Source of the DNA: Nitrospirota bacterium
GTDB lineage: Bacteria; Nitrospirota; UBA9217
Assembly: GCA_035623825.1 (NCBI GenBank)
Contig: DASPSR010000005.1
Coordinates: 18,313 to 82,312, forward strand
Reading direction: 5' to 3'
DNA length: 64,000 nt
Position numbers and translations under genes: made by a program
The notes under the pieces: generated by a model
What the model saw: the letters and a program-made list of their open reading frames with translations, nothing else
What the model was told of the DNA's origin: nothing
Database searches by the model: none
Shown: positions 1-64,000 of the stretch, piece after piece
Position numbering within the stretch: position 1 is the first letter of the stretch
Layout: every line of letters begins with the position of its first letter

Positions 1-242
1 TCGCCGTGGGGATGATACTTCTTCAAGACCTCCCCCACAACGCCGGCGCTCTTGGAATACTTTTTATTATGCAGAAGACCTTCGCGGAACATGGCATAGA
101 GGATTCGCCGGTGCACGGGCTTCAAACCGTCGCGCACATCCGGCAGCGCTCGTCCCACGATCACGCTCATGGAGTAGTCAAGGTACGAGGTCTTCATCTC
201 CTGTTCGATATTGATCTGTGATCTTATTTCTTGGGGTTCCAT
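1..242 (-). CDS. gyrA: DNA gyrase subunit A, 5' part (runs off window start)
   Basis: Manual translation from ATG at 242: [48 protein letters not shown]...KYHPHGD; directly downstream of gyrB. Confidence 0.95.
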
Positions 243-338
243 ATAGTCGTTGAAAACTCAAAATAGAAAATATCAATGATAAAATTGCATTATTGATACG
301 CTCTTTTCAGACGTGTGTTTTAACTTGCTTGAATGTTA

Positions 339-2788
<2,450 letters not shown>

Positions 2789-2927
2789 ACCGCCAAAAGC
2801 GAGTTCCAATATACAACAAAATACACCAAATAATTTCCAACATCCGGAAAATACTTTTCAACCTCTTCTGTCTCTTACAAATCGGATATTGGAATTGATT
2901 TGCTATTTGGTGCCTGTGATTTGTTCA

Positions 2928-4043
2928 TTACACGCGCATAGGCATGACAACACACTTGTAGTTTTCGTCGCCCACTTCCTTGATCAAGCACGGACTCAGG
3001 GGGTCGTTCAGCTCCAGCGTTATGTTCTGTCGGTCCATGGCCGTAAGGACGTCCAGAAGGTAGCGGGAGTTGAACCCGATCGTGATCTCTTCGCCTTTGT
3101 AATCAATCGCCAGCTCTTCGTTCGCCTCTCCCACTTCCGGGTTGTTCGTGGAGAGAATGAGCATGCCCTTATCAAGCTGCAGTTTCACGGCGTTCGTCTT
3201 TTCTTTGGACAGGATCGAAACGCGCTTTACGGCGTGAGTGAGAATGTCTTTTTCAACCATGACCATCTTCGTGTTCTTCGCAGGCACCACCTGGATATAG
3301 TTCGGATAGTTGCCATCGATGAGCTTCGACACCATGACCAGCCCATCCCGCTTGAACAACGCATGGTTCTTACTGAAACCAAGACGCAATTCTGCTTGGG
3401 ACGAGTCTTCCTCAAGGAGCCGCCGGAGCTCCATCATCGCCTTCTTGGGGATGATCATGCTCTCTTCCTTGTGCTTCGCATCTACAACCCTATCGATCAT
3501 GGAAAGCCGGTGTCCATCGGTACCGACCATGCGGATATTGAGGCCGTTCTTTGCCTGAGTCATCTGGACGAACAGTCCGTTCAACACATAACGGGCATCG
3601 TTCTCCCCGACCGCATAGAGCGTCTTTTTTATCATCTCCCGAAGCGTCTCGCCTTCAATTGCGATCATGCCCTCTTCTGCGACATCGGGAAGCGACGGGT
3701 ACTCGTCCTTGGGAAGAGCCACAAGCTTGAACTGCGAACGACCGGACTTTATCTTGACCCAGTTGCCATCCTCAACCTTGATCTGAATTTCTTCGGCAGG
3801 CAGCTCACGTACAATCTCATACATCTTTTTGGCCGACACTGTAACGGCTCCCGGTATTTCGACGTCTGCAGCGTACCGGCCCCGAAGCCCGATTTCCAGG
3901 TCCGTAGCGATTATCTCCACACCGCCACCGTCAGCTGTTAGAAGCATGTTCGAGAGGATGGGCATGGTGTTTTTCTTTTCCACGACCCCCTGAATTCTCT
4001 GCAGGCCTTTAAGGATTTCTTCTTTCTTGATTTTCAGTTTCAT
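2928..4043 (-). CDS. dnaN: DNA polymerase III beta sliding clamp
   Basis: 371 aa; MPILSN, ATDLEI, GTDGHRL, IDGNYPNY, C-terminal VVMPMR; downstream of dnaA. Confidence 0.97.
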   Translation of the reverse strand: MKLKIKKEEILKGLQRIQGVVEKKNTMPILSNMLLTADGGGVEIIATDLEIGLRGRYAADVEIPGAVTVSAKKMYEIVRELPAEEIQIKVEDGNWVKIKSGRSQFKLVALPKDEYPSLPDVAEEGMIAIEGETLREMIKKTLYAVGENDARYVLNGLFVQMTQAKNGLNIRMVGTDGHRLSMIDRVVDAKHKEESMIIPKKAMMELRRLLEEDSSQAELRLGFSKNHALFKRDGLVMVSKLIDGNYPNYIQVVPAKNTKMVMVEKDILTHAVKRVSILSKEKTNAVKLQLDKGMLILSTNNPEVGEANEELAIDYKGEEITIGFNSRYLLDVLTAMDRQNITLELNDPLSPCLIKEVGDENYKCVVMPMRV

Positions 4044-4129
4044 CGGGGAAGCCTCCAGTAATATTCAGAAATAGTATCAGAAACCCCGCCAAATAGCAAT
4101 ACATTTTTTTGCCGCTTTATCTTTTATTT

Positions 4130-5458
4130 TCAAAGTCTTAATTGCTTAATCAACATCTCAATTCTTGCTCGGAGTTCTGCGTCTTTTTCTTTCTTTTCCT
4201 CAATCACTTTACAGGCGTGGATCACAGTACTGTGGTCCTTTCCGCCAAAGAAGTTGCCAGTTTCCGGGAGCGAAGATCCAATCAGAGTTCTGCATAGATA
4301 CATGGCCACCTGCCTCGGCAGGACCACCGTCTTTGTACGACGTTTGGATTTTAAGTCTGAAATTTTTACTCCGAACGATTCGGCAACGACCTTCTGCACG
4401 AGCTCGTTGGTTATGACCCGGTTCTTGCTGTCAATAAGATATTTAAGTTCGTTCTTCGCCAAGTCCTGCGTTATCTCCGTGTTCGTTAGAGACGAAACGG
4501 CGCCGAGTTTTACAAGCCCCCCTTCGAGCTCCCGAATGTTACTTCTCATCATGGAGGCGAGAAATTCGGCCACATCGTCGGGGAGGCGGATTCCCCAAAA
4601 ATCTGCCTTTTTCTTGAGAATGGCTATCCTCGTCTCCAGATCCGGCGGCTGGATATCGGAAATCAGACCGGACTCGAACCGCGAGCGGAGCCGCTCCTCG
4701 ATGTCTGGGATCTCCTTGGGCTGGCGGTCGCTCGTAAGCACAATCTGCTTCTGCGCTTCATAGAGAGCATTGAACGTGTGGAAGAATTCCTCCTGCGTAC
4801 GCTCCTTTCCAGCGATGAACTGTATGTCATCAATGAGCAGAATATCCATGTTCCGATACTTCTGTCGGAACTCTTCCATGCGCTGGTTGCTCATACGACT
4901 GATGAGCTCGTTCGTGAAATCCTCCGACGATAGGTACGCCACCTTCATGCGCGGTGACTTGCTCTGAATGTGGTGGCCAATGGCGTTGACCAGGTGTGTC
5001 TTGCCCAGTCCTACTCCGCTGTAAATGAAGAGAGGATTGTACGTCCTGCCCGGTGCATCAGCGACGGCCCTGGCTGCCGCGTGTGCGAACTGGTTGCTCG
5101 GACCAACCACAAAGTTGTTAAAAGTGTACTTCTTCTCGAACAGGCCGATTTTTTCTTCGCGCCCCTCTTTATTTTCATTTTTCATCTGCCTTGTCGCTTT
5201 TTTCGGTTCCTGGGGCTGTACGAAGAATTCAATTTCAACGTCGTTTCGCTTCGTTATTTCACTGATGACATCTGTTAATGTTTCCCAGTGATGCTCCTTT
5301 ATCCAGTCCCTATGAAACTTACTTGGCACCTCGATAATTAATTTGCTACCATCAAAGGACTGGAACTTGGTCTGGCTAAACCAAGTATCGTAACCCTGCT
5401 TGGACATTCGATTTTCTATGAGTAAAAGTATCTCTTCCCAAACCCGTTCCTGATCCAT
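4130..5458 (-). CDS. dnaA: Chromosomal replication initiator DnaA
   Basis: YTFNNFV, YNPLFIYSGVGLGKTHL Walker A, LLIDDIQF, RSRFESG, GGKDHSTV domain IV; ATG at 5458 chosen. Confidence 0.98.
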   Translation of the reverse strand: MDQERVWEEILLLIENRMSKQGYDTWFSQTKFQSFDGSKLIIEVPSKFHRDWIKEHHWETLTDVISEITKRNDVEIEFFVQPQEPKKATRQMKNENKEGREEKIGLFEKKYTFNNFVVGPSNQFAHAAARAVADAPGRTYNPLFIYSGVGLGKTHLVNAIGHHIQSKSPRMKVAYLSSEDFTNELISRMSNQRMEEFRQKYRNMDILLIDDIQFIAGKERTQEEFFHTFNALYEAQKQIVLTSDRQPKEIPDIEERLRSRFESGLISDIQPPDLETRIAILKKKADFWGIRLPDDVAEFLASMMRSNIRELEGGLVKLGAVSSLTNTEITQDLAKNELKYLIDSKNRVITNELVQKVVAESFGVKISDLKSKRRTKTVVLPRQVAMYLCRTLIGSSLPETGNFFGGKDHSTVIHACKVIEEKKEKDAELRARIEMLIKQLRL

Positions 5459-5496
5459 AAAAAACCTCGAAAAAAAAATTCCAGTTACAAACATAC

Positions 5497-5516
5497 TTAT
5501 CCACAGGTGTGGATAG
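5497..5516. promoter_or_regulatory. Inverted pair of DnaA boxes in the dnaA leader (autoregulation or oriC sub-region)
   Basis: TTATCCACA (5497-5505, perfect) gg TGTGGATAG (5508-5516, one mismatch). Confidence 0.85.
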
Positions 5517-5682
5517 TTCGTTTAATCGTTTATTTTCAAGACGTTAATCGTCCGCTCGGAGGCTTATTATCCGCTTTTTTTAGCCCTATTTTTGCTGGAT
5601 TTTGTAAGTTCCATGAGGATTGAGATAAGCATAACTTTTGCAAATTTCTAGCAAGATACCCTGTCAGCAAGACGAAAACTTG

Positions 5683-5711
5683 ACTATACCAGAACACGAC
5701 CATTCTGGCAA
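5683..5711 (-). promoter_or_regulatory. sigma70-type promoter for dnaA
   Basis: Minus strand TTGCCA-17 nt-TATAGT with TG extension. Confidence 0.65.
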
Positions 5712-5944
5712 GGTCTTTTTATTTTACCAAAGACCATTTGCTGTGAGTCAAACTAAGTTCGTATAACGCACAAAAAAATAAGTCCGTTGATTGTCGCTTT
5801 CTCTTGTTCCGCTTCTTTTCTGCCCAAATTACTTTTTTGCCCGCGTACAATCTCTTAGCGAATCTCCGGTAAGACGGGGGATCATTTTGCAGGTGGTAGG
5901 TTAGAACTTGCGTGCTACGAGGTACCCTATATATAAAAAATTGC

Positions 5945-5974
5945 TTGACTTCGAAACTTTATCTGTTATATATT
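5945..5974 (+). promoter_or_regulatory. sigma70-type promoter for tusA-dsrE2
   Basis: TTGACT followed after 16-18 nt by TATATA/TATATT. Confidence 0.5.
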
Positions 5975-6030
5975 AAAACGGTCGTCTCAGTTTGGTATTG
6001 GCAAATAATGTAAGGGAGGTGATACATCAT

Positions 6031-6273
6031 ATGTCAGCAGAAGTAAAGGTCGACCAGATTTTGGACTGCAAAGGAATGAGCTGCCCTCTACCCATATTAA
6101 AAACCAAAAAGGCCGTTGAATCGCTCACAAAAGGTCAAGTGCTAAAGGTTTTAACTACGGATCCGGGCTCTAAGAACGACATGAGCTCCTGGGCAAAAAG
6201 GACAGGTAACGAAATCCTCAATGTGGAAGAAGGCTCCGGCACGTTCACCTTTTATATCAAAAAGACCTCATAA
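6031..6273 (+). CDS. tusA: TusA-family sulfur carrier protein
   Basis: LDCKGMSCPLP (CPxP) motif, 80 aa, SD GGAGGT upstream of ATG 6031. Confidence 0.88.
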   Translation: MSAEVKVDQILDCKGMSCPLPILKTKKAVESLTKGQVLKVLTTDPGSKNDMSSWAKRTGNEILNVEEGSGTFTFYIKKTS

Positions 6274-6286
6274 AGGAGATCCGATC

Positions 6287-6760
6287 ATGTCTCAGAATAA
6301 GATGACGATTATTGCATCGAAAGGTTCGCTGGACATGGCTTATCCGCCCTTGATCCTCGCCACCACTGCAGCGGCAATGGATTTTGATGTTACGATATTT
6401 TTCACGTTCTTCGGACTTGACATAATCAAAAAAGGATACGCAGATAAACTAAAAATTGCGCCTATCGGAAACCCTGCCATGCCGATGCCGGTGCCGATTC
6501 CAACGCTCGTCGGATCACTTCCCGGAATGGAGGCTATAGCGACTGCTATGATGAAGTCCATGTTTAAGAAACACGGCGTCGCGACCATCAGCCAGTTGCT
6601 CGACCTTGCCAAGGAAAGCGGCGTAAAACTTATTGCGTGCCAGATGACCATGGATGTGATGGGCGTTAAGCAGTCGGACATCATTGATGGTGTCGAGTTT
6701 GGCGGCGCCGCCATGTGGATGGATTCTGCAACGGACGCGAAGATTAATCTGTTCATCTAG
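6287..6760 (+). CDS. DsrE2-like (DsrE/DsrF/DrsH-like) sulfurtransferase
   Basis: SKGSLDMAYPPLILATTAAA, FFTFFGL, IACQMTMDVMG; SD AAGGAG; follows tusA. Confidence 0.85.
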   Translation: MSQNKMTIIASKGSLDMAYPPLILATTAAAMDFDVTIFFTFFGLDIIKKGYADKLKIAPIGNPAMPMPVPIPTLVGSLPGMEAIATAMMKSMFKKHGVATISQLLDLAKESGVKLIACQMTMDVMGVKQSDIIDGVEFGGAAMWMDSATDAKINLFI

Positions 6761-6804
6761 TGCGGTTTGGAAATCACTCCTGAAGTGCCAAGCTGTTTTT
6801 CGTC

Positions 6805-6834
6805 AAAAACCGGTTCATCAAGGAACCGGTTTTT
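6805..6834 (+). terminator. Intrinsic (possibly bidirectional) terminator after dsrE2
   Basis: AAAAACCGGTTC-atcaag-GAACCGGTTTTT perfect inverted repeat. Confidence 0.75.
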
Positions 6835-6905
6835 CATTTTGACTATTCCGTTCTTTTTTACAGGTCTGGACATTTATTCATATTTATGCTAAAAGGTCGT
6901 TACTA

Positions 6906-7262
6906 ATGCAAATTCCCGATAACCTCAAATACGATGAAAAAGGCCTCATCCCTGCCGTAATACAGGACTGGAAGACCGGCGAGGTCTTGATGGTGGCATA
7001 CATGAACGCCGATTCACTAAAAAGGACAGTGGAGAGCGGCCTCACATGGTTCTGGAGCCGTTCACGTCAGAAGTTCTGGCAAAAGGGCGAGACATCAGGC
7101 AATGTGCAGCGCGTGAAGGACATTTTATATGACTGTGACCAGGACACCCTGCTCGTAAAGGTTGAGCAGGCTGGTCCGGCCTGCCATACCGGGGAGCGGA
7201 GCTGCTTTTTTAGAAGTTTTTCTGGACAACGGGATGGAGGAAAAAATGGAGGAAAAAAGTGA
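6906..7262 (+). CDS. hisI: Phosphoribosyl-AMP cyclohydrolase
   Basis: [41 protein letters not shown]. Confidence 0.95.
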
Positions 7263-7612
7263 GTTCCGACCAAAACTGTATTTTCTGTAAAATCATCGGA
7301 AAAAAGATACAGTCAAATATTATCCATGAGGACGATTATTCTGTAGCATTTGAAGACATTAACCCCCAGGCGCCGGTGCATTCGCTCATAGTCCCCAAAA
7401 AACATATCGCAGATATTCACAGCATAACGGTCGCGGATCGCGAACTCATCGGCCATCTGTTCTTTGTGGCGCGGTCTATAGCTGCTCAGAAGGGGCTTGA
7501 AAAGAACGGGTATCGGATGGTCATTAATAACGGCCGCGGCGCCGGGCAAACGGTGTTTCACCTTCATCTCCATCTCCTGTCCGGCCGCAGGTTCGCATGG
7601 CCTCCAGGATAA
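7259..7612 (+). CDS. HIT-family (HinT-like) nucleotide-binding protein
   Basis: [27 protein letters not shown] histidine triad, WPPG end. Confidence 0.93.
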
Positions 7613-8073
7613 TAACAACTCCTTGTTAAAAACGATTTCATAAATTGTTAAAAACATTTCTTGTTCGTTATTAACACTCATTTCCATTGATACTAACACA
7701 GATAAGAGATATTTTTCATCCCTGCTTTTGCCTTCTCTTTCAAGCCGTTGTCTCTGCTTCTCACATATCCACAGCCCCTATTACTACTACTACTAATTTT
7801 ATTTAATATATAATACTAGTCATTACGTCTGGGGCACCTGTGGAACTACTCTCATTTACACAACGTACTTGAAGAACCCAGTGTATTATTTCGATTCTTT
7901 TATAGAGCAAATTCCGCTAAAAGCATGCGTTTTAAAACCTGATAAAAACCGGACATTTGGATAATAACCTGTCAATTCCATATCCTCGTGAAAAAAACTG
8001 TTCTCCGCAGGACATATACCACAAAACATATGTCATTTACAGACGAAGCAAAACATGGTATAAAATCTCTGCT
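7613..8073. other. Probable oriC core: AT-rich intergenic region with degenerate DnaA boxes and a DnaA-trio unwinding module
   Basis: CTTCTCACA/ATATCCACA overlapping boxes (7757-7773), GCCCC, TAT-TAC-TAC-TAC-TAC-TAA (7779-7796), AT cluster to ~7815; additional boxes TTATTAACA 7668, TTTGGATAA 7956, TTGTTAAAAAC x2 (7623, 7645). Confidence 0.8.
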
Positions 8074-8649
8074 ATGAAGAACGTTGCTAATTTTCTGTTC
8101 GAGGCGGGAATGCTCAAACGAACGCCCCGGAGCGGTTTCCAATTCCTGGGTACCGGCGCTGAGTCAGTGGCGGAGCACATATTCAGAACTTCCTACATCG
8201 GATATGCGCTTGGAAAATTAACAAAGACCGTTAATATTGATCGCTTAATCAAAATGTGTCTGTTCCACGATCTACCGGAAGCGCGGACTGGTGACCTAAA
8301 CTATGTGAACAAAAAATATGTGGACGCGCATGAGAAGAAGGCTGTCGAAGACCTTGCCCTGACATTGCCCTTCGGCAACGAGATACAAGAATTAATACTG
8401 GAATTCATTGAGGGAAAAACAGAAGAAGCAAAGCTGGCGCGCGACGCGGACCAACTCGAGATGATCCTCGCGCTCAAGGAGTACAAAGATGTTGGAAACA
8501 GTTACGCCGATGAATGGCTTGAGTTCTCTCTCAAACGGCTCCAAACGGATACGGCCCGCGAGCTTGCTAAAGTCATACTTGAAACAGACTCATCGCTCTG
8601 GTGGTTCAGCGACAAGGGAGACTGGTGGGTGAGTGGCGGCAAGCGATAG
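8074..8649 (+). CDS. HD-domain 5'-deoxynucleotidase-like protein (YfbR/HDDC2 family)
   Basis: LKRTPRSGF, ESVAEH, CLFHDLPEARTGD, DADQLE; ATG 8074. Confidence 0.85.
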   Translation: MKNVANFLFEAGMLKRTPRSGFQFLGTGAESVAEHIFRTSYIGYALGKLTKTVNIDRLIKMCLFHDLPEARTGDLNYVNKKYVDAHEKKAVEDLALTLPFGNEIQELILEFIEGKTEEAKLARDADQLEMILALKEYKDVGNSYADEWLEFSLKRLQTDTARELAKVILETDSSLWWFSDKGDWWVSGGKR

Positions 8650-9288
8650 CAATCGCCGATATGCCTGATCTGTCGTTGTGGTGCCGGAAATTTCGAGCCG
8701 GTAGACAACGCATCCTTTTTTTTCGAAGTGTTTTATGAGCGGTGCGGTTCTCTCCTGGAATATTGACAGTTTTTTCTCTATCAATTCCCTTTCGTCATCA
8801 GTACGATCTAACCTGTCCCCGCCCACATTCTCACGGATGCGACAGAAAACGGAGTCTGCGGAACAATCGAGAACAATGAGCGCATGAATATCAGCGATTC
8901 GCGCAATGTCGTGTGCCTGACCAACGTGGCGCGGAATGCCGTTAAGGACGAGAACATCGCGTTGCGAGAATCCTACCCTGCCCAAGAACAGAGATATGAT
9001 CTTTTCTGCTAGGGTGAAGTGCTTGTTTTCAAGCAAGAGGCCGCGCTCGAGAACGCCATGGATGAAATCGAGATCCTCACTGGAGTACTCGGCAGAGACC
9101 GTCCCGAATGATTCGACAAGGCGGAGTTCTGACCCGAAATCGAGGTGGTGGCACTGGCGTCCGAACAAGCCGTTGTTCGCAAGGGTATCACCGAGCGGGC
9201 TCTTCCCAACGCCGGTTGGGCCGAGGAGAAGGATAGAGTCAACGGGGTATTTGTACGAAGTATTCATTATTGAGGAAACGCTATCCAT
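8590..9288 (-). CDS. Adenylate kinase-like nucleoside monophosphate kinase (start uncertain, possibly 9267)
   Basis: LLLGPTGVGKS P-loop, LNGIPR, RTDD LID-like motif; 3' end overlaps the HD gene by 60 nt. Confidence 0.75.
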   Translation of the reverse strand: MDSVSSIMNTSYKYPVDSILLLGPTGVGKSPLGDTLANNGLFGRQCHHLDFGSELRLVESFGTVSAEYSSEDLDFIHGVLERGLLLENKHFTLAEKIISLFLGRVGFSQRDVLVLNGIPRHVGQAHDIARIADIHALIVLDCSADSVFCRIRENVGGDRLDRTDDERELIEKKLSIFQERTAPLIKHFEKKGCVVYRLEISGTTTTDQAYRRLLSLAATHPPVSLVAEPPER

Positions 9289-9380
9289 CGATGACGTTTA
9301 AAGTAAATCCCCAGCTGTTGTTCCGCCAGACATGATCACCTGCAGCGCTTGTTACAAAAGGATTCGCCCGATACGCATTT

Positions 9381-9815
9381 TCATCTTCCGTAATGCTTTC
9401 TCTTGAGGCTTTCAAGAGTCTTTTTCGAGGCAATCGAAAGATTAGCAACTGGAATCTGATCTAACCCGAACCATCCGATCTCATCACACTTGAGCGGTTC
9501 CCTGATATGGGGCGTACCGCCCATCACCCTGCAGATGTACACCGGCGAAACCCAGTGTTGGTTTTCATACGGTATGATGTGATCAACAACGTCGAGGAGT
9601 TTCTCAACCTTGATCTCGAGTCCATATTCTTCCGCGATCTCCCGCACGAGGGCATGCACGAGCGTCTCGCCAAATTCTACGCTGCCGCCTGGAAATTCCC
9701 ACTGATCCCTCTCGTTCCTCGCTTCTGCTCCTCGTTTGGCGAGGAAGATCCTCCCTTTTTCGTCAAAAATGACCGCGCCCACGCCAACGCCGATATAGTC
9801 AATGCCAACTCTCAT
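9381..9815 (-). CDS. NUDIX hydrolase
   Basis: Nudix box WEFPGGSVEFGETLVHALVREIAEEYGL. Confidence 0.9.
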   Translation of the reverse strand: MRVGIDYIGVGVGAVIFDEKGRIFLAKRGAEARNERDQWEFPGGSVEFGETLVHALVREIAEEYGLEIKVEKLLDVVDHIIPYENQHWVSPVYICRVMGGTPHIREPLKCDEIGWFGLDQIPVANLSIASKKTLESLKRKHYGR

Positions 9816-9890
9816 ATCATTTCACGAAGATGTAATACACTACCAAAAAAGGCCTTCAAAGTCAAAGCTGTGAATAAGGCAGGTTTTTGC

Positions 9891-9918
9891 TTGACTTATT
9901 TATCGTTTTGATTATAAT
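9891..9918 (+). promoter_or_regulatory. sigma70-type promoter for the rpmH operon
   Basis: TTGACT-16 nt-TATAAT. Confidence 0.7.
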
Positions 9919-9976
9919 ACGCCTCTATCCATACATAATACTTTTAACAGCGCAATTTATTGAAGGAGCCGGTACC

Positions 9977-10114
9977 ATGTCAGAGACAACAGCACAAAAA
10001 AGCAACCTCAAGCAGAAGCGGCTTCAGGGCTTCAGGAAACGGATGAGTACTGCCGGTGGCAGGAAGACCATAAACCGCCGCAGGTCAAAGGGCAGAAAGC
10101 GTCTCGCTGTTTAA
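9977..10114 (+). CDS. rpmH: 50S ribosomal protein L34
   Basis: 45 aa, [26 protein letters not shown]; SD AAGGAG; first gene of rpmH-rnpA-yidD-yidC. Confidence 0.92.
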
Positions 10115-10130
10115 TTCCGCGCGGTCGGAT

Positions 10131-10502
10131 GTGATGCCGTACGCATACAGAAAAAGCGAGCGTTTACGGAAAAAGAAAGAGTTCGTTTCGGCCATGAAAG
10201 GAAAAAGACTGTCAGTTGACGGTCTTTCTCTTTTTTATGCGAAGAATGATAAGGGTAATTTCCGAGTAGGTATCTCCGTCAGCAAGAAGATGGCGAACGC
10301 AGTCAAAAGAAACAGATTGAGACGCCAGATTAGGGACTGCATACAGAGGGTGTTGAAAGATTACGCGGCAGGTTATGACTTGGTGTTCGTAGTGCGTCAT
10401 GAGCTCACCGCAGTCGACTACGGACAGATTCTGAGGACTGTCGAAACCGCCCTATGGAGGGCGGTCCTTCGCAGCTTGCAGTCAGAAGGCACGTCACCGT
10501 GA
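10131..10502 (+). CDS. rnpA: Ribonuclease P protein component
   Basis: [22 protein letters not shown] motif; synteny. Confidence 0.93.
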
Positions 10503-10708
10503 AAATAGTGTTTATCTCTATCATCCGCCTGTACCGGCATTTTCTTTCACCGCTCTTCTCGCCTGCCTGCAGGTTCGTTCCGACCTGTTCCGAGTATGCG
10601 ATTGAAGCCTTCGAAAAAAAGAGCACGATGAAAGCGATCTGGATGACGATTGTACGGATCGCGAAGTGTCACCCTTTTCACCCCGGCGGATACGATCCCG
10701 TACAATGA
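10499..10708 (+). CDS. yidD: Membrane protein insertion efficiency factor YidD
   Basis: [24 protein letters not shown]; GTG overlapping the rnpA stop. Confidence 0.93.
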
Positions 10709-10721
10709 TTCCGGAGGATCC

Positions 10722-12389
10722 ATGGAAACACGAAGATTCATACTGGCGCTTTCCTTGTCGTTGCTGGTGTTTTGGGTCTACGTAAAGTTCTTTGCGCCCA
10801 AGCCTCCGCAAAAGCCGACGGTTACAGAGACCGCAAAGCAGGAAGAAGTGCAGGCGAAACCTGCTCCCGCTACCCCTGCCGCTAAAGCGGGTAAGATCCG
10901 GACGGCGGCAACTGGCAGGGATATCGTTGTCGAAACAGACCTCATAAAGGCTGTTGTGAATACCGCCGGCGGTGTGATCAAGCGCTGGGAGCTGAAGCGA
11001 TACCGGGAAGCGGACACAGCCGAAGTCGGCATTGGTGCACTCTGGAAGAAGATCACTGGGGAGGTCAAGAAGGCAGAGAAGCCTAAAAAAGAGCTCGGAA
11101 ACGTCCAGCTGATCGCCCATTACGATGAGCTTGCACGCGGGGAAATGGTTGCCCCGCTGACCCTGACGCCGCTCGATAAGGCACTGGAAGACATAGCGCG
11201 GGTTGAATACCGTTCTAACATCGATTCCATCAGTCTTGACAAGGATAACACGTCACAGACCTTAATCCTCACCTACACGGGCCCTGCGGGCATCACGATA
11301 GAGAAGCGCCTGACTTTTACCAACAGTGATTACAAGGTTGACATGACCATCTCGACGAAGGGGCTGGAGGGCTACCGCCTTTCGCTCGGCACGGATTTCG
11401 GCCTCGCGGACAAGATAAGCAAAGACGCGAGCGGTCGCGTCGGCATCGTCGCGCTTATCGACGGCAAAACGATCATGGAAAAGCTCGGGAGCATCAAAGA
11501 GGATGCGCAGTATTCAGGTACTATTGAATGGTTTGGCCAGGAGGACAAGTATTTTACCTCAGCAGTGCTGTACGGGGGCACGGGGATCGTCACCGCAAAA
11601 AGGGTTCCCGCTCCCAAGGACGTTGGCGACCTGCTGACCACGGACCTCACGGTAAAGGAAAAGCCCGAGTCACACGCCTTCGCCCTCTATGCCGGACCGA
11701 AGAGCTACACCCTCCTACAGGAACACGGCCACGGATTGGAGCGGATGGTAGATTATGGCTGGTTCGGCGTCCTCGCAAAACCGATGTTCTGGCTCATGAG
11801 ACAATTCTATGTAATCACGAAGAACTATGGCATCGCGATTATCCTGCTGACGATTGTCGTAAGGATCCTCCTGTTCTACCCCTCGCTCAAGAGCGCAACT
11901 GCCATGGAGGAGATGAAGAACCTTCAGCCGCAGCTAACGGCACTGAGAGAAAAGTACAAGAAAGATCCTCAGCGCATGAACCAAGAGATGATGAAGCTCT
12001 ATAAGGAACACAAGGTCAATCCGCTCGGGGGTTGCCTTCCGATGCTGCTTCAACTTCCGTTCTTTGTGGCGCTCTACAACGTGCTTTCGGTTTCCATAGA
12101 GCTTCGCCAGGCCTCTTTTATTCCCTTCTGGATCAAGGACCTTTCAGTGCATGACCCATTTTACATTCTGCCGGTTCTCATGGGCGTAAGCATGATCCTT
12201 ACAATGAAGATGACGTCAACCACGCCCGATCCATCGCAGGCCAAGATAATGATGTATATGAACATTGCGTTTATCTTTCTGTTCGCTTGGCTCCCAGCCG
12301 GACTGCTGCTCTACATCACGCTGAGCAACGTCCTTTCCATCGTGCAGCAGCTCTATGTGAAAAGAATAATCGCATCATCGAAGTCATAG
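10722..12389 (+). CDS. yidC: Membrane protein insertase YidC
   Basis: DYGWF, NYGIAIILLT, NPLGGCLPMLLQLP, PAGLLLY; SD GGAGG. Confidence 0.96.
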   Translation: METRRFILALSLSLLVFWVYVKFFAPKPPQKPTVTETAKQEEVQAKPAPATPAAKAGKIRTAATGRDIVVETDLIKAVVNTAGGVIKRWELKRYREADTAEVGIGALWKKITGEVKKAEKPKKELGNVQLIAHYDELARGEMVAPLTLTPLDKALEDIARVEYRSNIDSISLDKDNTSQTLILTYTGPAGITIEKRLTFTNSDYKVDMTISTKGLEGYRLSLGTDFGLADKISKDASGRVGIVALIDGKTIMEKLGSIKEDAQYSGTIEWFGQEDKYFTSAVLYGGTGIVTAKRVPAPKDVGDLLTTDLTVKEKPESHAFALYAGPKSYTLLQEHGHGLERMVDYGWFGVLAKPMFWLMRQFYVITKNYGIAIILLTIVVRILLFYPSLKSATAMEEMKNLQPQLTALREKYKKDPQRMNQEMMKLYKEHKVNPLGGCLPMLLQLPFFVALYNVLSVSIELRQASFIPFWIKDLSVHDPFYILPVLMGVSMILTMKMTSTTPDPSQAKIMMYMNIAFIFLFAWLPAGLLLYITLSNVLSIVQQLYVKRIIASSKS

Positions 12390-12586
12390 AGAACGCCTCT
12401 TTTATCGGTGCCGGATGGAATGCTCATGAACTTGCATGACGAGAGTCACCCCTCCAGGTGGCAAGATAAATGAACTGACCGCCACTAAATCGATGGTGCG
12501 ATTGCATTTAAGGCTAACGGAGCAGAAGCAACCGGTCCGGGGCCCGGCCGAAGTAACGCAGGGCGAGAGGGTACTGCTCGCGGGCC

Positions 12587-13222
12587 TCAACACTGTTTTA
12601 CCGCCTTGATCGCCACAAAGGAGCCTTGACCGTAGCCATGCGTCACCGGCTCGTGTTCTCGAATTTCGGAGAGAGGGCCGAAGAGCGTTTGCACAAAACT
12701 GAAATTACTAAAACCGGCCCTTGTAAGATGAACAAGAAGTTCATCAGCAGTATAGAACGTGGCATCTTTGTAAAATATACTTTGATCTTTGTAGCGATCA
12801 TAAGCCTTTCCGACAAGACTATTCTTGTCGACAAAACCAATGACAAAGGCGCCGCCGGGTTTAAGCACCCTGAGTGTCTCTCTGAATGCAGCGTCCATAT
12901 CATCCAGGAAACAAACGGTCGTGACCATGAGCGCGAAGTCAAATTCGGCGTTTCCAAAGGGATTGGACTCGGCAACGCCGTATGTGACGTCTATGCCTCG
13001 CTCCCTCGCCTTTGCCATCATAGCACGTGATGGGTCGACACCGTGCTTGATTCCCAGTGGTGCCGCAAACAACCCGCTCCCGACACCAATCTCAAGAGAT
13101 TTTCCGCTTGGGGGGAGTAGAGCTTTAATGGCACGAAGCTCCGCCTGGTAAACGAAAGGATGCCTATCGAACCAGGTTTCGTATCGGTCAAGCTGGGCTT
13201 CAAACGACGGCTTTTTTGCCAT
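12587..13222 (-). CDS. Class I SAM-dependent methyltransferase
   Basis: LEIGVGSG motif I, GVAE, RVLKPGG. Confidence 0.88.
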   Translation of the reverse strand: MAKKPSFEAQLDRYETWFDRHPFVYQAELRAIKALLPPSGKSLEIGVGSGLFAAPLGIKHGVDPSRAMMAKARERGIDVTYGVAESNPFGNAEFDFALMVTTVCFLDDMDAAFRETLRVLKPGGAFVIGFVDKNSLVGKAYDRYKDQSIFYKDATFYTADELLVHLTRAGFSNFSFVQTLFGPLSEIREHEPVTHGYGQGSFVAIKAVKQC

Positions 13223-13292
13223 ATGCGTTTTCAGAGGAATCCTGCAGGTATCACAAGTAAATCAGGTGCGGACATGGGGCAAAGGGATTGCG

Positions 13293-13721
13293 TTACACGA
13301 TGCCGACGAGTTCGATATCAAACGTCAAGGTTCTCCCGGCAAGCGGATGGTTCGCATCGAGTGTCAGGCTCGATTCCGTGACATTAGTCACCGTAACCAG
13401 GATGGTCCGATTGTCCATCTGGGTGAGTTCCAGGCGCTGACCGATCTTGGCGTCGAGGTCATGCGGAAGCTCGTCCCTCTTTACGGTCACGATCATGTCG
13501 TCACGACGTGGACCGTAGGCCTGCTCGACAGGTATGACCGTTGTTTTTGATTCACCGATATTCATGCCGGCTATTGCATTCTCGAACCCAGCAATCACTT
13601 GACCGTTGCCGAGCGTGAACTGGAGCGGATGCCGGCTCCGGGACGTGTCGAACACCGTTCCATCCTCTAGCCTGCCGGTGTAATGAACCCGGACCGTGTC
13701 TCCCCTTTTTGCCAGCGCCAT
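13293..13721 (-). CDS. FKBP-type peptidyl-prolyl isomerase (SlyD/FkpB-like)
   Basis: VHYTGRLEDGTVFD, QAYG, DANHPLAGRTLTF. Confidence 0.92.
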   Translation of the reverse strand: MALAKRGDTVRVHYTGRLEDGTVFDTSRSRHPLQFTLGNGQVIAGFENAIAGMNIGESKTTVIPVEQAYGPRRDDMIVTVKRDELPHDLDAKIGQRLELTQMDNRTILVTVTNVTESSLTLDANHPLAGRTLTFDIELVGIV

Positions 13722-14061
13722 ATGCTCTCCTTATTTTATGTAAGGTGTTTGAGGTTCACGGTACAGGGACGTCAAGACTGTACGAAAGTTGTATTCGGTG
13801 GCGGGCCATTTGCTCCGCCGATATTATCAGCAATCTACCTCATATTGGCGCCGAGTGCAATACTTTCCTGCCGGCGGAGTCAGTTCGACATCTCACGGAG
13901 CAGAGAGATACTGAACAGTCTTTCTATAAGGGTCCCTGTGTCATCTTGACAACATGATGAGCAAGGTATATTGTATCTAAAACGGAGGACAAAGGCGTCT
14001 CGCCATTTCTTTGACGCATCTCAAAGGATATTTTGAAATCTCTGGGGAGGAGCATGCACCT

Positions 14062-14658
14062 ATGGAAAACAAAGACAAACCCTTGCCGAAACCGCCCAAC
14101 AGAGTTAGCGGAGGGAAAAAACAGTTTGGGCAGGAAGATGAGTGGGGATCGCTCCTGGCTGACCGCATGGCAGCGGCCATGGCAGAAGGAAAGCTAGATG
14201 ATTTTTTGAAAGAGGAGTTGTCGGATAATGAATATGCGAGGAACCTAGCGACAATGATGATGGGCATGACGGGGATGTTGCCTGCTGGCGGGGGACCGTC
14301 TTCTTCGACCGCGCCAGTGTTGGAGGAGGAGGCATCTTCGGCAGGGGCTGGAACGCGGGATTCAATGAGTACAGCAGACACGATGCCGGCAGACGTTAGA
14401 AAAGCGATCGAGGGCGGAGATGTGAAAGGATTGATGGAGCTACTTCGACGCGAACATCAAAAACGGATGCCCGGACCGGAACCGGCTGCGGAAGAAAAGG
14501 CTGCTGGGCCCCGTCCTGCCGACCACCCCACTATTGATAAGAATGTCATAGATGCATTGATACGAATTGCATCGGAAAACAGCGTTACCACGGACTGGAT
14601 TGTCCTACGGGCCATCAAATTCTACGTTCAGGAATATCAGAAGACGGGTAGGCTGTAA
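14062..14658 (+). CDS. Hypothetical protein with possible C-terminal ribbon-helix-helix domain
   Basis: 198 aa ORF with SD GGAGGAG; C-terminus TIDKNVIDALIRIASENSVTTDWIVLRAIKFYV resembles the CopG/RHH pattern. Confidence 0.6.
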   Translation: MENKDKPLPKPPNRVSGGKKQFGQEDEWGSLLADRMAAAMAEGKLDDFLKEELSDNEYARNLATMMMGMTGMLPAGGGPSSSTAPVLEEEASSAGAGTRDSMSTADTMPADVRKAIEGGDVKGLMELLRREHQKRMPGPEPAAEEKAAGPRPADHPTIDKNVIDALIRIASENSVTTDWIVLRAIKFYVQEYQKTGRL

Positions 14659-14705
14659 GACAGATCGCAGTCGAGAGTTCATGGAATAAACCTGCCCGTG
14701 AACTA

Positions 14706-15872
14706 CTAATCTGTTGCTAGAAACCCCTGTACCAGTCTTTTGATCTCCAAATGATGCACCGGAATGTTCGGTACGTCCTTGTTCCCGGGAATCGCCAGAA
14801 CATGGATGAACGCTGGACCTTTCCGCGGGCCTCTCATCGCACCCACCAAATCCTTCGCGTCCGCCACTTTATCCGTATTCCTGATCCCGAACCCTTTCGC
14901 CACCTGCTCAAGGTCTACGCAGGACGACGCAAACGTCGGCTGGTTTCCGGTGGAGCCATAGGCGCCGTTATCGATGGCGACGATCGTGAGGTTTTTCGGC
15001 GCAAGAAAGGCGGCCGTTGCCAGCGCACCTGGGTTCATAAGGAGACTTCCGTCTCCGTCAATGACGACCACCTCTTTTTTCGAGTTCTGTGCTATGCCGA
15101 GGCCGATGGGCGTGGCCATGCCCATGCTTCCGAGCATGTAGAAGTTCGAAGGCTGGTGCTTTATGAGGTAAAGCTCCTTGGAGGGCCAGCCGAGATTACT
15201 GACAACGACTTTCTTTTCAAGATATGGCGCGATTAGCTGGAGGATTTCGAACCTTGTACACTGCGCGGTTTGCATTCCTTTTGCCTCCCGCCTTTCAATT
15301 AAGATAGCAGGAGCCTCTTCGTCTTTGACGCCGCAGGTAGCTTGACCTGCCGCTGTCGGGGCACGCGGCGCTTCGCAAGCTGAATCTTCCCACACCGCGG
15401 GACTAAGCAGAAAAGCGTGAATCCTGTTCTTCAGAAAAACCCGGGGCAGTTCCCTGTCAACGACGCTGAAATCGTCTCTTGAGTTTATCTCGGAAAACGT
15501 GATTTCCGCACCGTTCAGGATTCCGGGGAGCCTTTGGCCCATGGGGACCTGGGCCTCGATCTTTTCCTTATAGACGCCCCTCCGGCTCACAAAAAGAGCG
15601 AGGGGAAGCTCATAGAAAGCAGTGAGGGAAAGAAGGGCGTTGATCATGTTCCCGACACCGGAGCTCTGGACGAACACTGCCGGCCGTCTGCCCGAGAGTG
15701 CGGCGCCCGCACAGATCCCGACACCCTCTTCCTCTCTCGTGAGGGGAACATGATGGAAAGACCCAGCCAGCATCTCAAGCATGGTCTTGATCTTCTCGCA
15801 GGGAAGGGAGGCGGTAAAGTCCACCCCATGCGTCTTGAGCATGGCTAGGAGTTCTTCTTCAGGACGTTGCAT
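14706..15872 (-). CDS. comDE: Fused sulfopyruvate decarboxylase ComDE (TPP-dependent)
   Basis: N-half SLPC...LTREEEGVGICAG...QSSGVGNMINAL...RGVYKEKIEAQVPMG (ComD); C-half NFYMLGSMG, IDGDGSLLMN...DNGAYGSTGNQPT TPP motif (ComE); low-complexity linker. Confidence 0.88.
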   Translation of the reverse strand: MQRPEEELLAMLKTHGVDFTASLPCEKIKTMLEMLAGSFHHVPLTREEEGVGICAGAALSGRRPAVFVQSSGVGNMINALLSLTAFYELPLALFVSRRGVYKEKIEAQVPMGQRLPGILNGAEITFSEINSRDDFSVVDRELPRVFLKNRIHAFLLSPAVWEDSACEAPRAPTAAGQATCGVKDEEAPAILIERREAKGMQTAQCTRFEILQLIAPYLEKKVVVSNLGWPSKELYLIKHQPSNFYMLGSMGMATPIGLGIAQNSKKEVVVIDGDGSLLMNPGALATAAFLAPKNLTIVAIDNGAYGSTGNQPTFASSCVDLEQVAKGFGIRNTDKVADAKDLVGAMRGPRKGPAFIHVLAIPGNKDVPNIPVHHLEIKRLVQGFLATD

Positions 15873-17104
15873 AGCAGGTCCTCGATCTCCTTCTCCGTTA
15901 TCTTCTTTGAGATGAACTTGGGAACAACCGTATAGGTCTTTTTCTCCTGCCGCAGTCTTTCTTCACCGCCGCCGGTGATGTTCAGCAATACGGTATCGCT
16001 CTTCCGGATCGCACCAGTTTGCACGGCTTCTGTGAGCACCGCGACAGCCACAGCGGAGGCAGGCACGATGTCGATGCCCTCCGACTCGCGGAAGGTCTCT
16101 ATTGCAGCATACACCGCCTCGTTCCTGACGCCGTACATCGTACCGCCGGTTGCAGTGAGCGCGTCATACACTCCGCCTATTACCGAGTAGGCAGGATATC
16201 GAGTCGAAAGAACCCTGGTCGTGATGTGGGAGATCAGTTCGGGCTTCAGGTCATCGGGAAACAGGGTACGACTGCTCTTGTTCCAGGCGTGGAGCATGGG
16301 CGCAAACGGAAGGTTCTGCCCCAAATGCAGGGTGGTCAGGCGATTGCCAAACCGGCCATCGCGCACGAACCGCTCCGCCATCTCCCAGGCCCCGATGGCC
16401 CCCGTGCCGCTTCCTACGGCCTGAACGTAATGGTCCGGCAGTTTTCCAGTCTTCGAAACCGTCTCAAGCATCACGATGCCAAGGCCGTCGCGTTTGGCAA
16501 TGTTCTTCACGCCCCCCTCAAAGGGAAACCCGAGGGTCAGAGCGATCTTCTTCGCAACATCGATGGCGTCCGCATAGTCACCGTCGCCAACAGCGAGCGT
16601 CGGAATGAGTGATGAACGATTGAGATACCACATCTCCATAAGGCACATCCGGGGCACGACGATGACCACCGGATAGCCTGTCACCGCTGACAAATGCGCA
16701 AAGGCGCGTGCCGTGTTCCCGGCAGAGGCGACAATCAGACCTTCGATGCCGTTCTCCCTGGCGTTCTGGAGCACGACCGCCGCTTCGAACTCCTTGAACG
16801 TGCAAGTCTCAAGGAGCGCCCCTTTCTCAGGCCAGTACCCGCTGAAGGCAATATACAGGTTTTCAAGGCCAAGGCGTTTTGCAAGGCCCTGTGAGCTGTA
16901 TACCAGGGGGCCCGGCTGGGCGATCCGCGGGGCATGAATCGGGAGCCAATTGAACCTCCAGACGCCGTCAGAACCGCGCTCAGTAAAACGAACATCGCTG
17001 TAATCGCTTACGAGAAGCGCATCCTTGCAGTGCTCACAGAAGGCACAGAAGGCGTTCTCAAGAACCTTGCCACAGTTTCTGCATCGAATGGAAAAATGGC
17101 TCAT
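15845..17104 (-). CDS. Cysteate synthase (PLP-dependent, threonine synthase-like)
   Basis: FSGYWPEKGA..TCTFKEFEA (PLP Lys), ASAGNTARAF, GGVKNIAKRDG, QAVGSGTG, QNLPF, LLNITGGG; N-terminal CxxC; adjacent to comDE. Confidence 0.87.
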   Translation of the reverse strand: MSHFSIRCRNCGKVLENAFCAFCEHCKDALLVSDYSDVRFTERGSDGVWRFNWLPIHAPRIAQPGPLVYSSQGLAKRLGLENLYIAFSGYWPEKGALLETCTFKEFEAAVVLQNARENGIEGLIVASAGNTARAFAHLSAVTGYPVVIVVPRMCLMEMWYLNRSSLIPTLAVGDGDYADAIDVAKKIALTLGFPFEGGVKNIAKRDGLGIVMLETVSKTGKLPDHYVQAVGSGTGAIGAWEMAERFVRDGRFGNRLTTLHLGQNLPFAPMLHAWNKSSRTLFPDDLKPELISHITTRVLSTRYPAYSVIGGVYDALTATGGTMYGVRNEAVYAAIETFRESEGIDIVPASAVAVAVLTEAVQTGAIRKSDTVLLNITGGGEERLRQEKKTYTVVPKFISKKITEKEIEDLLCNVLKKNS

Positions 17105-18318
17105 GACTTCTCACCTTCGATCATACTGCCGATCAGTTCCATGATGTCAGTGATCTGTATCCGGTTTTTATGTCCTACCATGGCCTCGTTCACCTTGGCA
17201 TAACAGGCCGGACAGCTCAGGATAAGGCGGTCAGCCTTCTTTGCCACGGCCTCGTCAATGGTCAATCTGCCTATGGCAACGGCGTTTTCGTGATACACTT
17301 TCCTCGCCGCTCCTCCCGCCCCGCAACACCGCGAGTTCAGTCCATTCCGATCAAACTCCAGCAGCGTGAGTCCCGGTATGCTGCGGAGCACCTCCCGCGG
17401 CTCTTCGATCACACCAACTCCACGGGTGAGATAGCAGGGATCGTGATAAATTACCCGTTCATGCAGCTCTTTTCGATACTTCAGCTTGCCTTCTTTTACC
17501 GCCGCTGCAACGAGTTGTGTGATATGACGGATCTTGAACGGGAGGTCGCTGCCATAGAAAACCGGCCAGTCCCTGCTCATGATATTCACGCAACAGGGGC
17601 AGGAGCAGACGAGCGTCTTGACACCCCGTGCCCGGTACCCTTCTACAAGCCGCCTGACCAGGTCCGCGAGCAGGTCGTGCTGACCCGTGATAAAGAGCGG
17701 GAAACCGCAGCAAACCTCTTCCTCGGGAGGGAGCATGGTGAAAGGTTCGCCTATGGCGCCCAGAACCAGTGCGTCGCCCCGCACCATGGGCTGGGCCTCG
17801 TAGGCGCCCGTGCACCCAGCATAATACGCGATTTCCGCCCTCTCGGCAACCTTCACCTGCTCAGGGAACCACGGCTGGTAGCGGTCTGCTGCAGGCTTGT
17901 CGTAGGGATTGCCGCTCCTGCTTACAGCGTTCGGCACGCTGGCCTGTGCGCCGATGGGCCCGAGACCGCGCTTGACCATCTCTTTTCTAAGCGTGGGCCA
18001 GAGACGTTGCGTGAAGATGCCGACGGGGCAGTTCTGTCCGCAGGCGCCGCAGGTGGTGCATTCATAAACCGCCTTCACGAAATCTTCGAGCAGCTTGCGG
18101 TCGACCTTTCCCGGCCCGAAGAACCGCGCCTTAAGACCGTCAGTTGCGCGGATAAACTCGCGGAACATACGGATCTTCTCAGGCGGCGATACCGTGGGGT
18201 TTCCGGTCACATCCTGGATAGGGCAGTGCTTCAGGCACTCTCCGCACTGAGTGCAGGCGTCGATCTCAAGGACCTGTCGGGGAGAGAGTTCTTCCGTGAA
18301 TGATCGTTTATTCTTCAT
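17101..18318 (-). CDS. HdrD-like Fe-S oxidoreductase (2x[4Fe-4S] plus two CCG domains)
   Basis: CTQCGECLKHCP, CTTCGACGQNCP, YYAGC..EVCCG..CPCC, YHDPC..RCCGAGG..CPAC. Confidence 0.88.
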   Translation of the reverse strand: MKNKRSFTEELSPRQVLEIDACTQCGECLKHCPIQDVTGNPTVSPPEKIRMFREFIRATDGLKARFFGPGKVDRKLLEDFVKAVYECTTCGACGQNCPVGIFTQRLWPTLRKEMVKRGLGPIGAQASVPNAVSRSGNPYDKPAADRYQPWFPEQVKVAERAEIAYYAGCTGAYEAQPMVRGDALVLGAIGEPFTMLPPEEEVCCGFPLFITGQHDLLADLVRRLVEGYRARGVKTLVCSCPCCVNIMSRDWPVFYGSDLPFKIRHITQLVAAAVKEGKLKYRKELHERVIYHDPCYLTRGVGVIEEPREVLRSIPGLTLLEFDRNGLNSRCCGAGGAARKVYHENAVAIGRLTIDEAVAKKADRLILSCPACYAKVNEAMVGHKNRIQITDIMELIGSMIEGEKS

Positions 18319-18994
18319 GCATCACCAAACGAAGCGCCTTCTTCCGCTTTCTCGCCTCCATCATCACCAGCGGGGCCGTGAAGATGTGCGTTGGCAGGAA
18401 AGGGATCAGCACCAGAACAAGAATAAAATGAAGTAAGAACAGCAGACTGGCCGGCGCAGCGGCCGGCCTGAGCGTCACAATGCCCCATGCAAACAATTTT
18501 ACGTCCACAAGATCTGGCTTGTACAGAACGTGCATCAGGACGCCCAGAGAGCTGATTACAAGCACCAGGCAGAGAAGGAACATGTTAGCAGGAGAGGCAT
18601 ACTTTTCCCACCTGGTGAACAGCCTTATGACTAGGATGTATACCAAAGCAGGAGGAAGGACGTACCCGGCTATCGTTCCCGGCGTCTGTATGCACCATAC
18701 CCATGCTGGAACAGGGTTCAGAAAATACCGCAAATGCCGAAGGAGAACCAGAAGAAAGCTTGCGTGGAAAGCCCACTCCCCGACCCAAAGAGCGGGATTC
18801 ACCATCAAAAGCCTTGTGAACAGAAAAACATCTGAGACCGTGAGCGCCCATACCTTCGCCGTTGTTGGAGAGGCTGGTTCGGTGGAAAGTCTTTTCATTG
18901 CCTTCCACCATACCAGCCCATGCAGAAGAAACCGCGCCCAGAATACCGAATATGCGCTGTAGGCTGCAACGACCAATATCGTCCCCATAGTCAT
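18308..18994 (-). CDS. DsrM/HmeC/HdrE-like (NarI-family) membrane cytochrome b
   Basis: About five hydrophobic helices; FHASFLLVLLRHLRYF and LHFILV...THIF His pairs; overlaps the hdrD-like start. Confidence 0.78.
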   Translation of the reverse strand: MTMGTILVVAAYSAYSVFWARFLLHGLVWWKAMKRLSTEPASPTTAKVWALTVSDVFLFTRLLMVNPALWVGEWAFHASFLLVLLRHLRYFLNPVPAWVWCIQTPGTIAGYVLPPALVYILVIRLFTRWEKYASPANMFLLCLVLVISSLGVLMHVLYKPDLVDVKLFAWGIVTLRPAAAPASLLFLLHFILVLVLIPFLPTHIFTAPLVMMEARKRKKALRLVMHEE

Positions 18995-19016
18995 CAGTCC
19001 GGCAAGAGCTGTTTAC

Positions 19017-19025
19017 AGTATAACA
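19017..19025 (-). promoter_or_regulatory. Extended -10 promoter for the dsrM-hdrD-cysteate synthase-comDE operon
   Basis: Minus strand TGT-TATACT 22 nt upstream of ATG 18994; no good -35. Confidence 0.45.
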
Positions 19026-19122
19026 CATAAGTCCTTAGGCCCCATTTTCGTCAGCCGACGGCGGATGACAGCGGTATGCAGGACCATTTGGGCCGTGCGG
19101 GTGGTGCGTTGGAGACCACCGG

Positions 19123-19440
19123 TCATTTTTTCACTACGAACGTGATGCTTGCATCCTTGGGGACGTTCAGGCCCGCCTCGGCCTCGATTGCTTTCAGAAT
19201 GCCGGAAGGCACGGGACAGGCCACATGCTTGAGGTGTTTTGATGCTGACCGGTACACGGGATTACTCTGGAAGCCAGTAAGCGCGGCGAACCGGTCTAGG
19301 GTCGCGATGTCTTCCAGCATCTTCTTCACCATGCCGCACTCCGTGTCCAGGGAAATCGCGATTGTTTTGTCTTTCCTGGTTTCTGCTCTAATGGAGACGG
19401 AAAAACCGCATGTTCCTGAGTTGACTATTACCGTTGTCAT
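19123..19440 (-). CDS. Small Cys/His-rich conserved hypothetical protein (DUF6951-like)
   Basis: 105 aa; GTCGF, TECG, HVACPVPSGILKAIEAEAGL. Confidence 0.65.
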   Translation of the reverse strand: MTTVIVNSGTCGFSVSIRAETRKDKTIAISLDTECGMVKKMLEDIATLDRFAALTGFQSNPVYRSASKHLKHVACPVPSGILKAIEAEAGLNVPKDASITFVVKK

Positions 19441-19562
19441 AGGTATTTGTCCCCCTGCCCGACTATGCCTCAAGGTATAAGGGGCGGGAAGGTCCCGGGA
19501 AAGCATCGACCTCCCGCCCCTGTAACCTCATTTATCGCCAGGAGGACCCGGCGATAATCTCT

Positions 19563-21548
19563 CTATGCCTTTATCTCAACGGGGGTGTTCGATTTTTCGA
19601 GCAGCTCCTTCAGATTCGGGAACTTGTCTTTCATGTGCGGGATATGCATTGCTTGCATAAACTCCTTCTCAAAGGCCGGCTCAGTTGCGATTTCGACGAA
19701 CTGCACCCAGCGGGCTCGTTCGTCCGCCTCAGTACGCTTCCTGCGGTTCAGAAGCGCCATCCGTGCACCATCACCCGCAGCGTTTCCTACGACGACGACC
19801 TTCTCGATCGGCACGTCGGGGAACATCCCCAGGGTGAGAGACGCCTCGCGATCGATATGGCTGCCGAAGGCGCCTGCAAGCTCGACGCGGTCGAGCTTGG
19901 TGACGCCCATCTTCTGCATCATGAGCTTTGCACCAGTGTAGAGAGCGCCCTTGGCGAGCTGGAGCGCCCTCACATCACCCTGGGTCACGGTGATGTCCTG
20001 ATTTATCGATGTTTCTTCAGCCCAGGCGAGTACGTATTCGGGCTTCCCGTCGGCATCGCGGCGCACGCGGTTGGTCCCTGTATCCATGATGAACTTGCCG
20101 CTCTTGTCGATGATGCCCGCCGTGAACATCTGAGCTATGACGTCAATAATGCCGGACCCGCAAATGCCCTTGGCGTTGATCTTGCCCTCGATGTGGGTGT
20201 GCCAGTCAGCCTTGCCGATGACCATGTACTGCGGATCTTTCGTTGCGGGATCGATGCGCACCTTCTCGATCGCCCCGGGAGCGGCACGCATCCCGAACTT
20301 GATCTGGGCGCCCTCGAAGGCCGGACCGGTGGCGCAGGAGGTGGAGCAGACCCGGTCCTTGTTGCCCAAGAGCAGCTCGCCGTTCGTTCCGATGTCGATG
20401 ATCAGCACCATCTCGTCCTGATTGTATTGCTCCTGGGCGATCAGCACGCCTACGTTGTCGGCGCCCACGAAGCCGGCCTCGAGAGGCAGAACATGGATAT
20501 AAGAGCCGGGGTTGATGCGGATTCCGAGGTCTCGTGCCTTGATATCGAGAGAGCGCTGAACCGCCGGAATAAAAGGAGAGCGTCCGATGAAGGTCGGGTT
20601 CAGGCCCAAAAAGATATGATGCATGGCAGTATTGAAAACAATGGTGAGGTCATCGATGGTGTGGCCCTGTTGCGGCCCGTCCTTTTGGACTTCGGCAACG
20701 ACCTTCTCGATGATCTCGTTCAAACCGGTGATGATGGAGTCCTGCATGGTCTTGAGGCCGCTTTCGTTCGCCATGGCATACGTGATGCGTGACATCACGT
20801 CTTCTCCGTAGGGTACCTGGGGGTTCATCATCGACTCGGTGTTGATCACCTTGCCCGTTGAGAGGTCGCAAAGGTAGCCCACGCAGGTCGTGGTGCCGAT
20901 ATCAACCGCCAGACCATAGCACACGTCCACGTGGCCAGGCTCGGCCTTGATGATCTCCCTGCCCTGCCACACCGTGAGCGTGATGGTCCATTCTCCCTTT
21001 CGAAGGATGTCCTGCAGGTCCCGCAGGACCTGGTAGTCCATCGTGAGGCCTTTCAGGCCATAGGTCTCTTCGAGGGCGTTGACAATGCGCTCGAAGTCCC
21101 CGGTCGTCATGTCGTGGAGCGTCGGTTTGGTAAGCGACAGGGGGTACTTCTTGACCGCCGGATCGAGAGCGATGGAGAGCTCTTTGGCCGCTTTCCGTAC
21201 CACCTGCTTCCCTGCCCGGGACCGCTCGGGAACAAAGACCTTCAAGTCGCCACGCACCTCGCATTGGCAGGCGAGCCTGATGCCTGGTCCGTCCTCGGGT
21301 TTGATATGCTTTAGCTCGTCCGGAGCCGGGTGATGCGGGAAAATATGCACCATGCCCGACTCGATGTTGTCCTTCTCGAAGTACCCTTCTTCGATCCGGA
21401 CTTTGCACTTGCCACAGACCTTTTTGTTGCCGCAGAGCGCCTCGATGTCGACTCCGAGCGCCTGTGCGGCCTGGAGGACTGTCTTTCCTTCATCAACCTC
21501 GCCGCGGCGGCCCGAGGGCTGGAATATCACTTTGTATTTCTTGGACAT
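19563..21548 (-). CDS. ATP-dependent reductive activator of corrinoid proteins (RACo/RACE, ASKHA family)
   Basis: N-terminal [2Fe-2S] CGNKKVCGKC...RLACQC; DIGTTT, DIGTNGE, ATGPAFEG, GICGSG, AGAFG, GNAAGDGA. Confidence 0.92.
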   Translation of the reverse strand: MSKKYKVIFQPSGRRGEVDEGKTVLQAAQALGVDIEALCGNKKVCGKCKVRIEEGYFEKDNIESGMVHIFPHHPAPDELKHIKPEDGPGIRLACQCEVRGDLKVFVPERSRAGKQVVRKAAKELSIALDPAVKKYPLSLTKPTLHDMTTGDFERIVNALEETYGLKGLTMDYQVLRDLQDILRKGEWTITLTVWQGREIIKAEPGHVDVCYGLAVDIGTTTCVGYLCDLSTGKVINTESMMNPQVPYGEDVMSRITYAMANESGLKTMQDSIITGLNEIIEKVVAEVQKDGPQQGHTIDDLTIVFNTAMHHIFLGLNPTFIGRSPFIPAVQRSLDIKARDLGIRINPGSYIHVLPLEAGFVGADNVGVLIAQEQYNQDEMVLIIDIGTNGELLLGNKDRVCSTSCATGPAFEGAQIKFGMRAAPGAIEKVRIDPATKDPQYMVIGKADWHTHIEGKINAKGICGSGIIDVIAQMFTAGIIDKSGKFIMDTGTNRVRRDADGKPEYVLAWAEETSINQDITVTQGDVRALQLAKGALYTGAKLMMQKMGVTKLDRVELAGAFGSHIDREASLTLGMFPDVPIEKVVVVGNAAGDGARMALLNRRKRTEADERARWVQFVEIATEPAFEKEFMQAMHIPHMKDKFPNLKELLEKSNTPVEIKA

Positions 21549-21656
21549 GTATCGCCTCCGATAAAGGGAAAATACGACGTCATAAATCTTAAATAATGTT
21601 CAAACCCAAAGACCCGACGTCAAAACAGTTCTACAGTTAATGGTGATGCTTGAAAT

Positions 21657-22310
21657 TTATTTCTCATTCGTCCCTCGGACCTTCGCATTGCTTCTCCCGT
21701 AAGGGCAGACATTGATGCAAAAACCGCAATTGGGCTTGCCGACGGTTTTCAATTTGGCCGTCTTGTGGCTCTTACAGACGTCGAGCCTGACTAGTTCCAC
21801 GAAAGGGTCGTGACGGGACCACACGGCCCCCGTTATCGCTTTTGACGGGCAGTGCTCGACGCAGAGCTCGCAATCGCCGCACCTGCTTTGTTCGATCGGC
21901 TCGTCCGCCGCAAGGCGAGCATCGGTCAGAACGGTCGCCAGTGAGAGTCGCGGGCCATGCTTGGGATTGATTAGGAGGCCGTTCTTTCCAACCCAGCCGA
22001 TACCGGCCGATGTAGCCGCCATCTTATGGGTGAACAGAGAATAGAGCTTGGAGATGAAGGACCCATTCGTGCGGTCCGAGTCAGGCGGGATGGCAAGGGT
22101 GCGGTGGCCCCTGGCCTTCAGGAACCTCACAGTCCGCCGCTGAAGCTTGGCCAGCAGGGCGAGGGTGTTCTCGTTCAATTTTCTGTCAACGCCGATCGAA
22201 ACAGCACGGTTCAGATGGCTGATCTCCCCGCTCAGGTATCCGCGCAGATCAGCAACGCCGACCACTGTGGCGCCAAGATCGAACAGCTCCTTGCGGAGCG
22301 AGGTCTTCAT
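21657..22310 (-). CDS. Epoxyqueuosine reductase/reductive dehalogenase-like 4Fe-4S protein
   Basis: HKMAATSAGIGWVGKNGLLINPKHGPRLSLATVLTD, CGDCELCVEHCP, CGFCINVCP. Confidence 0.8.
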   Translation of the reverse strand: MKTSLRKELFDLGATVVGVADLRGYLSGEISHLNRAVSIGVDRKLNENTLALLAKLQRRTVRFLKARGHRTLAIPPDSDRTNGSFISKLYSLFTHKMAATSAGIGWVGKNGLLINPKHGPRLSLATVLTDARLAADEPIEQSRCGDCELCVEHCPSKAITGAVWSRHDPFVELVRLDVCKSHKTAKLKTVGKPNCGFCINVCPYGRSNAKVRGTNEK

Positions 22311-23002
22311 TTTGCGCTCTTCTTCGCTTCGGCCTCATCCTTCATCTTCTTGAGGGAGCTGATCATGTTTATGGCGTCCCTCAAGGCGTTCGTCGCATCC
22401 TTAGCGTACCCGTCGGCGCCGTACTTTTCGGCAACGTCCTGGGACACCGGGGCGCCACCGATCATGATCTTCACATTGGGGTTCTTGGCCCGAAGGTCCT
22501 CGATGACCTTCTTCATACCGGTCATGGTCGTGGTCATCATGGCCGAGAGACAGACCAGGTCAGAATCGGTCCGGAGCTGCTCCTGCACAAACTTGTCGAG
22601 CGGAACGTCGCGGCCAAGGTCATAAACGGTGAATCCGGCCACGTCGAACATCATTTTTACAATGTTCTTGCCAATGTCGTGCACGTCTCCTTCTACGGTC
22701 CCGATCACTACCGAGCCTCTCACACCGAGGTCTAGCTGCTTGACATGCGGCTTTAAGATGTCGAGTCCCGCATACAGAGCGTCGGCGCACATCAGGAGCT
22801 CAGGCACGAAGTACTCCTGGGCCTCGAACATCCGGCCGACCTCTACCATTCCTGAGACCAGGCCGTTGAAGATGGCGTCGTTCGCGTCAACTCCCTCCGC
22901 GAGCACCTCGTTGGCGGCCTCCTTGGCAGTGTCCTCATCGTATTGTATGACCGCGTTCCTCAGCTTCTCCAACAGCCCTTTCTTTTTTTCTTCTGTAGCC
23001 AT
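22307..23002 (-). CDS. Methyltransferase cognate corrinoid protein (MtbC/MttC-like)
   Basis: GDVHDIGKN (DxHxxG), SAMMTTTM, IGGAP; N-terminal cap domain EYFVPELL. Confidence 0.95.
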   Translation of the reverse strand: MATEEKKKGLLEKLRNAVIQYDEDTAKEAANEVLAEGVDANDAIFNGLVSGMVEVGRMFEAQEYFVPELLMCADALYAGLDILKPHVKQLDLGVRGSVVIGTVEGDVHDIGKNIVKMMFDVAGFTVYDLGRDVPLDKFVQEQLRTDSDLVCLSAMMTTTMTGMKKVIEDLRAKNPNVKIMIGGAPVSQDVAEKYGADGYAKDATNALRDAINMISSLKKMKDEAEAKKSAK

Positions 23003-23006
23003 AGGA

Positions 23007-24026
23007 TTACCTCCTGTAGTTGTTCACTTCGTCCATCATCGCCTTGAAATTATCGACCGGCACCGTGGGCCAGATGTCACAGCCCGGCCAGACCGCGCTC
23101 ACACCGTCATCAATGCACTTCCGGACCGTGGCACGGACCAAGTCCGGGGTCCCGGCGACGAGAACGTTGTAAGGGTCGTAGTTCCCGAATACGAGTGCCT
23201 TGGGGCCCAGCTTCTTGCGGGTCTCGGCGACGTCATTCTTCTGGTCCACGCTGATCGCCCTGGCGCCGCTTTCCGCCATGAACGGCACGATGTCGTTCGT
23301 CTTGCCGCAGATGTGGAGAACGCTCGGGACCTTGAGTTTCGCGAAGATCTTCGTCAGGTACGGCAGGATAAGGCTCTTGAAGACACGGGGTGAGAGCACA
23401 TCTGAAGTAGCGCCCATCTCCCTCACGGTGATGTAGTCTACGCCTGCCTTTTCGTATTCTTGCGCCACCTGGATGGTCACCCCGGAGAGCGTGTCCAAGA
23501 GCTTGCCGATCTTGTCCGGCTTTTTGAAGGACAGCTTCAGGAGGTCGTTCAACTCCATTACCTGTCCGGCCAGGGTGAAGGGCCCGAGCACGTATGAGCC
23601 GACAGCCGCTTTGTCGCCAATATCGCTCTTCATGAACTTGATCACATCGAGCATCATGGGGACCCTCCCGCGCCTGACGAGGTCGGCGGGTACCACCAGT
23701 TCCATTTCTGCCTCGTTACGTACCAGTTTCTTCTTGATCGTGGGGTAGAGCAGGTCCTCGGAATGGGCATAGACGTTGATTTCGCAGCCGAGGGCTTCTG
23801 CCTCGATGCAGAGATCAAAAGGGGCGACGCCGCATTCGAAGCCGAACAGTTTATGCGTTGATGCGGCCGCAGCGGCCATCATCTTTGCGTCTAGATGAGT
23901 TGCCGCGAACTTCTGGTTGAGGGACTTGAGACCCTCGGTGGTCACGTTCCCCATGCCGCTGAAGCACGGCGGCCTGTCCACTGCCTCGCCGGCAAAGAGC
24001 TTTAGTACACGTTCTCGTGCGTTCAT
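23007..24026 (-). CDS. MtaA/CmuA-family (UroD-fold) methylcobamide:thiol methyltransferase, copy 1
   Basis: PFDLCIEAEALGC, GPFTLA, LHICG and PGCDI (Zn-binding H-x-C...C). Confidence 0.9.
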   Translation of the reverse strand: MNARERVLKLFAGEAVDRPPCFSGMGNVTTEGLKSLNQKFAATHLDAKMMAAAAASTHKLFGFECGVAPFDLCIEAEALGCEINVYAHSEDLLYPTIKKKLVRNEAEMELVVPADLVRRGRVPMMLDVIKFMKSDIGDKAAVGSYVLGPFTLAGQVMELNDLLKLSFKKPDKIGKLLDTLSGVTIQVAQEYEKAGVDYITVREMGATSDVLSPRVFKSLILPYLTKIFAKLKVPSVLHICGKTNDIVPFMAESGARAISVDQKNDVAETRKKLGPKALVFGNYDPYNVLVAGTPDLVRATVRKCIDDGVSAVWPGCDIWPTVPVDNFKAMMDEVNNYRR

Positions 24027-24163
24027 TGAACCTCCCTCTCACTGTTCCAATCTCAAAATCCGAGATCCAAATCCCCAATATACATCAGCATCCGGGCATG
24101 CGAACGCCCAGAATGTTGATGTTTTGAACTGGTTGATATTTGGAGCTTCGGGTTTGGTATATG

Positions 24164-25111
24164 TCATTTTCTCGCTCCCCCCGATTCGAGTTTAGTCAGG
24201 AAGTCTGAGAAGCACTTCCTGATCGGAAGCTGTGCATTGTCAGGTATCTTTCCCTGCTCCGAATAAACGAGCGTCGAGAGCAGGATATGCGCCGTAGCTA
24301 CGGCCGGGAAGATCCGGGACGCAGTGACGATGGGCCCGTAAAAGCTATAATCGCTCCAGAGCACCGAAGACATCCCCTGCGCCACGGCATCCATGGCCTT
24401 GAAGGCGTCGAGGCTCCAGAGCGTCTTTGCCTCCTTCCACATATGAGTGCCGTTCGAATAGGCGCCGCCGCAGGGAAGGCCGTACTTTTCCTTGATCAGG
24501 CGGTTCGCCACGAGCGAGAAGGACGTTGACGGCAGGTTCATGACCGATGTGTCGACGATCACGGTATCGAAGTCTCCGGCTCCCTGTTCCAGCAACCGCT
24601 CTAGCGAACTCACCCTGCCCGCGGGTGACTGGTCCTTATCGTCAAAGGCCTGCACCACAACATGCTTTATGCCGAGGTCCTTTAGTTTCTGCACCTGCCC
24701 CTTGACGTCTTTGTCCCAGGGCGTAATGCTGTTATACAGGAACTTGTCCTGCACCCCGAGCTTGGACACGTACTCCGTCGCCTTCGCGCGCTGCTCGGCG
24801 ACCCACATGTCGATGCCAAAGGGCATGTTCGTGGTCTCAAGGAAGAAATCGATGTAGATCTTTGCCTCTTCCGGCGTGTTGGCCACCATGGCGACCATGC
24901 CGGGGACGCCGGTTGACGCAGAGAGCGATTCCTGCTGCTTGATCAGTTCGGAGGCGCGCCTGCGGTCGAAATTGCCCTTCCGGTCCTGCATGATCTTGTC
25001 CTTGTTGTGGAACATGGAGGCGATCAGGAGCGGCGGCCTGTCGCCGGGTTGTCCGCCGATCGCCGTGCCGGCGATGGAGTAGACCTTTTGTTCTTTAGCA
25101 AACTTGAACAT
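24164..25111 (-). CDS. MtrH/MtgA-like pterin (THF):corrinoid methyltransferase
   Basis: MFKFAKEQKVYSIAGTAIGGQPG N-terminus typical of MtrH; YNSI, IKEKYGLPCG, YGPI; no other mtr subunits nearby. Confidence 0.85.
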   Translation of the reverse strand: MFKFAKEQKVYSIAGTAIGGQPGDRPPLLIASMFHNKDKIMQDRKGNFDRRRASELIKQQESLSASTGVPGMVAMVANTPEEAKIYIDFFLETTNMPFGIDMWVAEQRAKATEYVSKLGVQDKFLYNSITPWDKDVKGQVQKLKDLGIKHVVVQAFDDKDQSPAGRVSSLERLLEQGAGDFDTVIVDTSVMNLPSTSFSLVANRLIKEKYGLPCGGAYSNGTHMWKEAKTLWSLDAFKAMDAVAQGMSSVLWSDYSFYGPIVTASRIFPAVATAHILLSTLVYSEQGKIPDNAQLPIRKCFSDFLTKLESGGARK

Positions 25112-25272
25112 GAGAGCTCCTTTTAGTGAACCGATTACGTTTTTTCACACAGAAGCACCACGACACGGAGAAAATAGAATAAGGTGACGGAGTCGGTCAA
25201 AAGAGAGATGGATGTTCTCTGTGCCTCATGACCCCGCGGCAGATTGGTGCATTTTATGAATGTATGAGTACT

Positions 25273-25295
25273 GGGGAGGCTATAGAAGCCTCCCC
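25273..25295. terminator. GC-rich hairpin downstream of the CMD-family gene
   Basis: GGGGAGGCT-ataga-AGCCTCCCC inverted repeat, no clear U tract. Confidence 0.35.
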
Positions 25296-25310
25296 GGGGA
25301 CTGTCCGTGA

Positions 25311-25754
25311 TTAAAATACGCCGTGGTCGAACTTTGGCTGTGGAAGATACTCCCACTTCTCCCCCTTGCGGTACTTAGCCTCAATGTCAAGGCACTTCAG
25401 TGCGTACTCGAAGGCATAAGGAATGCCCGGCCCACCAGGCACGAAGCCCCCGAGGATCATGCCCACTGATGCCGCCTCGAAAATCTCGCCCGTGGTCGCT
25501 CCCGCATTGATCGCAGGGATCACGTGGATTATGCACCGCGGCGAGCAGTAACCCACACCGCCTGCCATAAACATCAGTTCCTTCACCTTACGGGAAAGGG
25601 CCCCATCGCCAAATATTGTCGCATAGAAATCGGCGAAAGTCCTCCCCGGTTCAGGGGTCACGGTGTTGATGATCTGAAACATCCTCGGCACGAACCCGCA
25701 CTGCTTCTTCATGTACTCGTTCACTTCTTCCAATGTCATTTTCTTATCAGCCAT
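25311..25754 (-). CDS. Carboxymuconolactone decarboxylase/AhpD-family protein
   Basis: GALSRKVKELM, YCSPRCIIH, AGATTGEIFEA; SD GGAGGT before ATG 25754 (alternative GTG 25829). Confidence 0.82.
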   Translation of the reverse strand: MADKKMTLEEVNEYMKKQCGFVPRMFQIINTVTPEPGRTFADFYATIFGDGALSRKVKELMFMAGGVGYCSPRCIIHVIPAINAGATTGEIFEAASVGMILGGFVPGGPGIPYAFEYALKCLDIEAKYRKGEKWEYLPQPKFDHGVF

Positions 25755-26027
25755 TTTTTTTACCTCCCCTTGCCCGGGTGCTTTCTGTGCCCCGGAAAAA
25801 AGTTTTTTCAACTCCTCCAAGATGCCCACAAACCGCACCTCCTTCCTTACATATAAGCTGGAACCGCCTCACCTCCTTTTCTCTAGTCCGGATAAACCGG
25901 AATCAACAAAATAGCGTCACGGTCACGATGCCGGTTCATCTTTGCGGCCACATAGTCCGTGTTCTCATCTTTCCGTTTCGAACTAAGCCTCACGATACAA
26001 GCCTCGTAACCATATGACGTCACCGTC

Positions 26028-27056
26028 TTATGGTTTCGATTCATGCGCCGCCTGAATGAACTTCCTGATATTGTCATAGGGCACCGTGGGCGGAATATCG
26101 CAGCCCGGCATGAGCACAAAGCCGCCGCCCGTACCGCAAGTTTTAATTACATCCTTGCAGGTGTTTTCCACGTCCTGCACGGAGCCGTTTAGCATAATCT
26201 TCACCGGGTCCACATTACCGCCGAAACACATCTTCCCGTGGAGCACTTCATTTGCCTTTACCATGTCCGTCTTGTGGTCCAGGCTGATGCAGCTTGCCCC
26301 TGTTTGCGGGAAGAGGTCAAGTCGGTCCGTGGTGTTGCCGCAGATGTGGACCAGCGTATGAACGCCCTTGGACCTCGCCCAGTCAGTGAATTTCTTGAGA
26401 TAGGGCACAGCAAACTTCTCGAACTGCTTCCGGGAGATGAGATCTCCCGAGGCTGTGGGGTCCGCAAGGCTTATGACCTCAAGCGTTTTGTCCGCGACGA
26501 TTGGTTCGTAGAGGTGGATCAGGAGATCGGTGGCGAAGTCCACGACCTTCTCGACAAAGGCCGGCTTCTTGAAGGTGGCCTTCATCATGGCCTCCTCTCC
26601 CACGAATCGGGCGCCGAGGGTGAAGGGGCCCCAAGCCGTCATGGTCACAGCATAGGTGTCGCCGATCTTCGCTTTCGTCTGGCGCAAAGACTTTTTTACA
26701 ACATTTATGGTCTCGTCCTTGTCTATGTCAGCAATCTTGAGCTTCGCTAGGTCCTCCTCCGACGACACGAAGTGGCCCTCAAGGTCAGGCGCACCCATCT
26801 CGCGGAACTTGATCTTCCCGCCCAGGGCCGAGGCGTGGAAATTATTGTAACCCGAACCGGCGTATACGACATCGCACTGAAGCGTTTCGCTCATGGCAAC
26901 GAGCATGGCGGTCATCTTGTCAGCGTTCCGTGCAAGTTCCTCGAATGACGTCCCGAACCGCTTGATGCTCCACATACCCGCGCCGAAGAGGGTCACCGGC
27001 AACCTTTCGGTCTTGCCTCCCTCAAAGGCTTTGAGAATCACGTTCTTCGGTTTCAT
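26028..27056 (-). CDS. MtaA/CmuA-family (UroD-fold) methyltransferase, copy 2
   Basis: WGPFTL, ADPTASGDLIS, VHICG, GNVDP, MPGCDIP (Zn-binding H-x-C...C). Confidence 0.88.
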   Translation of the reverse strand: MKPKNVILKAFEGGKTERLPVTLFGAGMWSIKRFGTSFEELARNADKMTAMLVAMSETLQCDVVYAGSGYNNFHASALGGKIKFREMGAPDLEGHFVSSEEDLAKLKIADIDKDETINVVKKSLRQTKAKIGDTYAVTMTAWGPFTLGARFVGEEAMMKATFKKPAFVEKVVDFATDLLIHLYEPIVADKTLEVISLADPTASGDLISRKQFEKFAVPYLKKFTDWARSKGVHTLVHICGNTTDRLDLFPQTGASCISLDHKTDMVKANEVLHGKMCFGGNVDPVKIMLNGSVQDVENTCKDVIKTCGTGGGFVLMPGCDIPPTVPYDNIRKFIQAAHESKP

Positions 27057-27090
27057 AGCGTCTCCTTCCTAACTAAGTGGAATTGCATTC

Positions 27091-27420
27091 TCAGATTGCA
27101 TAACTGTGGACCATCCGCTTGAAATCTTCAAGGTCAAGAGGCGTCTCAACCGCAGCCTCATTATAATTAGTGCGCCCGAAGCCAAGACACAGGACGGGTA
27201 TTTCCGGTGCCACGGTCTTGATGATATGCACAGCGTCCTCCGCGGACAGGCCAAAAGGCTCTGAGTCAACGATGATGAGGTCATAACTCCGGCGCAGGAC
27301 TTTCTGGACGGCGTGGGCGGGGTGTTCGACAGTTTCCACATTATGCCCTTCATCCCGAAGGACCCCGTACAGGCTCTTAATCATCAGGGGATTGGAGGAA
27401 CAGAGGATGATATCTTTCAT
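27091..27420 (-). CDS. Stand-alone degenerate receiver-domain protein
   Basis: LRDEGHNVETV...YDLIIVD...PEIPVLCL CheY-like pattern; ATG 27420 preferred because 27432 lies upstream of the predicted sigma54 start site. Confidence 0.65.
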   Translation of the reverse strand: MKDIILCSSNPLMIKSLYGVLRDEGHNVETVEHPAHAVQKVLRRSYDLIIVDSEPFGLSAEDAVHIIKTVAPEIPVLCLGFGRTNYNEAAVETPLDLEDFKRMVHSYAI

Positions 27421-27434
27421 GCTAGCAGACATGG

Positions 27435-27450
27435 TGCAACTACGATGCCA
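27435..27450 (-). promoter_or_regulatory. sigma54 (-24/-12) promoter heading the methyltransferase operon
   Basis: Minus strand TGGCAT-CGTAG-TTGCA matches TGGCAC-N5-TTGCW. Confidence 0.8.
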
Positions 27451-27690
27451 GGCCGCAGATGGGACCGCATTGGAAGAGGCCTATATCGTACCTCGCTATT
27501 AAGTGTTACTGAAAGAAGTCAGTCAGGGTCCCCCACTGCGATTCCCGAGAAGAGAAAAGCACCCGAAAACCCGGAGGAAACGCGTCCTGCATTTTCATTG
27601 ATGGTCCTGTAGCTCGCATCCGGGGAGTCGGAGCCCACGGCGTCGTCCGAGGCCTCAAGCTGAATCTATAGATTATCTTCATCTGCAGAA

Positions 27691-27731
27691 TAGATGAAAA
27701 ATGCCCCACGCTGCGGGGATATTTTCCTCAC
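27691..27731. promoter_or_regulatory. Candidate tandem enhancer (UAS) sites for an NtrC-family activator
   Basis: Minus strand GTGAGGAAAATATCCCCGC and GTGGGGCATTTTTCATCTA, imperfect dyads with 22-bp period, ~250 bp upstream of the sigma54 promoter. Confidence 0.45.
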
Positions 27732-27773
27732 CTTATGCGTAGTATGAGATCGGATGGATCGTTGTTCTTTGTC

Positions 27774-28640
27774 CTACTTTTTCCCGATGGCATGCAGTAT
27801 TTCGCTCACCGAGTCTGATCGATTCATGGTGTAAAAGTGGAAATACTTCACTCCGTTTTTCATCAGGTCCTCACATTGCCGGACCGCGAATTCCACGCCG
27901 CGCTTCCGCATTTCTTCGGGCATGTCCATCACCGGCTCCATCCTTTCGAGGATTTCCCTCGGCACCGTAGCATTGCAGAGACTGGCGAACTCTGCGACTC
28001 TCTTACAGTCTATGATCGGCATGATTCCCGGTAGAACGGGTATCGAGATGCCGAGTTTCTCGGCCCGGTCCATGAAGGCGTAATAGTAGTGGTTGTCGAA
28101 GAACATCTGAGTGATGGCGAAATCCGCACCAGCATCGATTTTTTGCTTCGTAAATTCCATGTCTTTCTCTATGCTTGGCGACTGCCCATGCCCCTCGGGA
28201 TACACTGCCACGGCAATAGAAAAAGAGCCGTATTTCTGGATGAGATCGACGAGGTCTCGTGCGTATTTAAACTCTCCCTGGCCTAGGCTAAAGCATGGTG
28301 CGTTCCTTGGCGGGTCGCCGCGTAGCGCAAGAATGCTGTCGATGCCGGCGGCCTGGTACTTCTCAAGGAGCACAGACAGGGACGCCCTCGTCGCCCCGAC
28401 GCACGTAAGGTGCGACATTACGGTGAGCTCAGTCTCATTTTTTATCTCTGTAAGGGCCTCGAACGTCCTATCCTGAGTGGTGCCGCCTGCCCCGTAAGTA
28501 ACGGAAACGTACAGCGGGTCGAAGACCTTAAGTTCTTGTACGACCTTAATGAACGCGTCTCTTCCCGCATTCGACTTCGGCGGGAAGAATTCGAAGGATA
28601 TCCCTTCCTTCCGCTCTTTCAGTTTTTCTATGAGTTTCAT
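27774..28640 (-). CDS. metF: 5,10-methylenetetrahydrofolate reductase
   Basis: SFEFFPPK, SVTYGAGG, HLTC, LALRGDPP, ITQMFFD, HFYTMNR. Confidence 0.95.
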   Translation of the reverse strand: MKLIEKLKERKEGISFEFFPPKSNAGRDAFIKVVQELKVFDPLYVSVTYGAGGTTQDRTFEALTEIKNETELTVMSHLTCVGATRASLSVLLEKYQAAGIDSILALRGDPPRNAPCFSLGQGEFKYARDLVDLIQKYGSFSIAVAVYPEGHGQSPSIEKDMEFTKQKIDAGADFAITQMFFDNHYYYAFMDRAEKLGISIPVLPGIMPIIDCKRVAEFASLCNATVPREILERMEPVMDMPEEMRKRGVEFAVRQCEDLMKNGVKYFHFYTMNRSDSVSEILHAIGKK

Positions 28641-28805
28641 GGTTTTATCCTCTGACAGTATTATCCCTCTTTTGGATGCTTTTTTACCATTTTGAAATCA
28701 TGGTCACATAATGTGGCATCGCCATTGCATTAAACTGAACATCGGATTCTTTTTGCATTCTGTCGCATCGGTGAATTCAGTATAGTAAATTAAAGAGACG
28801 GTCTT

Positions 28806-29681
28806 ATGAAAACGACAATTGTCTGCGGTTTGCTGGGTTCGGGAAAGACAACGTTTATCAGGAACTTCGTGAAGGGCCTGGCGGGGAAAGCCGTTGTTCT
28901 GGTGAACGATTTCGGCGCCGCAGGAATCGACGGAGAGATATTCTCCACGGACGGAATCGAATCTGTCGAGCTGCCGAGCGGGTGCGTGTGTTGCACCCTT
29001 AAGTTCGACCTGATCACCACGATCCAGAGAATCGCCAAGACGTTCGCTCCAAAGCACCTCCTGATCGAACCGAGCGGTGTTGCATCTCCTTCCGGCGTGC
29101 TTGAGGCACTCGAAGGTGCTGGAATCGGGACGGCGAACGTGGTCGGTATCGTAGATGCCGTGGAGTTTGCCGAACTCTACGAATCGGGCAGGTACGGAAG
29201 CTTCTTCGAGGATCAGATAGCCAACTCCGACGTTATCCTCGTGAACAAGACTGACCTCGCCGGAGAGGCCGCCATCGCTGCTGCGGAACGGTTGATCGCA
29301 TCCATCAATCCCCATGCCGTACTTCTCCGTACGGTGAACGCCGATATTGATATTCCCCTTCCCCGGTCGCCCCAACACCGCAGAATTCGTTCAGGCGATT
29401 GTCATTTCAATTTTGAGACGGTGTCGTTAAGGATCATCAGTAAGCCTGCTTTCTCCGTAATAAAAGACTTTTTTGATGAACTAGCGAAAGGACGGTTCGG
29501 GTCAGTGGCGCGGGCAAAGGCGCTGGTGAACACGCAGGAGGGACCGTACCGGTTCGACACCGCCTACGGCAAGATTAACGCGGTCCGCTTTGAAAAGGAC
29601 ATCGAGAACAGCAGGCTTGTCGTCATCGGAGAAGCGCTGGACAGGCAGGGCATGGAGCGTGCTCTCTTCGCGGGCATATAA
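28806..29681 (+). CDS. CobW/COG0523 G3E GTPase metallochaperone
   Basis: GLLGSGKTT, LVNDFG, GCVCC, IEPSG, NKTD, C-terminal SRLVVIG. Confidence 0.9.
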   Translation: MKTTIVCGLLGSGKTTFIRNFVKGLAGKAVVLVNDFGAAGIDGEIFSTDGIESVELPSGCVCCTLKFDLITTIQRIAKTFAPKHLLIEPSGVASPSGVLEALEGAGIGTANVVGIVDAVEFAELYESGRYGSFFEDQIANSDVILVNKTDLAGEAAIAAAERLIASINPHAVLLRTVNADIDIPLPRSPQHRRIRSGDCHFNFETVSLRIISKPAFSVIKDFFDELAKGRFGSVARAKALVNTQEGPYRFDTAYGKINAVRFEKDIENSRLVVIGEALDRQGMERALFAGI

Positions 29682-29845
29682 CAGGTTCTTCAAACACTGA
29701 ACGTGATTGTATATCGCAGCCTACTGTCGACGTCCCGGCACCGCCAACACGGAAGGAATCATTCACGAGTCCGTGCACATGACGCTGCTCATTATTGCAG
29801 GACATACTTGTCGTTTCACGCTATAGCCGTGATGACGTTATAACA

Positions 29846-31180
29846 CTAGGGATTGATCCCGTACTTTTTGAGTTTAAGGTAAAGGGTTTTCCGGTCTATC
29901 CCCAAGAGTTGGCTTGCTTTGGACTGGTTGTTGTTCGCTTCCTTCAGGACCTGCAGGATGTATTTCTTCTCCATCTCTTCGAGGGAAGGGTTGGTCCCGA
30001 GTTGCGCGACGACAGAAGGGGATGGTATCGAGAGGTCTTCGGCCCCAAGAGTGTCCGATTCGCACAGTATCACTGCCCGTTCGATAACATTCTCGAGTTC
30101 CCGCACGTTGCCTGGCCAGTGGTATGCCGCAAGCATTTCCAGGGCATCGGGCGTGAGGCCAGTGATGTGCTTGGCGAGCTTTTTCGCATACTTCTCGAGA
30201 AAATGGCGGGCAAGCTCCGGGATGTCCTCTTTCCGCTCCCGGAGGTGTGGAATGGCAATGTTGATTACGTTCAATCGGTAAAAGAGGTCTTCCCTGAACT
30301 TTCCGGCCTTGATCAGCTGAGGAATGTCCTTGTTCGTCGCGGCGATTACCCGCACGTCAACAGAGAGGGTCTTGTTCCCGCCCACCCGCCGGAACTCGCC
30401 GGAATCGAGGAACCGAAGGAGTTTTGCCTGGAGCGCGATAGGCATCTCTCCGATCTCATCGAGGAAGAGAGTCCCCTTATCCGCCACTTCAACGAGTCCG
30501 TGCTTCATCTGGTATGCGCTGGTAAAGGCTCCTTTCTCGTGGCCGAAGAGCTCTGACTCGATGAGGTTCTCTGACAGGGAGGCGCAATTTAGGGCGATGA
30601 ACGGAGCCTCCTTGCGCGTGCTGTAGTGCCAGACGGTGTTCGCGACAAGCTCCTTGCCCGTGCCGCTCTCGCCCTGGATGAACACAGGCGAGTCCGTGGG
30701 AGCCACCTTCTGGATGAGCGCGAGGATGTCCTTGAGCTGTTTGCTTTTACCGACGAACTCCAAGGGAGATTCGATTCTGACCAGCTCCTGCTCCAGAAGC
30801 TTGCTCTTGACTGAGAGCCTGCCGTACTCGTAGGCCCGCTCGATGACGATCACCAGCTCATCGAGTTTGTAGGGCTTGGTGAGGTAGTCATAGGCGCCGT
30901 TCTTCATGGCCTCCACCGCGGTCTCCACCGTTGCCTTGCCGGTCAGTACGATGATAGTTGGCGCTTCCGAGTCCTCCTTTAGCTTCTTCATGAGCGATAT
31001 TCCGTCCACGCCGGGCATGACGATGTCGAGGAGGATCACATCGAACGAGCGATTGCGCAGGAGCCGCAGGGCCTCGCTTCCGTCTGCGGTTGCCTCCACG
31101 GAATAGCCTTTACGGGTAAGCTCTTTTTTCAGGAGCCTTCTGAATGGCTCTTCATCATCCACGACGAGAATGTTGATCAT
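29846..31180 (-). CDS. sigma54-dependent NtrC-family response regulator
   Basis: Receiver (VVDDE, LLDIVMP), GESGTGKE, GAFTSA, LFLDEIGE, WPGNVRELEN, Fis HTH; ATG 31180. Confidence 0.95.
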   Translation of the reverse strand: MINILVVDDEEPFRRLLKKELTRKGYSVEATADGSEALRLLRNRSFDVILLDIVMPGVDGISLMKKLKEDSEAPTIIVLTGKATVETAVEAMKNGAYDYLTKPYKLDELVIVIERAYEYGRLSVKSKLLEQELVRIESPLEFVGKSKQLKDILALIQKVAPTDSPVFIQGESGTGKELVANTVWHYSTRKEAPFIALNCASLSENLIESELFGHEKGAFTSAYQMKHGLVEVADKGTLFLDEIGEMPIALQAKLLRFLDSGEFRRVGGNKTLSVDVRVIAATNKDIPQLIKAGKFREDLFYRLNVINIAIPHLRERKEDIPELARHFLEKYAKKLAKHITGLTPDALEMLAAYHWPGNVRELENVIERAVILCESDTLGAEDLSIPSPSVVAQLGTNPSLEEMEKKYILQVLKEANNNQSKASQLLGIDRKTLYLKLKKYGINP

Positions 31181-31287
31181 AATAGGAAACTCAACGGCGA
31201 AGGTGTGAAAAACACGCAGATTTTTCGTAACTGCAAGACTTAAAGATTTCCTCTGCGCTTTTCGCAGTGAAATGCGCCTTTGATTTC

Positions 31288-33318
31288 TTACTCCTTGCAC
31301 ATGATCGACGGAAGCGTAATGATGAATGTGGCGCCCTTGCCGGGTTCGCTGTCCACATCGATAGCGCCGCCGTGCTCTTCCACAATTTTATGACAGATGG
31401 TAAGGCCGAGCCCGGTCCCTTCACCAACAGGCTTGGTGGTGAAGAAGGGATCGAAGATCTTGTCCAAAAGATCGGGTGGGATCCCCGCGCCTGTGTCAGA
31501 AACTGACAGGCGGATCCGGCTCGGGCAGGCAATGCGTCCGTCTTCCCGCATCAGGTCATCCTCGGCTGTCCGGATGGCGATGCTGCCGCCCTCGGGAGTG
31601 AAGTAGATGGCGTTTAATAATAGGTTCATCAACAGCTGACGCAGGCTGCCGGCGTCTGCGTAGATTTTCGGAATATCCCGGTTCAGGTTGAGTTCGAGGG
31701 TGTGCTTCAGCCGCGCGGTACGGTGCTTGAGCAGGAGAAGGACTTCCTTGATGAGCTCGTTAATGTCGATTTCGCGGAAGGTGCCTCCGGACGGACGGGC
31801 GAACTCGAGCAGGCTTCTGAGGATCGTTTTGCACCGAAAGATTTCATTGTGGATTGTCCTGAGATACTCGGGAAAGTCCTCGAACTCCCGGATTCCGGCA
31901 AGCGACTGGTCGTGGGCCCGGTCGAGGAGCGCCTCCGAGTAGCCCGCAATGATCCCCAGAGGGTTGTTGATCTCGTGAGCGATGCCCGCGACAAGTGTAC
32001 CCAGGGAGGCGAGCTTGTCCGACCGGATGAGCTGCTGTTCGAGCCTCCTCTGGGCTGTCACGTCCTTAAGGTAGTGGACGATTGCGTAGAGCCTGCCCTC
32101 CTCGTCGACGAGCGGGTATGCCCAGAAATGGAATATGCCACCGCTAACGCTCTTCATCTCCTGGAACGACGGCCTCTTGCATGAGAGCGTTTCGGAGCAG
32201 AGACAGCCGTCGGTCAGCAGGATGCCGATATTTTCCATGATCTCTGCGCACAGCTTGCCGGTGATCTCTGTTTTGGAATAACCTGTCCTAGCCAACAGGG
32301 TATGATTCGCGCGGATCACCCGTTGTCTGCCGTCCTCGATCCAGACCATGTCGGTGATGGCGTCGAATGTGCGCTCCCACTCCTTCTTTTCTTTTGAGAT
32401 CTCCTCGAACAGGAGCGCGTTCTCGAGAGCGACAGCGATATGCTTGGCGACGGGGAGAAGGATCTCGTAGTCTTTCTCCGAATATTGCGATGGCCTGGTG
32501 CTGTCAAAATTGAATACGCCGAGCATGCGGTCATGAAACAAAGGGATGCTGATCGTCGACCGGATGCCTTCGTGCAGAAGCTTTCTGTCGAGCGGGAACG
32601 CAGTTTCGTTCAAATCGTAGCTGATCCAGGGCTGGTTGTTCCTCACGACCCAGCCGGCGCTGGTTCTCTCGATCGGGGCCTTCACCCCCTTTTTCATCGC
32701 GGTCTTCATCTCCGTGTCCAGAGCGAAGATCAAGAGGTTGTCGTCCTTTTCATTGTACAGCAGCAGGCTTGCCCTGCTGTAGTTGATGATTTTCCGAAGC
32801 TCGGAGACAACCATCCGGAAAATCGTCCCGATGCTCAGGCTGGAATTGATGATACTGCTCAGCTCGTTGATCAGTTCGCCTTGCGTTGCCCTGTCCCGGT
32901 GCGCTCTCGAACCAGGTTCTGAAGGAGCGGCCTTTTGTCCGGCCGCATCACGGACCACGATGATCATTGTGTCCGGCCGATGGTTTCTGACCGGGATAAC
33001 GGCGATCCTGGAAGCCAGGGGGCTGCCGTTCTTTCGAAAACAGAAGGATCGCAGAGCCGAGGAGGATTCTCCCCCGGTAGGCACATTTGTGGAGGGAGAG
33101 CGGCCGGCGGATCCGTGCTCGCTGAGAATATTGTCGAGCGATATGAACTTTTCGAGATTCCTGCCGATAACTTCACTGCGCTCATATTCGAAGAACAGAA
33201 GCACATTGTCATTGCAAGAAAGGACCGTCCATTCTTTGTCGACAATGAAGGCAGGCAATCTGAGAACATCGAGCGTTCTTAATAACGCCGAACTGTCCCT
33301 GTCGATCATGATTTTCAT
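31288..33318 (-). CDS. Cytoplasmic PAS-GAF-PAS sensor histidine kinase
   Basis: No TM helices; AHEINNPL H-box, NLLLNA, DTGAG, FFTTK, GTGLGL; Cys-rich second PAS (LC...GCLC...SC). Confidence 0.92.
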
Positions 33319-33451
33319 ACAAGATTATATTATCACACTGCATATGCCCCTTCAACAGGAAAGCGATCATTTCACGGTACTTGACTCCCGCGGTCATGAC
33401 GATTATTATGATTATACGGACATATTCCTTAGTGCGAGGGGCTCCCAGCTC

Positions 33452-34405
33452 ATGAAGATCAGGATTGGACATCTCTCGACCTTCTATCACACGTCGATCC
33501 TCTTAATGGCAACGAGCGACACCGATTCGCGATTCGGCGCTGAGATAGAATGGAGGCTGATGGGTACGGGGCCGGCGATCATGAAGGCCTTTGGCAGGGG
33601 CGAGCTTGATATGGCATACATCGGACTGCCGCCTGCTATCATCGGCATAGACCAAGGGATCAAGGTCATCTGTGTGGCAGGCGGCCATGTTGAAGGAACG
33701 GTCATTGCGGGGAAATCGCAGTGGACCGGGTTTCATGAGTCCGACGACCTCGGAATGATCCTGAGTCAGTTCCGTGGAAGGAAGATCGGAGTACCTGGAA
33801 GGGGTTCCATCCACGACGTTATCTTATACGACTGCATTGAGCGGTTGGGTTTTGCTCGTGATATCGAGATCGTCAATTATCCGTGGGCGGATCTTGTGAC
33901 CGAGGCGGTGGTCAGGGATGAGGTATCTGCTGCCGTGGGTACACCCGCCCTTGCCGTCGCGATCAAACGATTTGCTGCTGGTAAAGTGCTCTATCCGCCT
34001 TCAAGTCTCTGGCCCAATAACCCGAGCTACGGAATTGTTGTGGACACCGGCTATTTATCAAGGGAAACGACGATGGTTGAGAAGTTTCTCAGACTCCATG
34101 AAGAAGCAACCGAATTCATCAGAAAACGGCCGGCTGAAGCGGCTCGGATGATTGCGGATTACATCGGTATCGTTGATGAGCGCTTCGTACTTGACACGAT
34201 CATGCTTTCCCCCAAATACTGTGCCCAGCTCACCGATGGCTATGTATCAGCGACCATGAAGTTTGTGACGGTTTTAAAGAAGCTGGGGTATATAGGATCA
34301 GACGTTGAACGGGAAAGAATATTTCATCACGATCTGATCGCCCGAATCCACCCAGAGAGGGAGCACTACAGCGATGGGATTGATTCCTTACGTACGACTC
34401 CGTAG
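33452..34405 (+). CDS. SsuA/TauA/NrtA-like substrate-binding protein lacking a signal peptide
   Basis: KIRIGHLS, GPAIMKAF..GELDMAYIGLPP, GRKIGVPGRGSIHD; starts directly at the first beta strand; no permease or ATPase adjacent. Confidence 0.78.
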   Translation: MKIRIGHLSTFYHTSILLMATSDTDSRFGAEIEWRLMGTGPAIMKAFGRGELDMAYIGLPPAIIGIDQGIKVICVAGGHVEGTVIAGKSQWTGFHESDDLGMILSQFRGRKIGVPGRGSIHDVILYDCIERLGFARDIEIVNYPWADLVTEAVVRDEVSAAVGTPALAVAIKRFAAGKVLYPPSSLWPNNPSYGIVVDTGYLSRETTMVEKFLRLHEEATEFIRKRPAEAARMIADYIGIVDERFVLDTIMLSPKYCAQLTDGYVSATMKFVTVLKKLGYIGSDVERERIFHHDLIARIHPEREHYSDGIDSLRTTP

Positions 34406-34419
34406 GGTGAAAATCCCGG

Positions 34420-36063
34420 TTACTTCTCTTTCAGTGCTGCAGCCGGATAGTAATCACCATGGCCCGGGAATATGTACGCTTGCCCGCCATGGACCCTCAA
34501 TGTTTCGTCCAGAGAGAGAATCATTTCCTTCAACGAGGCAGCCTCTTCTTTATAGACCCTGGAATCGCTGTTTGGGCTCGTGAGTAGATACCGATAGATG
34601 CCGAGGTATTCTTTTTCTTCGGATGACAGGCTCCGCATGTTCAGGAGAAAGTCCGAGGTGAAGAGCAGCCCGAATTCCCGGTTTAGGAAAAAGACCAGTC
34701 CAGGAGTGTGGCCGCCATGGCTTTCGAGAACTTCGAACCGGAGCGGGCCGACCGTAAAGGTGTCGATGGTCCAGAATGAGCCTGTCTCTTCTCGTTCTCT
34801 TGTAGAGAAGTGGTGCGGTTGGGACGGAAAGAGGCACTCCGTGAACCGGCTCGAAAGCCGCGTGTAGTATTTGTTCAGGTTCAGGAGGCTTCCCGAAATC
34901 CCGTGCGCCCGGTTCATATGAGTGATGACATCGGCGCTGCCTGGGTGCATGAAGACCGCCGTCCCGAACTCCTGTTCGAAGTATCCGGACGCTCCGGCGT
35001 GGTCCGTGTCGGGATGGGTGACGTAGATCCGTCTCACCCATGCCGGGTCCATCCCCTGATTCCTGATGAGGCGCTTGATGTCTTCATAGTATATACCGTG
35101 GCCGGCGTCGATCATGGTCAGGTCGTCGCCATCGCGCAGCAAGTAGAAGTTCTCACTCGAAGGCAGACGGAACCCGAGGAGCGTTACCCAGTTGTGGAAG
35201 CGCAGCGGCCTCATCGGTGTCGCTGAGAAATTTTCGCCGATCCGGCTCCTCGATCGCGATGCAAACGAAAGCACCGTCTCGAACACGTCGCCTGCCTCGA
35301 GGTTATTACCGGCTTCCGTAGCAAAGTGCACCAGGTCCTGGTGCAGCTCCCGGGATGAGTCCACGAGGGATTTGATCTCCGCCACATCGCTCGATGGGAG
35401 GAGCTGCTTGAGACGGAGGAAAAATTTTTCGACCATCTTCAGGCCGATGATTCGCGATGCCTCCTCTTTGTTGCTGCCGCGGTACACGACACGGTAGTGG
35501 TATCCTTTTTCGTTTATTGCCTGCAGGAGCGTGTTGATCTCCTGCGGGTTCGCGGCGGCCATGGCGATATCTGCGGACTCTGCGTCGATGTCCTCATCAT
35601 AAAGCATATAGATCACATTTGCATCGTGTTCGGCGAGAAGCCTGGCAAAGGACGCGAGGGAGCCGGGCTTGTTGACCAGACGGACCTTCACCTCGAGAAT
35701 GCTTTCTACGGTCGTGACCAGCACCTCGTCCGGCGCGCAGCGCACGCTCTTGAAGCCGTACTCTTTCTCTTGCAGGGATTGCAGGAGTGCGTTCAGGCTG
35801 TCTTCCCCTCCGAGATGCACTGCAACGGCAACGCGGCTACTGTCCGTTGATCGATCGTAGTGGAAGAAGGAGATGTTCCCGCCGGTATGAGCAATGGCAG
35901 TGGCGAAGGCGGCGAGGGATCCGGGACGATCGGGTAGATAGACGCGGAATTTGACGAGAAGTTCTCCCGACGTCAGGGCGTCAGTTCCGGCAGAGAGGCG
36001 GACCTGACGATACACCTTGAGAGGCGCTCGATCGCCAAAATCACTTTTCATGGAGATTTCCAT
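34420..36063 (-). CDS. Tandem ACT domain plus metallo-beta-lactamase-fold hydrolase
   Basis: LPDRPGSLA and LVNKPGSLA ACT starts; MIDAG, THPDTDHAG, GGHTPG, FTSD, PGHG. Confidence 0.82.
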   Translation of the reverse strand: MEISMKSDFGDRAPLKVYRQVRLSAGTDALTSGELLVKFRVYLPDRPGSLAAFATAIAHTGGNISFFHYDRSTDSSRVAVAVHLGGEDSLNALLQSLQEKEYGFKSVRCAPDEVLVTTVESILEVKVRLVNKPGSLASFARLLAEHDANVIYMLYDEDIDAESADIAMAAANPQEINTLLQAINEKGYHYRVVYRGSNKEEASRIIGLKMVEKFFLRLKQLLPSSDVAEIKSLVDSSRELHQDLVHFATEAGNNLEAGDVFETVLSFASRSRSRIGENFSATPMRPLRFHNWVTLLGFRLPSSENFYLLRDGDDLTMIDAGHGIYYEDIKRLIRNQGMDPAWVRRIYVTHPDTDHAGASGYFEQEFGTAVFMHPGSADVITHMNRAHGISGSLLNLNKYYTRLSSRFTECLFPSQPHHFSTREREETGSFWTIDTFTVGPLRFEVLESHGGHTPGLVFFLNREFGLLFTSDFLLNMRSLSSEEKEYLGIYRYLLTSPNSDSRVYKEEAASLKEMILSLDETLRVHGGQAYIFPGHGDYYPAAALKEK

Positions 36064-36208
36064 ATTTCTTTTCTTGCAGTGTCTTTCGTCAAAAAATCAC
36101 CTTTTTCCTATTGCTCTCTGAAACGATAATTTGTATTATATCACCGCTTGCAAAGATTATGAACAGTTTCGTGACGTCACTACATTCCTTTTCATGATGC
36201 AGGGTCAA

Positions 36209-36979
36209 ATGGATACGGTAAGGATGTTGAGATGCGTTGCTTTTTTCATGTCTTGCACACTGGTCTTATCGGCCTGCGCTGCTAAAAGCTCCAATATTTC
36301 AGGAACACCGGGATCCGCAGCGCCGGGAGCAAAGGCATGGCAGAAGCCCTATACGGTCTTAGGGCAACGATATGAACCGCTGGAGAGCCACGAGGGGTTC
36401 GCCCAGACAGGGGTCGCGAGCTGGTACGGAAAGGATTTTCATGGGAAGACCACGAGTAACGGCGAGATCTATGATATGAACGCCATGACCGCAGCGCACA
36501 AGACCTTACCGCTCGGCGTGTATGTAAAGGTATACAATAAGGACAATGGGCGGGAGGCAATCGTCCGTATCAATGATCGCGGGCCGTTTGTTAAGGGACG
36601 GATTATCGATCTCTCCTACGGCGCGGCAAAAAAGCTCGGCGTGGACATCGCCGGCACCGCGACAGTGCGGATCGAAGCGCTGGGGTATCGCTCAGGTGGC
36701 TCCGACGGACAGGAGAAATATACAGGCCCCGCAAATTATGATGCCGGCAACTATACGGTTCAGATCGGCGCGTTTACGGACTATAAGAATGCGGTGAGGC
36801 TCTCTGAAGAGATGAAGAAGATATTCACATTCTCCGAAATTCATACGGCAAATGTGAATGGCGAGCTTTTTTTCCGGGTTTATGCAGGCAGGTATTCGTC
36901 GTTGAAGTTTGCAGAGAAAGCGGAGAAGAATTTTTCCGAGCACGGATATCCCGGGAGTTTTGTCGTATCGCTTGACTGA
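36209..36979 (+). CDS. rlpA: Septal ring lytic transglycosylase RlpA lipoprotein with SPOR domain (start approximate)
   Basis: Lipobox LSAC; GVASWYG, MTAAHKTLP, INDRGPF, IIDLS; VQIGAF SPOR. Confidence 0.9.
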   Translation: MDTVRMLRCVAFFMSCTLVLSACAAKSSNISGTPGSAAPGAKAWQKPYTVLGQRYEPLESHEGFAQTGVASWYGKDFHGKTTSNGEIYDMNAMTAAHKTLPLGVYVKVYNKDNGREAIVRINDRGPFVKGRIIDLSYGAAKKLGVDIAGTATVRIEALGYRSGGSDGQEKYTGPANYDAGNYTVQIGAFTDYKNAVRLSEEMKKIFTFSEIHTANVNGELFFRVYAGRYSSLKFAEKAEKNFSEHGYPGSFVVSLD

Positions 36980-37206
36980 CCAAGCAAGAATTATGACAGG
37001 ATCATACCGAAACTGAGGTTTTTCCTTTTAGTGGCTACGTGCTGCTCAGCCAGCATCTGTTTTATCTCGCCGGCATTTCTTCCTGTCGGTTTGTAAAGAT
37101 GATAATATTTCTGTTAGCCAGACAGGTCGCAGGATTCGTGAAGTTGTTATCACCGCCGTAAACCATACACGATCTGCGTTGTCGGTAAGGCCCCTTGGTG
37201 CTTATC

Positions 37207-40200
37207 CTAGGAGCGCGCGCACCACTCCCGTGCGTTCTGGAACATCCTGAGCCAGGGAGATGCAGTGAGGGATTTCTTGAGGTCTTCAGGGAGCCATCCC
37301 CACTGCCAAGTGAGCATAGTGCGCTCAGGATGGGGCATCATGGCGAGGTGGCGGCCGTCGGGCGAGCATAGGCCAGCGATGCCGGCAGGTGAGCCATTGG
37401 GGTTAAATGGATAGGCTTCGGTAATATTTGATTCATCATCCACGTAGCGTATGGGCGCGAGGCCGAACTCGCACTCGGCGAACATCTGTTTGTCCGGGAA
37501 GTAGGCTAGGCCTTCGCCATGGGCTACCCAAATGCCGAGCACGGAGTTCTCCATGCCTTTGAGCATGACGGAGGGGCTCTTTAATATTTTTACCGTCGTG
37601 AAGCGGGACTCGAATCGGCCGGACTGGTTGTGGATGAAACGCGGTTGTAGCTCGTCCGAAATGCCCCGCCAGGGCACCCAGCCTAATAGCGCCATGAGCT
37701 GACATCCATTGCACACCCCGAGGCTGAAGGTGTCGGGCCGATGGTAGAATTGCTCGAACTGATCCCACACCTTTTGGTTGAAGCGGATGGACGCTGCCCA
37801 GCCCTTTGCCGAATCGAGCACATCGGCATAACTGAAACCGCCGACGAAGACCACACCACGGAACCGATCAAGTGTAGCGCGGCCTTCGAGCAGATCGGTC
37901 ATCATCACGTCCCAGGGTTCGAAGCCCGCGAGATAGAACGCAGAGGCCATTTCCCGGTCGCCGTTACTCCCCTCTTCGCGGATGACTGCGACCTTAGGCT
38001 TGTTAGTATCCTGGAGGATCGACCGAGTCGTGGGCTTTGGATTGAAGGGGATGACAAATGATGGGCCCTTCCTATCATAGATATTATTTCGTTCCTCGCG
38101 GATGTTTTCGGGGTTTCTCTGCAGCAGATCAAGCCGATGGCTCGTCTCCTCCCAGATGTCACGGAGCATGAGCATATCTTCGTTCAGAACATTCTTCCAG
38201 CTTACGGACAGCTTGATTTTTTTAACAACGGTTGTTGTGCCGCAGACCATATTCGGGACATCTGCCTTGTTCAGGATCCGGCAGATCGCGGACTCATTCT
38301 CCGGAAGATATTCGATCACGAGCCCTGCTTCCTCAGAGAACAGGACCGAAATCGGATCTTTGCTATGCATGATTTCGGACGGGAGATTGACCTCGATGCC
38401 GCAATTACCGGCGAATGCCATTTCGAGGAGCGTGGTGATGAGACCACCGTCGGAACGGTCATGGCCTGAGAGCACCAGTCCTTTCTTGATCAGCGTCTGG
38501 ATCGCGTTGAATGCACGCTTCAGAAGTGCGGGATCGTCAATGTCAGGCGGATCGTTCCCCACTTGGCCATAGACCTGAGCAAGCGCAGATCCGCCGAGAC
38601 GGCTCTTTCCCCCCGAGAGATCTATGAACAGGAGCTTTCCCCTTCCCGGCGCCTTAAGATCCGGCGTAACGGTCTTGGTGATGTCGGGACAGGTGGCGTA
38701 AGCGGATATGACGAGTGTGCCCGGTGACTTCACGGTCTCGCTCGTCCCGTCGGATTTCTTGACCTTGGCCGCCATGGAAAGGCTGTCCTTGCCTCCATCG
38801 ACCGCGATTCCAAGCTTTATCATAATGTCCCGCATGGCAACAGCAGCATCGTAAAGACGGCTGCCCTCGCCCGGGAGCTTGGGCGCCCACATCCAGTTGC
38901 CCGAGCATCGAATGTCTTCAAGGGCGCTCAACTCGGCCCAGACGATGTTCGTGAGCGCTTCACCAACACTCATGCGCGCCATGGCTGCGGGATCGATCAA
39001 TTCCTTCACCGGCTGCTCACCGATGGCGATGGCGGCGCCCGTTATCCCGAAGTGGGACTGGGCGATAACGGCCACGTCCGCGACCGTGAGCTGGAGCGGA
39101 CCAGAGCACTGTTGACGTGCGATAAGGCCCGTTACCGAACGGTCAACCTTGTTCGTGAGGAATCGTTTGGAGCCCACGGAGAGCAACCGCAAAACGCGGT
39201 CGAGGGCCTTGCGTACGGTAAGGCCCTTGGGGAGTTCGAGCGGTCTGAGCGTCGGCATCTTGCCATCCAGCCTGAAAACCTTTTGTGGCATATCACCGAG
39301 CACTTTTGCGAGCTCGAGGCTCTCGGGCATCGAATCATTCGTCTCGTCGTTGAGCACAATGTAACCGTCTCCTGTGACCCTGCCGATCACGGCCATAGGC
39401 ACTTTCTCTCGATCGCAGAGCGAGCGAAAGAGACGTTCATGTTCTGATTTGAGAAGAAGTGCATTCTGTTCCTGGTACTCCGCGCCCCATATCTCGAGCA
39501 CCGAGAGTGTATTGTCACCGACCCGAATCTTCCTGATATCGATCTTCGCACCAGCCGGGTGCACGATCTCCTTCACCACGTTGCAGTTGCCACCCGCCCC
39601 TTGATCGTGAATGCTCTGGATCGGGTTCTTCTCCCCAAACTCCACACAAGCGCGTATGACGCGGTTCAGCTTCTGCTCCATCTCGGCGTCACCACGCTGC
39701 ACCGCATTGAAGTCAAGTTCAGCGATGTTTTCGCCCTGGATCATAGAAGAGGCAGCGCCGCCCCCCATGCCAATGCGGTAAGCCGGACCTCCGACCTTGA
39801 CCACAAGCATCCCCTTCCGCGCTGCCGTCTTGTCTGTATGTCGGCTGTCCATCTGGCCCACGCCGCCGCTGAACATGATCGGTTTGATCCATTCCCGGCG
39901 CTCACCATCGGGCATCCGGAGACCGAAGGATCGTGTAAAGCCCTGGATCACGGGCTCGCCAAACTTGTTTCCGTAGTCCGAAGCGCCGTTACTCGCTTCA
40001 ACCTCGATCTGAAGAGGAGATGCGAGGTTATGCGGATATGCATAGGATGCATCTTCCCATGGGAGCACGTAGCCGGGGATGAGGAGATTGCCCACACAGT
40101 ATGCGGCCGTACCGGCGATCACGAGACCCCCCGTGCCTGTCGCTTGGACGTCACGGATACGCCCGCCTGTACCGGTCTCTGCGCCGGGAAACGGCGCCAC

Positions 40201-41190
40201 GCCGGATGGAAAGTTGTGTGTTTCAGCGGTAAAGATGATATGGTATTTACGCCGCATTTCGCGGAACGCTGAGGGCTTGCCGACGATCTCAGGGATAATG
40301 GTATTGATATCGTATCCTTTGATCGCGCTCGAGTTATCACTGAAGGCGATGACGCTGTTGTTTCTGTTCGCTTCGTAGGTGGACTTTACAATCTTCATCA
40401 AGGTCTCGGGGACTTCCTTGCCGTTGACGATGAGCCTGCCGCGGAAGAACCAGTGGCGCGAGTGCTCGCTGTTCGACTGCGACAAATCGAAGCACTCCAC
40501 ATTTGTGGGGTTGCGCTTGATCTCGTTCTTAAATAGGTTTGTGTAATAGTCTAGGTCCCAATCATCGAGCCCGAGACCCATCTCACGGTTGATCTTTTCG
40601 AGGGCGGCTCTTCCCTGCGAAATGATTGGAATGATGCGTACGGGTTCGGGCTTGATTCCGGTTTCGAAGGTCGTGAGAGGTTTCGGATACGGGCACTCGG
40701 TCATGCGGTCGTGAACAAGGGACAGGAAAGAGGCTCGTTGATCTTGGCTCAGGACTCCTTGGTCAGCGAGATCGAGGCGGTATCGCCGGGAACGCTCGAT
40801 CCTCGAAATTTTCTTGAGGCCACTGGCGTGGCAGATCGAAACAGCGTTCGTTGACCAAGCAGTTGTGAAGTTCATACGGGGCCCGACTTCTAAAATCAAA
40901 GGACGAGAGATAAGAGACGCTGGACGAGTTATGAAGCTCTTACCGGAAAAATTTTCAGGCTCGAAGGTCTCGGCAAGAAGCCAACGCAGGAGACGCATCT
41001 CGTCCTCTGTGAGCATGCTGTCGGCGGAGACGTTAAAGCAAAACTCAGTCTCGATCCCACGGATGGAGGGAGAGACCTTTTCTTGTGCGGACGCAAGCAG
41101 GCCCGCTGCCTGATAGGCTGAAAGCGCCGGGGTACGGAAGAGATGAAAGAGCGTCATTTGGTTTTTGTACGACAGAGCTTTCATGGTCAC
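37207..41190 (-). CDS. purL: Large-type phosphoribosylformylglycinamidine synthase (start 41190, 41184 or 41157)
   Basis: ~1320 aa; QSNSEHSRH, ETHNFP, HDQGAGG, GGKDSLSM, GVCNGCQ, MMPHPER. Confidence 0.96.
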   Translation of the reverse strand: MTMKALSYKNQMTLFHLFRTPALSAYQAAGLLASAQEKVSPSIRGIETEFCFNVSADSMLTEDEMRLLRWLLAETFEPENFSGKSFITRPASLISRPLILEVGPRMNFTTAWSTNAVSICHASGLKKISRIERSRRYRLDLADQGVLSQDQRASFLSLVHDRMTECPYPKPLTTFETGIKPEPVRIIPIISQGRAALEKINREMGLGLDDWDLDYYTNLFKNEIKRNPTNVECFDLSQSNSEHSRHWFFRGRLIVNGKEVPETLMKIVKSTYEANRNNSVIAFSDNSSAIKGYDINTIIPEIVGKPSAFREMRRKYHIIFTAETHNFPSGVAPFPGAETGTGGRIRDVQATGTGGLVIAGTAAYCVGNLLIPGYVLPWEDASYAYPHNLASPLQIEVEASNGASDYGNKFGEPVIQGFTRSFGLRMPDGERREWIKPIMFSGGVGQMDSRHTDKTAARKGMLVVKVGGPAYRIGMGGGAASSMIQGENIAELDFNAVQRGDAEMEQKLNRVIRACVEFGEKNPIQSIHDQGAGGNCNVVKEIVHPAGAKIDIRKIRVGDNTLSVLEIWGAEYQEQNALLLKSEHERLFRSLCDREKVPMAVIGRVTGDGYIVLNDETNDSMPESLELAKVLGDMPQKVFRLDGKMPTLRPLELPKGLTVRKALDRVLRLLSVGSKRFLTNKVDRSVTGLIARQQCSGPLQLTVADVAVIAQSHFGITGAAIAIGEQPVKELIDPAAMARMSVGEALTNIVWAELSALEDIRCSGNWMWAPKLPGEGSRLYDAAVAMRDIMIKLGIAVDGGKDSLSMAAKVKKSDGTSETVKSPGTLVISAYATCPDITKTVTPDLKAPGRGKLLFIDLSGGKSRLGGSALAQVYGQVGNDPPDIDDPALLKRAFNAIQTLIKKGLVLSGHDRSDGGLITTLLEMAFAGNCGIEVNLPSEIMHSKDPISVLFSEEAGLVIEYLPENESAICRILNKADVPNMVCGTTTVVKKIKLSVSWKNVLNEDMLMLRDIWEETSHRLDLLQRNPENIREERNNIYDRKGPSFVIPFNPKPTTRSILQDTNKPKVAVIREEGSNGDREMASAFYLAGFEPWDVMMTDLLEGRATLDRFRGVVFVGGFSYADVLDSAKGWAASIRFNQKVWDQFEQFYHRPDTFSLGVCNGCQLMALLGWVPWRGISDELQPRFIHNQSGRFESRFTTVKILKSPSVMLKGMENSVLGIWVAHGEGLAYFPDKQMFAECEFGLAPIRYVDDESNITEAYPFNPNGSPAGIAGLCSPDGRHLAMMPHPERTMLTWQWGWLPEDLKKSLTASPWLRMFQNAREWCARS

Positions 41191-41423
41191 CCTGTCTGCA
41201 AGGGCTTCAAATTCAGGATTTTTCTTATGTGCGCCGTAGAACCCGTCGCATCAGGGTTATATAAGACGCTGGCTGCGTTGTAAACAATATGTACTTTATG
41301 TACTTTTCTACCAGACAGGTGAACAAACGTTCACTTACTGGATATGATAAATAAAATGGTTAAAGAGCCCGACCTGCAAAACGATGACCTTCGCAGGCAA
41401 GGCATTAGTAACTGACGAGCATG

Positions 41424-41819
41424 TCAACGTTCTGTTAGAGATACGACCTTCTGCTCAGCAGCTTTCTTTTCGCCCGCCATCTCGCTCTTGCCGTCAAATG
41501 TGACGCCCTCCTCAATGATGAGCTTGGGCGTCTTAATATTTCCCTGAACGATGCCAGGTGCGATGATATGCACTTTCTGGTTCGCGTTGACGTTGCCGAC
41601 GATCTTGCCGCTGCTAATGATCGTGCCGACGGTGATCTCTCCCTGGAGGAAGGCGCCATCACCTGCAATAAGGGTATCTTTGGAAACAACCTCTCCCTCC
41701 ACTTTGCCGTCGACGCGGATTGTACCCTCGAAGCTGAGTACGCCCTTGAACTCCGTGCCCTTTCCCAAGAATGCCGTGATCTCCGCTTGCTCTGGTGTGC
41801 CTGAACCTTTCTTTAGCAT
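41424..41819 (-). CDS. Bactofilin (polymer-forming cytoskeletal protein)
   Basis: FLGKGTEFKGVLSFEGTIRVDGKVEG beta-helix repeats, IEEGVTFDG; downstream of parB. Confidence 0.9.
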   Translation of the reverse strand: MLKKGSGTPEQAEITAFLGKGTEFKGVLSFEGTIRVDGKVEGEVVSKDTLIAGDGAFLQGEITVGTIISSGKIVGNVNANQKVHIIAPGIVQGNIKTPKLIIEEGVTFDGKSEMAGEKKAAEQKVVSLTER

Positions 41820-41990
41820 TTATATATCCTCCTCAAAAATAATTCAATACGGTCAACACCTCGAGACGCAGATTCGACGAGAAAAACGGCAACGAAGCGT
41901 TCTCGGGCATGGAACAAGTAAAAGAGTTCATTACGGCGTCTTTTCGCGGTCCCTGCATAAACTTTCTCAAAGTTCATTTGTGCTGTAATT

Positions 41991-42839
41991 TCAGCAGATT
42001 TTCTCCAGTATCCTTTCCAGCTCTTCAGTGGAATAATACGCCACCACAATCCTGCCGCCCTTTGATTTAGCGGTTATGATTACCTTGGTGCCGAGCGCCT
42101 TCCTGAGCTTTTCTTCGACAGATTTCAGCTCGTAGCTCAGCCTCGCCTTTTTCTCCTTTGGTGGTGGGTTTTTGAGTCGGGAAGAGAGCATTTCGGCTTC
42201 GCGCACTGAGAGCCCCTTCTTCACAATCATGACGGCAACATGCATTTGGTCCCGCACGCGTTCGAGTGACAAGAGCGCCTTTGCGTGACCCATGGTGAGC
42301 GCGCCCGTTGCCAGCTCCTGTTTTATCTCTTTGGGCAGCCCGAGTAGACGCAGGAAGTTCGTTACGGTAGAGCGTTCTTTACCGACCCGCTTTGCGAGAT
42401 CTTCCTGCGTGAGCTTGAACTCATCTTGGAGGCGCTTGTATGCTTCGGCTGCTTCAAGCGGGTTCAGGTCCTCGCGCTGTATGTTCTCTATCAGCGCCAT
42501 CTCAAGGAGCTCCCGCTTGGTCGCCTCCTTGACGAGGGCAGGAACGGTCTTGAGCCCCGCGAGTCTTGATGCGCGCCAGCGGCGCTCTCCGGCGATTAAC
42601 TGGTAACCAGCGCCAGCCCGGTGCACAATAACGGGCTGAATCACCCCCTGCTCTTTGATCGATGCCGCGAGTTCCCGGAGTTTTTCATCATTGAAAACTT
42701 TGCGGGGCTGATACTCGTTCGGAATGATCTTGTCCAGCTCGATCTCGATGATGCCAAGCGCTTTTTTCTCCTTGTCATCGAGTACGGACAAGTCAGGGAT
42801 GAGCGCGCCGAGCCCCTTACCGAGCGCCTGTTTTTGCAT
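41991..42839 (-). CDS. parB: Chromosome partitioning protein ParB
   Basis: [35 protein letters not shown]. Confidence 0.96.
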
Positions 42840-43593
42840 GGCCGATAACCTCCTTTGCGAGCTCAAGATAGCTCTGCGCACCCCGAGACCGGATGTCGTA
42901 CAGCAACACAGGCTTGCCGTGGCTCGGCGCTTCGCTCAGGGCCACGTTCCGGTGAATGACAGTCGTGTAAACCTTGTCGCCGAAATATTTTCGTACTTCC
43001 TGCGCCACCTGTTCGGCGAGATTGTTCCTGACGTCATACATGGTGAGAAGCACTCCTTCGATAACGAGGTCCGGATTCAGGTCCTGTTTTATGAGCTTGA
43101 CGGTGTTCATGAGCGCCGTCAGGCCCTCAAGTGCGTAGTACTCACACTGCACCGGGATGATCACCCCGTCGGCTGCGGTCAAGGCGTTCACTGTGAGAAG
43201 GCCGAGGGACGGTGGGCAGTCAATGAAGATGTAATCGTAGTTGTCCCGAACAGGTGCGAGTGCCCTCTTGAGCACCCTCTCCCGTGAGATCATCTGGATG
43301 AGTTCCACCTCAACCCCTACCAAGTCTATTTTCGCAGGAACGACCTCAAGCCAGGGGAAATGCGTCGATTTTTTGATCTCTTGGAGCGACCGTTTGCCGG
43401 TGAAAAGGTCGTAGGTACTGCTGGATAGCTCGTTCCTGTCGATCCCCATGCCGCTCGTGGAATTGCCCTGGGGATCCGAATCGATGAGGAGCACGCTTTT
43501 TTCAGCGGCGGCCATGGATGCTGCTATGTTCACAGTGGTCGTGGTCTTGCCCACGCCCCCCTTCTGATTGGCTATTGCTATGACCCTGCCCAT
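42817..43593 (-). CDS. parA: Chromosome partitioning ATPase ParA/Soj
   Basis: [37 protein letters not shown]. Confidence 0.96.
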
Positions 43594-43757
43594 GCTTCTC
43601 TCCACCTCCGGTGCTGTTTAAAACTTTATCAGTTTACCATAGGATAATGATAAAAGGAAGAAAAAACTCGGCAATATTAATCCAAAGGGGACGCTCCGGC
43701 ATTACATTCTTTGCTTTTCTGCGTTGCCAGCGTTCTCTGCATTTACGCTCCGGTTCT

Positions 43758-43781
43758 GCTATGTTCCACGTGGAACATAGC
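43758..43781. other. parS site 1 within a perfect 24-bp palindrome
   Basis: GCTA-TGTTCCACGTGGAACA-TAGC; core 43762-43777 matches the parS consensus. Confidence 0.92.
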
Positions 43782-44849
43782 TCAGATTTGCCCAAGTTCT
43801 GTTCCAGAGGGGTTGACACGGATGGAGCCCAGCGATATTTGCCGGACCAGTGAGGTGTCACGAACAGGAGTGATCACCCTTATTGCCATTTCCTTCAGGT
43901 CGATTGCACGCAGGATGCCGATACCCAAGCAAATATTCCGGTCGTCATTAAGCCCCACAAGCAAATGGTCTATCTCAGATCGCTTGAGAATCTCGACCTC
44001 ACGAACTTTGTATTGTTCCTTGGCCGTGTAAAGTTCCTCGCCTGCGTACTCGCCCTCGATCATAAGGAACAGTCGGTCGGCGGAGAGATCGGCATAAATC
44101 ACGATGCCATTGAAGATCTTCGAGAGCCGGTTGATATCGCGGAATCCAAGCCGCTCGCCGGTACACAGGCCCGGACCGTGGACGCCAACATCGTTCAGGG
44201 CGATTTCATGAAAGTCAGCTCCCCGAAAGTATTCCTTGAATCTTAGTTCTCGCATTGCTTGTCGCGACTCACGGGTCGAAACCCTTGCATCTGGCGAAAC
44301 AGGAAGCCGATGGATGAGCAGGCCTGCCCTATGCGAGTGCGGTGAGAGAAGGTGGTCCACTTCGTTTCCCTTTTGTAGAGCGATTACGTACCGGGGCGCG
44401 ATCATATCTATCTCATGGAACTTGAGTTCCCGTGCAGCGCCGCCATTCACCAGACCGCAGGTGTTGATCAGGATAAGGTCTGGTTTGAGGGACTGGGCCA
44501 GCGAGTACAGCTTCTGGAGACCCGATATCATTTCAAGCAAGCGGCCTACCGGCGAGGTATTGCCGATGAAGCCCATCGCTAGCGGGTTCTTTCTCTTGAG
44601 CAGGTCTGAAGCGTGGGCGTACGGGGTGAGCGATATCACGGTAGGTGGCCCGATAAAAGGCTGGCCAGGGTCGGCATCTATCCATGCCATTCTTCTGCCT
44701 GCTCTACAGAGAAGTCCGGCAAGGTAGAGGCAGAACGTAGTCTTACCAGAGCCCGGCGCGCCGACAACCAGCACCGGCCCGCCTTGAAAGCCGATTTCCT
44801 CGGCAACCTCCCGCCATTCAGGCGGTATTTTAAGTGCTCCTTCTATCAC
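43782..44849 (-). CDS. Clp1/Nol9-family polynucleotide 5'-hydroxyl kinase
   Basis: VVGAPGSGKTT P-loop, IDADPGQPFIGPP, INTCGLV, RQAMRELRFKEYF lid. Confidence 0.82.
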   Translation of the reverse strand: MIEGALKIPPEWREVAEEIGFQGGPVLVVGAPGSGKTTFCLYLAGLLCRAGRRMAWIDADPGQPFIGPPTVISLTPYAHASDLLKRKNPLAMGFIGNTSPVGRLLEMISGLQKLYSLAQSLKPDLILINTCGLVNGGAARELKFHEIDMIAPRYVIALQKGNEVDHLLSPHSHRAGLLIHRLPVSPDARVSTRESRQAMRELRFKEYFRGADFHEIALNDVGVHGPGLCTGERLGFRDINRLSKIFNGIVIYADLSADRLFLMIEGEYAGEELYTAKEQYKVREVEILKRSEIDHLLVGLNDDRNICLGIGILRAIDLKEMAIRVITPVRDTSLVRQISLGSIRVNPSGTELGQI

Positions 44850-44916
44850 GGTGATTCTCGATTTTTCGTTTTAAACTTCCACGAACCCTAGTCCCACAGG
44901 CCACTACGTGGGCGAA

Positions 44917-44932
44917 TGTTCCACGTGGAACA
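44917..44932. other. parS site 2
   Basis: TGTTCCACGTGGAACA perfect 16-bp palindrome 1 nt past the rsmG stop. Confidence 0.92.
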
Positions 44933-44933
44933 C

Positions 44934-45575
44934 TTACCCTGTCTTTTTGAAAATCCAAAGCACCCTCTTATAATCCGAATGTGGCAGGGTAAGTGGAATT
45001 CTCATCTCCAGGATGACACCGGCCCTGTCCCTCTGCTGTTCTTCGAGCGATTCTTCCGGCCCACGGCTCAGCACAATGAGGCCGCCGCGTTTGAGGAAAG
45101 GCGTTCCAGCATCAAGCGCTGTGTTCATATCAGCGAATGCGCGCGCCGTGACCACATCGAAGGTCATGAACAGATCTGTGATATCCTCGGTTCTCTTGTC
45201 GACAACGTTAACGCCCGAAAGTTTCAGCATCCTGATGATATGTCGAAGAAAGGATGCTTTCTTTTTTGTTGACTCGACCATGGTGACCGTAATTTCGGGA
45301 CGAGTCAGCTTAAGCGGAATGGCCGGGAAACCCGCGCCCGACCCTATATCCAACAGCTTCAGTCCGACAGTGGAGGCAAAGCCCATTCCATACGAAAGGG
45401 AGTCCAAAATGTGTTTGATCACCATTTCCCGGTCATCTGTTATAGCCGTGAGGTTTATCTTTCGATTCCACTTCTTCAGTTCCGCTATATACATGAGAAT
45501 AGAATTACTTTGTTCAACGGTCAGAGCGACTCCCAGAGCGTGTGCGCCTGTAGTCAATAATTCTCGCAGAGTCAC
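44934..45575 (-). CDS. rsmG: 16S rRNA m7G527 methyltransferase
   Basis: WNRKINLTAI, KHILDSL, DIGSGAGFP, VTARAF; GTG 45575 with SD GAGGA. Confidence 0.93.
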   Translation of the reverse strand: MTLRELLTTGAHALGVALTVEQSNSILMYIAELKKWNRKINLTAITDDREMVIKHILDSLSYGMGFASTVGLKLLDIGSGAGFPAIPLKLTRPEITVTMVESTKKKASFLRHIIRMLKLSGVNVVDKRTEDITDLFMTFDVVTARAFADMNTALDAGTPFLKRGGLIVLSRGPEESLEEQQRDRAGVILEMRIPLTLPHSDYKRVLWIFKKTG

Positions 45576-45692
45576 AATGATGTCCTCACTGCATATCAAT
45601 CCTGGCGTCCCCCATCGTCCGACCTCTCCGTCATATATTTATTTAAGAGATATTATTCACTTAGGGATACCGGGTCTTCACTAAAACATCCA

Positions 45693-47576
45693 CTATTCCT
45701 GCGCTTTTCCCCTCTTCCTCCTATCGAGCGCAACCATAAGGAGCGAGATGGCCGCTGGTGTCATGCCCGATATCCTCGACGCCTGGCCGAGCGAAACCGG
45801 TCTTACCTGCTTGAGCTTCTGACGAACCTCTGAGCCGAGGCCTGTAACGGCATCAAAATCCATGTCAGCAGGGATATTTTTCTGTTCCAGCAATGAAAAC
45901 CGCTCTACCTGCTGAAGCTGACGCTGTATATAACCCTCATACTTCACCTGTATCTCTACCTGCTCGGCAGCTGCCGGATCGAGTGGCTGAGGAGGCGGAT
46001 TGATCTTTGCGATATGCTCATACCGCAACTCCGGCCGCTTGAGGAGTTGCTCTAGCGATGCCTCACCCGTAAGAGCAGCCGATCTCGCAGCCGTAAGCAT
46101 ATCATTTATCGCCGGCGTCGGTTTTATCCACGTCCTCCGGAGTCTGATCGTCTCCTGTTCAGTGGCATTCTTCTTAACGGCAACACCCCTGTACTCTTCA
46201 TCGGTAACGAGACCGATTTCATGTCCCTTATTTTTAAGTCGCAAGTCTGCATTATCCTCGCGCAGGATGAGCCGGTACTCGGCACGCGATGTGAACATGC
46301 GGTAAGGCTCCAACGTGCCTCTCGTCACGAGATCGTCGATCAGTACACCGATATATGCTTCCGCACGATTGAGAATGAGTCGTGGCCTTTTCTGAATCTT
46401 GAGCGCAGCATTCATTCCCGCCATCAAACCCTGAGCCGCGGCCTCTTCATAGCCTGACGTACCGTTGATCTGTCCCGCGAAGTAGAGCCCACCGACCTTC
46501 TTGGTCTCGAGCGTATGCGTGATCTGGGTTGGTGGTGCGAAATCGTACTCGATGGCATAGGCAGGCCTCATGATCTCGACGTCCTCAAGTCCCGGGATGG
46601 TTCGATACATCTGCAGCTGAACGTCGTAAGGAAGGCTCGTGGACATGCCGTTGACATAGTACTCCTCCGTATCGAGACCTTCCGGTTCGAGGAATATCTG
46701 GTGCCGCTCACGCTCTGCGAATCTCATAACTTTATCCTCGATAGACGGACAATATCGCGGTCCAAGGCCTTTTATCACGCCAGCATAAAGTGGGGAACGG
46801 TCAAGATTATTTCGAATTATTTGATGTGTGAGTGGGTTGGTATATGTCAAAAAGCATGGGATTTGATCGAGAGGGTGTTCTTTTTCCGTAAAAGAAAAGA
46901 AAGGCGCCGGATAGTCTCCGTGCTGAGCCATGGTTCTGGAAAAATTAATCGTTCTTCCGTTTACCCTTGCAGGCGTTCCGGTTTTAAGACGGCCGAGCTC
47001 GATGCCGAGGTCCCTCAGGCAATCAGAAAGTCCAACCGCAGAGTACTCCCCTGCCCTGCCCGAAGGATAATGTGTGAGGCCGATGTGAATCAGGCCTTTC
47101 AAAAACGTCCCTGTGGTCACGACCACAGATGATGCTTGATATTGAACGCCGATGTTCGTCTCGACGCCAATGATCCTGCTGTCCTCAACAAGAATTTTTT
47201 CCACGAGACCCTGCTTTACATCCAGTCCTTTTTGCTTCTCAACGGATTCTTTCATTGCGAGTCGATATCTCTGCTTGTCTGCCTGGGCGCGCGTGCCACG
47301 CACCGCAGGCCCCTTGCTCCGGTTGAGAATCCTGAACTGAATACCGGTGCGATCGATGATTTTCGCCATCTCGCCTCCAAGGGCGTCGATTTCCTTCACG
47401 AGGTGTCCTTTGGCGAGCCCGCCAATTGCGGGATTGCACGACATGAGCGCGATACTGTCGAGGTTCATGGTGAGCATGAGCGTAGAGCAACCCATGCGGG
47501 CCGCGGCCAGAGCCGCTTCACAGCCGGCATGTCCAGCACCGATGACGATGATGTCGTATTTTTTTTGAATAGTCAC
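45693..47576 (-). CDS. mnmG: tRNA uridine-5-carboxymethylaminomethyl synthesis enzyme MnmG
   Basis: [46 protein letters not shown]. Confidence 0.98.
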
Positions 47577-47627
47577 AGGTCTGCCTTTGAGTCTCTGCGA
47601 GAATAAGCCCTATCCTAATTTGAAAGG

Positions 47628-49001
47628 CTACTTCCCTATGCAGAAATCGTTAAATATCCTCTCTAGGATGTCCTCCGTGTACGTCGCACCGATTATAAGC
47701 CCGAGGCTGTCAATGGCGCCACGGAGATCAACAGCGACGAACTCCGGAGAGAGATTGGATATAATCGAATCGAGCGATTTTTGAAGGCTTTCTTTAGTCT
47801 GCGCGAGCGCGGTCTTGTGCCGCTGGTTCACGGCCCAGGCGTGCTCCCGCGAACCGATTGTCCCCTGTTTCACCATATCGGATATAGCACTTTTAAGACC
47901 CTTGAGGCCGTCGCCCGTGCGGCATGACAGAGACACCTGTATGTACTGACCGGCAAGTCCGTCAAGTTTTCGGGGCAGATCGGACTTATTGACTATTACG
48001 ATCGTATTTTTCCCTTTTACTGATTCCAGCACCCGCTGGTCTTCGTCCGTGAGCCTCTCCGAGCCGTCGAGAACAACGAGTACGATATCCGCAGACTCGA
48101 TGGCGGCAAGGCTCCGACGCACGCCCTCCTGCTCAACCGTGTCGTGGGTGAACCTGATGCCCGCGGTGTCCAGAATTTTTATCGGAACACCGGAGATGCT
48201 CAGATACTCCTCGAGCACATCCCGCGTCGTCCCGGGAATCTCAGTCACGATCGCGCGATTCTGTTTCAGCAGTGCATTCAACAGCGATGACTTGCCAACG
48301 TTCGGTCTGCCGACAATGGCGGTTGCGAAGCCGTCACGAAGTATTTTCCCGTAATTGTAGCTCAAGAGCAGTTCCTCAATCGTGGTTATTATGTCAGATA
48401 TCCCATCTGCGAGCCGCGTGCTGTCCTCGGTATCAATGTCCTCCTCCTCGGGGAAATCGATTCCGGCTTCTACTGACGCGATGACGGAAACAAGGCGATC
48501 ACGGAGTCTTGAAATTTCTTCAGACAAACCTCCCAGCAGCTGCTCATTCGCCGCGCGATGACACAGGTCCGTTTTGGCCCTTATGATGTCCATGACGGCC
48601 TCTGCTTGGGCAAGATCGATCCTGCCGTTCAGAAACGCCCGTTTCGTGAATTCCCCGGGATCGGCCTGCCGTGCCCCTGCATTGATGAGCAGGTCCATGA
48701 CGCGCCAGAGGGGCAACATGCCACCGTGACAGTTTATCTCGACGATATCCTCTCGCGTATACGTCGCCGGCCCGTGCATCACGCCCAAGAGCACTTCGTC
48801 TACCGGTTCTCCCGTAGCCGGGTCGATGACATGTCCATAGTGGAGCGTATGGGTTGCAGCCCGTAATATATCCTTGTCAATGCGTGGCTTGAAAATTTTC
48901 TTGGCGATGCCGAGCGCATTTTTCCCGCTTATGCGGATGATGCCGATCCCGCCTTCTCCCGGTGGTGTCGAAACAGCGCAGATGGTGTCGTCTTCCAGCA
49001 T
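47628..49001 (-). CDS. mnmE: tRNA modification GTPase MnmE
   Basis: GEFTKRAFLNG, GRPNVGKSS, GTTRD, DTAGIR, NKSD, FCIGK end. Confidence 0.98.
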   Translation of the reverse strand: MLEDDTICAVSTPPGEGGIGIIRISGKNALGIAKKIFKPRIDKDILRAATHTLHYGHVIDPATGEPVDEVLLGVMHGPATYTREDIVEINCHGGMLPLWRVMDLLINAGARQADPGEFTKRAFLNGRIDLAQAEAVMDIIRAKTDLCHRAANEQLLGGLSEEISRLRDRLVSVIASVEAGIDFPEEEDIDTEDSTRLADGISDIITTIEELLLSYNYGKILRDGFATAIVGRPNVGKSSLLNALLKQNRAIVTEIPGTTRDVLEEYLSISGVPIKILDTAGIRFTHDTVEQEGVRRSLAAIESADIVLVVLDGSERLTDEDQRVLESVKGKNTIVIVNKSDLPRKLDGLAGQYIQVSLSCRTGDGLKGLKSAISDMVKQGTIGSREHAWAVNQRHKTALAQTKESLQKSLDSIISNLSPEFVAVDLRGAIDSLGLIIGATYTEDILERIFNDFCIGK

Positions 49002-49221
49002 GGGCGTATATTACCACAAAGCACTAGGTCTAAAAACATCTTTTTAGAATGAACAATGCTCACTCAATAACGGTCAAATAATCGTCAGGGCAGCCTGAAT
49101 TCGTAATCCTTAGCCAAAACCTCTATCCCTATGCGGCGCATCGTAATTCAATTGCTTCACGGGTTCCTTCCGCATATTGTGAGAAATTTATGATAAAATA
49201 TTTTTATTATCGTACCCGACC

Positions 49222-49482
49222 ATGGTCAGCAGAGAATTAAAAAAATTGGCAGAAAAGTATTCTCCTAAGGAGCTCGCGTCATGCATCCGGCAGCAGCTCG
49301 AAAAGGGCGAGAACCTGTGTGAGATCGTGGATCAGACCGACGAGGTCATCACGGCATTGAGCAAGGCCGAGGTGGTACGTGAACTCATGGATAAGGGCAT
49401 GAAGTTTTCCGAAGCATTACGGGAACTCGGCCGGAGGATCCGGGCTGTGTATGGGAAGGAGGAAGAGAGCGCGAAAAAGTAA
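49222..49482 (+). CDS. Small hypothetical protein
   Basis: 86 aa ORF with genome-like codon usage, preceded by TGA-TAAAAT extended -10; two Cys. Confidence 0.6.
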   Translation: MVSRELKKLAEKYSPKELASCIRQQLEKGENLCEIVDQTDEVITALSKAEVVRELMDKGMKFSEALRELGRRIRAVYGKEEESAKK

Positions 49483-49594
49483 AGGCCTTTTTTGATAAAA
49501 GCGTAGCTTCAAGGGGTACGAAGGAGAAACGTGCCCGGAATGCACCGACCGTCGTTCCGCACAACATGCAGCGTGGTTAAAAGGATAAGAAACC

Positions 49595-51190
49595 ATGAAT
49601 AGCAAAACACTTTGGGAGCGATACAAACAATATTTCTTCATAAATCCCTCCATTGGACTGACGCTCGACATCAGCCGAATGAACTTCAGCACGGATTATT
49701 TCACGCACATGGAACCTCAGATGCGGAATGCCTACAAGGCCATGGATGCGCTCGAGGCCGGAGCAATTGCCAATCCTGATGAAAACCGCATGGTCGGACA
49801 TTATTGGCTCCGCAGCCCCGACCGAGCGCCGACGCCTGAAATCCGGCAAGATATCATGGAGACCAGCAGGGCGATCAAAGACTTTGCTTTCTCCGTCCAT
49901 GCTGGAAAGATCTATCCACGCAAGCGGGCACGCTTCACGCATTTTGTAAGCGTCGGCATCGGCGGCTCGGCCCTCGGTCCGCAGTTCATTGCTGATGCCC
50001 TCGGCACGAAATCGGACAGAATGAAGCCCTGTTTCATTGACAATACGGATCCCGATGGCATAGACCGGGTGATTGACGAGATCGGGAATAATCTCGAGAA
50101 TACGCTTTGCATTGTAATATCAAAGAGTGGCGGTACCATTGAGACGAGAAACGGAATGCTAGAAGTGGCTGCTGCCTACCGGAAAGCAGGCCTATCCTTT
50201 GAAAGGCACTCTGTAGCAATAACAGGAGTGGGAAGTAATCTCGATAATACAGCCAAAAGTGGGGGATGGTTAGCCAGATTCCCTATGTGGGATTGGATAG
50301 GTGGGAGAACATCAGTATTATCTGCTGTTGGTCTTCTGCCAGCCGCGCTACAGGGTGTGGATATCGATGGATTGTTGAGGGGTGCAGCCCTTTGTGACAA
50401 TATTACCCGTGGCACAGAGACCCTCTCGAATCCCTCGGCGCTCCTTGCTCTCGCTTGGTACCATGCAACCAAGGGCCAGGGTGCCAAGGATATGGTAATC
50501 CTTCCTTATAAAGACCGGCTGATGCTATTTCCCAAATATCTTCAACAACTCGTTATGGAGTCTCTTGGTAAAGGAAAGGACCTCAATGGTAATGTGGTAA
50601 ACCAGGGGATTGCAGTTTATGGCAACAAGGGCACTACAGACCAGCACGCATATGTTCAGCAGCTGAGGGAAGGCTTGAATAATTTCTTTGTGACATTCAT
50701 CGGCGTGCTTCATGATCACGATATGCCGTCCATCCAAGTCGAGCCCGGCGTAACAAGCGGAGATTACCTGAGCGCCTATCTGCAGGGAACGAAAAACGCC
50801 CTGTACGAAAACGACAGGGAATCGATCACGATAACGATCGAAAAGCTCGATGCCCAATCCGTGGGCGCGCTCATCGCACTCTACGAACGGGCGGTGGGAT
50901 TCTACGCTTCGCTCGTGAACGTGAATGCTTACCATCAGCCCGGCGTCGAGGCGGGAAAGAAGATGGCCAGCGCTGTTATTGAGCTCCAGGGCAAAGCACT
51001 TGCACTGCTCCGCACGAATCCCGGCCGGCCCTTCACGGCAGAAGAGGTCGCACAGGCCATCGGCGCAGAGGAAAACGTGGAGTTGGTCTATAAGATACTC
51101 GAGCATGCGAGCGCGAATAGGGACCATAAGGTGAATAAGACACAAAGTAAGGAAGTGTTCTCGGCGAGGTATGCTTCTGTTCAGGATTGA
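49595..51190 (+). CDS. pgi: Glucose-6-phosphate isomerase
   Basis: [39 protein letters not shown]. Confidence 0.96.
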
Positions 51191-51248
51191 TCAAAATGAT
51201 AGGACTGGTGAAAGCGATCAACGATTTCGAAAATAAGATCTTAGCTTA

Positions 51249-52412
51249 TTACATCTTACATCGCCACCCACGAACGCAACACAATAAATCCAATGTTTCA
51301 AAAACCTTTTGTATCTCTTCCTCAATATTGTAAAAATGAGGGGACAAGCGGAGACCACCTCCGCGGACGTTCACCATAATGTTTTTTTCTCGCAAAGCCT
51401 CACTCATTTTCGCCGGGTCGAATTTTCCGGAAAATGTGATATTTCCTCCCCGTTCTTCACGTCTCTTCGGCGTCAGAACCGTATAACCCCTCTTTTCAGA
51501 CTCTTGAATAATTAAATCTCCGAGGCCAAGCACACGCTCTTCAATATTGTCGATACCGACCTCGAACAGAATCTCAATTGCTGCACCGAGCCCAAGAATA
51601 CCCAAATGATTCATGGAACCTTCCTCGAATCTCAAGGCATCTGGCTTTAAATTGAAGGCCGGATTATCAAAATCGAACTCATTCTGCATGCTCTTCCACC
51701 CTACAAGCGGAGGATTGATTCGTTCAACAAGGTCCTTTCTGCAGAAAAATATTCCGATACCTGCAGGGCCGAGGAGCCACTTGTGCGCGTCAGCGGCCAG
51801 AAAATCGATACAGTTTTCCTTCACGTCCATCGGAATTACGCCGAGGCTCTGGATCGCGTCAATGCAGAGAAGGATTCCTCTGTCCCGGCAGAGCCTGCCC
51901 AATCTTTTTAAATCTAGCCGGTACCCATTCGCGTACTGAACAGAGCTTATCGCTAAAAGCTGTGTCCTCGAATCAATGAGCTGTTCGATGCCCTCGAACG
52001 GAATCTTGCCTTCCCGAAAGGGGATGGTGCGTACCTCTATGCCTTTTCTCCTGAGATTGATCCAGGGATATATATTGGAAGGGAAATCCTTCTCGTAGAT
52101 CAGGAGATTGTCGCCTTGCTTCCAGGTGAGTCCCTCGGCAATAAGGGAAAGGCCGTGGGATGTGCTTTTAACGAAAGCGATCTCTCCGGGTTCGGCATTG
52201 ATAAGTCGTGCGCAGGCCCTCCTTATGTCCGTAACCTGCCGTGCCCATCGAGGGTAATAGAATGCTCCGCCCTCAACGGACTCTTTGATAAACGTCTCTA
52301 CGGCCGCTTTGACCCTGAGTGAGAGAGGCGCCAGACCTGCGTGATCGAGATAGATATATTTTCCCGAGACTGGAAATTCACGCCTGTAACGCTCGATTGA
52401 ACGATTATCCAT
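51249..52412 (-). CDS. Class V PLP-dependent aminotransferase / cysteine desulfurase-like enzyme
   Basis: YLDHAG, DAIQSLG, DAHKWLLGP (PLP Lys), RLSPHFYN; no catalytic Cys loop visible. Confidence 0.85.
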   Translation of the reverse strand: MDNRSIERYRREFPVSGKYIYLDHAGLAPLSLRVKAAVETFIKESVEGGAFYYPRWARQVTDIRRACARLINAEPGEIAFVKSTSHGLSLIAEGLTWKQGDNLLIYEKDFPSNIYPWINLRRKGIEVRTIPFREGKIPFEGIEQLIDSRTQLLAISSVQYANGYRLDLKRLGRLCRDRGILLCIDAIQSLGVIPMDVKENCIDFLAADAHKWLLGPAGIGIFFCRKDLVERINPPLVGWKSMQNEFDFDNPAFNLKPDALRFEEGSMNHLGILGLGAAIEILFEVGIDNIEERVLGLGDLIIQESEKRGYTVLTPKRREERGGNITFSGKFDPAKMSEALREKNIMVNVRGGGLRLSPHFYNIEEEIQKVFETLDLLCCVRGWRCKM

Positions 52413-52424
52413 GTATAGGTTCTT

Positions 52425-54341
52425 TCATTGAGAGCCTGATGCGCTTTTGTCCCGCGCATAACCGATCTCCTTCAGTGCCGCCTCTATTTCTCCGAGGATG
52501 GCAGGGTCGTCGATCGTCGATGGCATTTTGAACGCTTCACCATCAGCAATTTTTCTCATGGTCCCGCGAAGGATTTTCCCAGAGCGTGTCTTTGGCAGCC
52601 GATTCACAACCGCTACCTTCTTAAAGCAGGCAATGGGGCCGATCTGGCTCCGAACGAGTTGGACGAGCTCTTCCTTGATTATTTCATTAGGCGCATTCAC
52701 TCCGGACTTCAAAACCACAAAGCCTAGCGGAACCTGCCCCTTGAGCGAATCAGCGGCCCCGATTACCGCACACTCGGCGACACCTTGATGCGTCGAGACG
52801 ATTTCTTCCATTTCTCCCGTCGACAGGCGGTGGCCTGCGACATTGATCACGTCATCGATACGGCCCATGACATAGAGATATCCATCAGCGTCCCTGTAAC
52901 CACTGTCGCTCGTGTAATAATATCCGGGGTACATGCTCGTGTAGGATTTGATGAAACGTTCATCGGCCTTCCAAAGGGTCTGGATTGTACCAGGCGGGAG
53001 CGGCATCTTCACTACGAGCACGCCTTCTTTGTCCGGCTCCTGCTCCTTGCCGTGATTGTCTAGGATCCTCACGTCAAAACCGGGGACGGGTCTGGTTGAC
53101 GATCCAGGTTTGATCGGAAAGAATTCGATACCCACGGGGTCCGCAGTGATTGGCCAGCCTGTCTCAGTCTGCCACCAGTGGTCGATTACCGGCTTCTTCA
53201 AGAGCTTCGTGGCCCAATGGTAGGTATCAGGGTCGAGCCGTTCGCCCGCGAGGAAAAGATACTTAAACTCCGCGAGGTCGTACTTCTTGAGATACTCGCC
53301 GTTCGGGTCTTCTTTTTTGATCGCCCGGAATGCCGTGGGCGCAGTGAACATTACCTTGACCTTATGATCGGAGATGACGCGCCAGAACGCGCCCGGATCG
53401 GGGGTGCCTACCGACTTTCCCTCATAGAGGACCGTAGTGCAGCCGGCCAAGAGGGGACCATACACAATATAGGAGTGCCCCACGACCCAACCAACGTCAG
53501 ACGCGGCCCAGTACACGTCGCCGGGCTTCACTCCATAGATGTGTTCCATACTCCAGCGGAGAGCTACCGCATGGCCGCCGTTGTCTCGCACCACGCCTTT
53601 GGGCATACCCGTTGTTCCGGAGGTATAAAGGATGTAAAGCGGATCCGTAGCGTTGACGGGCACGCAGTCCGCCGGCTGCGCCTTTGCCATAAGTTCTTCC
53701 CAGTCGAGATCGCGGCCGGGGGTCAGCTCAGCCTTGACCTGCGCCCGCTGGAACACGATGCATTTACTGGGCTTATGCGATGCAAGCTCAAAGGCCTTGT
53801 CTACCATGGGCTTGTACTGGATAAGGCGTGTGACTTCGATCGCGCCTGATGCCGTGATGACGACGTCGGGCCTGGCATCGTCGATTCTTATGGCCAGTTC
53901 GTGGGGCGCGAAGCCGCCAAAGACCACGGAATGCACGGCGCCGAGGCGCGCACAGGCAAGCATTGCCACGACCGTCTCGGGGATCATCGGCATGTAGATA
54001 ACAACTGTGTCGCCTTTGCTTACACCCATGCTCTTAAGCACGCCGGCGAAGCGCGCTGTCTGGTCGTGCAGATCGCGGTAGGTGTATTTTCGGACCTGCC
54101 TGGTCACGGGGCTGTCGTAGATGAGTGCTGCCTGGTTCGCGCGGCCGTTCTCCACGTGCCGGTCGATAGCATTATGGCAGGTGTTCATCTGGGCTCCGGA
54201 GAACCAGCGGTAAAAAGGCGGCCTGGAATCATCGAGCACCAGGTCCCATTTCCGGTACCAGGAGATAGCTTCTGCGGCTTCTCCCCAATACCCTTGAGGG
54301 TCCTGGATGCTTCTCGTAAAGTGGTCCTCGTACAAGCCCAT
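52425..54341 (-). CDS. prpE: Propionyl-/acetyl-CoA synthetase
   Basis: YTSGTTGMPKG, DHWWQTETG, GHRLSTG, LPKTRSGKILR. Confidence 0.85.
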   Translation of the reverse strand: MGLYEDHFTRSIQDPQGYWGEAAEAISWYRKWDLVLDDSRPPFYRWFSGAQMNTCHNAIDRHVENGRANQAALIYDSPVTRQVRKYTYRDLHDQTARFAGVLKSMGVSKGDTVVIYMPMIPETVVAMLACARLGAVHSVVFGGFAPHELAIRIDDARPDVVITASGAIEVTRLIQYKPMVDKAFELASHKPSKCIVFQRAQVKAELTPGRDLDWEELMAKAQPADCVPVNATDPLYILYTSGTTGMPKGVVRDNGGHAVALRWSMEHIYGVKPGDVYWAASDVGWVVGHSYIVYGPLLAGCTTVLYEGKSVGTPDPGAFWRVISDHKVKVMFTAPTAFRAIKKEDPNGEYLKKYDLAEFKYLFLAGERLDPDTYHWATKLLKKPVIDHWWQTETGWPITADPVGIEFFPIKPGSSTRPVPGFDVRILDNHGKEQEPDKEGVLVVKMPLPPGTIQTLWKADERFIKSYTSMYPGYYYTSDSGYRDADGYLYVMGRIDDVINVAGHRLSTGEMEEIVSTHQGVAECAVIGAADSLKGQVPLGFVVLKSGVNAPNEIIKEELVQLVRSQIGPIACFKKVAVVNRLPKTRSGKILRGTMRKIADGEAFKMPSTIDDPAILGEIEAALKEIGYARDKSASGSQ

Positions 54342-54377
54342 ATAATGACAGATCTCCGGACTTTCAAAAAACCGGTT

Positions 54378-54662
54378 CTACCTGAATTTATTGATTAGCT
54401 TCTCTTTCTCTTTTTTCGGCAGTGATTTCACCGCAAGCTCCCGCTTTATCGCGCAGGAATGGTTGAGACAGGGCTCATGGTATATGCACTGAACCGGCCT
54501 GCGGCACCGGGTATAGCGGGACGCGCTGCCGTTATTGTGCTGACGAATGCGGCGAGACAGGTCGCTGGTGATTCCGGTATACAACGTTCCGTCGCGACAG
54601 AGGAGGATATACAGAATCCAGTTCCGGCTCTGAGCGGATCTCTTTGATTTGAGCGAAATCAA
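54378..54662 (-). CDS. GIY-YIG nuclease (UPF0213/YhbQ-like)
   Basis: YILLCRDGTLYTGIT..RRIRQHN.G..SRYT. Confidence 0.85.
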   Translation of the reverse strand: MISLKSKRSAQSRNWILYILLCRDGTLYTGITSDLSRRIRQHNNGSASRYTRCRRPVQCIYHEPCLNHSCAIKRELAVKSLPKKEKEKLINKFR

Positions 54663-54773
54663 GATACGGAGATTCTAACCAAGAAAGATGCTAATATCAA
54701 GACAATTTTGCTCCAGATGCGAACGTGCTGCTGTGTTGAATTGGCCGACACGGTGTGTTATAGTGCCACGTCT

Positions 54774-57700
54774 ATGAGCGAAGTACACGATATACTCCTT
54801 CCTATCATAAGTGAAATCAAGGCTGGCGGGAAAACCATTGAGGTAAGCGAGCTCTGGGGGGCCTCAAAAGCCCTTTTCTTGTCCAGCCTGCATCGTGAAT
54901 CGGAACGGCCTCTCATGGTTGTGACCTCCTCTGAGGAAGAGGCGGAAACCTTGTGCGAAGACCTGCGGTTCTTTATGAGCACGGTAAGGACGGCAGGAAA
55001 AGAATCGGACAGGACTCAACTCCTCGTGTTCCCGGCGTGGGGCGTGCTTCCCTTTGAGGCGGACTCGCCCGACAGCCGCACGATTGCCGAACGGATGCGG
55101 TTCCTCTACAGCTTGGCCACCGACACGCCTGGTATCTACGTTGTGCCGGTCCAGTCGTTGTTGCAGAAGCTCCCGCCCTGGGATTTATTTGCCGACTCGG
55201 TAAAGACCATTACCGGAGCGACACGGTTCGATCCGGAAAGCTTCATTGCGGCGCTTGTTGCAGCCGGTTACGAATCCGCCTCATTGGTTACCCGCGTGGG
55301 CGAGTTCAGCAGAAGGGGAGGGATTATCGACTTCTTCTCCCCACTTCACGAAAATCCCATCCGCGTGGAATTGTCCGGTGACGCCATCGAGTCCCTGCGC
55401 GAGTTCGATCCAGAGACCCAGCGATCGATAGCAGAAATCAAGGAAGCCGTGATGATCCCGGTTCGGGAGCTTATCATCAACGAGAAGGGGATCGGGCGCT
55501 TCGGAAAAAGCCTGGAGGCAGCCATTGATGCACGTGATTCATCGCAGGAAACATCATACGAGGTTCAGCGCGATGCTACAGGTGACAGGCTGGAAAACAT
55601 CACCACACAAATTAAGCAAGGCATAATTCCTCCGGGAGGAGAATTCCTTGCTCCGTTCTTCTATGATATGGAAAGCCTGTTCCGGTATGTGCCCAAGACC
55701 AGCCTCTTCGTGCTTGTGGAACCTGACGACCTCAATAAAGAGATTGAAGAGCAGGGCCGCAGGATAGAGGAGGGGAGACGAGAAGAAATCGACGAGGGCC
55801 GAACGCTGCCTAAGATGACTGAGCTTTATCTTGATCAGGATGGCTTCGAGGCTGGGCTCTCAAACTTCCCGGTGGTCAACATCCGGTTGCTCGGTACCGG
55901 GCCTGGATATCGCATGGATACAAAATCCGCCGTGTGGATCGGCGTACGGCTTACGAAACCGGTAGACAGGGAACATCAGGGCGACGAGCCGATCGAAGGC
56001 ACGATGGCCGGGCTTGTCGAAAAGCTGAAGCGACTGCGGGAAGTTAGTCGGGTCACGATTGTATGCGGTACTGACGAAGCGGTTGCGAGGCTCAAAAAAC
56101 TGTTCATGGAATACGGCCTCGGAGTGGCGGTCGGATCCCTGGTTGTAAGCCAGGACACCAGGCCATGGCCCGTCAGGGTGATCACCGGCAGACTCTCGGA
56201 AGGATTCGTATGGCAGGAGTTCGGTCTCACCTTCATTACCGAAGAAGAGATCTTTGGGAGGAAGGTCCATCGGCCTCCAGTGAAGCAACCGCGCATCGCG
56301 CCTTTTCTTTCTACGTTCAAAGAGCTTAAGCCCGGCGACTTCGTGGTGCATACCGACTACGGTGTGGGAGAGTATCAGGGACTGACGCACATCAATGTTG
56401 ATGGATTCGAGACCGATTTCCTTGCGCTCCGCTACGAATCAGATGCGAGGCTCTACGTCCCGCTCTACAGCCTCGACAAGGTGCAGAAGTACATTGGCGT
56501 TGAGGGGACGGCGCCAAAACTCGATCGGCTTGGCGCACTCGCATGGGCAAAGACCAAGGAGAAGGTGAAGAAGGATATCCTTGAAATGGCGAGGGAGCTT
56601 GTCGCCATCTATGCCGCGCGAGAGGCAATGCAGCGACCAGTCTTCACGCCGCCGGATAATCTTTACCGAGAGTTTGAGGCCGCCTTCCCCTATGAGGAGA
56701 CGCCGGATCAGCAGAAGGCCATCGAGGACGTGCTTGCCGATATGCAGCGGCCGCGGCCCATGGACCGGCTAGTATGCGGCGATGTAGGCTACGGTAAAAC
56801 TGAAGTCGCTCTCCGGGCCGCGTTCAAGGCCGCGGAAGACGGCATGCAGGTCGCGGTGCTCGTGCCGACCACCTTGCTCGCTGACCAGCACTATCGCACG
56901 TTTTCAGAACGGCTTGCCCCTTTTGCTGTTCGCGTGAATATGCTCTCGCGCATGCGTTCAAAAGCCGAACAGAAGGAAACGCTTAGAGGGATAAAGATTG
57001 GAACCGTAGACATTGTGATCGGCACGCACCGGCTGCTCCAGAAAGACGTCACGTTCAGAAACCTCGGGCTCCTTGTCGTGGATGAGGAGCACAAGTTCGG
57101 GGTAAGGCATAAGGAACGCGTCAAAGAGTTCAAAAGGCTCGTGGACGTGCTGACGCTCACAGCTACGCCGATACCGCGTACGCTCCACATGTCGCTCGCG
57201 GGCATCCGGGACATCTCGATCATCCAAACACCGCCCCTTGACCGCCAGTCGATTCATGTGGTGCTGGCGCGCTTCGGCAAGCGGGTGATCCGCGAGGCGA
57301 TCGTGCGCGAAATCGAGCGCGGCGGTCAGGTGTTCTTTGTGCATAACAGGGTCCAGGGCATCGAACGTATGGCCGAGTTTGTCCAGAATCTCGCGCCAGA
57401 GGCAAAAGTCGGTATTGCCCATGGGCAGTTGAAAGAAGACGAGATCGAGGACGTAATGTCCAAGTTCATCGCCGGCACGGTGAACGTGCTCGTAACCACG
57501 ACCATCATCGAATCAGGCATCGATATCCCTACAGCGAATACCGTCATCATCAATCGCGCTGATCGGTTCGGCCTCGCAGACCTCTATCAGATCAAGGGCA
57601 GGGTCGGGCGGAGCAGGGAGAAGGCCTACGCCTACCTGCTTGCTCCGGCGGAAGATGCACTCCCTGACCCGGCGCGCAAGCGGCTCCGGGCAATCCAGGA

Positions 57701-58313
57701 GCTGTCCGAGCTCGGTGCGGGCTTTCGCATTGCGGCACAAGACCTCGAGACCAGAGGTGCCGGCAACCTGCTCGGCAAACAGCAGTCCGGTCACATCGCC
57801 GCCGTAGGAATCGATCTCTATACACAGATGATGGAGGACGCAATGGCGGAGCTGCGCGGTGAAGAAATCTCTCACGAGACCGATACGCTCATCAACATGC
57901 GTGCGTCAGCGTTCATTCCCGAGGACTACATCGCAGACGCGAGCCTACGGCTCGCAGCATATAAAGAAATCTCGAGCGTTTCGGACGAATCACAGCTCAA
58001 AAACCTGGCACTTGAGTTGAAGGACCGATACGGCGAACTGCCCGAGCCCGTTGCAAACCTTTTTGAGATTATGAGCATCAAGCTTATAGCGAAGAAGGTC
58101 ATGGTCGCGCGTATTGACATGGGCAAGGAAGCCGTTACTATTACCTTTACCGAAGGCGCGAACATATCCCCGGAGCGAATCATGCTTATCCTCAAGAAGA
58201 ACAAGGGGAAGATAAGGCTTATCCCTGAATACACTCTCCAGATCGCGCTTGGCGACCCGTCCCTCCAGACGGCTTCTGCTGCGGTGAAAAAGTACTTGCA
58301 GGAACTGATGTAG
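54774..58313 (+). CDS. mfd: Transcription-repair coupling factor
   Basis: RGGIID, GDVGYGKT, VDEEHKFG, TATPIPRT, QIKGRVGR, TRG motif; ATG 54774. Confidence 0.97.
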   Translation: MSEVHDILLPIISEIKAGGKTIEVSELWGASKALFLSSLHRESERPLMVVTSSEEEAETLCEDLRFFMSTVRTAGKESDRTQLLVFPAWGVLPFEADSPDSRTIAERMRFLYSLATDTPGIYVVPVQSLLQKLPPWDLFADSVKTITGATRFDPESFIAALVAAGYESASLVTRVGEFSRRGGIIDFFSPLHENPIRVELSGDAIESLREFDPETQRSIAEIKEAVMIPVRELIINEKGIGRFGKSLEAAIDARDSSQETSYEVQRDATGDRLENITTQIKQGIIPPGGEFLAPFFYDMESLFRYVPKTSLFVLVEPDDLNKEIEEQGRRIEEGRREEIDEGRTLPKMTELYLDQDGFEAGLSNFPVVNIRLLGTGPGYRMDTKSAVWIGVRLTKPVDREHQGDEPIEGTMAGLVEKLKRLREVSRVTIVCGTDEAVARLKKLFMEYGLGVAVGSLVVSQDTRPWPVRVITGRLSEGFVWQEFGLTFITEEEIFGRKVHRPPVKQPRIAPFLSTFKELKPGDFVVHTDYGVGEYQGLTHINVDGFETDFLALRYESDARLYVPLYSLDKVQKYIGVEGTAPKLDRLGALAWAKTKEKVKKDILEMARELVAIYAAREAMQRPVFTPPDNLYREFEAAFPYEETPDQQKAIEDVLADMQRPRPMDRLVCGDVGYGKTEVALRAAFKAAEDGMQVAVLVPTTLLADQHYRTFSERLAPFAVRVNMLSRMRSKAEQKETLRGIKIGTVDIVIGTHRLLQKDVTFRNLGLLVVDEEHKFGVRHKERVKEFKRLVDVLTLTATPIPRTLHMSLAGIRDISIIQTPPLDRQSIHVVLARFGKRVIREAIVREIERGGQVFFVHNRVQGIERMAEFVQNLAPEAKVGIAHGQLKEDEIEDVMSKFIAGTVNVLVTTTIIESGIDIPTANTVIINRADRFGLADLYQIKGRVGRSREKAYAYLLAPAEDALPDPARKRLRAIQELSELGAGFRIAAQDLETRGAGNLLGKQQSGHIAAVGIDLYTQMMEDAMAELRGEEISHETDTLINMRASAFIPEDYIADASLRLAAYKEISSVSDESQLKNLALELKDRYGELPEPVANLFEIMSIKLIAKKVMVARIDMGKEAVTITFTEGANISPERIMLILKKNKGKIRLIPEYTLQIALGDPSLQTASAAVKKYLQELM

Positions 58314-58468
58314 TATGCTATAAGAGACGTAAATGCCGTTAGGGAAATTTATCCTCGAGCAATCATCCATGATGGCTTCACGCCATCATCCCGAAGGGAT
58401 ACCACATGCCGCCGACAGGAGTCAGGTTCTCTAATGGTGCAAATAAAATCGCCGGAGGAAATCATTTC

Positions 58469-59167
58469 ATGAACATGTTCAAACTGACAGTCGTTATGTT
58501 ATCCCTCGCAGCCGCGGTCGTAACGAGCGCCTGCAGCAAGGGTTCTGATAGTACGGTGCTCGCTCGGGTGAACCGAGCCTCGATCACTGTCTCGGACTTC
58601 AAGAAACAGCTCGATGAGCTGGATCCACGCATGCAGCAGGCTGTTACAACGGACCCCAAGGCTCGGAAGGAGTTCCTCGAAGACCTGATCGGGATTGAGG
58701 TTGTGCTCCAGGAGGCACGGCGGCAGGGCATGGACAAGGATCCAGAATTCAAAAGACGGCAGGAGACGCTGAGAAAAAAGATGGAGCAGCGGCTTCAGGA
58801 AGAAGCCAAGAACGAGCTTTTCACCAGTCTCTTGAAAAAAGAACTCGCGGATAAAATGAGCAAACTGCCGATGCCGACCGACAAGGAAGTTCAGGATTTC
58901 TACGATAAGAATAGGGACAAGATGTACAACGAAGCTGGCAAGAAATTGAGCCTCAAAGAAGTTGAACCGCAGATCAAGAGAAGGCTTATACAGGAAAAAC
59001 AGAGAGAGCTCTACCTTGAGTACGCCAAGTCACTCCGGTCCAAGTCCAAGGTAAGTATTGACGAAAAAGCCCTCGATGCCGCAGCGGCCTCGTTCTCGCA
59101 GCCCACTTTAACGAATGAACTGCAGCTGCCGACACCTCCGGCAAGCAAGGAAGAAAGCAAGAAATAG
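58469..59167 (+). CDS. SurA N-terminal-domain lipoprotein (foldase-like, no PPIase core)
   Basis: Lipobox TSAC; VLARVNRASIT; SD GGAGG. Confidence 0.75.
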   Translation: MNMFKLTVVMLSLAAAVVTSACSKGSDSTVLARVNRASITVSDFKKQLDELDPRMQQAVTTDPKARKEFLEDLIGIEVVLQEARRQGMDKDPEFKRRQETLRKKMEQRLQEEAKNELFTSLLKKELADKMSKLPMPTDKEVQDFYDKNRDKMYNEAGKKLSLKEVEPQIKRRLIQEKQRELYLEYAKSLRSKSKVSIDEKALDAAAASFSQPTLTNELQLPTPPASKEESKK

Positions 59168-59175
59168 CGGTCTCC

Positions 59176-60183
59176 ATGAACATCGTACGCCTCACTAAAT
59201 ATATAGCCCCAGTGCTGTTTCTGGGGCTTATATTATTTTCATGCAAAAAGAAGGACGAAGAGAAACCCGCCCCGGTCCCCGGGGCGGTGGCGCCCGACGT
59301 CCGGATCGTAGCTACCGTGAACGGCGATCCTATAACGCTCGCAGAGTTCCAGGAACGGTTCGTACGCGCTGGGTTCAAGCCCGAGCAGGGTGTCGAGTTG
59401 GAGGTCAAGGAGGATTTTCTCAACAGACTGATCGAGCGCAAGATGATGCTGCGCGAGGCACAGCGGATGCGGATCAAGATTGGCCGTCCCGAGATCGATA
59501 AGCGGATCGAGGCGATCCGTACCGAAAACGGCAACGATGTGAAAGAGGTTCTGACCGAGCAGGGGATAGATTTTGAAAAGTGGAAGTCAGATATCTGGGA
59601 AGACATGATGGTTGAACGGTTGCTCGCTCGCGAAGTAGGACGACATGTTTCCGTGTCTTCTGCCGAGGTCAAGAAATATTACCAGGCGCATCCTCAGGAG
59701 TTCCAGAAGCCCGACCAGGTTCGTGCCCGACAGATCGTGGTAGGCACCGAGGCCGAGGCACAGAGGGTGATGGAAATCCTTCAGAGCGGGGCGGACTTTG
59801 TAGCCGTGGCTCGTGAGAAGTCAACGGCGCCGGAGGCCGAGCACGGAGGAGATTTGGGCTACTTTGCCATGGGCGATATGCCCGCGGAGTTCAACGTTGT
59901 CTTCAGCCTCTCACCGGGAGGGATCAGCGGGATCGTCAAAAGCCCTTACGGGTTCCATATTTTCAAGCTGGAAGACAAAAGGCGCGCCGGCAAGATCAGC
60001 TTCGATGAGGCGTATAAGGAAATAACCGTGAAGCTCCGCAGGGAGAAAGAAGACAGGCGATACAAGCAGTGGCTCACGGAACTGAGATCGCGGACCAAGT
60101 TCGAGGTCAACTACCATGCCCTCGAATCGTCAAGGAGCGGCTTGGACGCCTCGTCGTCAGTATCCGGTACCACGACGGACTAG
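59176..60183 (+). CDS. PpiC/parvulin-type peptidyl-prolyl isomerase lipoprotein
   Basis: Lipobox LFSC; VATVNG, ARQIVV, GGDLGYF, KSPYGFHIF. Confidence 0.9.
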   Translation: MNIVRLTKYIAPVLFLGLILFSCKKKDEEKPAPVPGAVAPDVRIVATVNGDPITLAEFQERFVRAGFKPEQGVELEVKEDFLNRLIERKMMLREAQRMRIKIGRPEIDKRIEAIRTENGNDVKEVLTEQGIDFEKWKSDIWEDMMVERLLAREVGRHVSVSSAEVKKYYQAHPQEFQKPDQVRARQIVVGTEAEAQRVMEILQSGADFVAVAREKSTAPEAEHGGDLGYFAMGDMPAEFNVVFSLSPGGISGIVKSPYGFHIFKLEDKRRAGKISFDEAYKEITVKLRREKEDRRYKQWLTELRSRTKFEVNYHALESSRSGLDASSSVSGTTTD

Positions 60184-60382
60184 ATTATGGTACCGTCGCG
60201 CTGTTCACAAAGAAGTTGCTCCTGAGCAAGAAAAGGTGTATCATATTTAATATGCGGGACTTTTTGTGTATTCGGAGATTCCGTACCGCGGGAGATGATC
60301 ATCCGATTTCTCTCGTCGATCTCGCATCACAACCGACCAGGGATAAGGAAGAGATTCCGATAGCGGGTGGAATAATAACGTT

Positions 60383-61318
60383 ATGAAGAGACCCATCCTA
60401 TCACTGATAGCAGTTCTCGGAATGCTGTTCAGCTACAGCCTGCAGAGTACGGCAAGCGGATCGGTGGTCGTGGATCGGGTGGTCGCGGTTGTGAATGGTG
60501 AGATCATTACCATGAGCGACCTCCAGCGGGAAGAGGCACTGAAGAAGACCGACAAGCCGGATGAGCGGCTTCTCCTCGAGGACATGATTGACCGGAAGCT
60601 TCAGATGGCGGCTGCCAAACGCGCGGGCATGGATGTCACGGACAAAGAGCTCGCCGATGCAGTCGAGGACATCATGAAGCGAAATTCCATGGATAGCAAG
60701 CAGTTCGAGGCTGCCCTGGCAAAGGAAGGGCTGACGCTTGAACAGTACAAGATAGAACTCAGGGAACAGATGACGCTTTCTCGCGTGTTCAACAAATATG
60801 TGCGCTCCGGACTGGCTGTCGACGAGGCTGAAGTCCGTGCGTATTATGAAAAGAATAAAAAAACCTATTCGATGCCAGAAGAAATCCGGGTCCGCCATAT
60901 ATTCTTCAAGCTGCCGGAGGACGCAACGCCGGCTCAGACCGAGGCCGTAAAAGAGAAGGCGCTCGAAGCACTCGAACGCGCCAAAAAAGGCCAAGACTTC
61001 ATCCGCCTTGTGGAGGAGCTCTCGGAGAGCGAAAATGCTGACCAGGGCGGAGATCTCGGCTTCATGCAGCGAGACCAGGTCATCCCCGAAATCGAAGAGG
61101 CCACGCGGACTCTCAAACCCGGAGAGCTGGCAGGTCCAATCCAGTGCGCCGGCGGCTTCCACGTCATTCGGCTTGAGGAAATCCGCACGCAGGTCAAACC
61201 CTTCGAGAAGGTGAAGGACGAGATCGCCAAGATGCTTTATGAGCAGAAGTCGGAGAATACCTACCGGACCTGGCTTCAGACGCTGCGGAGTGATTCGCTC
61301 ATCGAGAACCGACTCTAA
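60383..61318 (+). CDS. SurA-like chaperone/PPIase
   Basis: Signal peptide; VDRVVAVVNGEIIT, VRHI, GGDLGF, GFHVI. Confidence 0.88.
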   Translation: MKRPILSLIAVLGMLFSYSLQSTASGSVVVDRVVAVVNGEIITMSDLQREEALKKTDKPDERLLLEDMIDRKLQMAAAKRAGMDVTDKELADAVEDIMKRNSMDSKQFEAALAKEGLTLEQYKIELREQMTLSRVFNKYVRSGLAVDEAEVRAYYEKNKKTYSMPEEIRVRHIFFKLPEDATPAQTEAVKEKALEALERAKKGQDFIRLVEELSESENADQGGDLGFMQRDQVIPEIEEATRTLKPGELAGPIQCAGGFHVIRLEEIRTQVKPFEKVKDEIAKMLYEQKSENTYRTWLQTLRSDSLIENRL

Positions 61319-61413
61319 TCAGTCGTGTGCTACGGAGCCAAGCGCGCAAGAATCGAAATGGTAATGCTCCGCGCAGTACTTTCTGTCCCATACGTTCCCC
61401 CCGTCCTCCAATC

Positions 61414-62577
61414 ATGAAAACTGTAAGGCTCAAGCAAAAAGAAGAACGACGCATCTTGCGCGGGCACCCGTGGGTGTTCAGCAACGAACTCCTGCAGCCG
61501 GTTGGAGAATTCTCGGCAGGCGAGATCGTGGATGTATTGGGCTTTGCGGGAACGTTCGTGGGCCGGGGTTATATCAACCCTCACACGCTCATCGCCGTGC
61601 GCATCCTCACCAGAAAGCAGGAAGAGATCAACAGCGATTTTTTTCGCGAAAAGATCGCTGCAGCGCATGCGCTCCGGACTACGCTTGGCTTTGGCCAGTC
61701 CTTTCGTGCCGTCTTCAGCGAAGGCGATGGCCTGCCCGGACTGATTGTGGACAAGTATGCGGACACGCTCGTTGTTCAGTCTCTGACTGCTGGAATCGAC
61801 AGGATGTTGAACATCATCATACAGGCGCTTCAGGACGAATATTCTCCGAAAGCGATCGTGCTCCGGAACGATACAACCTCGCGCGAGCTTGAGGGGCTGG
61901 TCCAGGAAAGGCGCACTATCTTCGGCGCGATTACCGGCCCGGTGACTATCGAAGAGTCTGGCATCCGGTATTACGTCGATGTGGTCGAGGGGCAGAAGAC
62001 AGGATTCTTCTTTGACCAGCGCGAGAACCGGCAGGCGATTAGAGCTTACGTAAAAGGCAGGCGCACGCTGGACTGTTTCTGTTACATAGGCGCATGGTCC
62101 CTTGCTGCCGCCCGTTTTGGTGCATCTTCTGTAATCGGGATTGACACATCCGAGAAAGCGATTAAACTTGCCTCTGAAAACGCATCGCTGAATGGGCTAT
62201 CAGCGCAATTCAAGACCGCAGATGTTTTCGATGAACTGCGCAGGCTGGGAAAGGCCAGCGAACGCTTCGGTTGCATCATTCTCGACCCACCGGCCTTCGC
62301 AAAGAGCAGGGCAAAGGTGCGCGAGGCGCTCAAGGGATACAAGGAAATCAACCTGAGAGCCATGAAACTGATTGAGCCAAACGGCACGTTGGTGTCTTGT
62401 TCGTGCTCGCACCACATCGGCCAGGAGTTATTCAGAGAGATGCTGATTGATACGGCGTACTCAGCAAAACGGCGGGCGAGGCTGCTCGAGATGCGGTCTC
62501 AAGCCCGAGATCATCCGATGCTGCTTGCAGCGCCAGAGACGCAATACTTAAAGTGCGCAGTGCTGCTCATTGAATGA
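61414..62577 (+). CDS. rlmI: RlmI-like 23S rRNA m5C methyltransferase
   Basis: GHPWVFSNE, EGDGLPGLIVD, GQKTGFFFDQR, ILDPPAF, YLK. Confidence 0.85.
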   Translation: MKTVRLKQKEERRILRGHPWVFSNELLQPVGEFSAGEIVDVLGFAGTFVGRGYINPHTLIAVRILTRKQEEINSDFFREKIAAAHALRTTLGFGQSFRAVFSEGDGLPGLIVDKYADTLVVQSLTAGIDRMLNIIIQALQDEYSPKAIVLRNDTTSRELEGLVQERRTIFGAITGPVTIEESGIRYYVDVVEGQKTGFFFDQRENRQAIRAYVKGRRTLDCFCYIGAWSLAAARFGASSVIGIDTSEKAIKLASENASLNGLSAQFKTADVFDELRRLGKASERFGCIILDPPAFAKSRAKVREALKGYKEINLRAMKLIEPNGTLVSCSCSHHIGQELFREMLIDTAYSAKRRARLLEMRSQARDHPMLLAAPETQYLKCAVLLIE

Positions 62578-62649
62578 GCGCCCATAGGACAGGCGTCAAG
62601 ATTTAACTTGACTTGACCAAAGTGCTATGCTAAATATTGTTTCGGTGCC

Positions 62650-62724
62650 GGGCGATTAGCTCAGCGGGAGAGCACTGCCTTCACACGGCAGGGGTCGCTG
62701 GTTCAAACCCAGCATCGCCCACCA
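62650..62724 (+). tRNA. tRNA-Val (anticodon CAC)
   Basis: GGGCGAT/ATCGCCC acceptor stem, D arm, CTGCC-ttCACac-GGCAG, GGTTCAAA T loop, encoded CCA. Confidence 0.96.
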
Positions 62725-62734
62725 GGGAATTCAA

Positions 62735-62766
62735 AGAGTTAGCTTATACTGCTGGCTCTTTTTTTT
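62735..62766 (+). terminator. Intrinsic terminator after tRNA-Val
   Basis: AGAGTTAGC-ttatact-GCTGGCTCT followed by a T tract. Confidence 0.7.
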
Positions 62767-63333
62767 GTTTCGTTTGTCAGTTTTTGTGAAGTTGGTGATC
62801 GGTGTGCAGTTGAAGGGTGGTTCCTCATAGCAATCTGCTCTAATAAATTTCGCTGAGATTTTCTTCCTGAAACATAGATTTTCCGGTTATAACTTTCGTC
62901 GAGACATATCATCCTGCAGTTGTTATAGTTTCGACTTTTTGAACCATTGCACTTTTCAATCGGAATCTGTTACAAAGGGAGGCGTACTCAGGACCAAGTG
63001 TACAGGGGAGTTAAATTCAAAGACGCATAAACACCCTTGCGAAGGAGGGATAACACAGAATCGTTAATAAGGAGAGAAGTGGAATGAATACTCAAATGAT
63101 GGACATCAAAAATATTCACTCTAGATTCCCCGAATTCAACTTCCAAGTGCGATATTCAAAAATGCAATCTCAATCGGTGTTTTAAACTCTATACACTTTC
63201 TTGGCTGATTGTTGATTAAAAATTCAATCAATGCAGCTGTTTTTTATTAATTGTTATCACATTCTATACTGAATATTGCACCTGTTTATTGAGTTTTTGC
63301 AATTTAGCTTGAAATTGCAGGAAACATCGGCAT

Positions 63334-64000
63334 CTATTGCATCAACGATTTAAACAAATTTTCGTATTGCCTGACACAGCCATTCAGTGAGTAATGGCTT
63401 TCAACTAAACATCTGGATTCATTTCCCATTTTATTTCTGAGTGATTCATCCCTAAGTAAAGTCAGAAGTGCACGCTTCATTTCGTCTATATCATTAACAT
63501 TCACCAATATCCCGTTCCGATTTTGAATAATTACTTCTTTTATCCCGTTTACATCAGTTCCAACTAGAGGAAGCCCTGCAGCCATGGCTTCAATTAAACT
63601 TATCGGCAATCCTTCGCTAAAAGACGTCAAACAGAAGATATCCATAATGCTTAGAAGATCCGGCACATCCGATCTGTATCCCAAAATCGTCACTTTGTCA
63701 TCCAGTCCGTTTTTTTCGATAAAGCTTCGTATTTCCGTTTCCGAATTTTCAGGATCATTTTTAAATCCTTGACCGATCAATAATAACCGCACATTTTCAT
63801 ACTCTTTAATAAGTCCATTAAATGCCTTCAGCAAATACATGTGATTTTTTATTTTCTTAAAGTTGGCAACAATCCCAATGACTTTTTCGCCTTCTCTCAG
63901 GCCAAGGCTCGCGAGCATCTTTGCTTTGTCGTGTGAACGCGAAAAACGGCTGATATCGACACCGTTTTCTATTACCAATGTCTTCGCCTCGTTTGTTTTG
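63334..64000 (-). CDS. GT4-family glycosyltransferase, 3' part (runs off window end)
   Basis: IENGVD, KNH, SEGLPISLIEAMAAGLP (E-x7-E) motif; AT-rich codons. Confidence 0.9.
   Translation of the reverse strand, partial: KTNEAKTLVIENGVDISRFSRSHDKAKMLASLGLREGEKVIGIVANFKKIKNHMYLLKAFNGLIKEYENVRLLLIGQGFKNDPENSETEIRSFIEKNGLDDKVTILGYRSDVPDLLSIMDIFCLTSFSEGLPISLIEAMAAGLPLVGTDVNGIKEVIIQNRNGILVNVNDIDEMKRALLTLLRDESLRNKMGNESRCLVESHYSLNGCVRQYENLFKSLMQ

Follow-up and report, generated by a model that had tools for sequence, protein, structure and literature searches.

The window, a stretch of 64,000 nucleotides, comes from a sulfate-reducing member of the phylum Nitrospirota (Thermodesulfovibrionia) that lives in peat. 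At positions 14011-34405 it carries one conserved cluster in which methanogen-type genes for a coenzyme M (CoM) precursor are combined with those for a membrane thiol/disulfide reductase and B12-dependent methyl transferases (Table 1). The replicon is bacterial, as the preliminary description held, with GyrB, DnaN, DnaA, ParB, ParA, MnmG and MnmE all encoded. Profile searches of the window recovered every gene that description had named, and added a DUF6951 protein, a CMD/AhpD-like protein, a small receiver-like ORF (pseudo-receiver) and a conserved 215-aa ORF. Its range of 14706-36063 holds for the cluster genes but not for the ACT-ACT-metallo-beta-lactamase gene at its end, which occurs in 0 of 80 related loci. 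No description of such a cluster was found in the literature consulted, and the cluster suggests an undescribed use of the CoM cofactor in bacteria without the ability to make methane.

Table 1. Features of the cluster and its margin, in window coordinates (scores in bits, with model cut-offs where given)
Feature	Position	Strand	Basis
Conserved 215-aa ORF	14011-14658	+	no Pfam or NCBIfam match
Fused ComDE, sulfopyruvate decarboxylase (TPP enzyme; sulfopyruvate to sulfoacetaldehyde)	14706-15872	-	TIGR03845, TIGR03846
Cysteate synthase (PLP; phosphoserine + sulfite to cysteate)	15845-17104	-	TIGR03844
HdrD-like Fe-S protein, putative thiol/disulfide oxidoreductase	17101-18318	-	two [4Fe-4S] motifs (dicluster ferredoxin), two CCG domains
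HdrE/DsrM/NarI-like membrane protein, putative b-type cytochrome (HdrD to quinone pool)	18308-18994	-	DsrM model, hydrophobic segments
DUF6951 small protein, weak IscU/SufE-like fold	19123-19440	-	PF22263 105.6
RACo-type ATP-dependent reductive activase of corrinoid proteins, N-terminal 2Fe-2S domain	19563-21548	-	Pfam domains
Small QueG/reductive-dehalogenase-like dicluster Fe-S protein	21657-22310	-	QueG 65, RDH 58.8, both below cut-off
Corrinoid (B12-binding) methyl-carrier protein	22307-23002	-	B12-binding 99.6, B12-binding_2 80.2
MtaA1, MtaA-type Zn methyltransferase 1, candidate methylcobamide:thiol (CoM) methyltransferase	23007-24026	-	NF004889, TIGR01463
MtrH-family methylcorrinoid:pterin (tetrahydrofolate) methyltransferase	24164-25111	-	NF002142
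CMD/AhpD-like protein, C-x3-C-x2-H motif	25311-25838	-	PF02627 25.3 > 23
MtaA2, divergent MtaA/CmuA-family Zn methyltransferase 2, candidate substrate:corrinoid methyltransferase (MT1)	26028-27056	-	
Small receiver-like ORF	27091-27432	-	Response_reg 25.9 < 30.2
Sigma-54-type -24/-12 motif TGGCAT-N5-TTGC, 1 mismatch	27436-27450	-	5' of receiver-like ORF
MetF, methylenetetrahydrofolate reductase	27774-28640	-	TIGR00676 337.2 > 293.7
CobW/ZigA-type metallochaperone GTPase, candidate Zn or Co delivery protein	28806-29681	+	cobW 128.6
NtrC-family sigma-54 activator	29846-31300	-	
Cytoplasmic PAS-GAF-PAS histidine kinase	31288-33318	-	
Cytoplasmic TauA/SsuA-like solute-binding-fold protein, candidate C2-sulfonate sensor or binder	33452-34405	+	
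ACT-ACT-metallo-beta-lactamase gene	34420-36063		

The com genes pass the curated cut-offs or miss them by less than 2 bits. Cysteate synthase scores 467.6 bits on TIGR03844 (cut-off 324.9), the alpha part of ComDE 177.2 on TIGR03845 (147.95), and its beta part 219.7 on TIGR03846, slightly under 221.5. ComDE was rejected as a phosphonopyruvate decarboxylase (210.9 against a cut-off of 312.5), and the cysteate synthase as ThrC, on whose model it reaches only 30.6; a distinct ThrC is encoded elsewhere in the genome (contig C18; 215.7 > 167.1). Since that separate ThrC is present and no Xsc scored over its cut-off in a profile search of the genome, a biosynthetic rather than catabolic sulfonate pathway is favoured. 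Synthesis of sulfoacetaldehyde, the last known CoM precursor, is thus well supported, in line with the earlier claim that this bacterium makes CoM or a similar sulfonate-thiol, whereas the thiol-forming step that the claim also needs has no known enzyme in the genomes searched: ComF (MMP16) and COG1900 proteins were looked for in six genomes and found in none. We therefore infer CoM only as far as sulfoacetaldehyde, and its conversion to the thiol would lie beyond that point. By analogy, thiolation without ComF is possible, as Methanosarcina acetivorans lacking MMP16 is described as growing without added CoM at high sulfide (PMC11844431). DsrA is encoded in the host genome, and of eight further genomes with the cluster, spread over three phyla, all gave a match, six of them over the cut-off; Dsr-type sulfate/sulfite reduction would be the source of sulfite and sulfide for the com route.

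The HdrE-like, HdrD-like, cysteate synthase and ComDE genes overlap one another by 4-28 nt (28 nt between cysteate synthase and ComDE, 4 nt between cysteate synthase and the HdrD-like gene), and the HdrD-like gene is translationally coupled to the com genes. The profile matches of the HdrD/HdrE pair all fall below curated cut-offs. Among curated families the HdrD-like protein comes closest to TfrB (CoM/CoB thiol:fumarate reductase), at 183.4 against a cut-off of 385, and the DsrK model gives 87.4 bits; its partner, with about five hydrophobic segments, scores 67.8 on the DsrM model (cut-off 300), and the partner's counterpart in locus L050 matches Nitrate_red_gam. A DsrM-like paralogue on contig C38 is 31% identical to the HdrE-like protein.

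Upstream of the pair lie the corrinoid methyl-transfer genes. The RACo protein shows RACo_C_ter, Raco_middle, RACo_linker and Fer2 domains (323, 178, 86 and 39 bits) and scores 483.5 on the AcsV model (cut-off 800), while the corrinoid protein reaches 200.6 on pyl_corrinoid against a cut-off of 215.3. MtaA1 exceeds the cut-offs of NF004889, the methylcobalamin:CoM methyltransferase subfamily (266.4 > 244), and of TIGR01463 (246.6 > 235.4), but fails those of the equivalogs MtaA (254.6 < 400) and MtbA (183.8 < 600); MtaA2 misses the family cut-off too (TIGR01463, 187.9 < 235.4). The intact Zn-thiol motifs previously claimed for both enzymes are borne out by alignment to Methanosarcina mazei MtaA (4ay7), with H-x-C and the later C kept in each (MtaA1, E 1.5e-47, HICG and PGC motifs aligned; MtaA2, E 1.1e-25), and the Zn ligand motif is retained in 5 of 5 MtaA-like genes of the genome. 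The MtrH-family protein passes NF002142 (339.6 > 287), and scores below the MtgA cut-off (163.7 < 550); used as a tblastn query, it gives a single match in the genome. Contig C9 bears another corrinoid cluster, with a pair of URO-D-family enzymes, one of them 52% identical to MtaA1; no pterin methyltransferase was found beside them, which argues for methyl transfer to a thiol in this genome. A paralogue of the QueG-like protein, fused to SCP2, adjoins a MtaA2 paralogue on contig C10.

The receiver-like ORF and the sigma-54-type motif before it are proposed as the start of the operon. The motif occurs three times in the window, not above the chance value of 3.88; it stands 22-30 nt upstream of the receiver-like ORF in 4 of the 5 loci with upstream sequence, and none of the 7 loci anchored solely on MtaA2 has it. 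Orthologues of the kinase/NtrC pair precede this ORF in L091 and L094 and follow the SsuA-like gene in L010, L023, L026 and, as the kinase only, L009. The TauA/SsuA-like protein aligns over its full length with SsuA_fam (76.9 < 163.5). Its predicted structure (pLDDT 87.2) has taurine-binding TauA and alkanesulfonate-binding SsuA as seven of the top eight Foldseek rows, the best matches at TM 0.74-0.78 and E 4e-18 to 1e-15. The window protein and 10 of 12 orthologues begin M-x-x-R-(I/V)-G-H-L-S-T-F-Y-H-T, with no signal peptide; in the other two the N-terminus is called longer. In L050 the cluster is interrupted by the genes of a complete SsuABC-type transporter, and by tblastn L044 and L087 resemble L050. 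The 215-aa ORF lies downstream of ComDE in 32 of the 52 loci whose flank reaches 4.5 kb or more and, in relatives, shares with the TauA/SsuA-like gene an operon that converges on ComDE; by eye only, it has a low-complexity middle and a C-terminal stretch that looks like a ribbon-helix-helix regulator. RNA-library contigs, identical or with one difference, cover parts of the HdrD-like gene (17933-18252, one difference), the HdrE-like gene and the 215-aa ORF (14289-14441, identical; weak); derived from one run and possibly including DNA, they hint weakly at expression of the cluster.

Comparison with 80 related loci from three phyla, counted as informative where the flank was sufficient, confirms the suspected linkage of the com and methyltransferase halves. 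In most of them the com/Hdr genes directly adjoin the methyltransferase half, in the order MtaA2-CMD-MtrH-MtaA1-CoP-Fe/S-RACo-DUF6951-HdrE-HdrD-CS-ComDE, and because it recurs in relatives this arrangement is far beyond chance. ComDE follows cysteate synthase in 71/71 informative loci; the HdrD-like gene is found in 64/70, HdrE-like in 60/67, DUF6951 in 62/64, RACo in 58/61, QueG-like in 53/58, the corrinoid protein (74-94% identity) and MtaA1 each in 52/57, MtrH in 50/53 and CMD/AhpD in 40/50 (69-94% identity), and MtaA2 orthologues are 54-90% identical where the flank is long enough. Even a Thermoleophilia MAG (L083) has the block, less the small Fe-S gene and with an SsuA-like gene. Among 301 Nitrospirota genomes, cysteate synthase occurs in 58, MtrH in 61 and both in 56; the two with cysteate synthase and no MtrH are 65% and 68% complete, and five of the 61 MtrH-positive genomes have none of cysteate synthase, ComD and ComA. 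The halves also occur apart: the three genomes of genus g39 have the methyltransferase half alone, ending at DUF6951 before unrelated genes; L071 and L082 keep only cysteate synthase-ComDE with the adjoining SsuA-like gene, methyltransferase genes not being nearby; and L032 and L034 are without HdrDE.

Tentatively, and with slightly less than an even chance of being right, the cluster is best read as an inducible, sigma-54-controlled system that produces CoM or a closely related sulfonate thiol, adds methyl groups to it or removes them via a THF-linked corrinoid protein, and maintains it in the reduced state with a quinol-linked HdrDE-like enzyme. It would be a conserved inducible operon of sulfate/sulfite-reducing Thermodesulfovibrionia in which three modules are joined. 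In one, cysteate synthase, ComDE and a general aminotransferase would turn phosphoserine and sulfite into sulfoacetaldehyde, to be made a thiol with the cell's own sulfide by a hitherto unknown enzyme or ComF-free, as reported for Methanosarcina at high sulfide. In another, the HdrD-like CCG Fe-S protein and its HdrE/DsrM-like membrane partner would couple the thiol/disulfide state of the cofactor, possibly CoM, to the quinone pool. The corrinoid protein, RACo, the two Zn-thiolate MtaA-family enzymes and the MtrH-family enzyme would move methyl groups among three partners: a methylated substrate, tetrahydrofolate and the thiol cofactor, which would become methyl-CoM, presumably through MtaA1. 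Control would fall to the cytoplasmic TauA/SsuA-like protein, a small putative regulator and the kinase/NtrC pair acting on the sigma-54 promoter.

Passing a methyl group from a thioether such as methyl-CoM on to a pterin is strongly endergonic, as the thermodynamics of the Mtr reaction indicate. The flow from CoM to THF that was originally envisaged is therefore less likely than transfer from THF or substrate to CoM, and the favoured direction would be from the substrate or methyl-THF to the thiol. As a working model, the closest parallel is offered by the soluble methyl-pterin:CoM methyltransferase CmtA/MtsF and the MtsA/MtsB system of Methanosarcina. The absence of Mcr noted at the outset stands, mcrA not being found in 6 of 6 genomes searched; nitrogenase-like genes were also looked for and not found, and so no methyl-CoM consumer is known here. 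The Wood-Ljungdahl protein AcsB is present.

The chief alternative, which we consider less likely, is that the methyltransferase half is a CoM-independent, Mto-like demethylase merely adjoining a sulfonate module. Its part list is identical to that of the Mto O-demethylase, which functions without CoM and includes a corrinoid protein, a RACo with 2Fe-2S, an MtrH-like enzyme and a pair of MtaA/CmuA-related enzymes (PMC8630106); MtrH-like enzymes of the Mto group are also described from organisms in which CoM is neither made nor used (PMC8630106). The solitary methyltransferase half of genus g39 may be set beside this likeness, and the recurrent contiguity of the two halves beside the CoM-linked reading.

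DUF6951, which starts at residue 23 of its ORF, keeps C11, C35, H72 and C75 (three Cys, one His) invariant in 25 orthologues. Its predicted structure (pLDDT 89.3) draws only SufE/IscU/CsdE among the top ten Foldseek matches, at E 0.06-0.4, and in VIA IscU (Z 6.0) is level with unrelated folds. The CMD/AhpD-like protein is highly conserved and possibly a thiol-disulfide protein. MetF, the only copy found in the genome, is present in the window as described, with a terminator-like hairpin 3' of it (27718-27704), but is a neighbour of the cluster in only some relatives: it adjoins in L093 and is not at that position in L032, L034, L091, L092 or L094. The CobW protein scores 105.8 on the CobW model (cut-off 332), and orthologues 70-71% identical to it adjoin the cluster in L032, L034 and L092. 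A CobW-like gene also lies beside the MtaA1 paralogue on contig C9.

Twelve genes, a small receiver-like open reading frame (ORF) being left out of the count, follow one another on the minus strand with short gaps or overlaps. In the order of transcription, this receiver-like ORF is followed by MtaA2, a CMD/AhpD-like protein, an MtrH-family protein, MtaA1, a corrinoid protein and a small QueG/RDH-like Fe-S protein, and then by RACo, DUF6951, an HdrE/DsrM-like membrane protein, an HdrD-like CCG protein, cysteate synthase (CS) and a fused ComDE, with MtaA1 and MtaA2 denoting two Zn enzymes of the MtaA family. The block is flanked by MetF, CobW, an NtrC-type activator, a PAS-GAF histidine kinase, an SsuA/TauA-like protein and a conserved 215-aa ORF. 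It is located between two groups of housekeeping genes some 37 kb apart, and the presence of GyrB, DnaN, DnaA, ParAB, MnmG and MnmE among these marks the surroundings as the origin region of a bacterial chromosome; the G+C content drops to 45% at 4-8 kb, just beyond dnaA.

Positions of the features discussed, in the window unless a contig or related locus is named
Feature	Location	Strand	Remark
gyrB, dnaN, dnaA	339-5494		
Twelve-gene block	14706-27432	minus	
DUF6951 gene	19123-19440	minus	
MtaA1	23007-24026	minus	
MtaA2	26028-27056	minus	
-24/-12 motif	27436-27450		TGGCAT-N5-TTGC, directly before the receiver-like ORF
ACT-ACT-metallo-beta-lactamase gene	34420-36063	minus	547-aa product
parB, parA, mnmG, mnmE	41991-49001		
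Second corrinoid methyltransferase cluster	contig C9, ~10.1-25.9 kb (locus L089, 1166-16957)		
Nickel/CO-dehydrogenase-like neighbourhood	contig C10, 1-8.8 kb (locus L090)		
Transporter genes in the DUF6951-to-CS interval	locus L050, 641-7105		
ThiF/MoeB-family E1-like enzyme and sulfite-reductase-like protein	locus L071, 3133-4218 and 11154-11954		273.9 bits for the E1-like enzyme

The last genes of the block encode enzymes of coenzyme M (CoM) precursor formation. In a profile search, the cysteate synthase scores 467.6 bits against the TIGR03844 equivalog cut-off of 324.9, the alpha part of ComDE passes the ComD model (177.2 against 147.95), and the beta part falls 1.8 bits short of the ComE model (219.7 against 221.5). 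These curated models are built for archaeal enzymes, such that the likeness to the pathway of Methanosarcinales and Methanomicrobiales extends to two enzymes over, and one within 2 bits of, their thresholds. As described in the cited sections on the phosphoserine-dependent pathway of M. acetivorans (MA3297 cs, MA3298 comDE, MA3299 MMP16/ComF), CS and a fused ComDE are likewise adjacent and act in the same order of reactions (PMC11844431, PMC4045070). By family membership, the conversion of phosphoserine and sulfite to cysteate, and of sulfopyruvate to sulfoacetaldehyde, is predicted to lie within the capacity of this cell, while the transamination between cysteate and sulfopyruvate is, in the portion of the literature cited for the established pathway, the work of a general aminotransferase (PMC9457059). 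Among representative sequences, CS matches 199 clusters at E <= 1e-30, the nearest at 60% identity and the following ones at 47-48%. Two other assignments were tried and rejected, namely ComDE as a phosphonopyruvate decarboxylase (210.9 against 312.5 for that model) and CS as a housekeeping threonine synthase, for which a separate ThrC is encoded on contig C18 of the same genome (215.7 against 167.1) and on whose model CS scores 30.6.

The final conversion, of sulfoacetaldehyde to CoM, is one that we infer. ComF (MMP16, TIGR03287) returned only ferredoxin-motif matches of at most 31.4 bits, against a cut-off of 363.95, in the own genome (89.65% complete, 67 contigs), and COG1900 (PF01837) had no match there or in five further cluster-bearing genomes, two of them titled chromosomes. 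No known CoM synthase, whether MMP16 or a COG1900 protein, was thus found in the six genomes searched. Because ComF was sought and not found, the cluster does not, strictly speaking, belong to the archaeal CoM pathway. It differs from that of Methanosarcinales and Methanomicrobiales in this respect, in having a bacterial host without mcrA, and in that the com genes share one operon with HdrDE-like and methyltransferase genes. In the cited sections on M. acetivorans without MMP16, no requirement for CoM is reported at high sulfide, and an uncatalysed or promiscuous reaction is discussed (PMC11844431). The hosts of the cluster make sulfite and sulfide themselves, since all of those examined carry Dsr: DsrA is present in the own genome, and is matched in all eight further cluster genomes, from three phyla, with six of these eight matches over the cut-off.

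Bacterial CoM biosynthesis by the Xcb pathway of Xanthobacter and its relatives offers a second comparison, in that its genes are also placed with the consuming pathway and, in the Xcb case, induced with it, according to the sections cited (PMC9457059). Unlike the present cluster, the Xcb pathway employs unrelated enzymes, proceeding from phosphoenolpyruvate via ComA-type and aspartase/fumarase-type enzymes; its CoM serves as a nucleophile for epoxides and not as a methyl carrier, and its hosts are aerobic. The absence of Mcr from the host, which the preliminary description had proposed, holds for all six genomes searched, with mcrA found neither in the own genome nor in five more cluster-bearing ones. 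The same description had named further genes of the wider genome as relevant to its proposal, and here the outcome is divided: AcsB of the Wood-Ljungdahl pathway is present, along with a CooS-like gene, and no Xsc in the own genome exceeds the cut-off, but ComF and COG1900 were not found.

Directly upstream of CS-ComDE, and translationally coupled to it, lies a pair of genes for a putative membrane-bound thiol/disulfide reductase. The HdrD-like protein contains two [4Fe-4S] ferredoxin motifs (Fer4_8, 48.5 bits) and two CCG domains (79.8 bits in two stretches), its best curated match being to TfrB and below the cut-off (183.4 against 385). The HdrE-like gene overlaps it upstream, and encodes about five hydrophobic segments with a weak match to DsrM (67.8 against 300). 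A membrane subunit, here a putative b-type cytochrome, combined with a cytoplasmic subunit bearing two ferredoxin clusters and two CCG domains is also the arrangement of HdrDE of Methanosarcina and DsrMK of sulfate reducers, of which the former reduces CoM-S-S-CoB and the latter the DsrC trisulfide. The tblastn matches elsewhere in the own genome are distant (24% identity on contig C67 for the HdrD-like and 31% on C38 for the HdrE-like protein), and on these identities the pair is a distinct paralogue. Such an enzyme would fit the quinol-driven recycling of a CoM disulfide, with menaquinone as the probable electron carrier in place of the methanophenazine of Methanosarcina; more speculatively, it might perform a reductive step in thiol formation.

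The DUF6951 protein, encoded next to this pair, has four residues (C11, C35, H72 and C75) that are invariant in 25 orthologues, and was modelled with a pLDDT of 89.3. Its best Foldseek matches are SufE, CsdE and IscU, all weak (E 0.06-0.4), and by VIA the match to IscU reaches Z 6.0, level with lipoate-ligase and molybdo-flavoprotein domains and under the caution line of Z 8, such that the possible likeness to SufE/IscU serves as a lead only. In the ESM Atlas, only DUF6951 clusters were retrieved, from Nitrospirota and Chloroflexota. The gene overlaps that of RACo in several relatives, and also occurs in a genus without com genes (g39).

Both MtaA-family proteins belong to the URO-D fold (PF01208; 237.4 and 205.2 bits), and their HICG and PGC motifs are in register with M. 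mazei MtaA (4ay7; E 1.5e-47 for MtaA1 and 1.1e-25 for MtaA2). H238, C240 and C316 are invariant in all five MtaA-like genes of the own genome; the H-x-C and distal C of this family are presumably the Zn ligands. MtaA1 passes the NF004889 model for 'methylcobalamin:coenzyme M methyltransferase' (266.4 against 244) as well as TIGR01463 (246.6 against 235.4), and remains below the equivalog cut-offs for MtaA (254.6 against 400) and MtbA (183.8 against 600). MtaA2 is below all family cut-offs (187.9 against 235.4 for TIGR01463; 171.8 against 244 for NF004889) and has a weak likeness to the chloromethane methyltransferase CdmB (9rui, E 1.2e-4). The MtrH-family protein passes its model (339.6 against 287) and is the only family of the Mtr membrane complex (MtrA-H) represented in the cluster; with these queries, MtrH and MetF are each found in a single copy in the own genome. 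On these scores, MtaA1 is a candidate methylcobamide:CoM methyltransferase and MtaA2 a candidate enzyme on the substrate side, while the MtrH-like protein would link the corrinoid protein with tetrahydrofolate, in the way that the related MtgA and MtoA serve their own pterins in the sections cited (PMC8630106).

A URO-D-fold Zn enzyme working with a corrinoid carrier to move methyl groups to or from a thiol is also the principle of CmtA/MtsF, MtsA-MtsB, MtpCA and MtaA of Methanosarcina. By analogy, the closest functional precedent would be the soluble methyl-tetrahydrosarcinapterin:CoM methyltransferase CmtA/MtsF together with MtsA/MtsB, CmtA being described in the cited sections as a cytoplasmic link from methyl-tetrahydrosarcinapterin to CoM (PMC7374477). 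Unlike in the Methanosarcina set, the pterin half-reaction would here fall to a separate MtrH-family protein with tetrahydrofolate as the proposed carrier; the proteins are unfused, the pathway has no methyl-CoM reductase downstream, and MtaA1 scores below the MtaA and MtbA equivalog cut-offs.

A second corrinoid methyltransferase cluster is present on another contig of the own genome (C9). It comprises, in order, a PAS histidine kinase, a LuxR-type regulator, a paralogue of MtaA1 (52% identity; NF004889 254 against 244), a CobW-like GTPase, a 140-aa ORF, a CbbQ/NorQ AAA ATPase, a 901-aa VWA protein, a DUF2284 metal-binding protein, a third and divergent URO-D enzyme, a corrinoid protein (56%), RACo (55%) and CobT, and no MtrH or other pterin methyltransferase was found within it.

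To follow the cluster beyond this genome, CS was used as a query on a species-level genome collection, which gave 88 relatives, of which 80 were kept with flanks of about 10 kb. All 80 loci are bacterial, with 58-83% identity; 77 are labelled as Nitrospirota of the Thermodesulfovibrionia kind, and the other three as Thermoleophilia, Rokubacteria and 'Betaproteobacteria'. Where the flank is long enough to be informative, ComDE is present in all 71 loci, HdrD in 64 of 70, HdrE in 60 of 67, DUF6951 in 62 of 64, RACo in 58 of 61, the small Fe-S protein in 53 of 58, the corrinoid protein and MtaA1 each in 52 of 57, MtrH in 50 of 53 and CMD in 40 of 50; MtaA2, situated where the 10-kb flank runs out, is assessable in one locus only. 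The synteny between com and methyltransferase halves, on which the preliminary description had made its proposal depend, is upheld by these loci, the halves being contiguous and on one strand in 50-52 of the 53-57 that are informative. The Thermoleophilia locus (L083) has the block in the same order, minus the small Fe-S gene and plus the 215-aa ORF and an SsuA-like gene. In one relative (L010), ComDE is followed directly by the SsuA-like gene, the 215-aa ORF, the kinase and NtrC, and in two more (L091, L094) kinase and NtrC are upstream of the operon. Since the regulators and the binding protein are placed by the cluster in these relatives, they are part of the system, though located elsewhere in the window, and this difference in position suggests a local rearrangement. 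MetF adjoins the cluster only in the window and one related locus (L093), and CobW does so in three (L032, L034, L092). The range assigned to the system in the preliminary description also includes a gene whose product joins a pair of ACT domains to a metallo-beta-lactamase domain; no counterpart of it was detected in any of the 80 related loci.

The co-occurrence of the two halves was further assessed in 301 Nitrospirota genomes drawn evenly across the phylum, the counts being given without statistics since relatives are non-independent. CS was found in 58 and MtrH-like genes in 61, with both in 56, CS only in two and MtrH only in five, such that 56 of the 63 genomes bearing either half have both. 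The two CS-only genomes are 65% and 68% complete. Of the five MtrH-only genomes, none of which has ComD or a match to ComA, two have the cluster truncated where a contig stops and three are from the single genus g39, where DUF6951 is the last gene of the methyltransferase half and is followed by unrelated radical-SAM genes. Conversely, two of the loci retrieved with CS (L071 of Rokubacteria, and L082) consist of an SsuA-like gene, CS and ComDE alone, with no methyltransferase genes nearby. Given exceptions on both sides and the joint occurrence in 56 of 63 genomes, the cluster is therefore made up of two modules, separable yet almost always found joined in this lineage.

The SsuA/TauA-like protein is without a signal peptide, and the window protein and 10 of 12 orthologues start directly at the first beta strand. 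Its model (pLDDT 87.2) best matches the taurine-binding TauA and the alkanesulfonate-binding SsuA, with TM values of 0.74-0.78, while its score on the SsuA_fam profile is below the cut-off (76.9 against 163.5); no permease or ATPase gene lies beside it in the window. Having this fold and no signal peptide, it is taken as a cytoplasmic protein like the sulfonate binders, which, going by the model, would most simply be a sensor. In a peat Thermodesulfovibrionales MAG (L050), the interval between DUF6951 and CS is occupied by an SsuA-like protein, an ABC permease, an ABC ATPase, a methyl-accepting chemotaxis protein and NarI-like and HdrD-like proteins, the first three making up a complete transporter, with a resolvase and a pirin after them, and a similar transporter arrangement is seen by tblastn in L044 and L087. 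Insertion and rearrangement have evidently taken place within the cluster. Together, the SsuA-like fold and the transporter insertions link both of its halves with a sulfonate of the C2 type.

Control by sigma-54 is suggested by the -24/-12 motif ahead of the receiver-like ORF, which recurs at the same place in four of five relatives with upstream sequence. The window holds three such motifs, not above the 3.88 expected by chance, and the argument is therefore one from position and recurrence only. Among seven loci in which the receiver-like ORF was undetected, none has the motif within 400 nt upstream of MtaA2. Between MetF and the motif there is a terminator-like hairpin, and no riboswitch was found at E <= 0.1 in 12000-37500. 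Several peat metagenomes contain near-identical DNA. In one peat RNA run, 5% of the sampled words were found and contigs extended over 9 of 30 bins, with three pieces identical or one letter off that cover parts of HdrD, HdrE and the 215-aa ORF; the library may include DNA, such contigs cannot show transcripts, the uncovered parts are uninformative, and the indication of expression is weak.

The strongest rival to a CoM-type methyl-transfer system, possible if rather unlikely, is a CoM-independent three-component demethylase of the Mto/Odm/Cdm type, beside which the com and Hdr genes would form a separate sulfonate or low-molecular-weight-thiol module, merely co-located and co-regulated. One or both URO-D enzymes would demethylate a peat substrate (a methoxylated aromatic, a methyl halide or the like) and so charge the corrinoid protein, from which the MtrH-like protein would hand the methyl group on to tetrahydrofolate; repair of the corrinoid would fall to RACo. 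Peat, the source habitat, is rich in methoxylated aromatics, and cluster-bearing MAGs derive, by their titles and labels, from peat, groundwater, wetland and subsurface samples. The parts list agrees with MtoB1/B2-MtoC-MtoA-MtoD of Methermicoccus shengliensis and Archaeoglobus fulgidus, and with bacterial O-demethylases, in having two MtaA/CmuA-related enzymes, a corrinoid protein, an MtrH-like protein and an activase of the RACo type with an N-terminal 2Fe-2S domain, as these are described in the sections cited (PMC8630106). MtaA2, divergent, below cut-off and faintly CdmB-like, is no clear MtaA; AcsB and MetF are at hand for methyl-tetrahydrofolate; and each half occurs without the other, in g39 and in L071 and L082. 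However, Mto makes no use of CoM and has neither com nor Hdr genes alongside, whereas here the halves are contiguous in nearly all informative loci, are together in most genomes with either, and have moved jointly into a Thermoleophilia genome. MtaA1 is over the cut-off of a CoM-methyltransferase subfamily and within TIGR01463 by score, the cluster on C9 has no pterin methyltransferase at all, and in some loci an SsuABC-type transporter directly follows DUF6951.

Two further rivals accept the formation of sulfoacetaldehyde and assign it another fate. That CS and ComDE serve to make not CoM but, for instance, taurine, isethionate, sulfoacetate or a new sulfonate, sensed by the TauA/SsuA-like protein, with different substrates for the methyltransferases and the HdrDE-like pair, is improbable in our view. 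The lack of ComF and COG1900 in all six genomes would be accounted for, TauA is among the closest structural matches of the binding protein, the minimal modules of L071 and L082 do without Hdr or methyltransferase genes, and bacterial cysteate synthases are known from sulfonolipid synthesis. Against it, the conserved block is devoid of any aminotransferase, reductase or dehydrogenase that would act on sulfoacetaldehyde, CS-ComDE is translationally coupled to genes for an enzyme pair of the thiol/disulfide type, and the conserved neighbours are, by family, probably thiol-methylating Zn enzymes. Catabolism of cysteate or sulfolactate through sulfopyruvate and sulfoacetaldehyde to sulfite for respiration, comparable to the role of ComDE in some sulfolactate degraders, seems very unlikely, because the cysteate synthase is a biosynthetic, phosphate-eliminating enzyme over its equivalog cut-off and no Xsc was found over the cut-off in the own genome; nor does the block contain a desulfonating enzyme. 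The DsrA of the hosts, which respire sulfite, the sulfonate-type transporters of some loci and the catabolic role of ComDE in Roseovarius speak for this fate.

If CoM-type methyl transfer is taken as the function, its direction remains to be considered. Methyl transfer from a pterin to CoM, as in the Mtr reaction, is exergonic by about 30 kJ/mol, and flow towards methyl-CoM is therefore easy. The preliminary description had the methyl group pass the other way, from methyl-CoM to the tetrahydrofolate pool, which by these energetics would need strong pulling. The consumer of methyl-CoM is the weakest point of the model. A nitrogenase-like methylthio-alkane reductase was tried in this role and rejected, PF00148 not being found in the own genome. 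As to the substrate, the candidates are methoxylated aromatics, methyl sulfides and methyl halides.

A reading that joins these parts, and which we regard as somewhat doubtful, is that genuine CoM is made by a ComF-independent route and serves an Mcr-free 'half' of methylotrophic methanogenesis in sulfate-reducing Nitrospirota and, by gene transfer, in some Thermoleophilia. The thiol step would then draw on Dsr-derived sulfide and on a new enzyme, for which the HdrDE-like pair is one possibility; methyl groups would be exchanged among methylated substrates, methyl-CoM and methyl-tetrahydrofolate by a soluble corrinoid system; and a quinol-linked enzyme of the HdrDE type would cycle the CoM disulfide. 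To our knowledge, CoM is known from two settings, archaeal methane and alkane metabolism, and alkene and epoxide oxidation in a few aerobic bacteria that make it by an unrelated biosynthesis. If true, the joint reading would give CoM a third biological role and reveal a bacterial reservoir of genes thought typical of methanogens, in a setting that is conserved, regulated and found in widespread, anaerobic, sulfur-cycling Nitrospirota. It would also indicate a missing CoM synthase, open a route for the methyl groups of methoxy, methyl-sulfur and methyl-halide compounds into sulfate-reducing food webs, and make the exchange of parts of methylotrophic methanogenesis between Bacteria and Archaea directly testable, while annotation pipelines and marker-gene surveys should no longer read mtaA, mtrH, hdrD and comDE in metagenomes as signs of methanogens. 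The parts are all of known kinds, and the combination of archaeal-type CoM precursor genes, HdrDE-type and MtaA/MtrH-type enzymes and sigma-54 control, in bacteria without Mcr and ComF, is new as far as we found: no description of the cluster was met in a literature search that did not extend to most subscription journals and supplements, and in the Lake Towuti papers CoM occurs only within the name of Mcr or of marker genes.

Several smaller observations concern individual genomes. Near-identical cluster genes (80-88% identity) occur under the labels of a 'Betaproteobacteria' MAG (L014) and a 'Candidatus Sulfotelmatobacter' MAG (protein P0020), more likely as mis-binned Nitrospirota contigs than by transfer, and the taxon labels of such MAGs need care. 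Cluster genes are found in two tblastn pieces or with internal stops in five cases (HdrD in L044, ComDE in L087, and CS and MtrH in the genomes G214, G217 and G247), possible causes being frameshifts, errors of assembly or, in some lineages, a decaying cluster. In the Rokubacteria locus, the E1-like enzyme directly follows the SsuA-like-CS-ComDE module and could be a lead to a sulfur-insertion step, and a small sulfite-reductase-like protein (NIR_SIR plus ferredoxin) is encoded 4 kb upstream. Lastly, contig C10 of the own genome carries a protein of the CooS/prismane family (447.6 bits), a QueG-like relative fused to SCP2, a paralogue of MtaA2 (53%), a 590-aa ORF without a family and a LarC-like nickel-insertion fragment, which place a Zn methyltransferase within a neighbourhood of the nickel/CO-dehydrogenase kind.

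Follow-up and report, generated by a model that had tools for sequence, protein, structure and literature searches.

A predicted coenzyme M-type thiol module with an HdrDE-like membrane pair in a corrinoid methyltransferase island of Nitrospirota

An uncultured, sulfite-reducing Nitrospirota bacterium (UBA9217; GCA_035623825.1) carries a four-gene operon in which the first enzymes of a predicted coenzyme M (CoM) route are coupled to an HdrD-like iron-sulfur protein and a cytochrome b. Tentatively, the explanation that we favour is that the operon provides sulfoacetaldehyde as the precursor of a CoM-type thiol, which it also forms, and that the membrane pair reduces the S-S or C=S form of this thiol with electrons from quinol. 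The operon lies in a stretch of 64,000 nt of contig DASPSR010000005.1 (hereafter the window), and together its four genes form the 'thiol module' within a larger conserved island. No published description of CoM in these bacteria, or of the operon, was found.

All four genes are on the minus strand. They encode a 228-residue cytochrome b of the NarI/DsrM/HdrE type (ORF 1, 18308..18994), a 405-residue HdrD-like Fe-S protein with two ferredoxin-type [4Fe-4S] motifs and two complete CCG domains (ORF 2, 17101..18318), a 419-residue cysteate synthase (ORF 3, 15845..17104; TIGR03844) and a 388-residue fused sulfopyruvate decarboxylase, ComDE (ORF 4, 14706..15872; TIGR03845, TIGR03846, TPP_enzyme_N and TPP_enzyme_C). 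A check of the coordinates confirmed the gene overlaps of 11, 4 and 28 nt described in an initial, sequence-only reading of this DNA. That reading had also proposed a shared promoter. The extended -10-like motif TGTTATACT can indeed be read directly on the minus strand at 19017..19025, approximately 23 nt 5' of the cytochrome b ATG, but it was not called by a sigma-70 consensus scan because a -35 box is absent. In 28 of 68 related loci the 120 nt that precede the cytochrome b start contain a TGNTANNNT motif, whose distance to that start is similar among the loci whose upstream sequence was listed. A putative promoter upstream of the cytochrome b gene is plausible.

On profile scores, the family assignment of the cysteate synthase is firm. 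The protein scores 467.6 bits against TIGR03844 and so passes the equivalog threshold (cut-off 324.9), threonine synthase models give at most 84 bits on this ORF, and a separate ThrC-like gene elsewhere in the host genome reaches only 53.6 bits. The assignment of ComDE is good, if less firm: its alpha half lies over the TIGR03845 cut-off (177.2 bits against 147.95), its beta half slightly under that of TIGR03846 (219.7 against 221.5), and the phosphonopyruvate decarboxylase model returns 210.9 bits, well under its cut-off of 312.5. In 60 of 61 loci the cysteate synthase gene and comDE share 25 or 28 nt; this coupling favours sulfopyruvate as the ComDE substrate and implies that cysteate is not the end product. 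It is strongly indicated that these two enzymes, together with a housekeeping aminotransferase, would convert phosphoserine and sulfite to sulfoacetaldehyde, and equally that this predicted route matches the opening part of the 'type 2' CoM pathway known from Methanosarcina. PMC12068725 describes the type 2 cluster as MA3297 (cysteate synthase), MA3298 (ComDE) and MA3299 (MMP16/ComF). Here, as there, the cysteate synthase gene adjoins a fused comDE in the same orientation, and a gene for a redox Fe-S protein is attached; the differences are a bacterial host in which McrA was not found, and an attached gene that is one of an HdrD-like/cytochrome b pair rather than a COG1900 member.

We infer CoM as the end product of the operon. 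Sulfoacetaldehyde could instead give a product that is not a thiol, namely isethionate, taurine, sulfoacetate or a sulfolipid precursor, with the pair only moving electrons for that or another step. No recognisable gene encodes the final step, a TauE/SafE-family permease adjoins the pair in one genome (G068), and Bacteroidota cysteate synthase relatives, which serve sulfonolipid synthesis, are among the Atlas neighbours. However, family searches found no sulfoacetaldehyde reductase, aminotransferase or acyltransferase in the operon, and a product of this kind, which we consider improbable, leaves both a full Hdr-type disulfide site and nearby MtaA-type thiol methyltransferases unexplained.

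The gene order recurs far beyond chance. In a phylum sample of 401 Nitrospirota genomes, which includes some fragmented MAGs, cysteate synthase was found in 68, the HdrD clade in 68 and both in 63, and the two genes adjoin in 59 of these 63, although such counts are not independent because the MAGs are related. The order hdrD-cysteate synthase-comDE is present in all 16 same-family genomes with cysteate synthase, and of the 65 loci in which the sequence extends 2.7 kb or more past hdrD, 57 have both cysteate synthase and ComDE. Linkage of the pair to the com genes, on which the sequence-only reading depended, is general within this HdrD clade. The cytochrome b gene runs into hdrD in 55 of 69 loci, 50 of which show the 11-nt overlap, and the hdrD stop and cysteate synthase start overlap by 4 nt in 21 of 65. 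Three of the five genomes scored as having cysteate synthase only contain a broken, split or divergent HdrD adjoining it, and all five genomes with the pair elsewhere have a cysteate synthase above cut-off with ComDE adjoining. In 71 metagenome loci with HdrD-like genes 29-40% identical to that of the window, ComDE was absent and no true cysteate synthase was found, two loci having a ThrC-family gene below cut-off; the island is present in all five sufficiently long metagenome loci at 67% or greater HdrD identity. The island occurs in anaerobic, Dsr-bearing Nitrospirota.

The cytochrome b has five hydrophobic segments, and four of its histidines (His77, His87, His189 and His203) recur in 38-41 of the 50 rows of an alignment. 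Its orthologues in relatives match PF02665 (Nitrate_red_gam), and against the DsrM model NF038037 it scores 67.8 bits, far under the cut-off of 300. In profile searches the HdrD-like protein matches PF02754 (twice) and PF13183, with TfrB as the best NCBIfam match (183 bits). Across 50 sequences the ferredoxin cysteines C22, C25, C28, C32, C87, C90, C93 and C97 are invariant, and the cysteines of both CCG motifs (C169, C203, C204, C240 and C243; C295, C331, C332, C369 and C372) are invariant or at least 90% conserved; the window protein retains all eight of the former and all ten of the latter. Two [4Fe-4S] motifs, two five-cysteine CCG motifs and an adjoining b-type cytochrome, as expected of HdrD, are therefore all in place. 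This suggests a predicted Hdr-type catalytic site and putative CoM-disulfide reduction. The Mcr partner expected of HdrD is missing: McrA was not found in the host genome or in five near-complete relatives (six genomes), which leaves the pair without a known source of CoM disulfide.

The HdrD clade is tight, with 80% identity between the window protein and its own cluster representative and the next sequences down at 45%. The closest named relatives are the HdrD proteins of Ca. Argoarchaeum and Ca. Ethanoperedens (Methanosarcinales; 37% identity), with which the window protein groups in the tree (SH-aLRT 91). A DsrK identity was rejected at 86-87 bits against the NF045796 cut-off of 400; the host's true DsrK (731.8 bits) is encoded on another contig (C38:38802-40226) with dsrAB alongside, and forms the most distant row in the tree. 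Identity, tree and model scores place the CCG protein, whose position among the HdrD, DsrK and GlpC clades the sequence-only reading had proposed to check, nearest to HdrD among named proteins and not to DsrK. The pair resembles HdrDE of Methanosarcinales, the methanophenazine:CoM-S-S-CoB oxidoreductase, in combining a NarI-type di-haem cytochrome b with a subunit carrying two [4Fe-4S] clusters and two five-cysteine CCG motifs; it differs in its 37% identity, in its quinone, presumably menaquinone, and in lacking a known source of CoM-S-S-CoB, since McrA was not found.

An AlphaFold model of the HdrD-like protein (pLDDT 93.2) gave EtfD of M. smegmatis (9ojn, TMq 0.80) and HdrB (5odc_B, TMt 0.69) as its top fold matches. 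EtfD, the first of these, does not reduce disulfides, an observation that runs against our preferred reading. Like related ETF:menaquinone oxidoreductases, it shares the cytochrome b, ferredoxin and double-CCG architecture, and it is described in PMC13083937 as one fused chain in which a linear 3Fe-4S cluster replaces one noncubane cluster and electrons come from ETF. This likeness raises the idea that the pair is simply an EtfD/EMO-like wire, connecting a soluble dehydrogenase with menaquinone and taking no sulfur compound as substrate; with MetF encoded in the island, and FolD in some relatives, the dehydrogenase could be MetF during methyl-tetrahydrofolate oxidation. We give this idea little credence. 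The subunits are separate here, the neighbourhood is free of ETF genes, the protein has the full set of ten CCG cysteines where EtfD is short of one (PMC13083937), and in rearranged islands the pair follows cysteate synthase/ComDE, DsrE or TauE, not metF.

The final step from sulfoacetaldehyde to CoM has no recognisable archaeal-type enzyme. Family searches of the ORFs bore out the absence of a ComF-like gene and of an aminotransferase from the operon, as first noted from the sequence. Moreover, neither MMP16 nor PF01837 was found in the host genome (89.65% complete) or in any of the five near-complete relatives, COG1900/DUF39 (PF01837; the archaeal ComF family) occurs in none of the 68 cysteate synthase-positive genomes of the 401-genome phylum sample, and TIGR03287 finds nothing but ferredoxin-part matches in the host genome, at 31 bits or less. 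The pair might then be the missing CoM synthase itself, without any other role: sulfoacetaldehyde would combine with sulfide or a carrier persulfide, and the quinol-fed CCG clusters would reduce the resulting thioaldehyde or mixed disulfide to CoM. Besides the missing COG1900 family, such a strict substitution is favoured by the 4-nt hdrD/cysteate synthase overlap, by the promoter-like motif ahead of the cytochrome b gene, by a DsrE-like gene lying between cysteate synthase and ComDE in one genome (G340), by DsrE or rhodanese sulfur carriers adjoining the pair in variant loci, and by the position of hdrD, which is that of MMP16 in the M. acetivorans cluster MA3297-3299 (PMC12068725). A precedent for an Fe-S/cysteine-disulfide reductase finishing CoM is XcbA of Xanthobacter, likened to ferredoxin:thioredoxin reductase, which converts sulfoethanethioaldehyde to CoM (PMC9457059); XcbA differs in being a soluble 2Fe-2S protein of an unrelated pathway that runs from PEP via sulfoacrylate.

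We nevertheless regard a strict ComF substitute as unlikely. According to PMC12068725, M. acetivorans can do without ComF when sulfide alone is supplied at 0.4-1.5 mM, and the paper also reports an abiotic route. The host encodes DsrA and makes sulfide, with both sulfite and sulfide at hand, so that a dedicated substitute is not required. A quinol-linked membrane complex would also be heavy machinery for a trace cofactor. Finally, some genomes in which searches found neither cysteate synthase nor ComDE still encode the pair, or a relative 47-71% identical to it, which argues against a purely biosynthetic role, and the pair is unlinked from both genes in all four genomes of one family (f25; its member G191 and the locus L094 are apparently one genome, as their coordinates match).

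Other variant loci bear on the same question. One lineage retains the cytochrome b/HdrD-like pair and the methyltransferases, but cysteate synthase and ComDE were not found; there, the pair has either the methyltransferase island close by or a TauE/SafE-family permease next to it. In one genus (g39; three genomes, 81-97% complete) the methyltransferase island is present and cysteate synthase and ComDE are absent, which indicates that the methyltransferases are not strictly dependent on the thiol module. In the f25-type loci inspected, the pair is accompanied by DsrE, an SQR-like flavoprotein, an MMPL transporter and a LolA-like gene. Five loci (pair identity 70-75%) have, in order, DsrE-like, Pyr_redox_2 flavoprotein, MMPL, cytochrome b, hdrD and LolA-like genes, and in one locus the pair precedes a triple rhodanese. 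These contexts, and the weak matches to the DsrM and DsrK models, could be taken to mean that the pair is a second DsrMK-like sulfur relay, reducing or oxidising a trisulfide or persulfide attached to a carrier protein of the DsrC, TusE or DsrE type, and that its adjacency to cysteate synthase/ComDE reflects only a common sulfite and sulfide metabolism. DsrMK of sulfate reducers likewise combines a cytochrome b with a CCG protein and reduces an S-S bond with quinol, and the host is Dsr-bearing. However, the host has its own, distant DsrK with dsrAB elsewhere, and family searches found no DsrC- or TusE-like gene in the window operon. The genomes with a DsrE-context pair, moreover, all encode cysteate synthase and ComDE, so that these contexts do not split the pair from the sulfonate pathway. 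A sulfur relay of this kind is in our view rather improbable.

The suggestion of the sequence-only reading that the Hdr-like pair serves either the final thiolation or recycling is partly supported by the linkage to com genes, by the lack of the ComF family in all 68 genomes and by the XcbA precedent (PMC9457059), but nothing separates the two roles. That the pair persists in a lineage in which neither cysteate synthase nor ComDE was found fits a reductase acting on the cofactor itself and not just on its synthesis. We lean towards an enzyme that reduces S-S forms of the completed cofactor, and that may in addition carry out the last step of making it, over a purely biosynthetic one.

What the sequence-only reading had overlooked is a conserved island of approximately 13 genes, whose 3' end the operon forms. 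The following genes are all on the minus strand. Nearest the operon are a 105-residue DUF6951 protein (19123..19440; PF22263, 106.5 bits), which always follows RACo and is syntenic in related loci, and the RACo-type reductive activator of corrinoid proteins itself (19563..21548; RACo_C_ter, Raco_middle, RACo_linker and Fer2). Next come a small, syntenic 2x[4Fe-4S] protein resembling the C-terminal part of QueG/reductive dehalogenases (21657..22310) and a corrinoid (B12-binding) methyl carrier (22307..23002; PF02310 and PF02607; TIGR02370 at 200.6 bits, under the cut-off of 215.3). Farther from the operon are an MtaA-family zinc methyltransferase, MtaA1 (23007..24026), and an MtrH-family methyltransferase (24164..25111; NF002142 at 339.6 bits, cut-off 287; MtgA 163.7), the latter predicted to move methyl groups between methyl-corrinoid and pterin. 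A 175-residue CMD/AhpD-like protein with a C-x3-C motif (25311..25838; PF02627, 25.3 bits) is among the most conserved of the island, at 64-95% identity across loci. A second MtaA/CmuA-family zinc methyltransferase, MtaA2 (26028..27056; PF01208), retains the H-x-C...C motif and reaches 187.9 bits to TIGR01463, below cut-off. The methylene-tetrahydrofolate reductase MetF (27774..28640) scores 337.2 bits to TIGR00676, over the cut-off of 293.7. In three loci (L127, L129 and L051) FolD, judged from N-terminal sequence alone, lies directly 5' of the cytochrome b gene.

MtaA1 exceeds the cut-off of NF004889, the 'methylcobalamin:coenzyme M methyltransferase' subfamily (266.4 bits against 244), and an orthologue is present in 64 of the 68 cysteate synthase genomes. 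It gives 165.8 bits to M. mazei MtaA (4ay7), and it has the UroD fold with, in the alignment, the H-x-C...C zinc motif retained; it falls under the equivalog cut-offs of MtaA_Meth (254.6 against 400) and MtbA (183.8 against 600). To our knowledge, bacterial UroD-family 'MtaA' proteins need not use CoM. MtaA-type enzymes take many thiols (PMC13618148), and MtaA1 seems to lack residues assigned to the active site in that paper, as judged from the 4ay7 alignment with an assumed numbering offset. Three CoM-associated families, namely biosynthesis, MtaA and HdrD/cytochrome b, are co-localised. Three-component corrinoid methyltransferase systems, namely Mta/Mts of methanogens and cmuAB-metF-folD of chloromethane users, are alike in their UroD-family zinc methyltransferase, corrinoid protein, MtrH-type enzyme, activase, MetF and FolD, whereas the present island is coupled to a sulfonate-thiol module and has two UroD-family enzymes and a conserved AhpD-like protein.

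In the mechanism that we prefer, thiolation of sulfoacetaldehyde in this sulfide-producing cell would give 2-mercaptoethanesulfonate (CoM) or a sulfonated thiol that closely resembles it. Electrons drawn from the quinol pool by the di-haem cytochrome b would enter the HdrD-like subunit, travel along its two [4Fe-4S] clusters and reach its two CCG clusters of the Hdr type. At these the subunit would generate the free thiol by reducing an oxidised or sulfurated precursor or derivative of it; CoM disulfide, a mixed disulfide, CoM persulfide and a thioaldehyde intermediate are candidate substrates. The free thiol would then serve the neighbouring zinc MtaA-type methyltransferases, which may act jointly with the corrinoid protein, RACo, the MtrH-like enzyme, MetF and, in those relatives that have it, FolD to transfer methyl groups in either direction between the thiol/thioether and tetrahydrofolate, which would be that of the Wood-Ljungdahl pathway, whose acetyl-CoA synthase is present. 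Overall, the island hints that some bacteria may make and use a methanogen cofactor without making methane.

The four genes of the thiol module are encoded on the minus strand as ORFs that overlap by 11, 4 and 28 nt, in agreement with the sequence-only reading. The first (18994..18308) encodes a short membrane protein of the NarI/DsrM type, assigned by family match as a cytochrome b; its four histidines are kept in 38-41 of 50 aligned orthologues, and a sequence search of the PDB returned no match for it. There follow an HdrD-like protein (18318..17101) with two ferredoxin-type cluster motifs and two cysteine-rich noncubane-cluster (CCG) domains, a cysteate synthase (17104..15845; TIGR03844, 467.6 bits against a cut-off of 324.9) and a fused ComDE (15872..14706), the alpha half of which scores above its cut-off and the beta half 1.8 bits below. 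Phosphonopyruvate decarboxylase was rejected as a better name for ComDE, the score being far below the cut-off of that model.

The promoter proposed for this operon fared less evenly. A TGTTATACT motif is located ~23 nt 5' of the cytochrome b start codon, but a sigma-70 consensus scan did not call it. TGNTANNNT is found no more than 120 nt upstream of cytochrome b in 28 of 68 related loci. No terminator was called 3' of ComDE, and an Rfam search of the window found no riboswitch, a tRNA being the sole match. In one peat metatranscriptome run 11% of the sampled window words were present, and short contigs from that run cover 14289-14441, 17933-18252 and 18799-18997 with 0-1 differences. Because the library may include DNA and the contigs carry no strand information, these data show only that sequence of the organism was present, rather than that the operon was transcribed. 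Downstream of ComDE is a convergent, low-complexity 215-aa ORF (14011-14658, plus strand) without a family match, which is kept at this position in many loci (36-61% identity) and whose C-terminal end, by eye, may be a ribbon-helix-helix.

Cysteate synthase is present in 16 of 36 genomes of the same family and in none of 24 drawn from eleven other families. In all 16 carriers hdrD, cysteate synthase and comDE are ordered as in the window, which bears out the proposed linkage of the reductase to the CoM-precursor genes. Of 65 loci seeded with HdrD in which the sequence extends 2.7 kb or more past hdrD, 57 have cysteate synthase and ComDE directly 3' of that gene. Cytochrome b and hdrD overlap in 55 of 69 loci (by 11 nt in 50 of those) and cysteate synthase and ComDE in 60 of 61; hdrD and cysteate synthase overlap less often, in 24 of 65, the median gap being 18 nt. 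When genome lists from an even sample of 401 Nitrospirota genomes were matched by hand, cysteate synthase and the HdrD clade were each found in 68 genomes and together in 63, leaving 5 with cysteate synthase alone, 5 with the HdrD clade alone and 328 with neither, although kinship among genomes means that such recurrence counts overstate independence. The two genes adjoin in 59 of the 63, and the remaining four all belong to family f25. As for the five genomes with cysteate synthase only, one has a frameshifted hdrD and one a split hdrD, a third has a 41%-identical HdrD-like gene adjoining cysteate synthase, and the final two are 86% complete.

The operon is part of a larger methyltransferase island, which was absent from the earlier account. 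Upstream of the module and on the same strand lie, in order, MetF, an MtaA/CmuA-family enzyme (MtaA2), an AhpD-like 175-aa protein, an MtrH-family enzyme, MtaA1, a corrinoid protein, a small 2x[4Fe-4S] protein, RACo and DUF6951. MtaA1 belongs to the NF004889 'methylcobalamin:CoM methyltransferase' subfamily, with a score above cut-off, and matches M. mazei MtaA (4ay7) at 165.8 bits with the zinc ligands kept; MtaA2 likewise retains its zinc ligands. Upstream sequence reaches 9 kb or more in 43 loci: 39 of these carry RACo, the corrinoid protein and MtaA1, 38 carry MtrH and 36 carry MtaA2. Where both flanks are available (n=40) both modules are present in 36 loci, neither in three and the methyltransferases only in one. 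MtaA1 orthologues were found in 64 of the 68 cysteate-synthase genomes. Two further genomes (G004 and G028) seemed to have MtaA1 with neither cysteate synthase nor HdrD, but they carry no information on this point, as the island runs off the end of their contigs. Genome G160 holds two full sets of cysteate synthase, HdrD and MtaA1, on contigs C16 and C40.

The AhpD/CMD-like protein (25311-25838, minus strand), situated between MtaA2 and MtrH, has a C-x3-C motif, is among the island's most conserved genes (64-95% identity across loci) and could be a thiol:disulfide partner. In three loci a ~311-aa gene lies between DUF6951 and cytochrome b (L127:6297-7232, L129:6263-7195 and L051:8240-9178); its N-terminal sequence alone suggests a FolD, which would link the thiol module to a THF C1 operon. 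A further MtaA-like gene of the host genome, 52% identical to MtaA1, is located outside the window (G000:C9:13442-14431). Between MetF and a sigma-54 two-component pair (29846-33318) are a 291-aa ORF (28806-29681, plus strand) with an N-terminus that looks like a CobW/COG0523-type GTPase and a 113-aa ORF (27091-27432, minus strand) that appears receiver-like, both as judged by reading the residues.

The host genome is a 3.24-Mb MAG, 89.65% complete, and YidC is of the bacterial type. DsrA (569.6 bits) and a true DsrK (731.8 bits) are encoded on one other contig, and DsrK identity was rejected for the CCG protein. Together with an encoded acetyl-CoA synthase, these genes point to an anaerobe that has a Wood-Ljungdahl pathway and either reduces sulfite or disproportionates sulfur. 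The best 80 genome loci for the HdrD-like protein (70-86% identity) carry titles such as Nitrospirota, Thermodesulfovibrionales and Ca. Sulfobium, with two Rokubacteria and one Betaproteobacteria that are possibly binning errors.

In a cluster library at 50% identity the HdrD-like clade is isolated, at 80% to its own representative and 45% to the next. A quick tree of 97 rows was built from 90 of the 150 best representatives (those of 360-470 aa, the other 60 being fragments or fusions) and seven added rows, with the host's own DsrK as outgroup. Both genomic contexts of the HdrD-like clade unite (SH-aLRT 100); next to it are four unnamed clusters, one with a Desulfobaccales member, and with support of 91 it groups with an Asgard cluster and with the HdrD cluster of Ca. 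Argoarchaeum ethanivorans and Ca. Ethanoperedens, to which it is 37% identical. A DsrMK-like relay is one rival account of the pair, which combines a NarI/DsrM-type cytochrome with this HdrD-grouping protein. A second CCG protein (~468 aa, 27-33% identical) clusters in the tree with the unnamed P0158 and P0140; variant islands carry it in the interval from DUF6951 to cytochrome b (L118:6651-7796, and comparable positions in L053, L063, L071, L072, L076, L116, L124 and L126).

The HdrD-like protein conserves its full set of cluster cysteines, eight in the ferredoxin motifs and ten in the CCG domains. Among solved structures, mycobacterial EtfD matches its model (pLDDT 93.2) best (TMq 0.80); a LutA model and HdrB come next. 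EtfD overlays HdrDE and, without the extra Hdr cysteine, holds a linear 3Fe-4S cluster as a shielded electron wire, according to part of PMC13083937. An EtfD-like wire is therefore a rival suggested by the fold; however, EtfD is one cysteine short, whereas the HdrD-like protein has as many as Hdr, and because of that count a catalytic S-S site is tentatively favoured over a wire. ESM Atlas neighbours were generic CCG clusters without resolution, and the homologue search gave, among the matches listed, only relatives at least 80% identical and no distant names.

The missing last-step family of CoM synthesis, MMP16 (COG1900, PF01837), remains missing beyond the operon. PF01837 was not found in the host genome or in five near-complete relatives, nor was McrA; MMP16 was not found in the five relatives, and in the host genome its model gave matches to the ferredoxin part only. 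Across the phylum sample, PF01837 was found in 10 of 401 genomes and in none of the 68 that carry cysteate synthase. In M. acetivorans cysteate synthase, ComDE and MMP16 form a cluster, MMP16 is the main CoM synthase and an MMP16 mutant is rescued by 0.4-1.5 mM sulfide, an abiotic sulfide route being cited (sections of PMC12068725). In the last step of the Xanthobacter pathway a thioaldehyde is reduced, and the enzyme is an Fe-S protein said to resemble ferredoxin:thioredoxin reductase (a section of PMC9457059), and because that step is an Fe-S reduction, an Hdr-type finisher of CoM would be chemically reasonable. The sequence-only reading had the pair either supply electrons for the final thiolation or recycle CoM disulfides; that it is a strict ComF substitute is considered unlikely.

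Variant loci limit the possible functions. Five loci contain, in this order, DsrE-like, Pyr_redox_2, MMPL, cytochrome b, hdrD and LolA-like genes, the pair being 70-75% identical, with a triple rhodanese 3' of it in one; cysteate synthase with ComDE lies elsewhere in all five genomes, two of which have a second pair beside cysteate synthase. In G340 the order is DUF6951, HdrD-like (41%), NarI-like, cysteate synthase, DsrE-like and ComDE. Both arrangements connect the pair to sulfur carriers. The three genomes of genus g39 carry the methyltransferase island, with no cysteate synthase at E 1e-80 or better and no ComDE at E 1e-10 or better; in G076 a NarI-like/HdrD-like (47%) pair lies 5 kb from the island, and in G068 TauE/SafE, cytochrome b and HdrD (71%) occur together. 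The pair and the methyltransferases can thus occur in cells that do not make sulfoacetaldehyde themselves. Finally, neither ComDE nor a true cysteate synthase is present in 71 metagenome loci whose HdrD-like proteins are 29-40% identical to that of the window; two of these loci carry a ThrC-family gene that falls short of the cysteate-synthase cut-off. This shows that linkage to cysteate synthase and ComDE is a trait of this HdrD clade.

The TauE/SafE-family permease of G068, a genome in which cysteate synthase and ComDE were not found, lies ~1 kb 5' of the pair (L203, G068:C144, 5847-9590) and might serve sulfonate uptake. In G076 the genes after the island encode a radical SAM protein, a SAM methyltransferase and a radical SAM protein that binds B12 (L202, G076:C3, 13382-16511), a set occurring where cysteate synthase and ComDE are missing. 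In L137 (6741-9221) and L138, which belong to an unrelated metagenome lineage, the gene directly 5' of an HdrD-like gene (36%) encodes a PLP enzyme of the threonine-synthase family whose score reaches neither the ThrC nor the cysteate-synthase cut-off. A beta-replacement PLP enzyme may here have become paired with a CCG protein independently.

Overall, genes for three functions associated with CoM lie together, and occur in the same genomes, in bacteria that lack Mcr: synthesis of the precursor, thiol methylation of the MtaA type and a reductase resembling HdrDE. The analysis establishes what the genes are, how they are linked, which families are absent and the cysteine pattern, whereas the product, the substrate of the pair, the quinone, the direction and the methyl donor are inferences. 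In the simplest account, favoured tentatively and at somewhat less than even confidence, phosphoserine, sulfite and sulfide would give a CoM-type sulfonated thiol, an Hdr-type enzyme, putatively quinol-driven and working in the reducing direction, would hold the compound in, or bring it to, the thiol state, more probably by acting on S-S forms of the cofactor, and corrinoid methyltransferases linked to tetrahydrofolate would then employ the thiol with a presumed methyl donor. Against this account, there is no known disulfide source without Mcr. Moreover, MtaA enzymes are promiscuous for thiols (part of PMC13618148), the module is missing from genus g39, the pair is unlinked from cysteate synthase and ComDE in family f25, and EtfD, to which the fold comes closest among solved structures, does not reduce disulfides. 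A non-thiol product is a further rival, sharing with the DsrMK-like relay and the EtfD-like wire the likelihood left by the CoM-type thiol and the strict ComF substitute. It is rather doubtful, if somewhat less so than strict substitution, that anaerobic Dsr-bearing Nitrospirota broadly (63-68 of 401 sampled species genomes, in more than 10 families) make CoM via the archaeal phosphoserine route, finish or maintain it with an HdrDE-type membrane enzyme instead of COG1900 and employ it as the thiol that carries methyl groups in a Wood-Ljungdahl-tied corrinoid pathway.

CoM is known from methanogens, alkane-oxidising archaea and a few aerobic alkene-oxidising bacteria with a different pathway, and the last step of its synthesis has long been debated. 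A literature search, supplements excluded, found no published account of the cluster or of CoM in Nitrospirota; S1 Table and S1 Fig of PMC12068725 cover the distribution of MMP16 and com genes and could bear on novelty. If the broad reading, with CoM made by Nitrospirota, is true, there would be CoM-dependent C1 metabolism in bacteria without Mcr or alkene oxidation, with either a second, non-COG1900 last step or an HdrDE working without Mcr, testable with four genes. It would also bear on the transfer of HdrDE, MtaA and CoM modules between Methanosarcinales and bacteria. If widespread Nitrospirota of groundwater, peat and sediment make CoM, the cofactor would no longer be a clean methanogen biomarker, and an abundant, uncultured sulfur-cycling clade would have an unexpected cofactor in its metabolism of methyl groups and sulfur.
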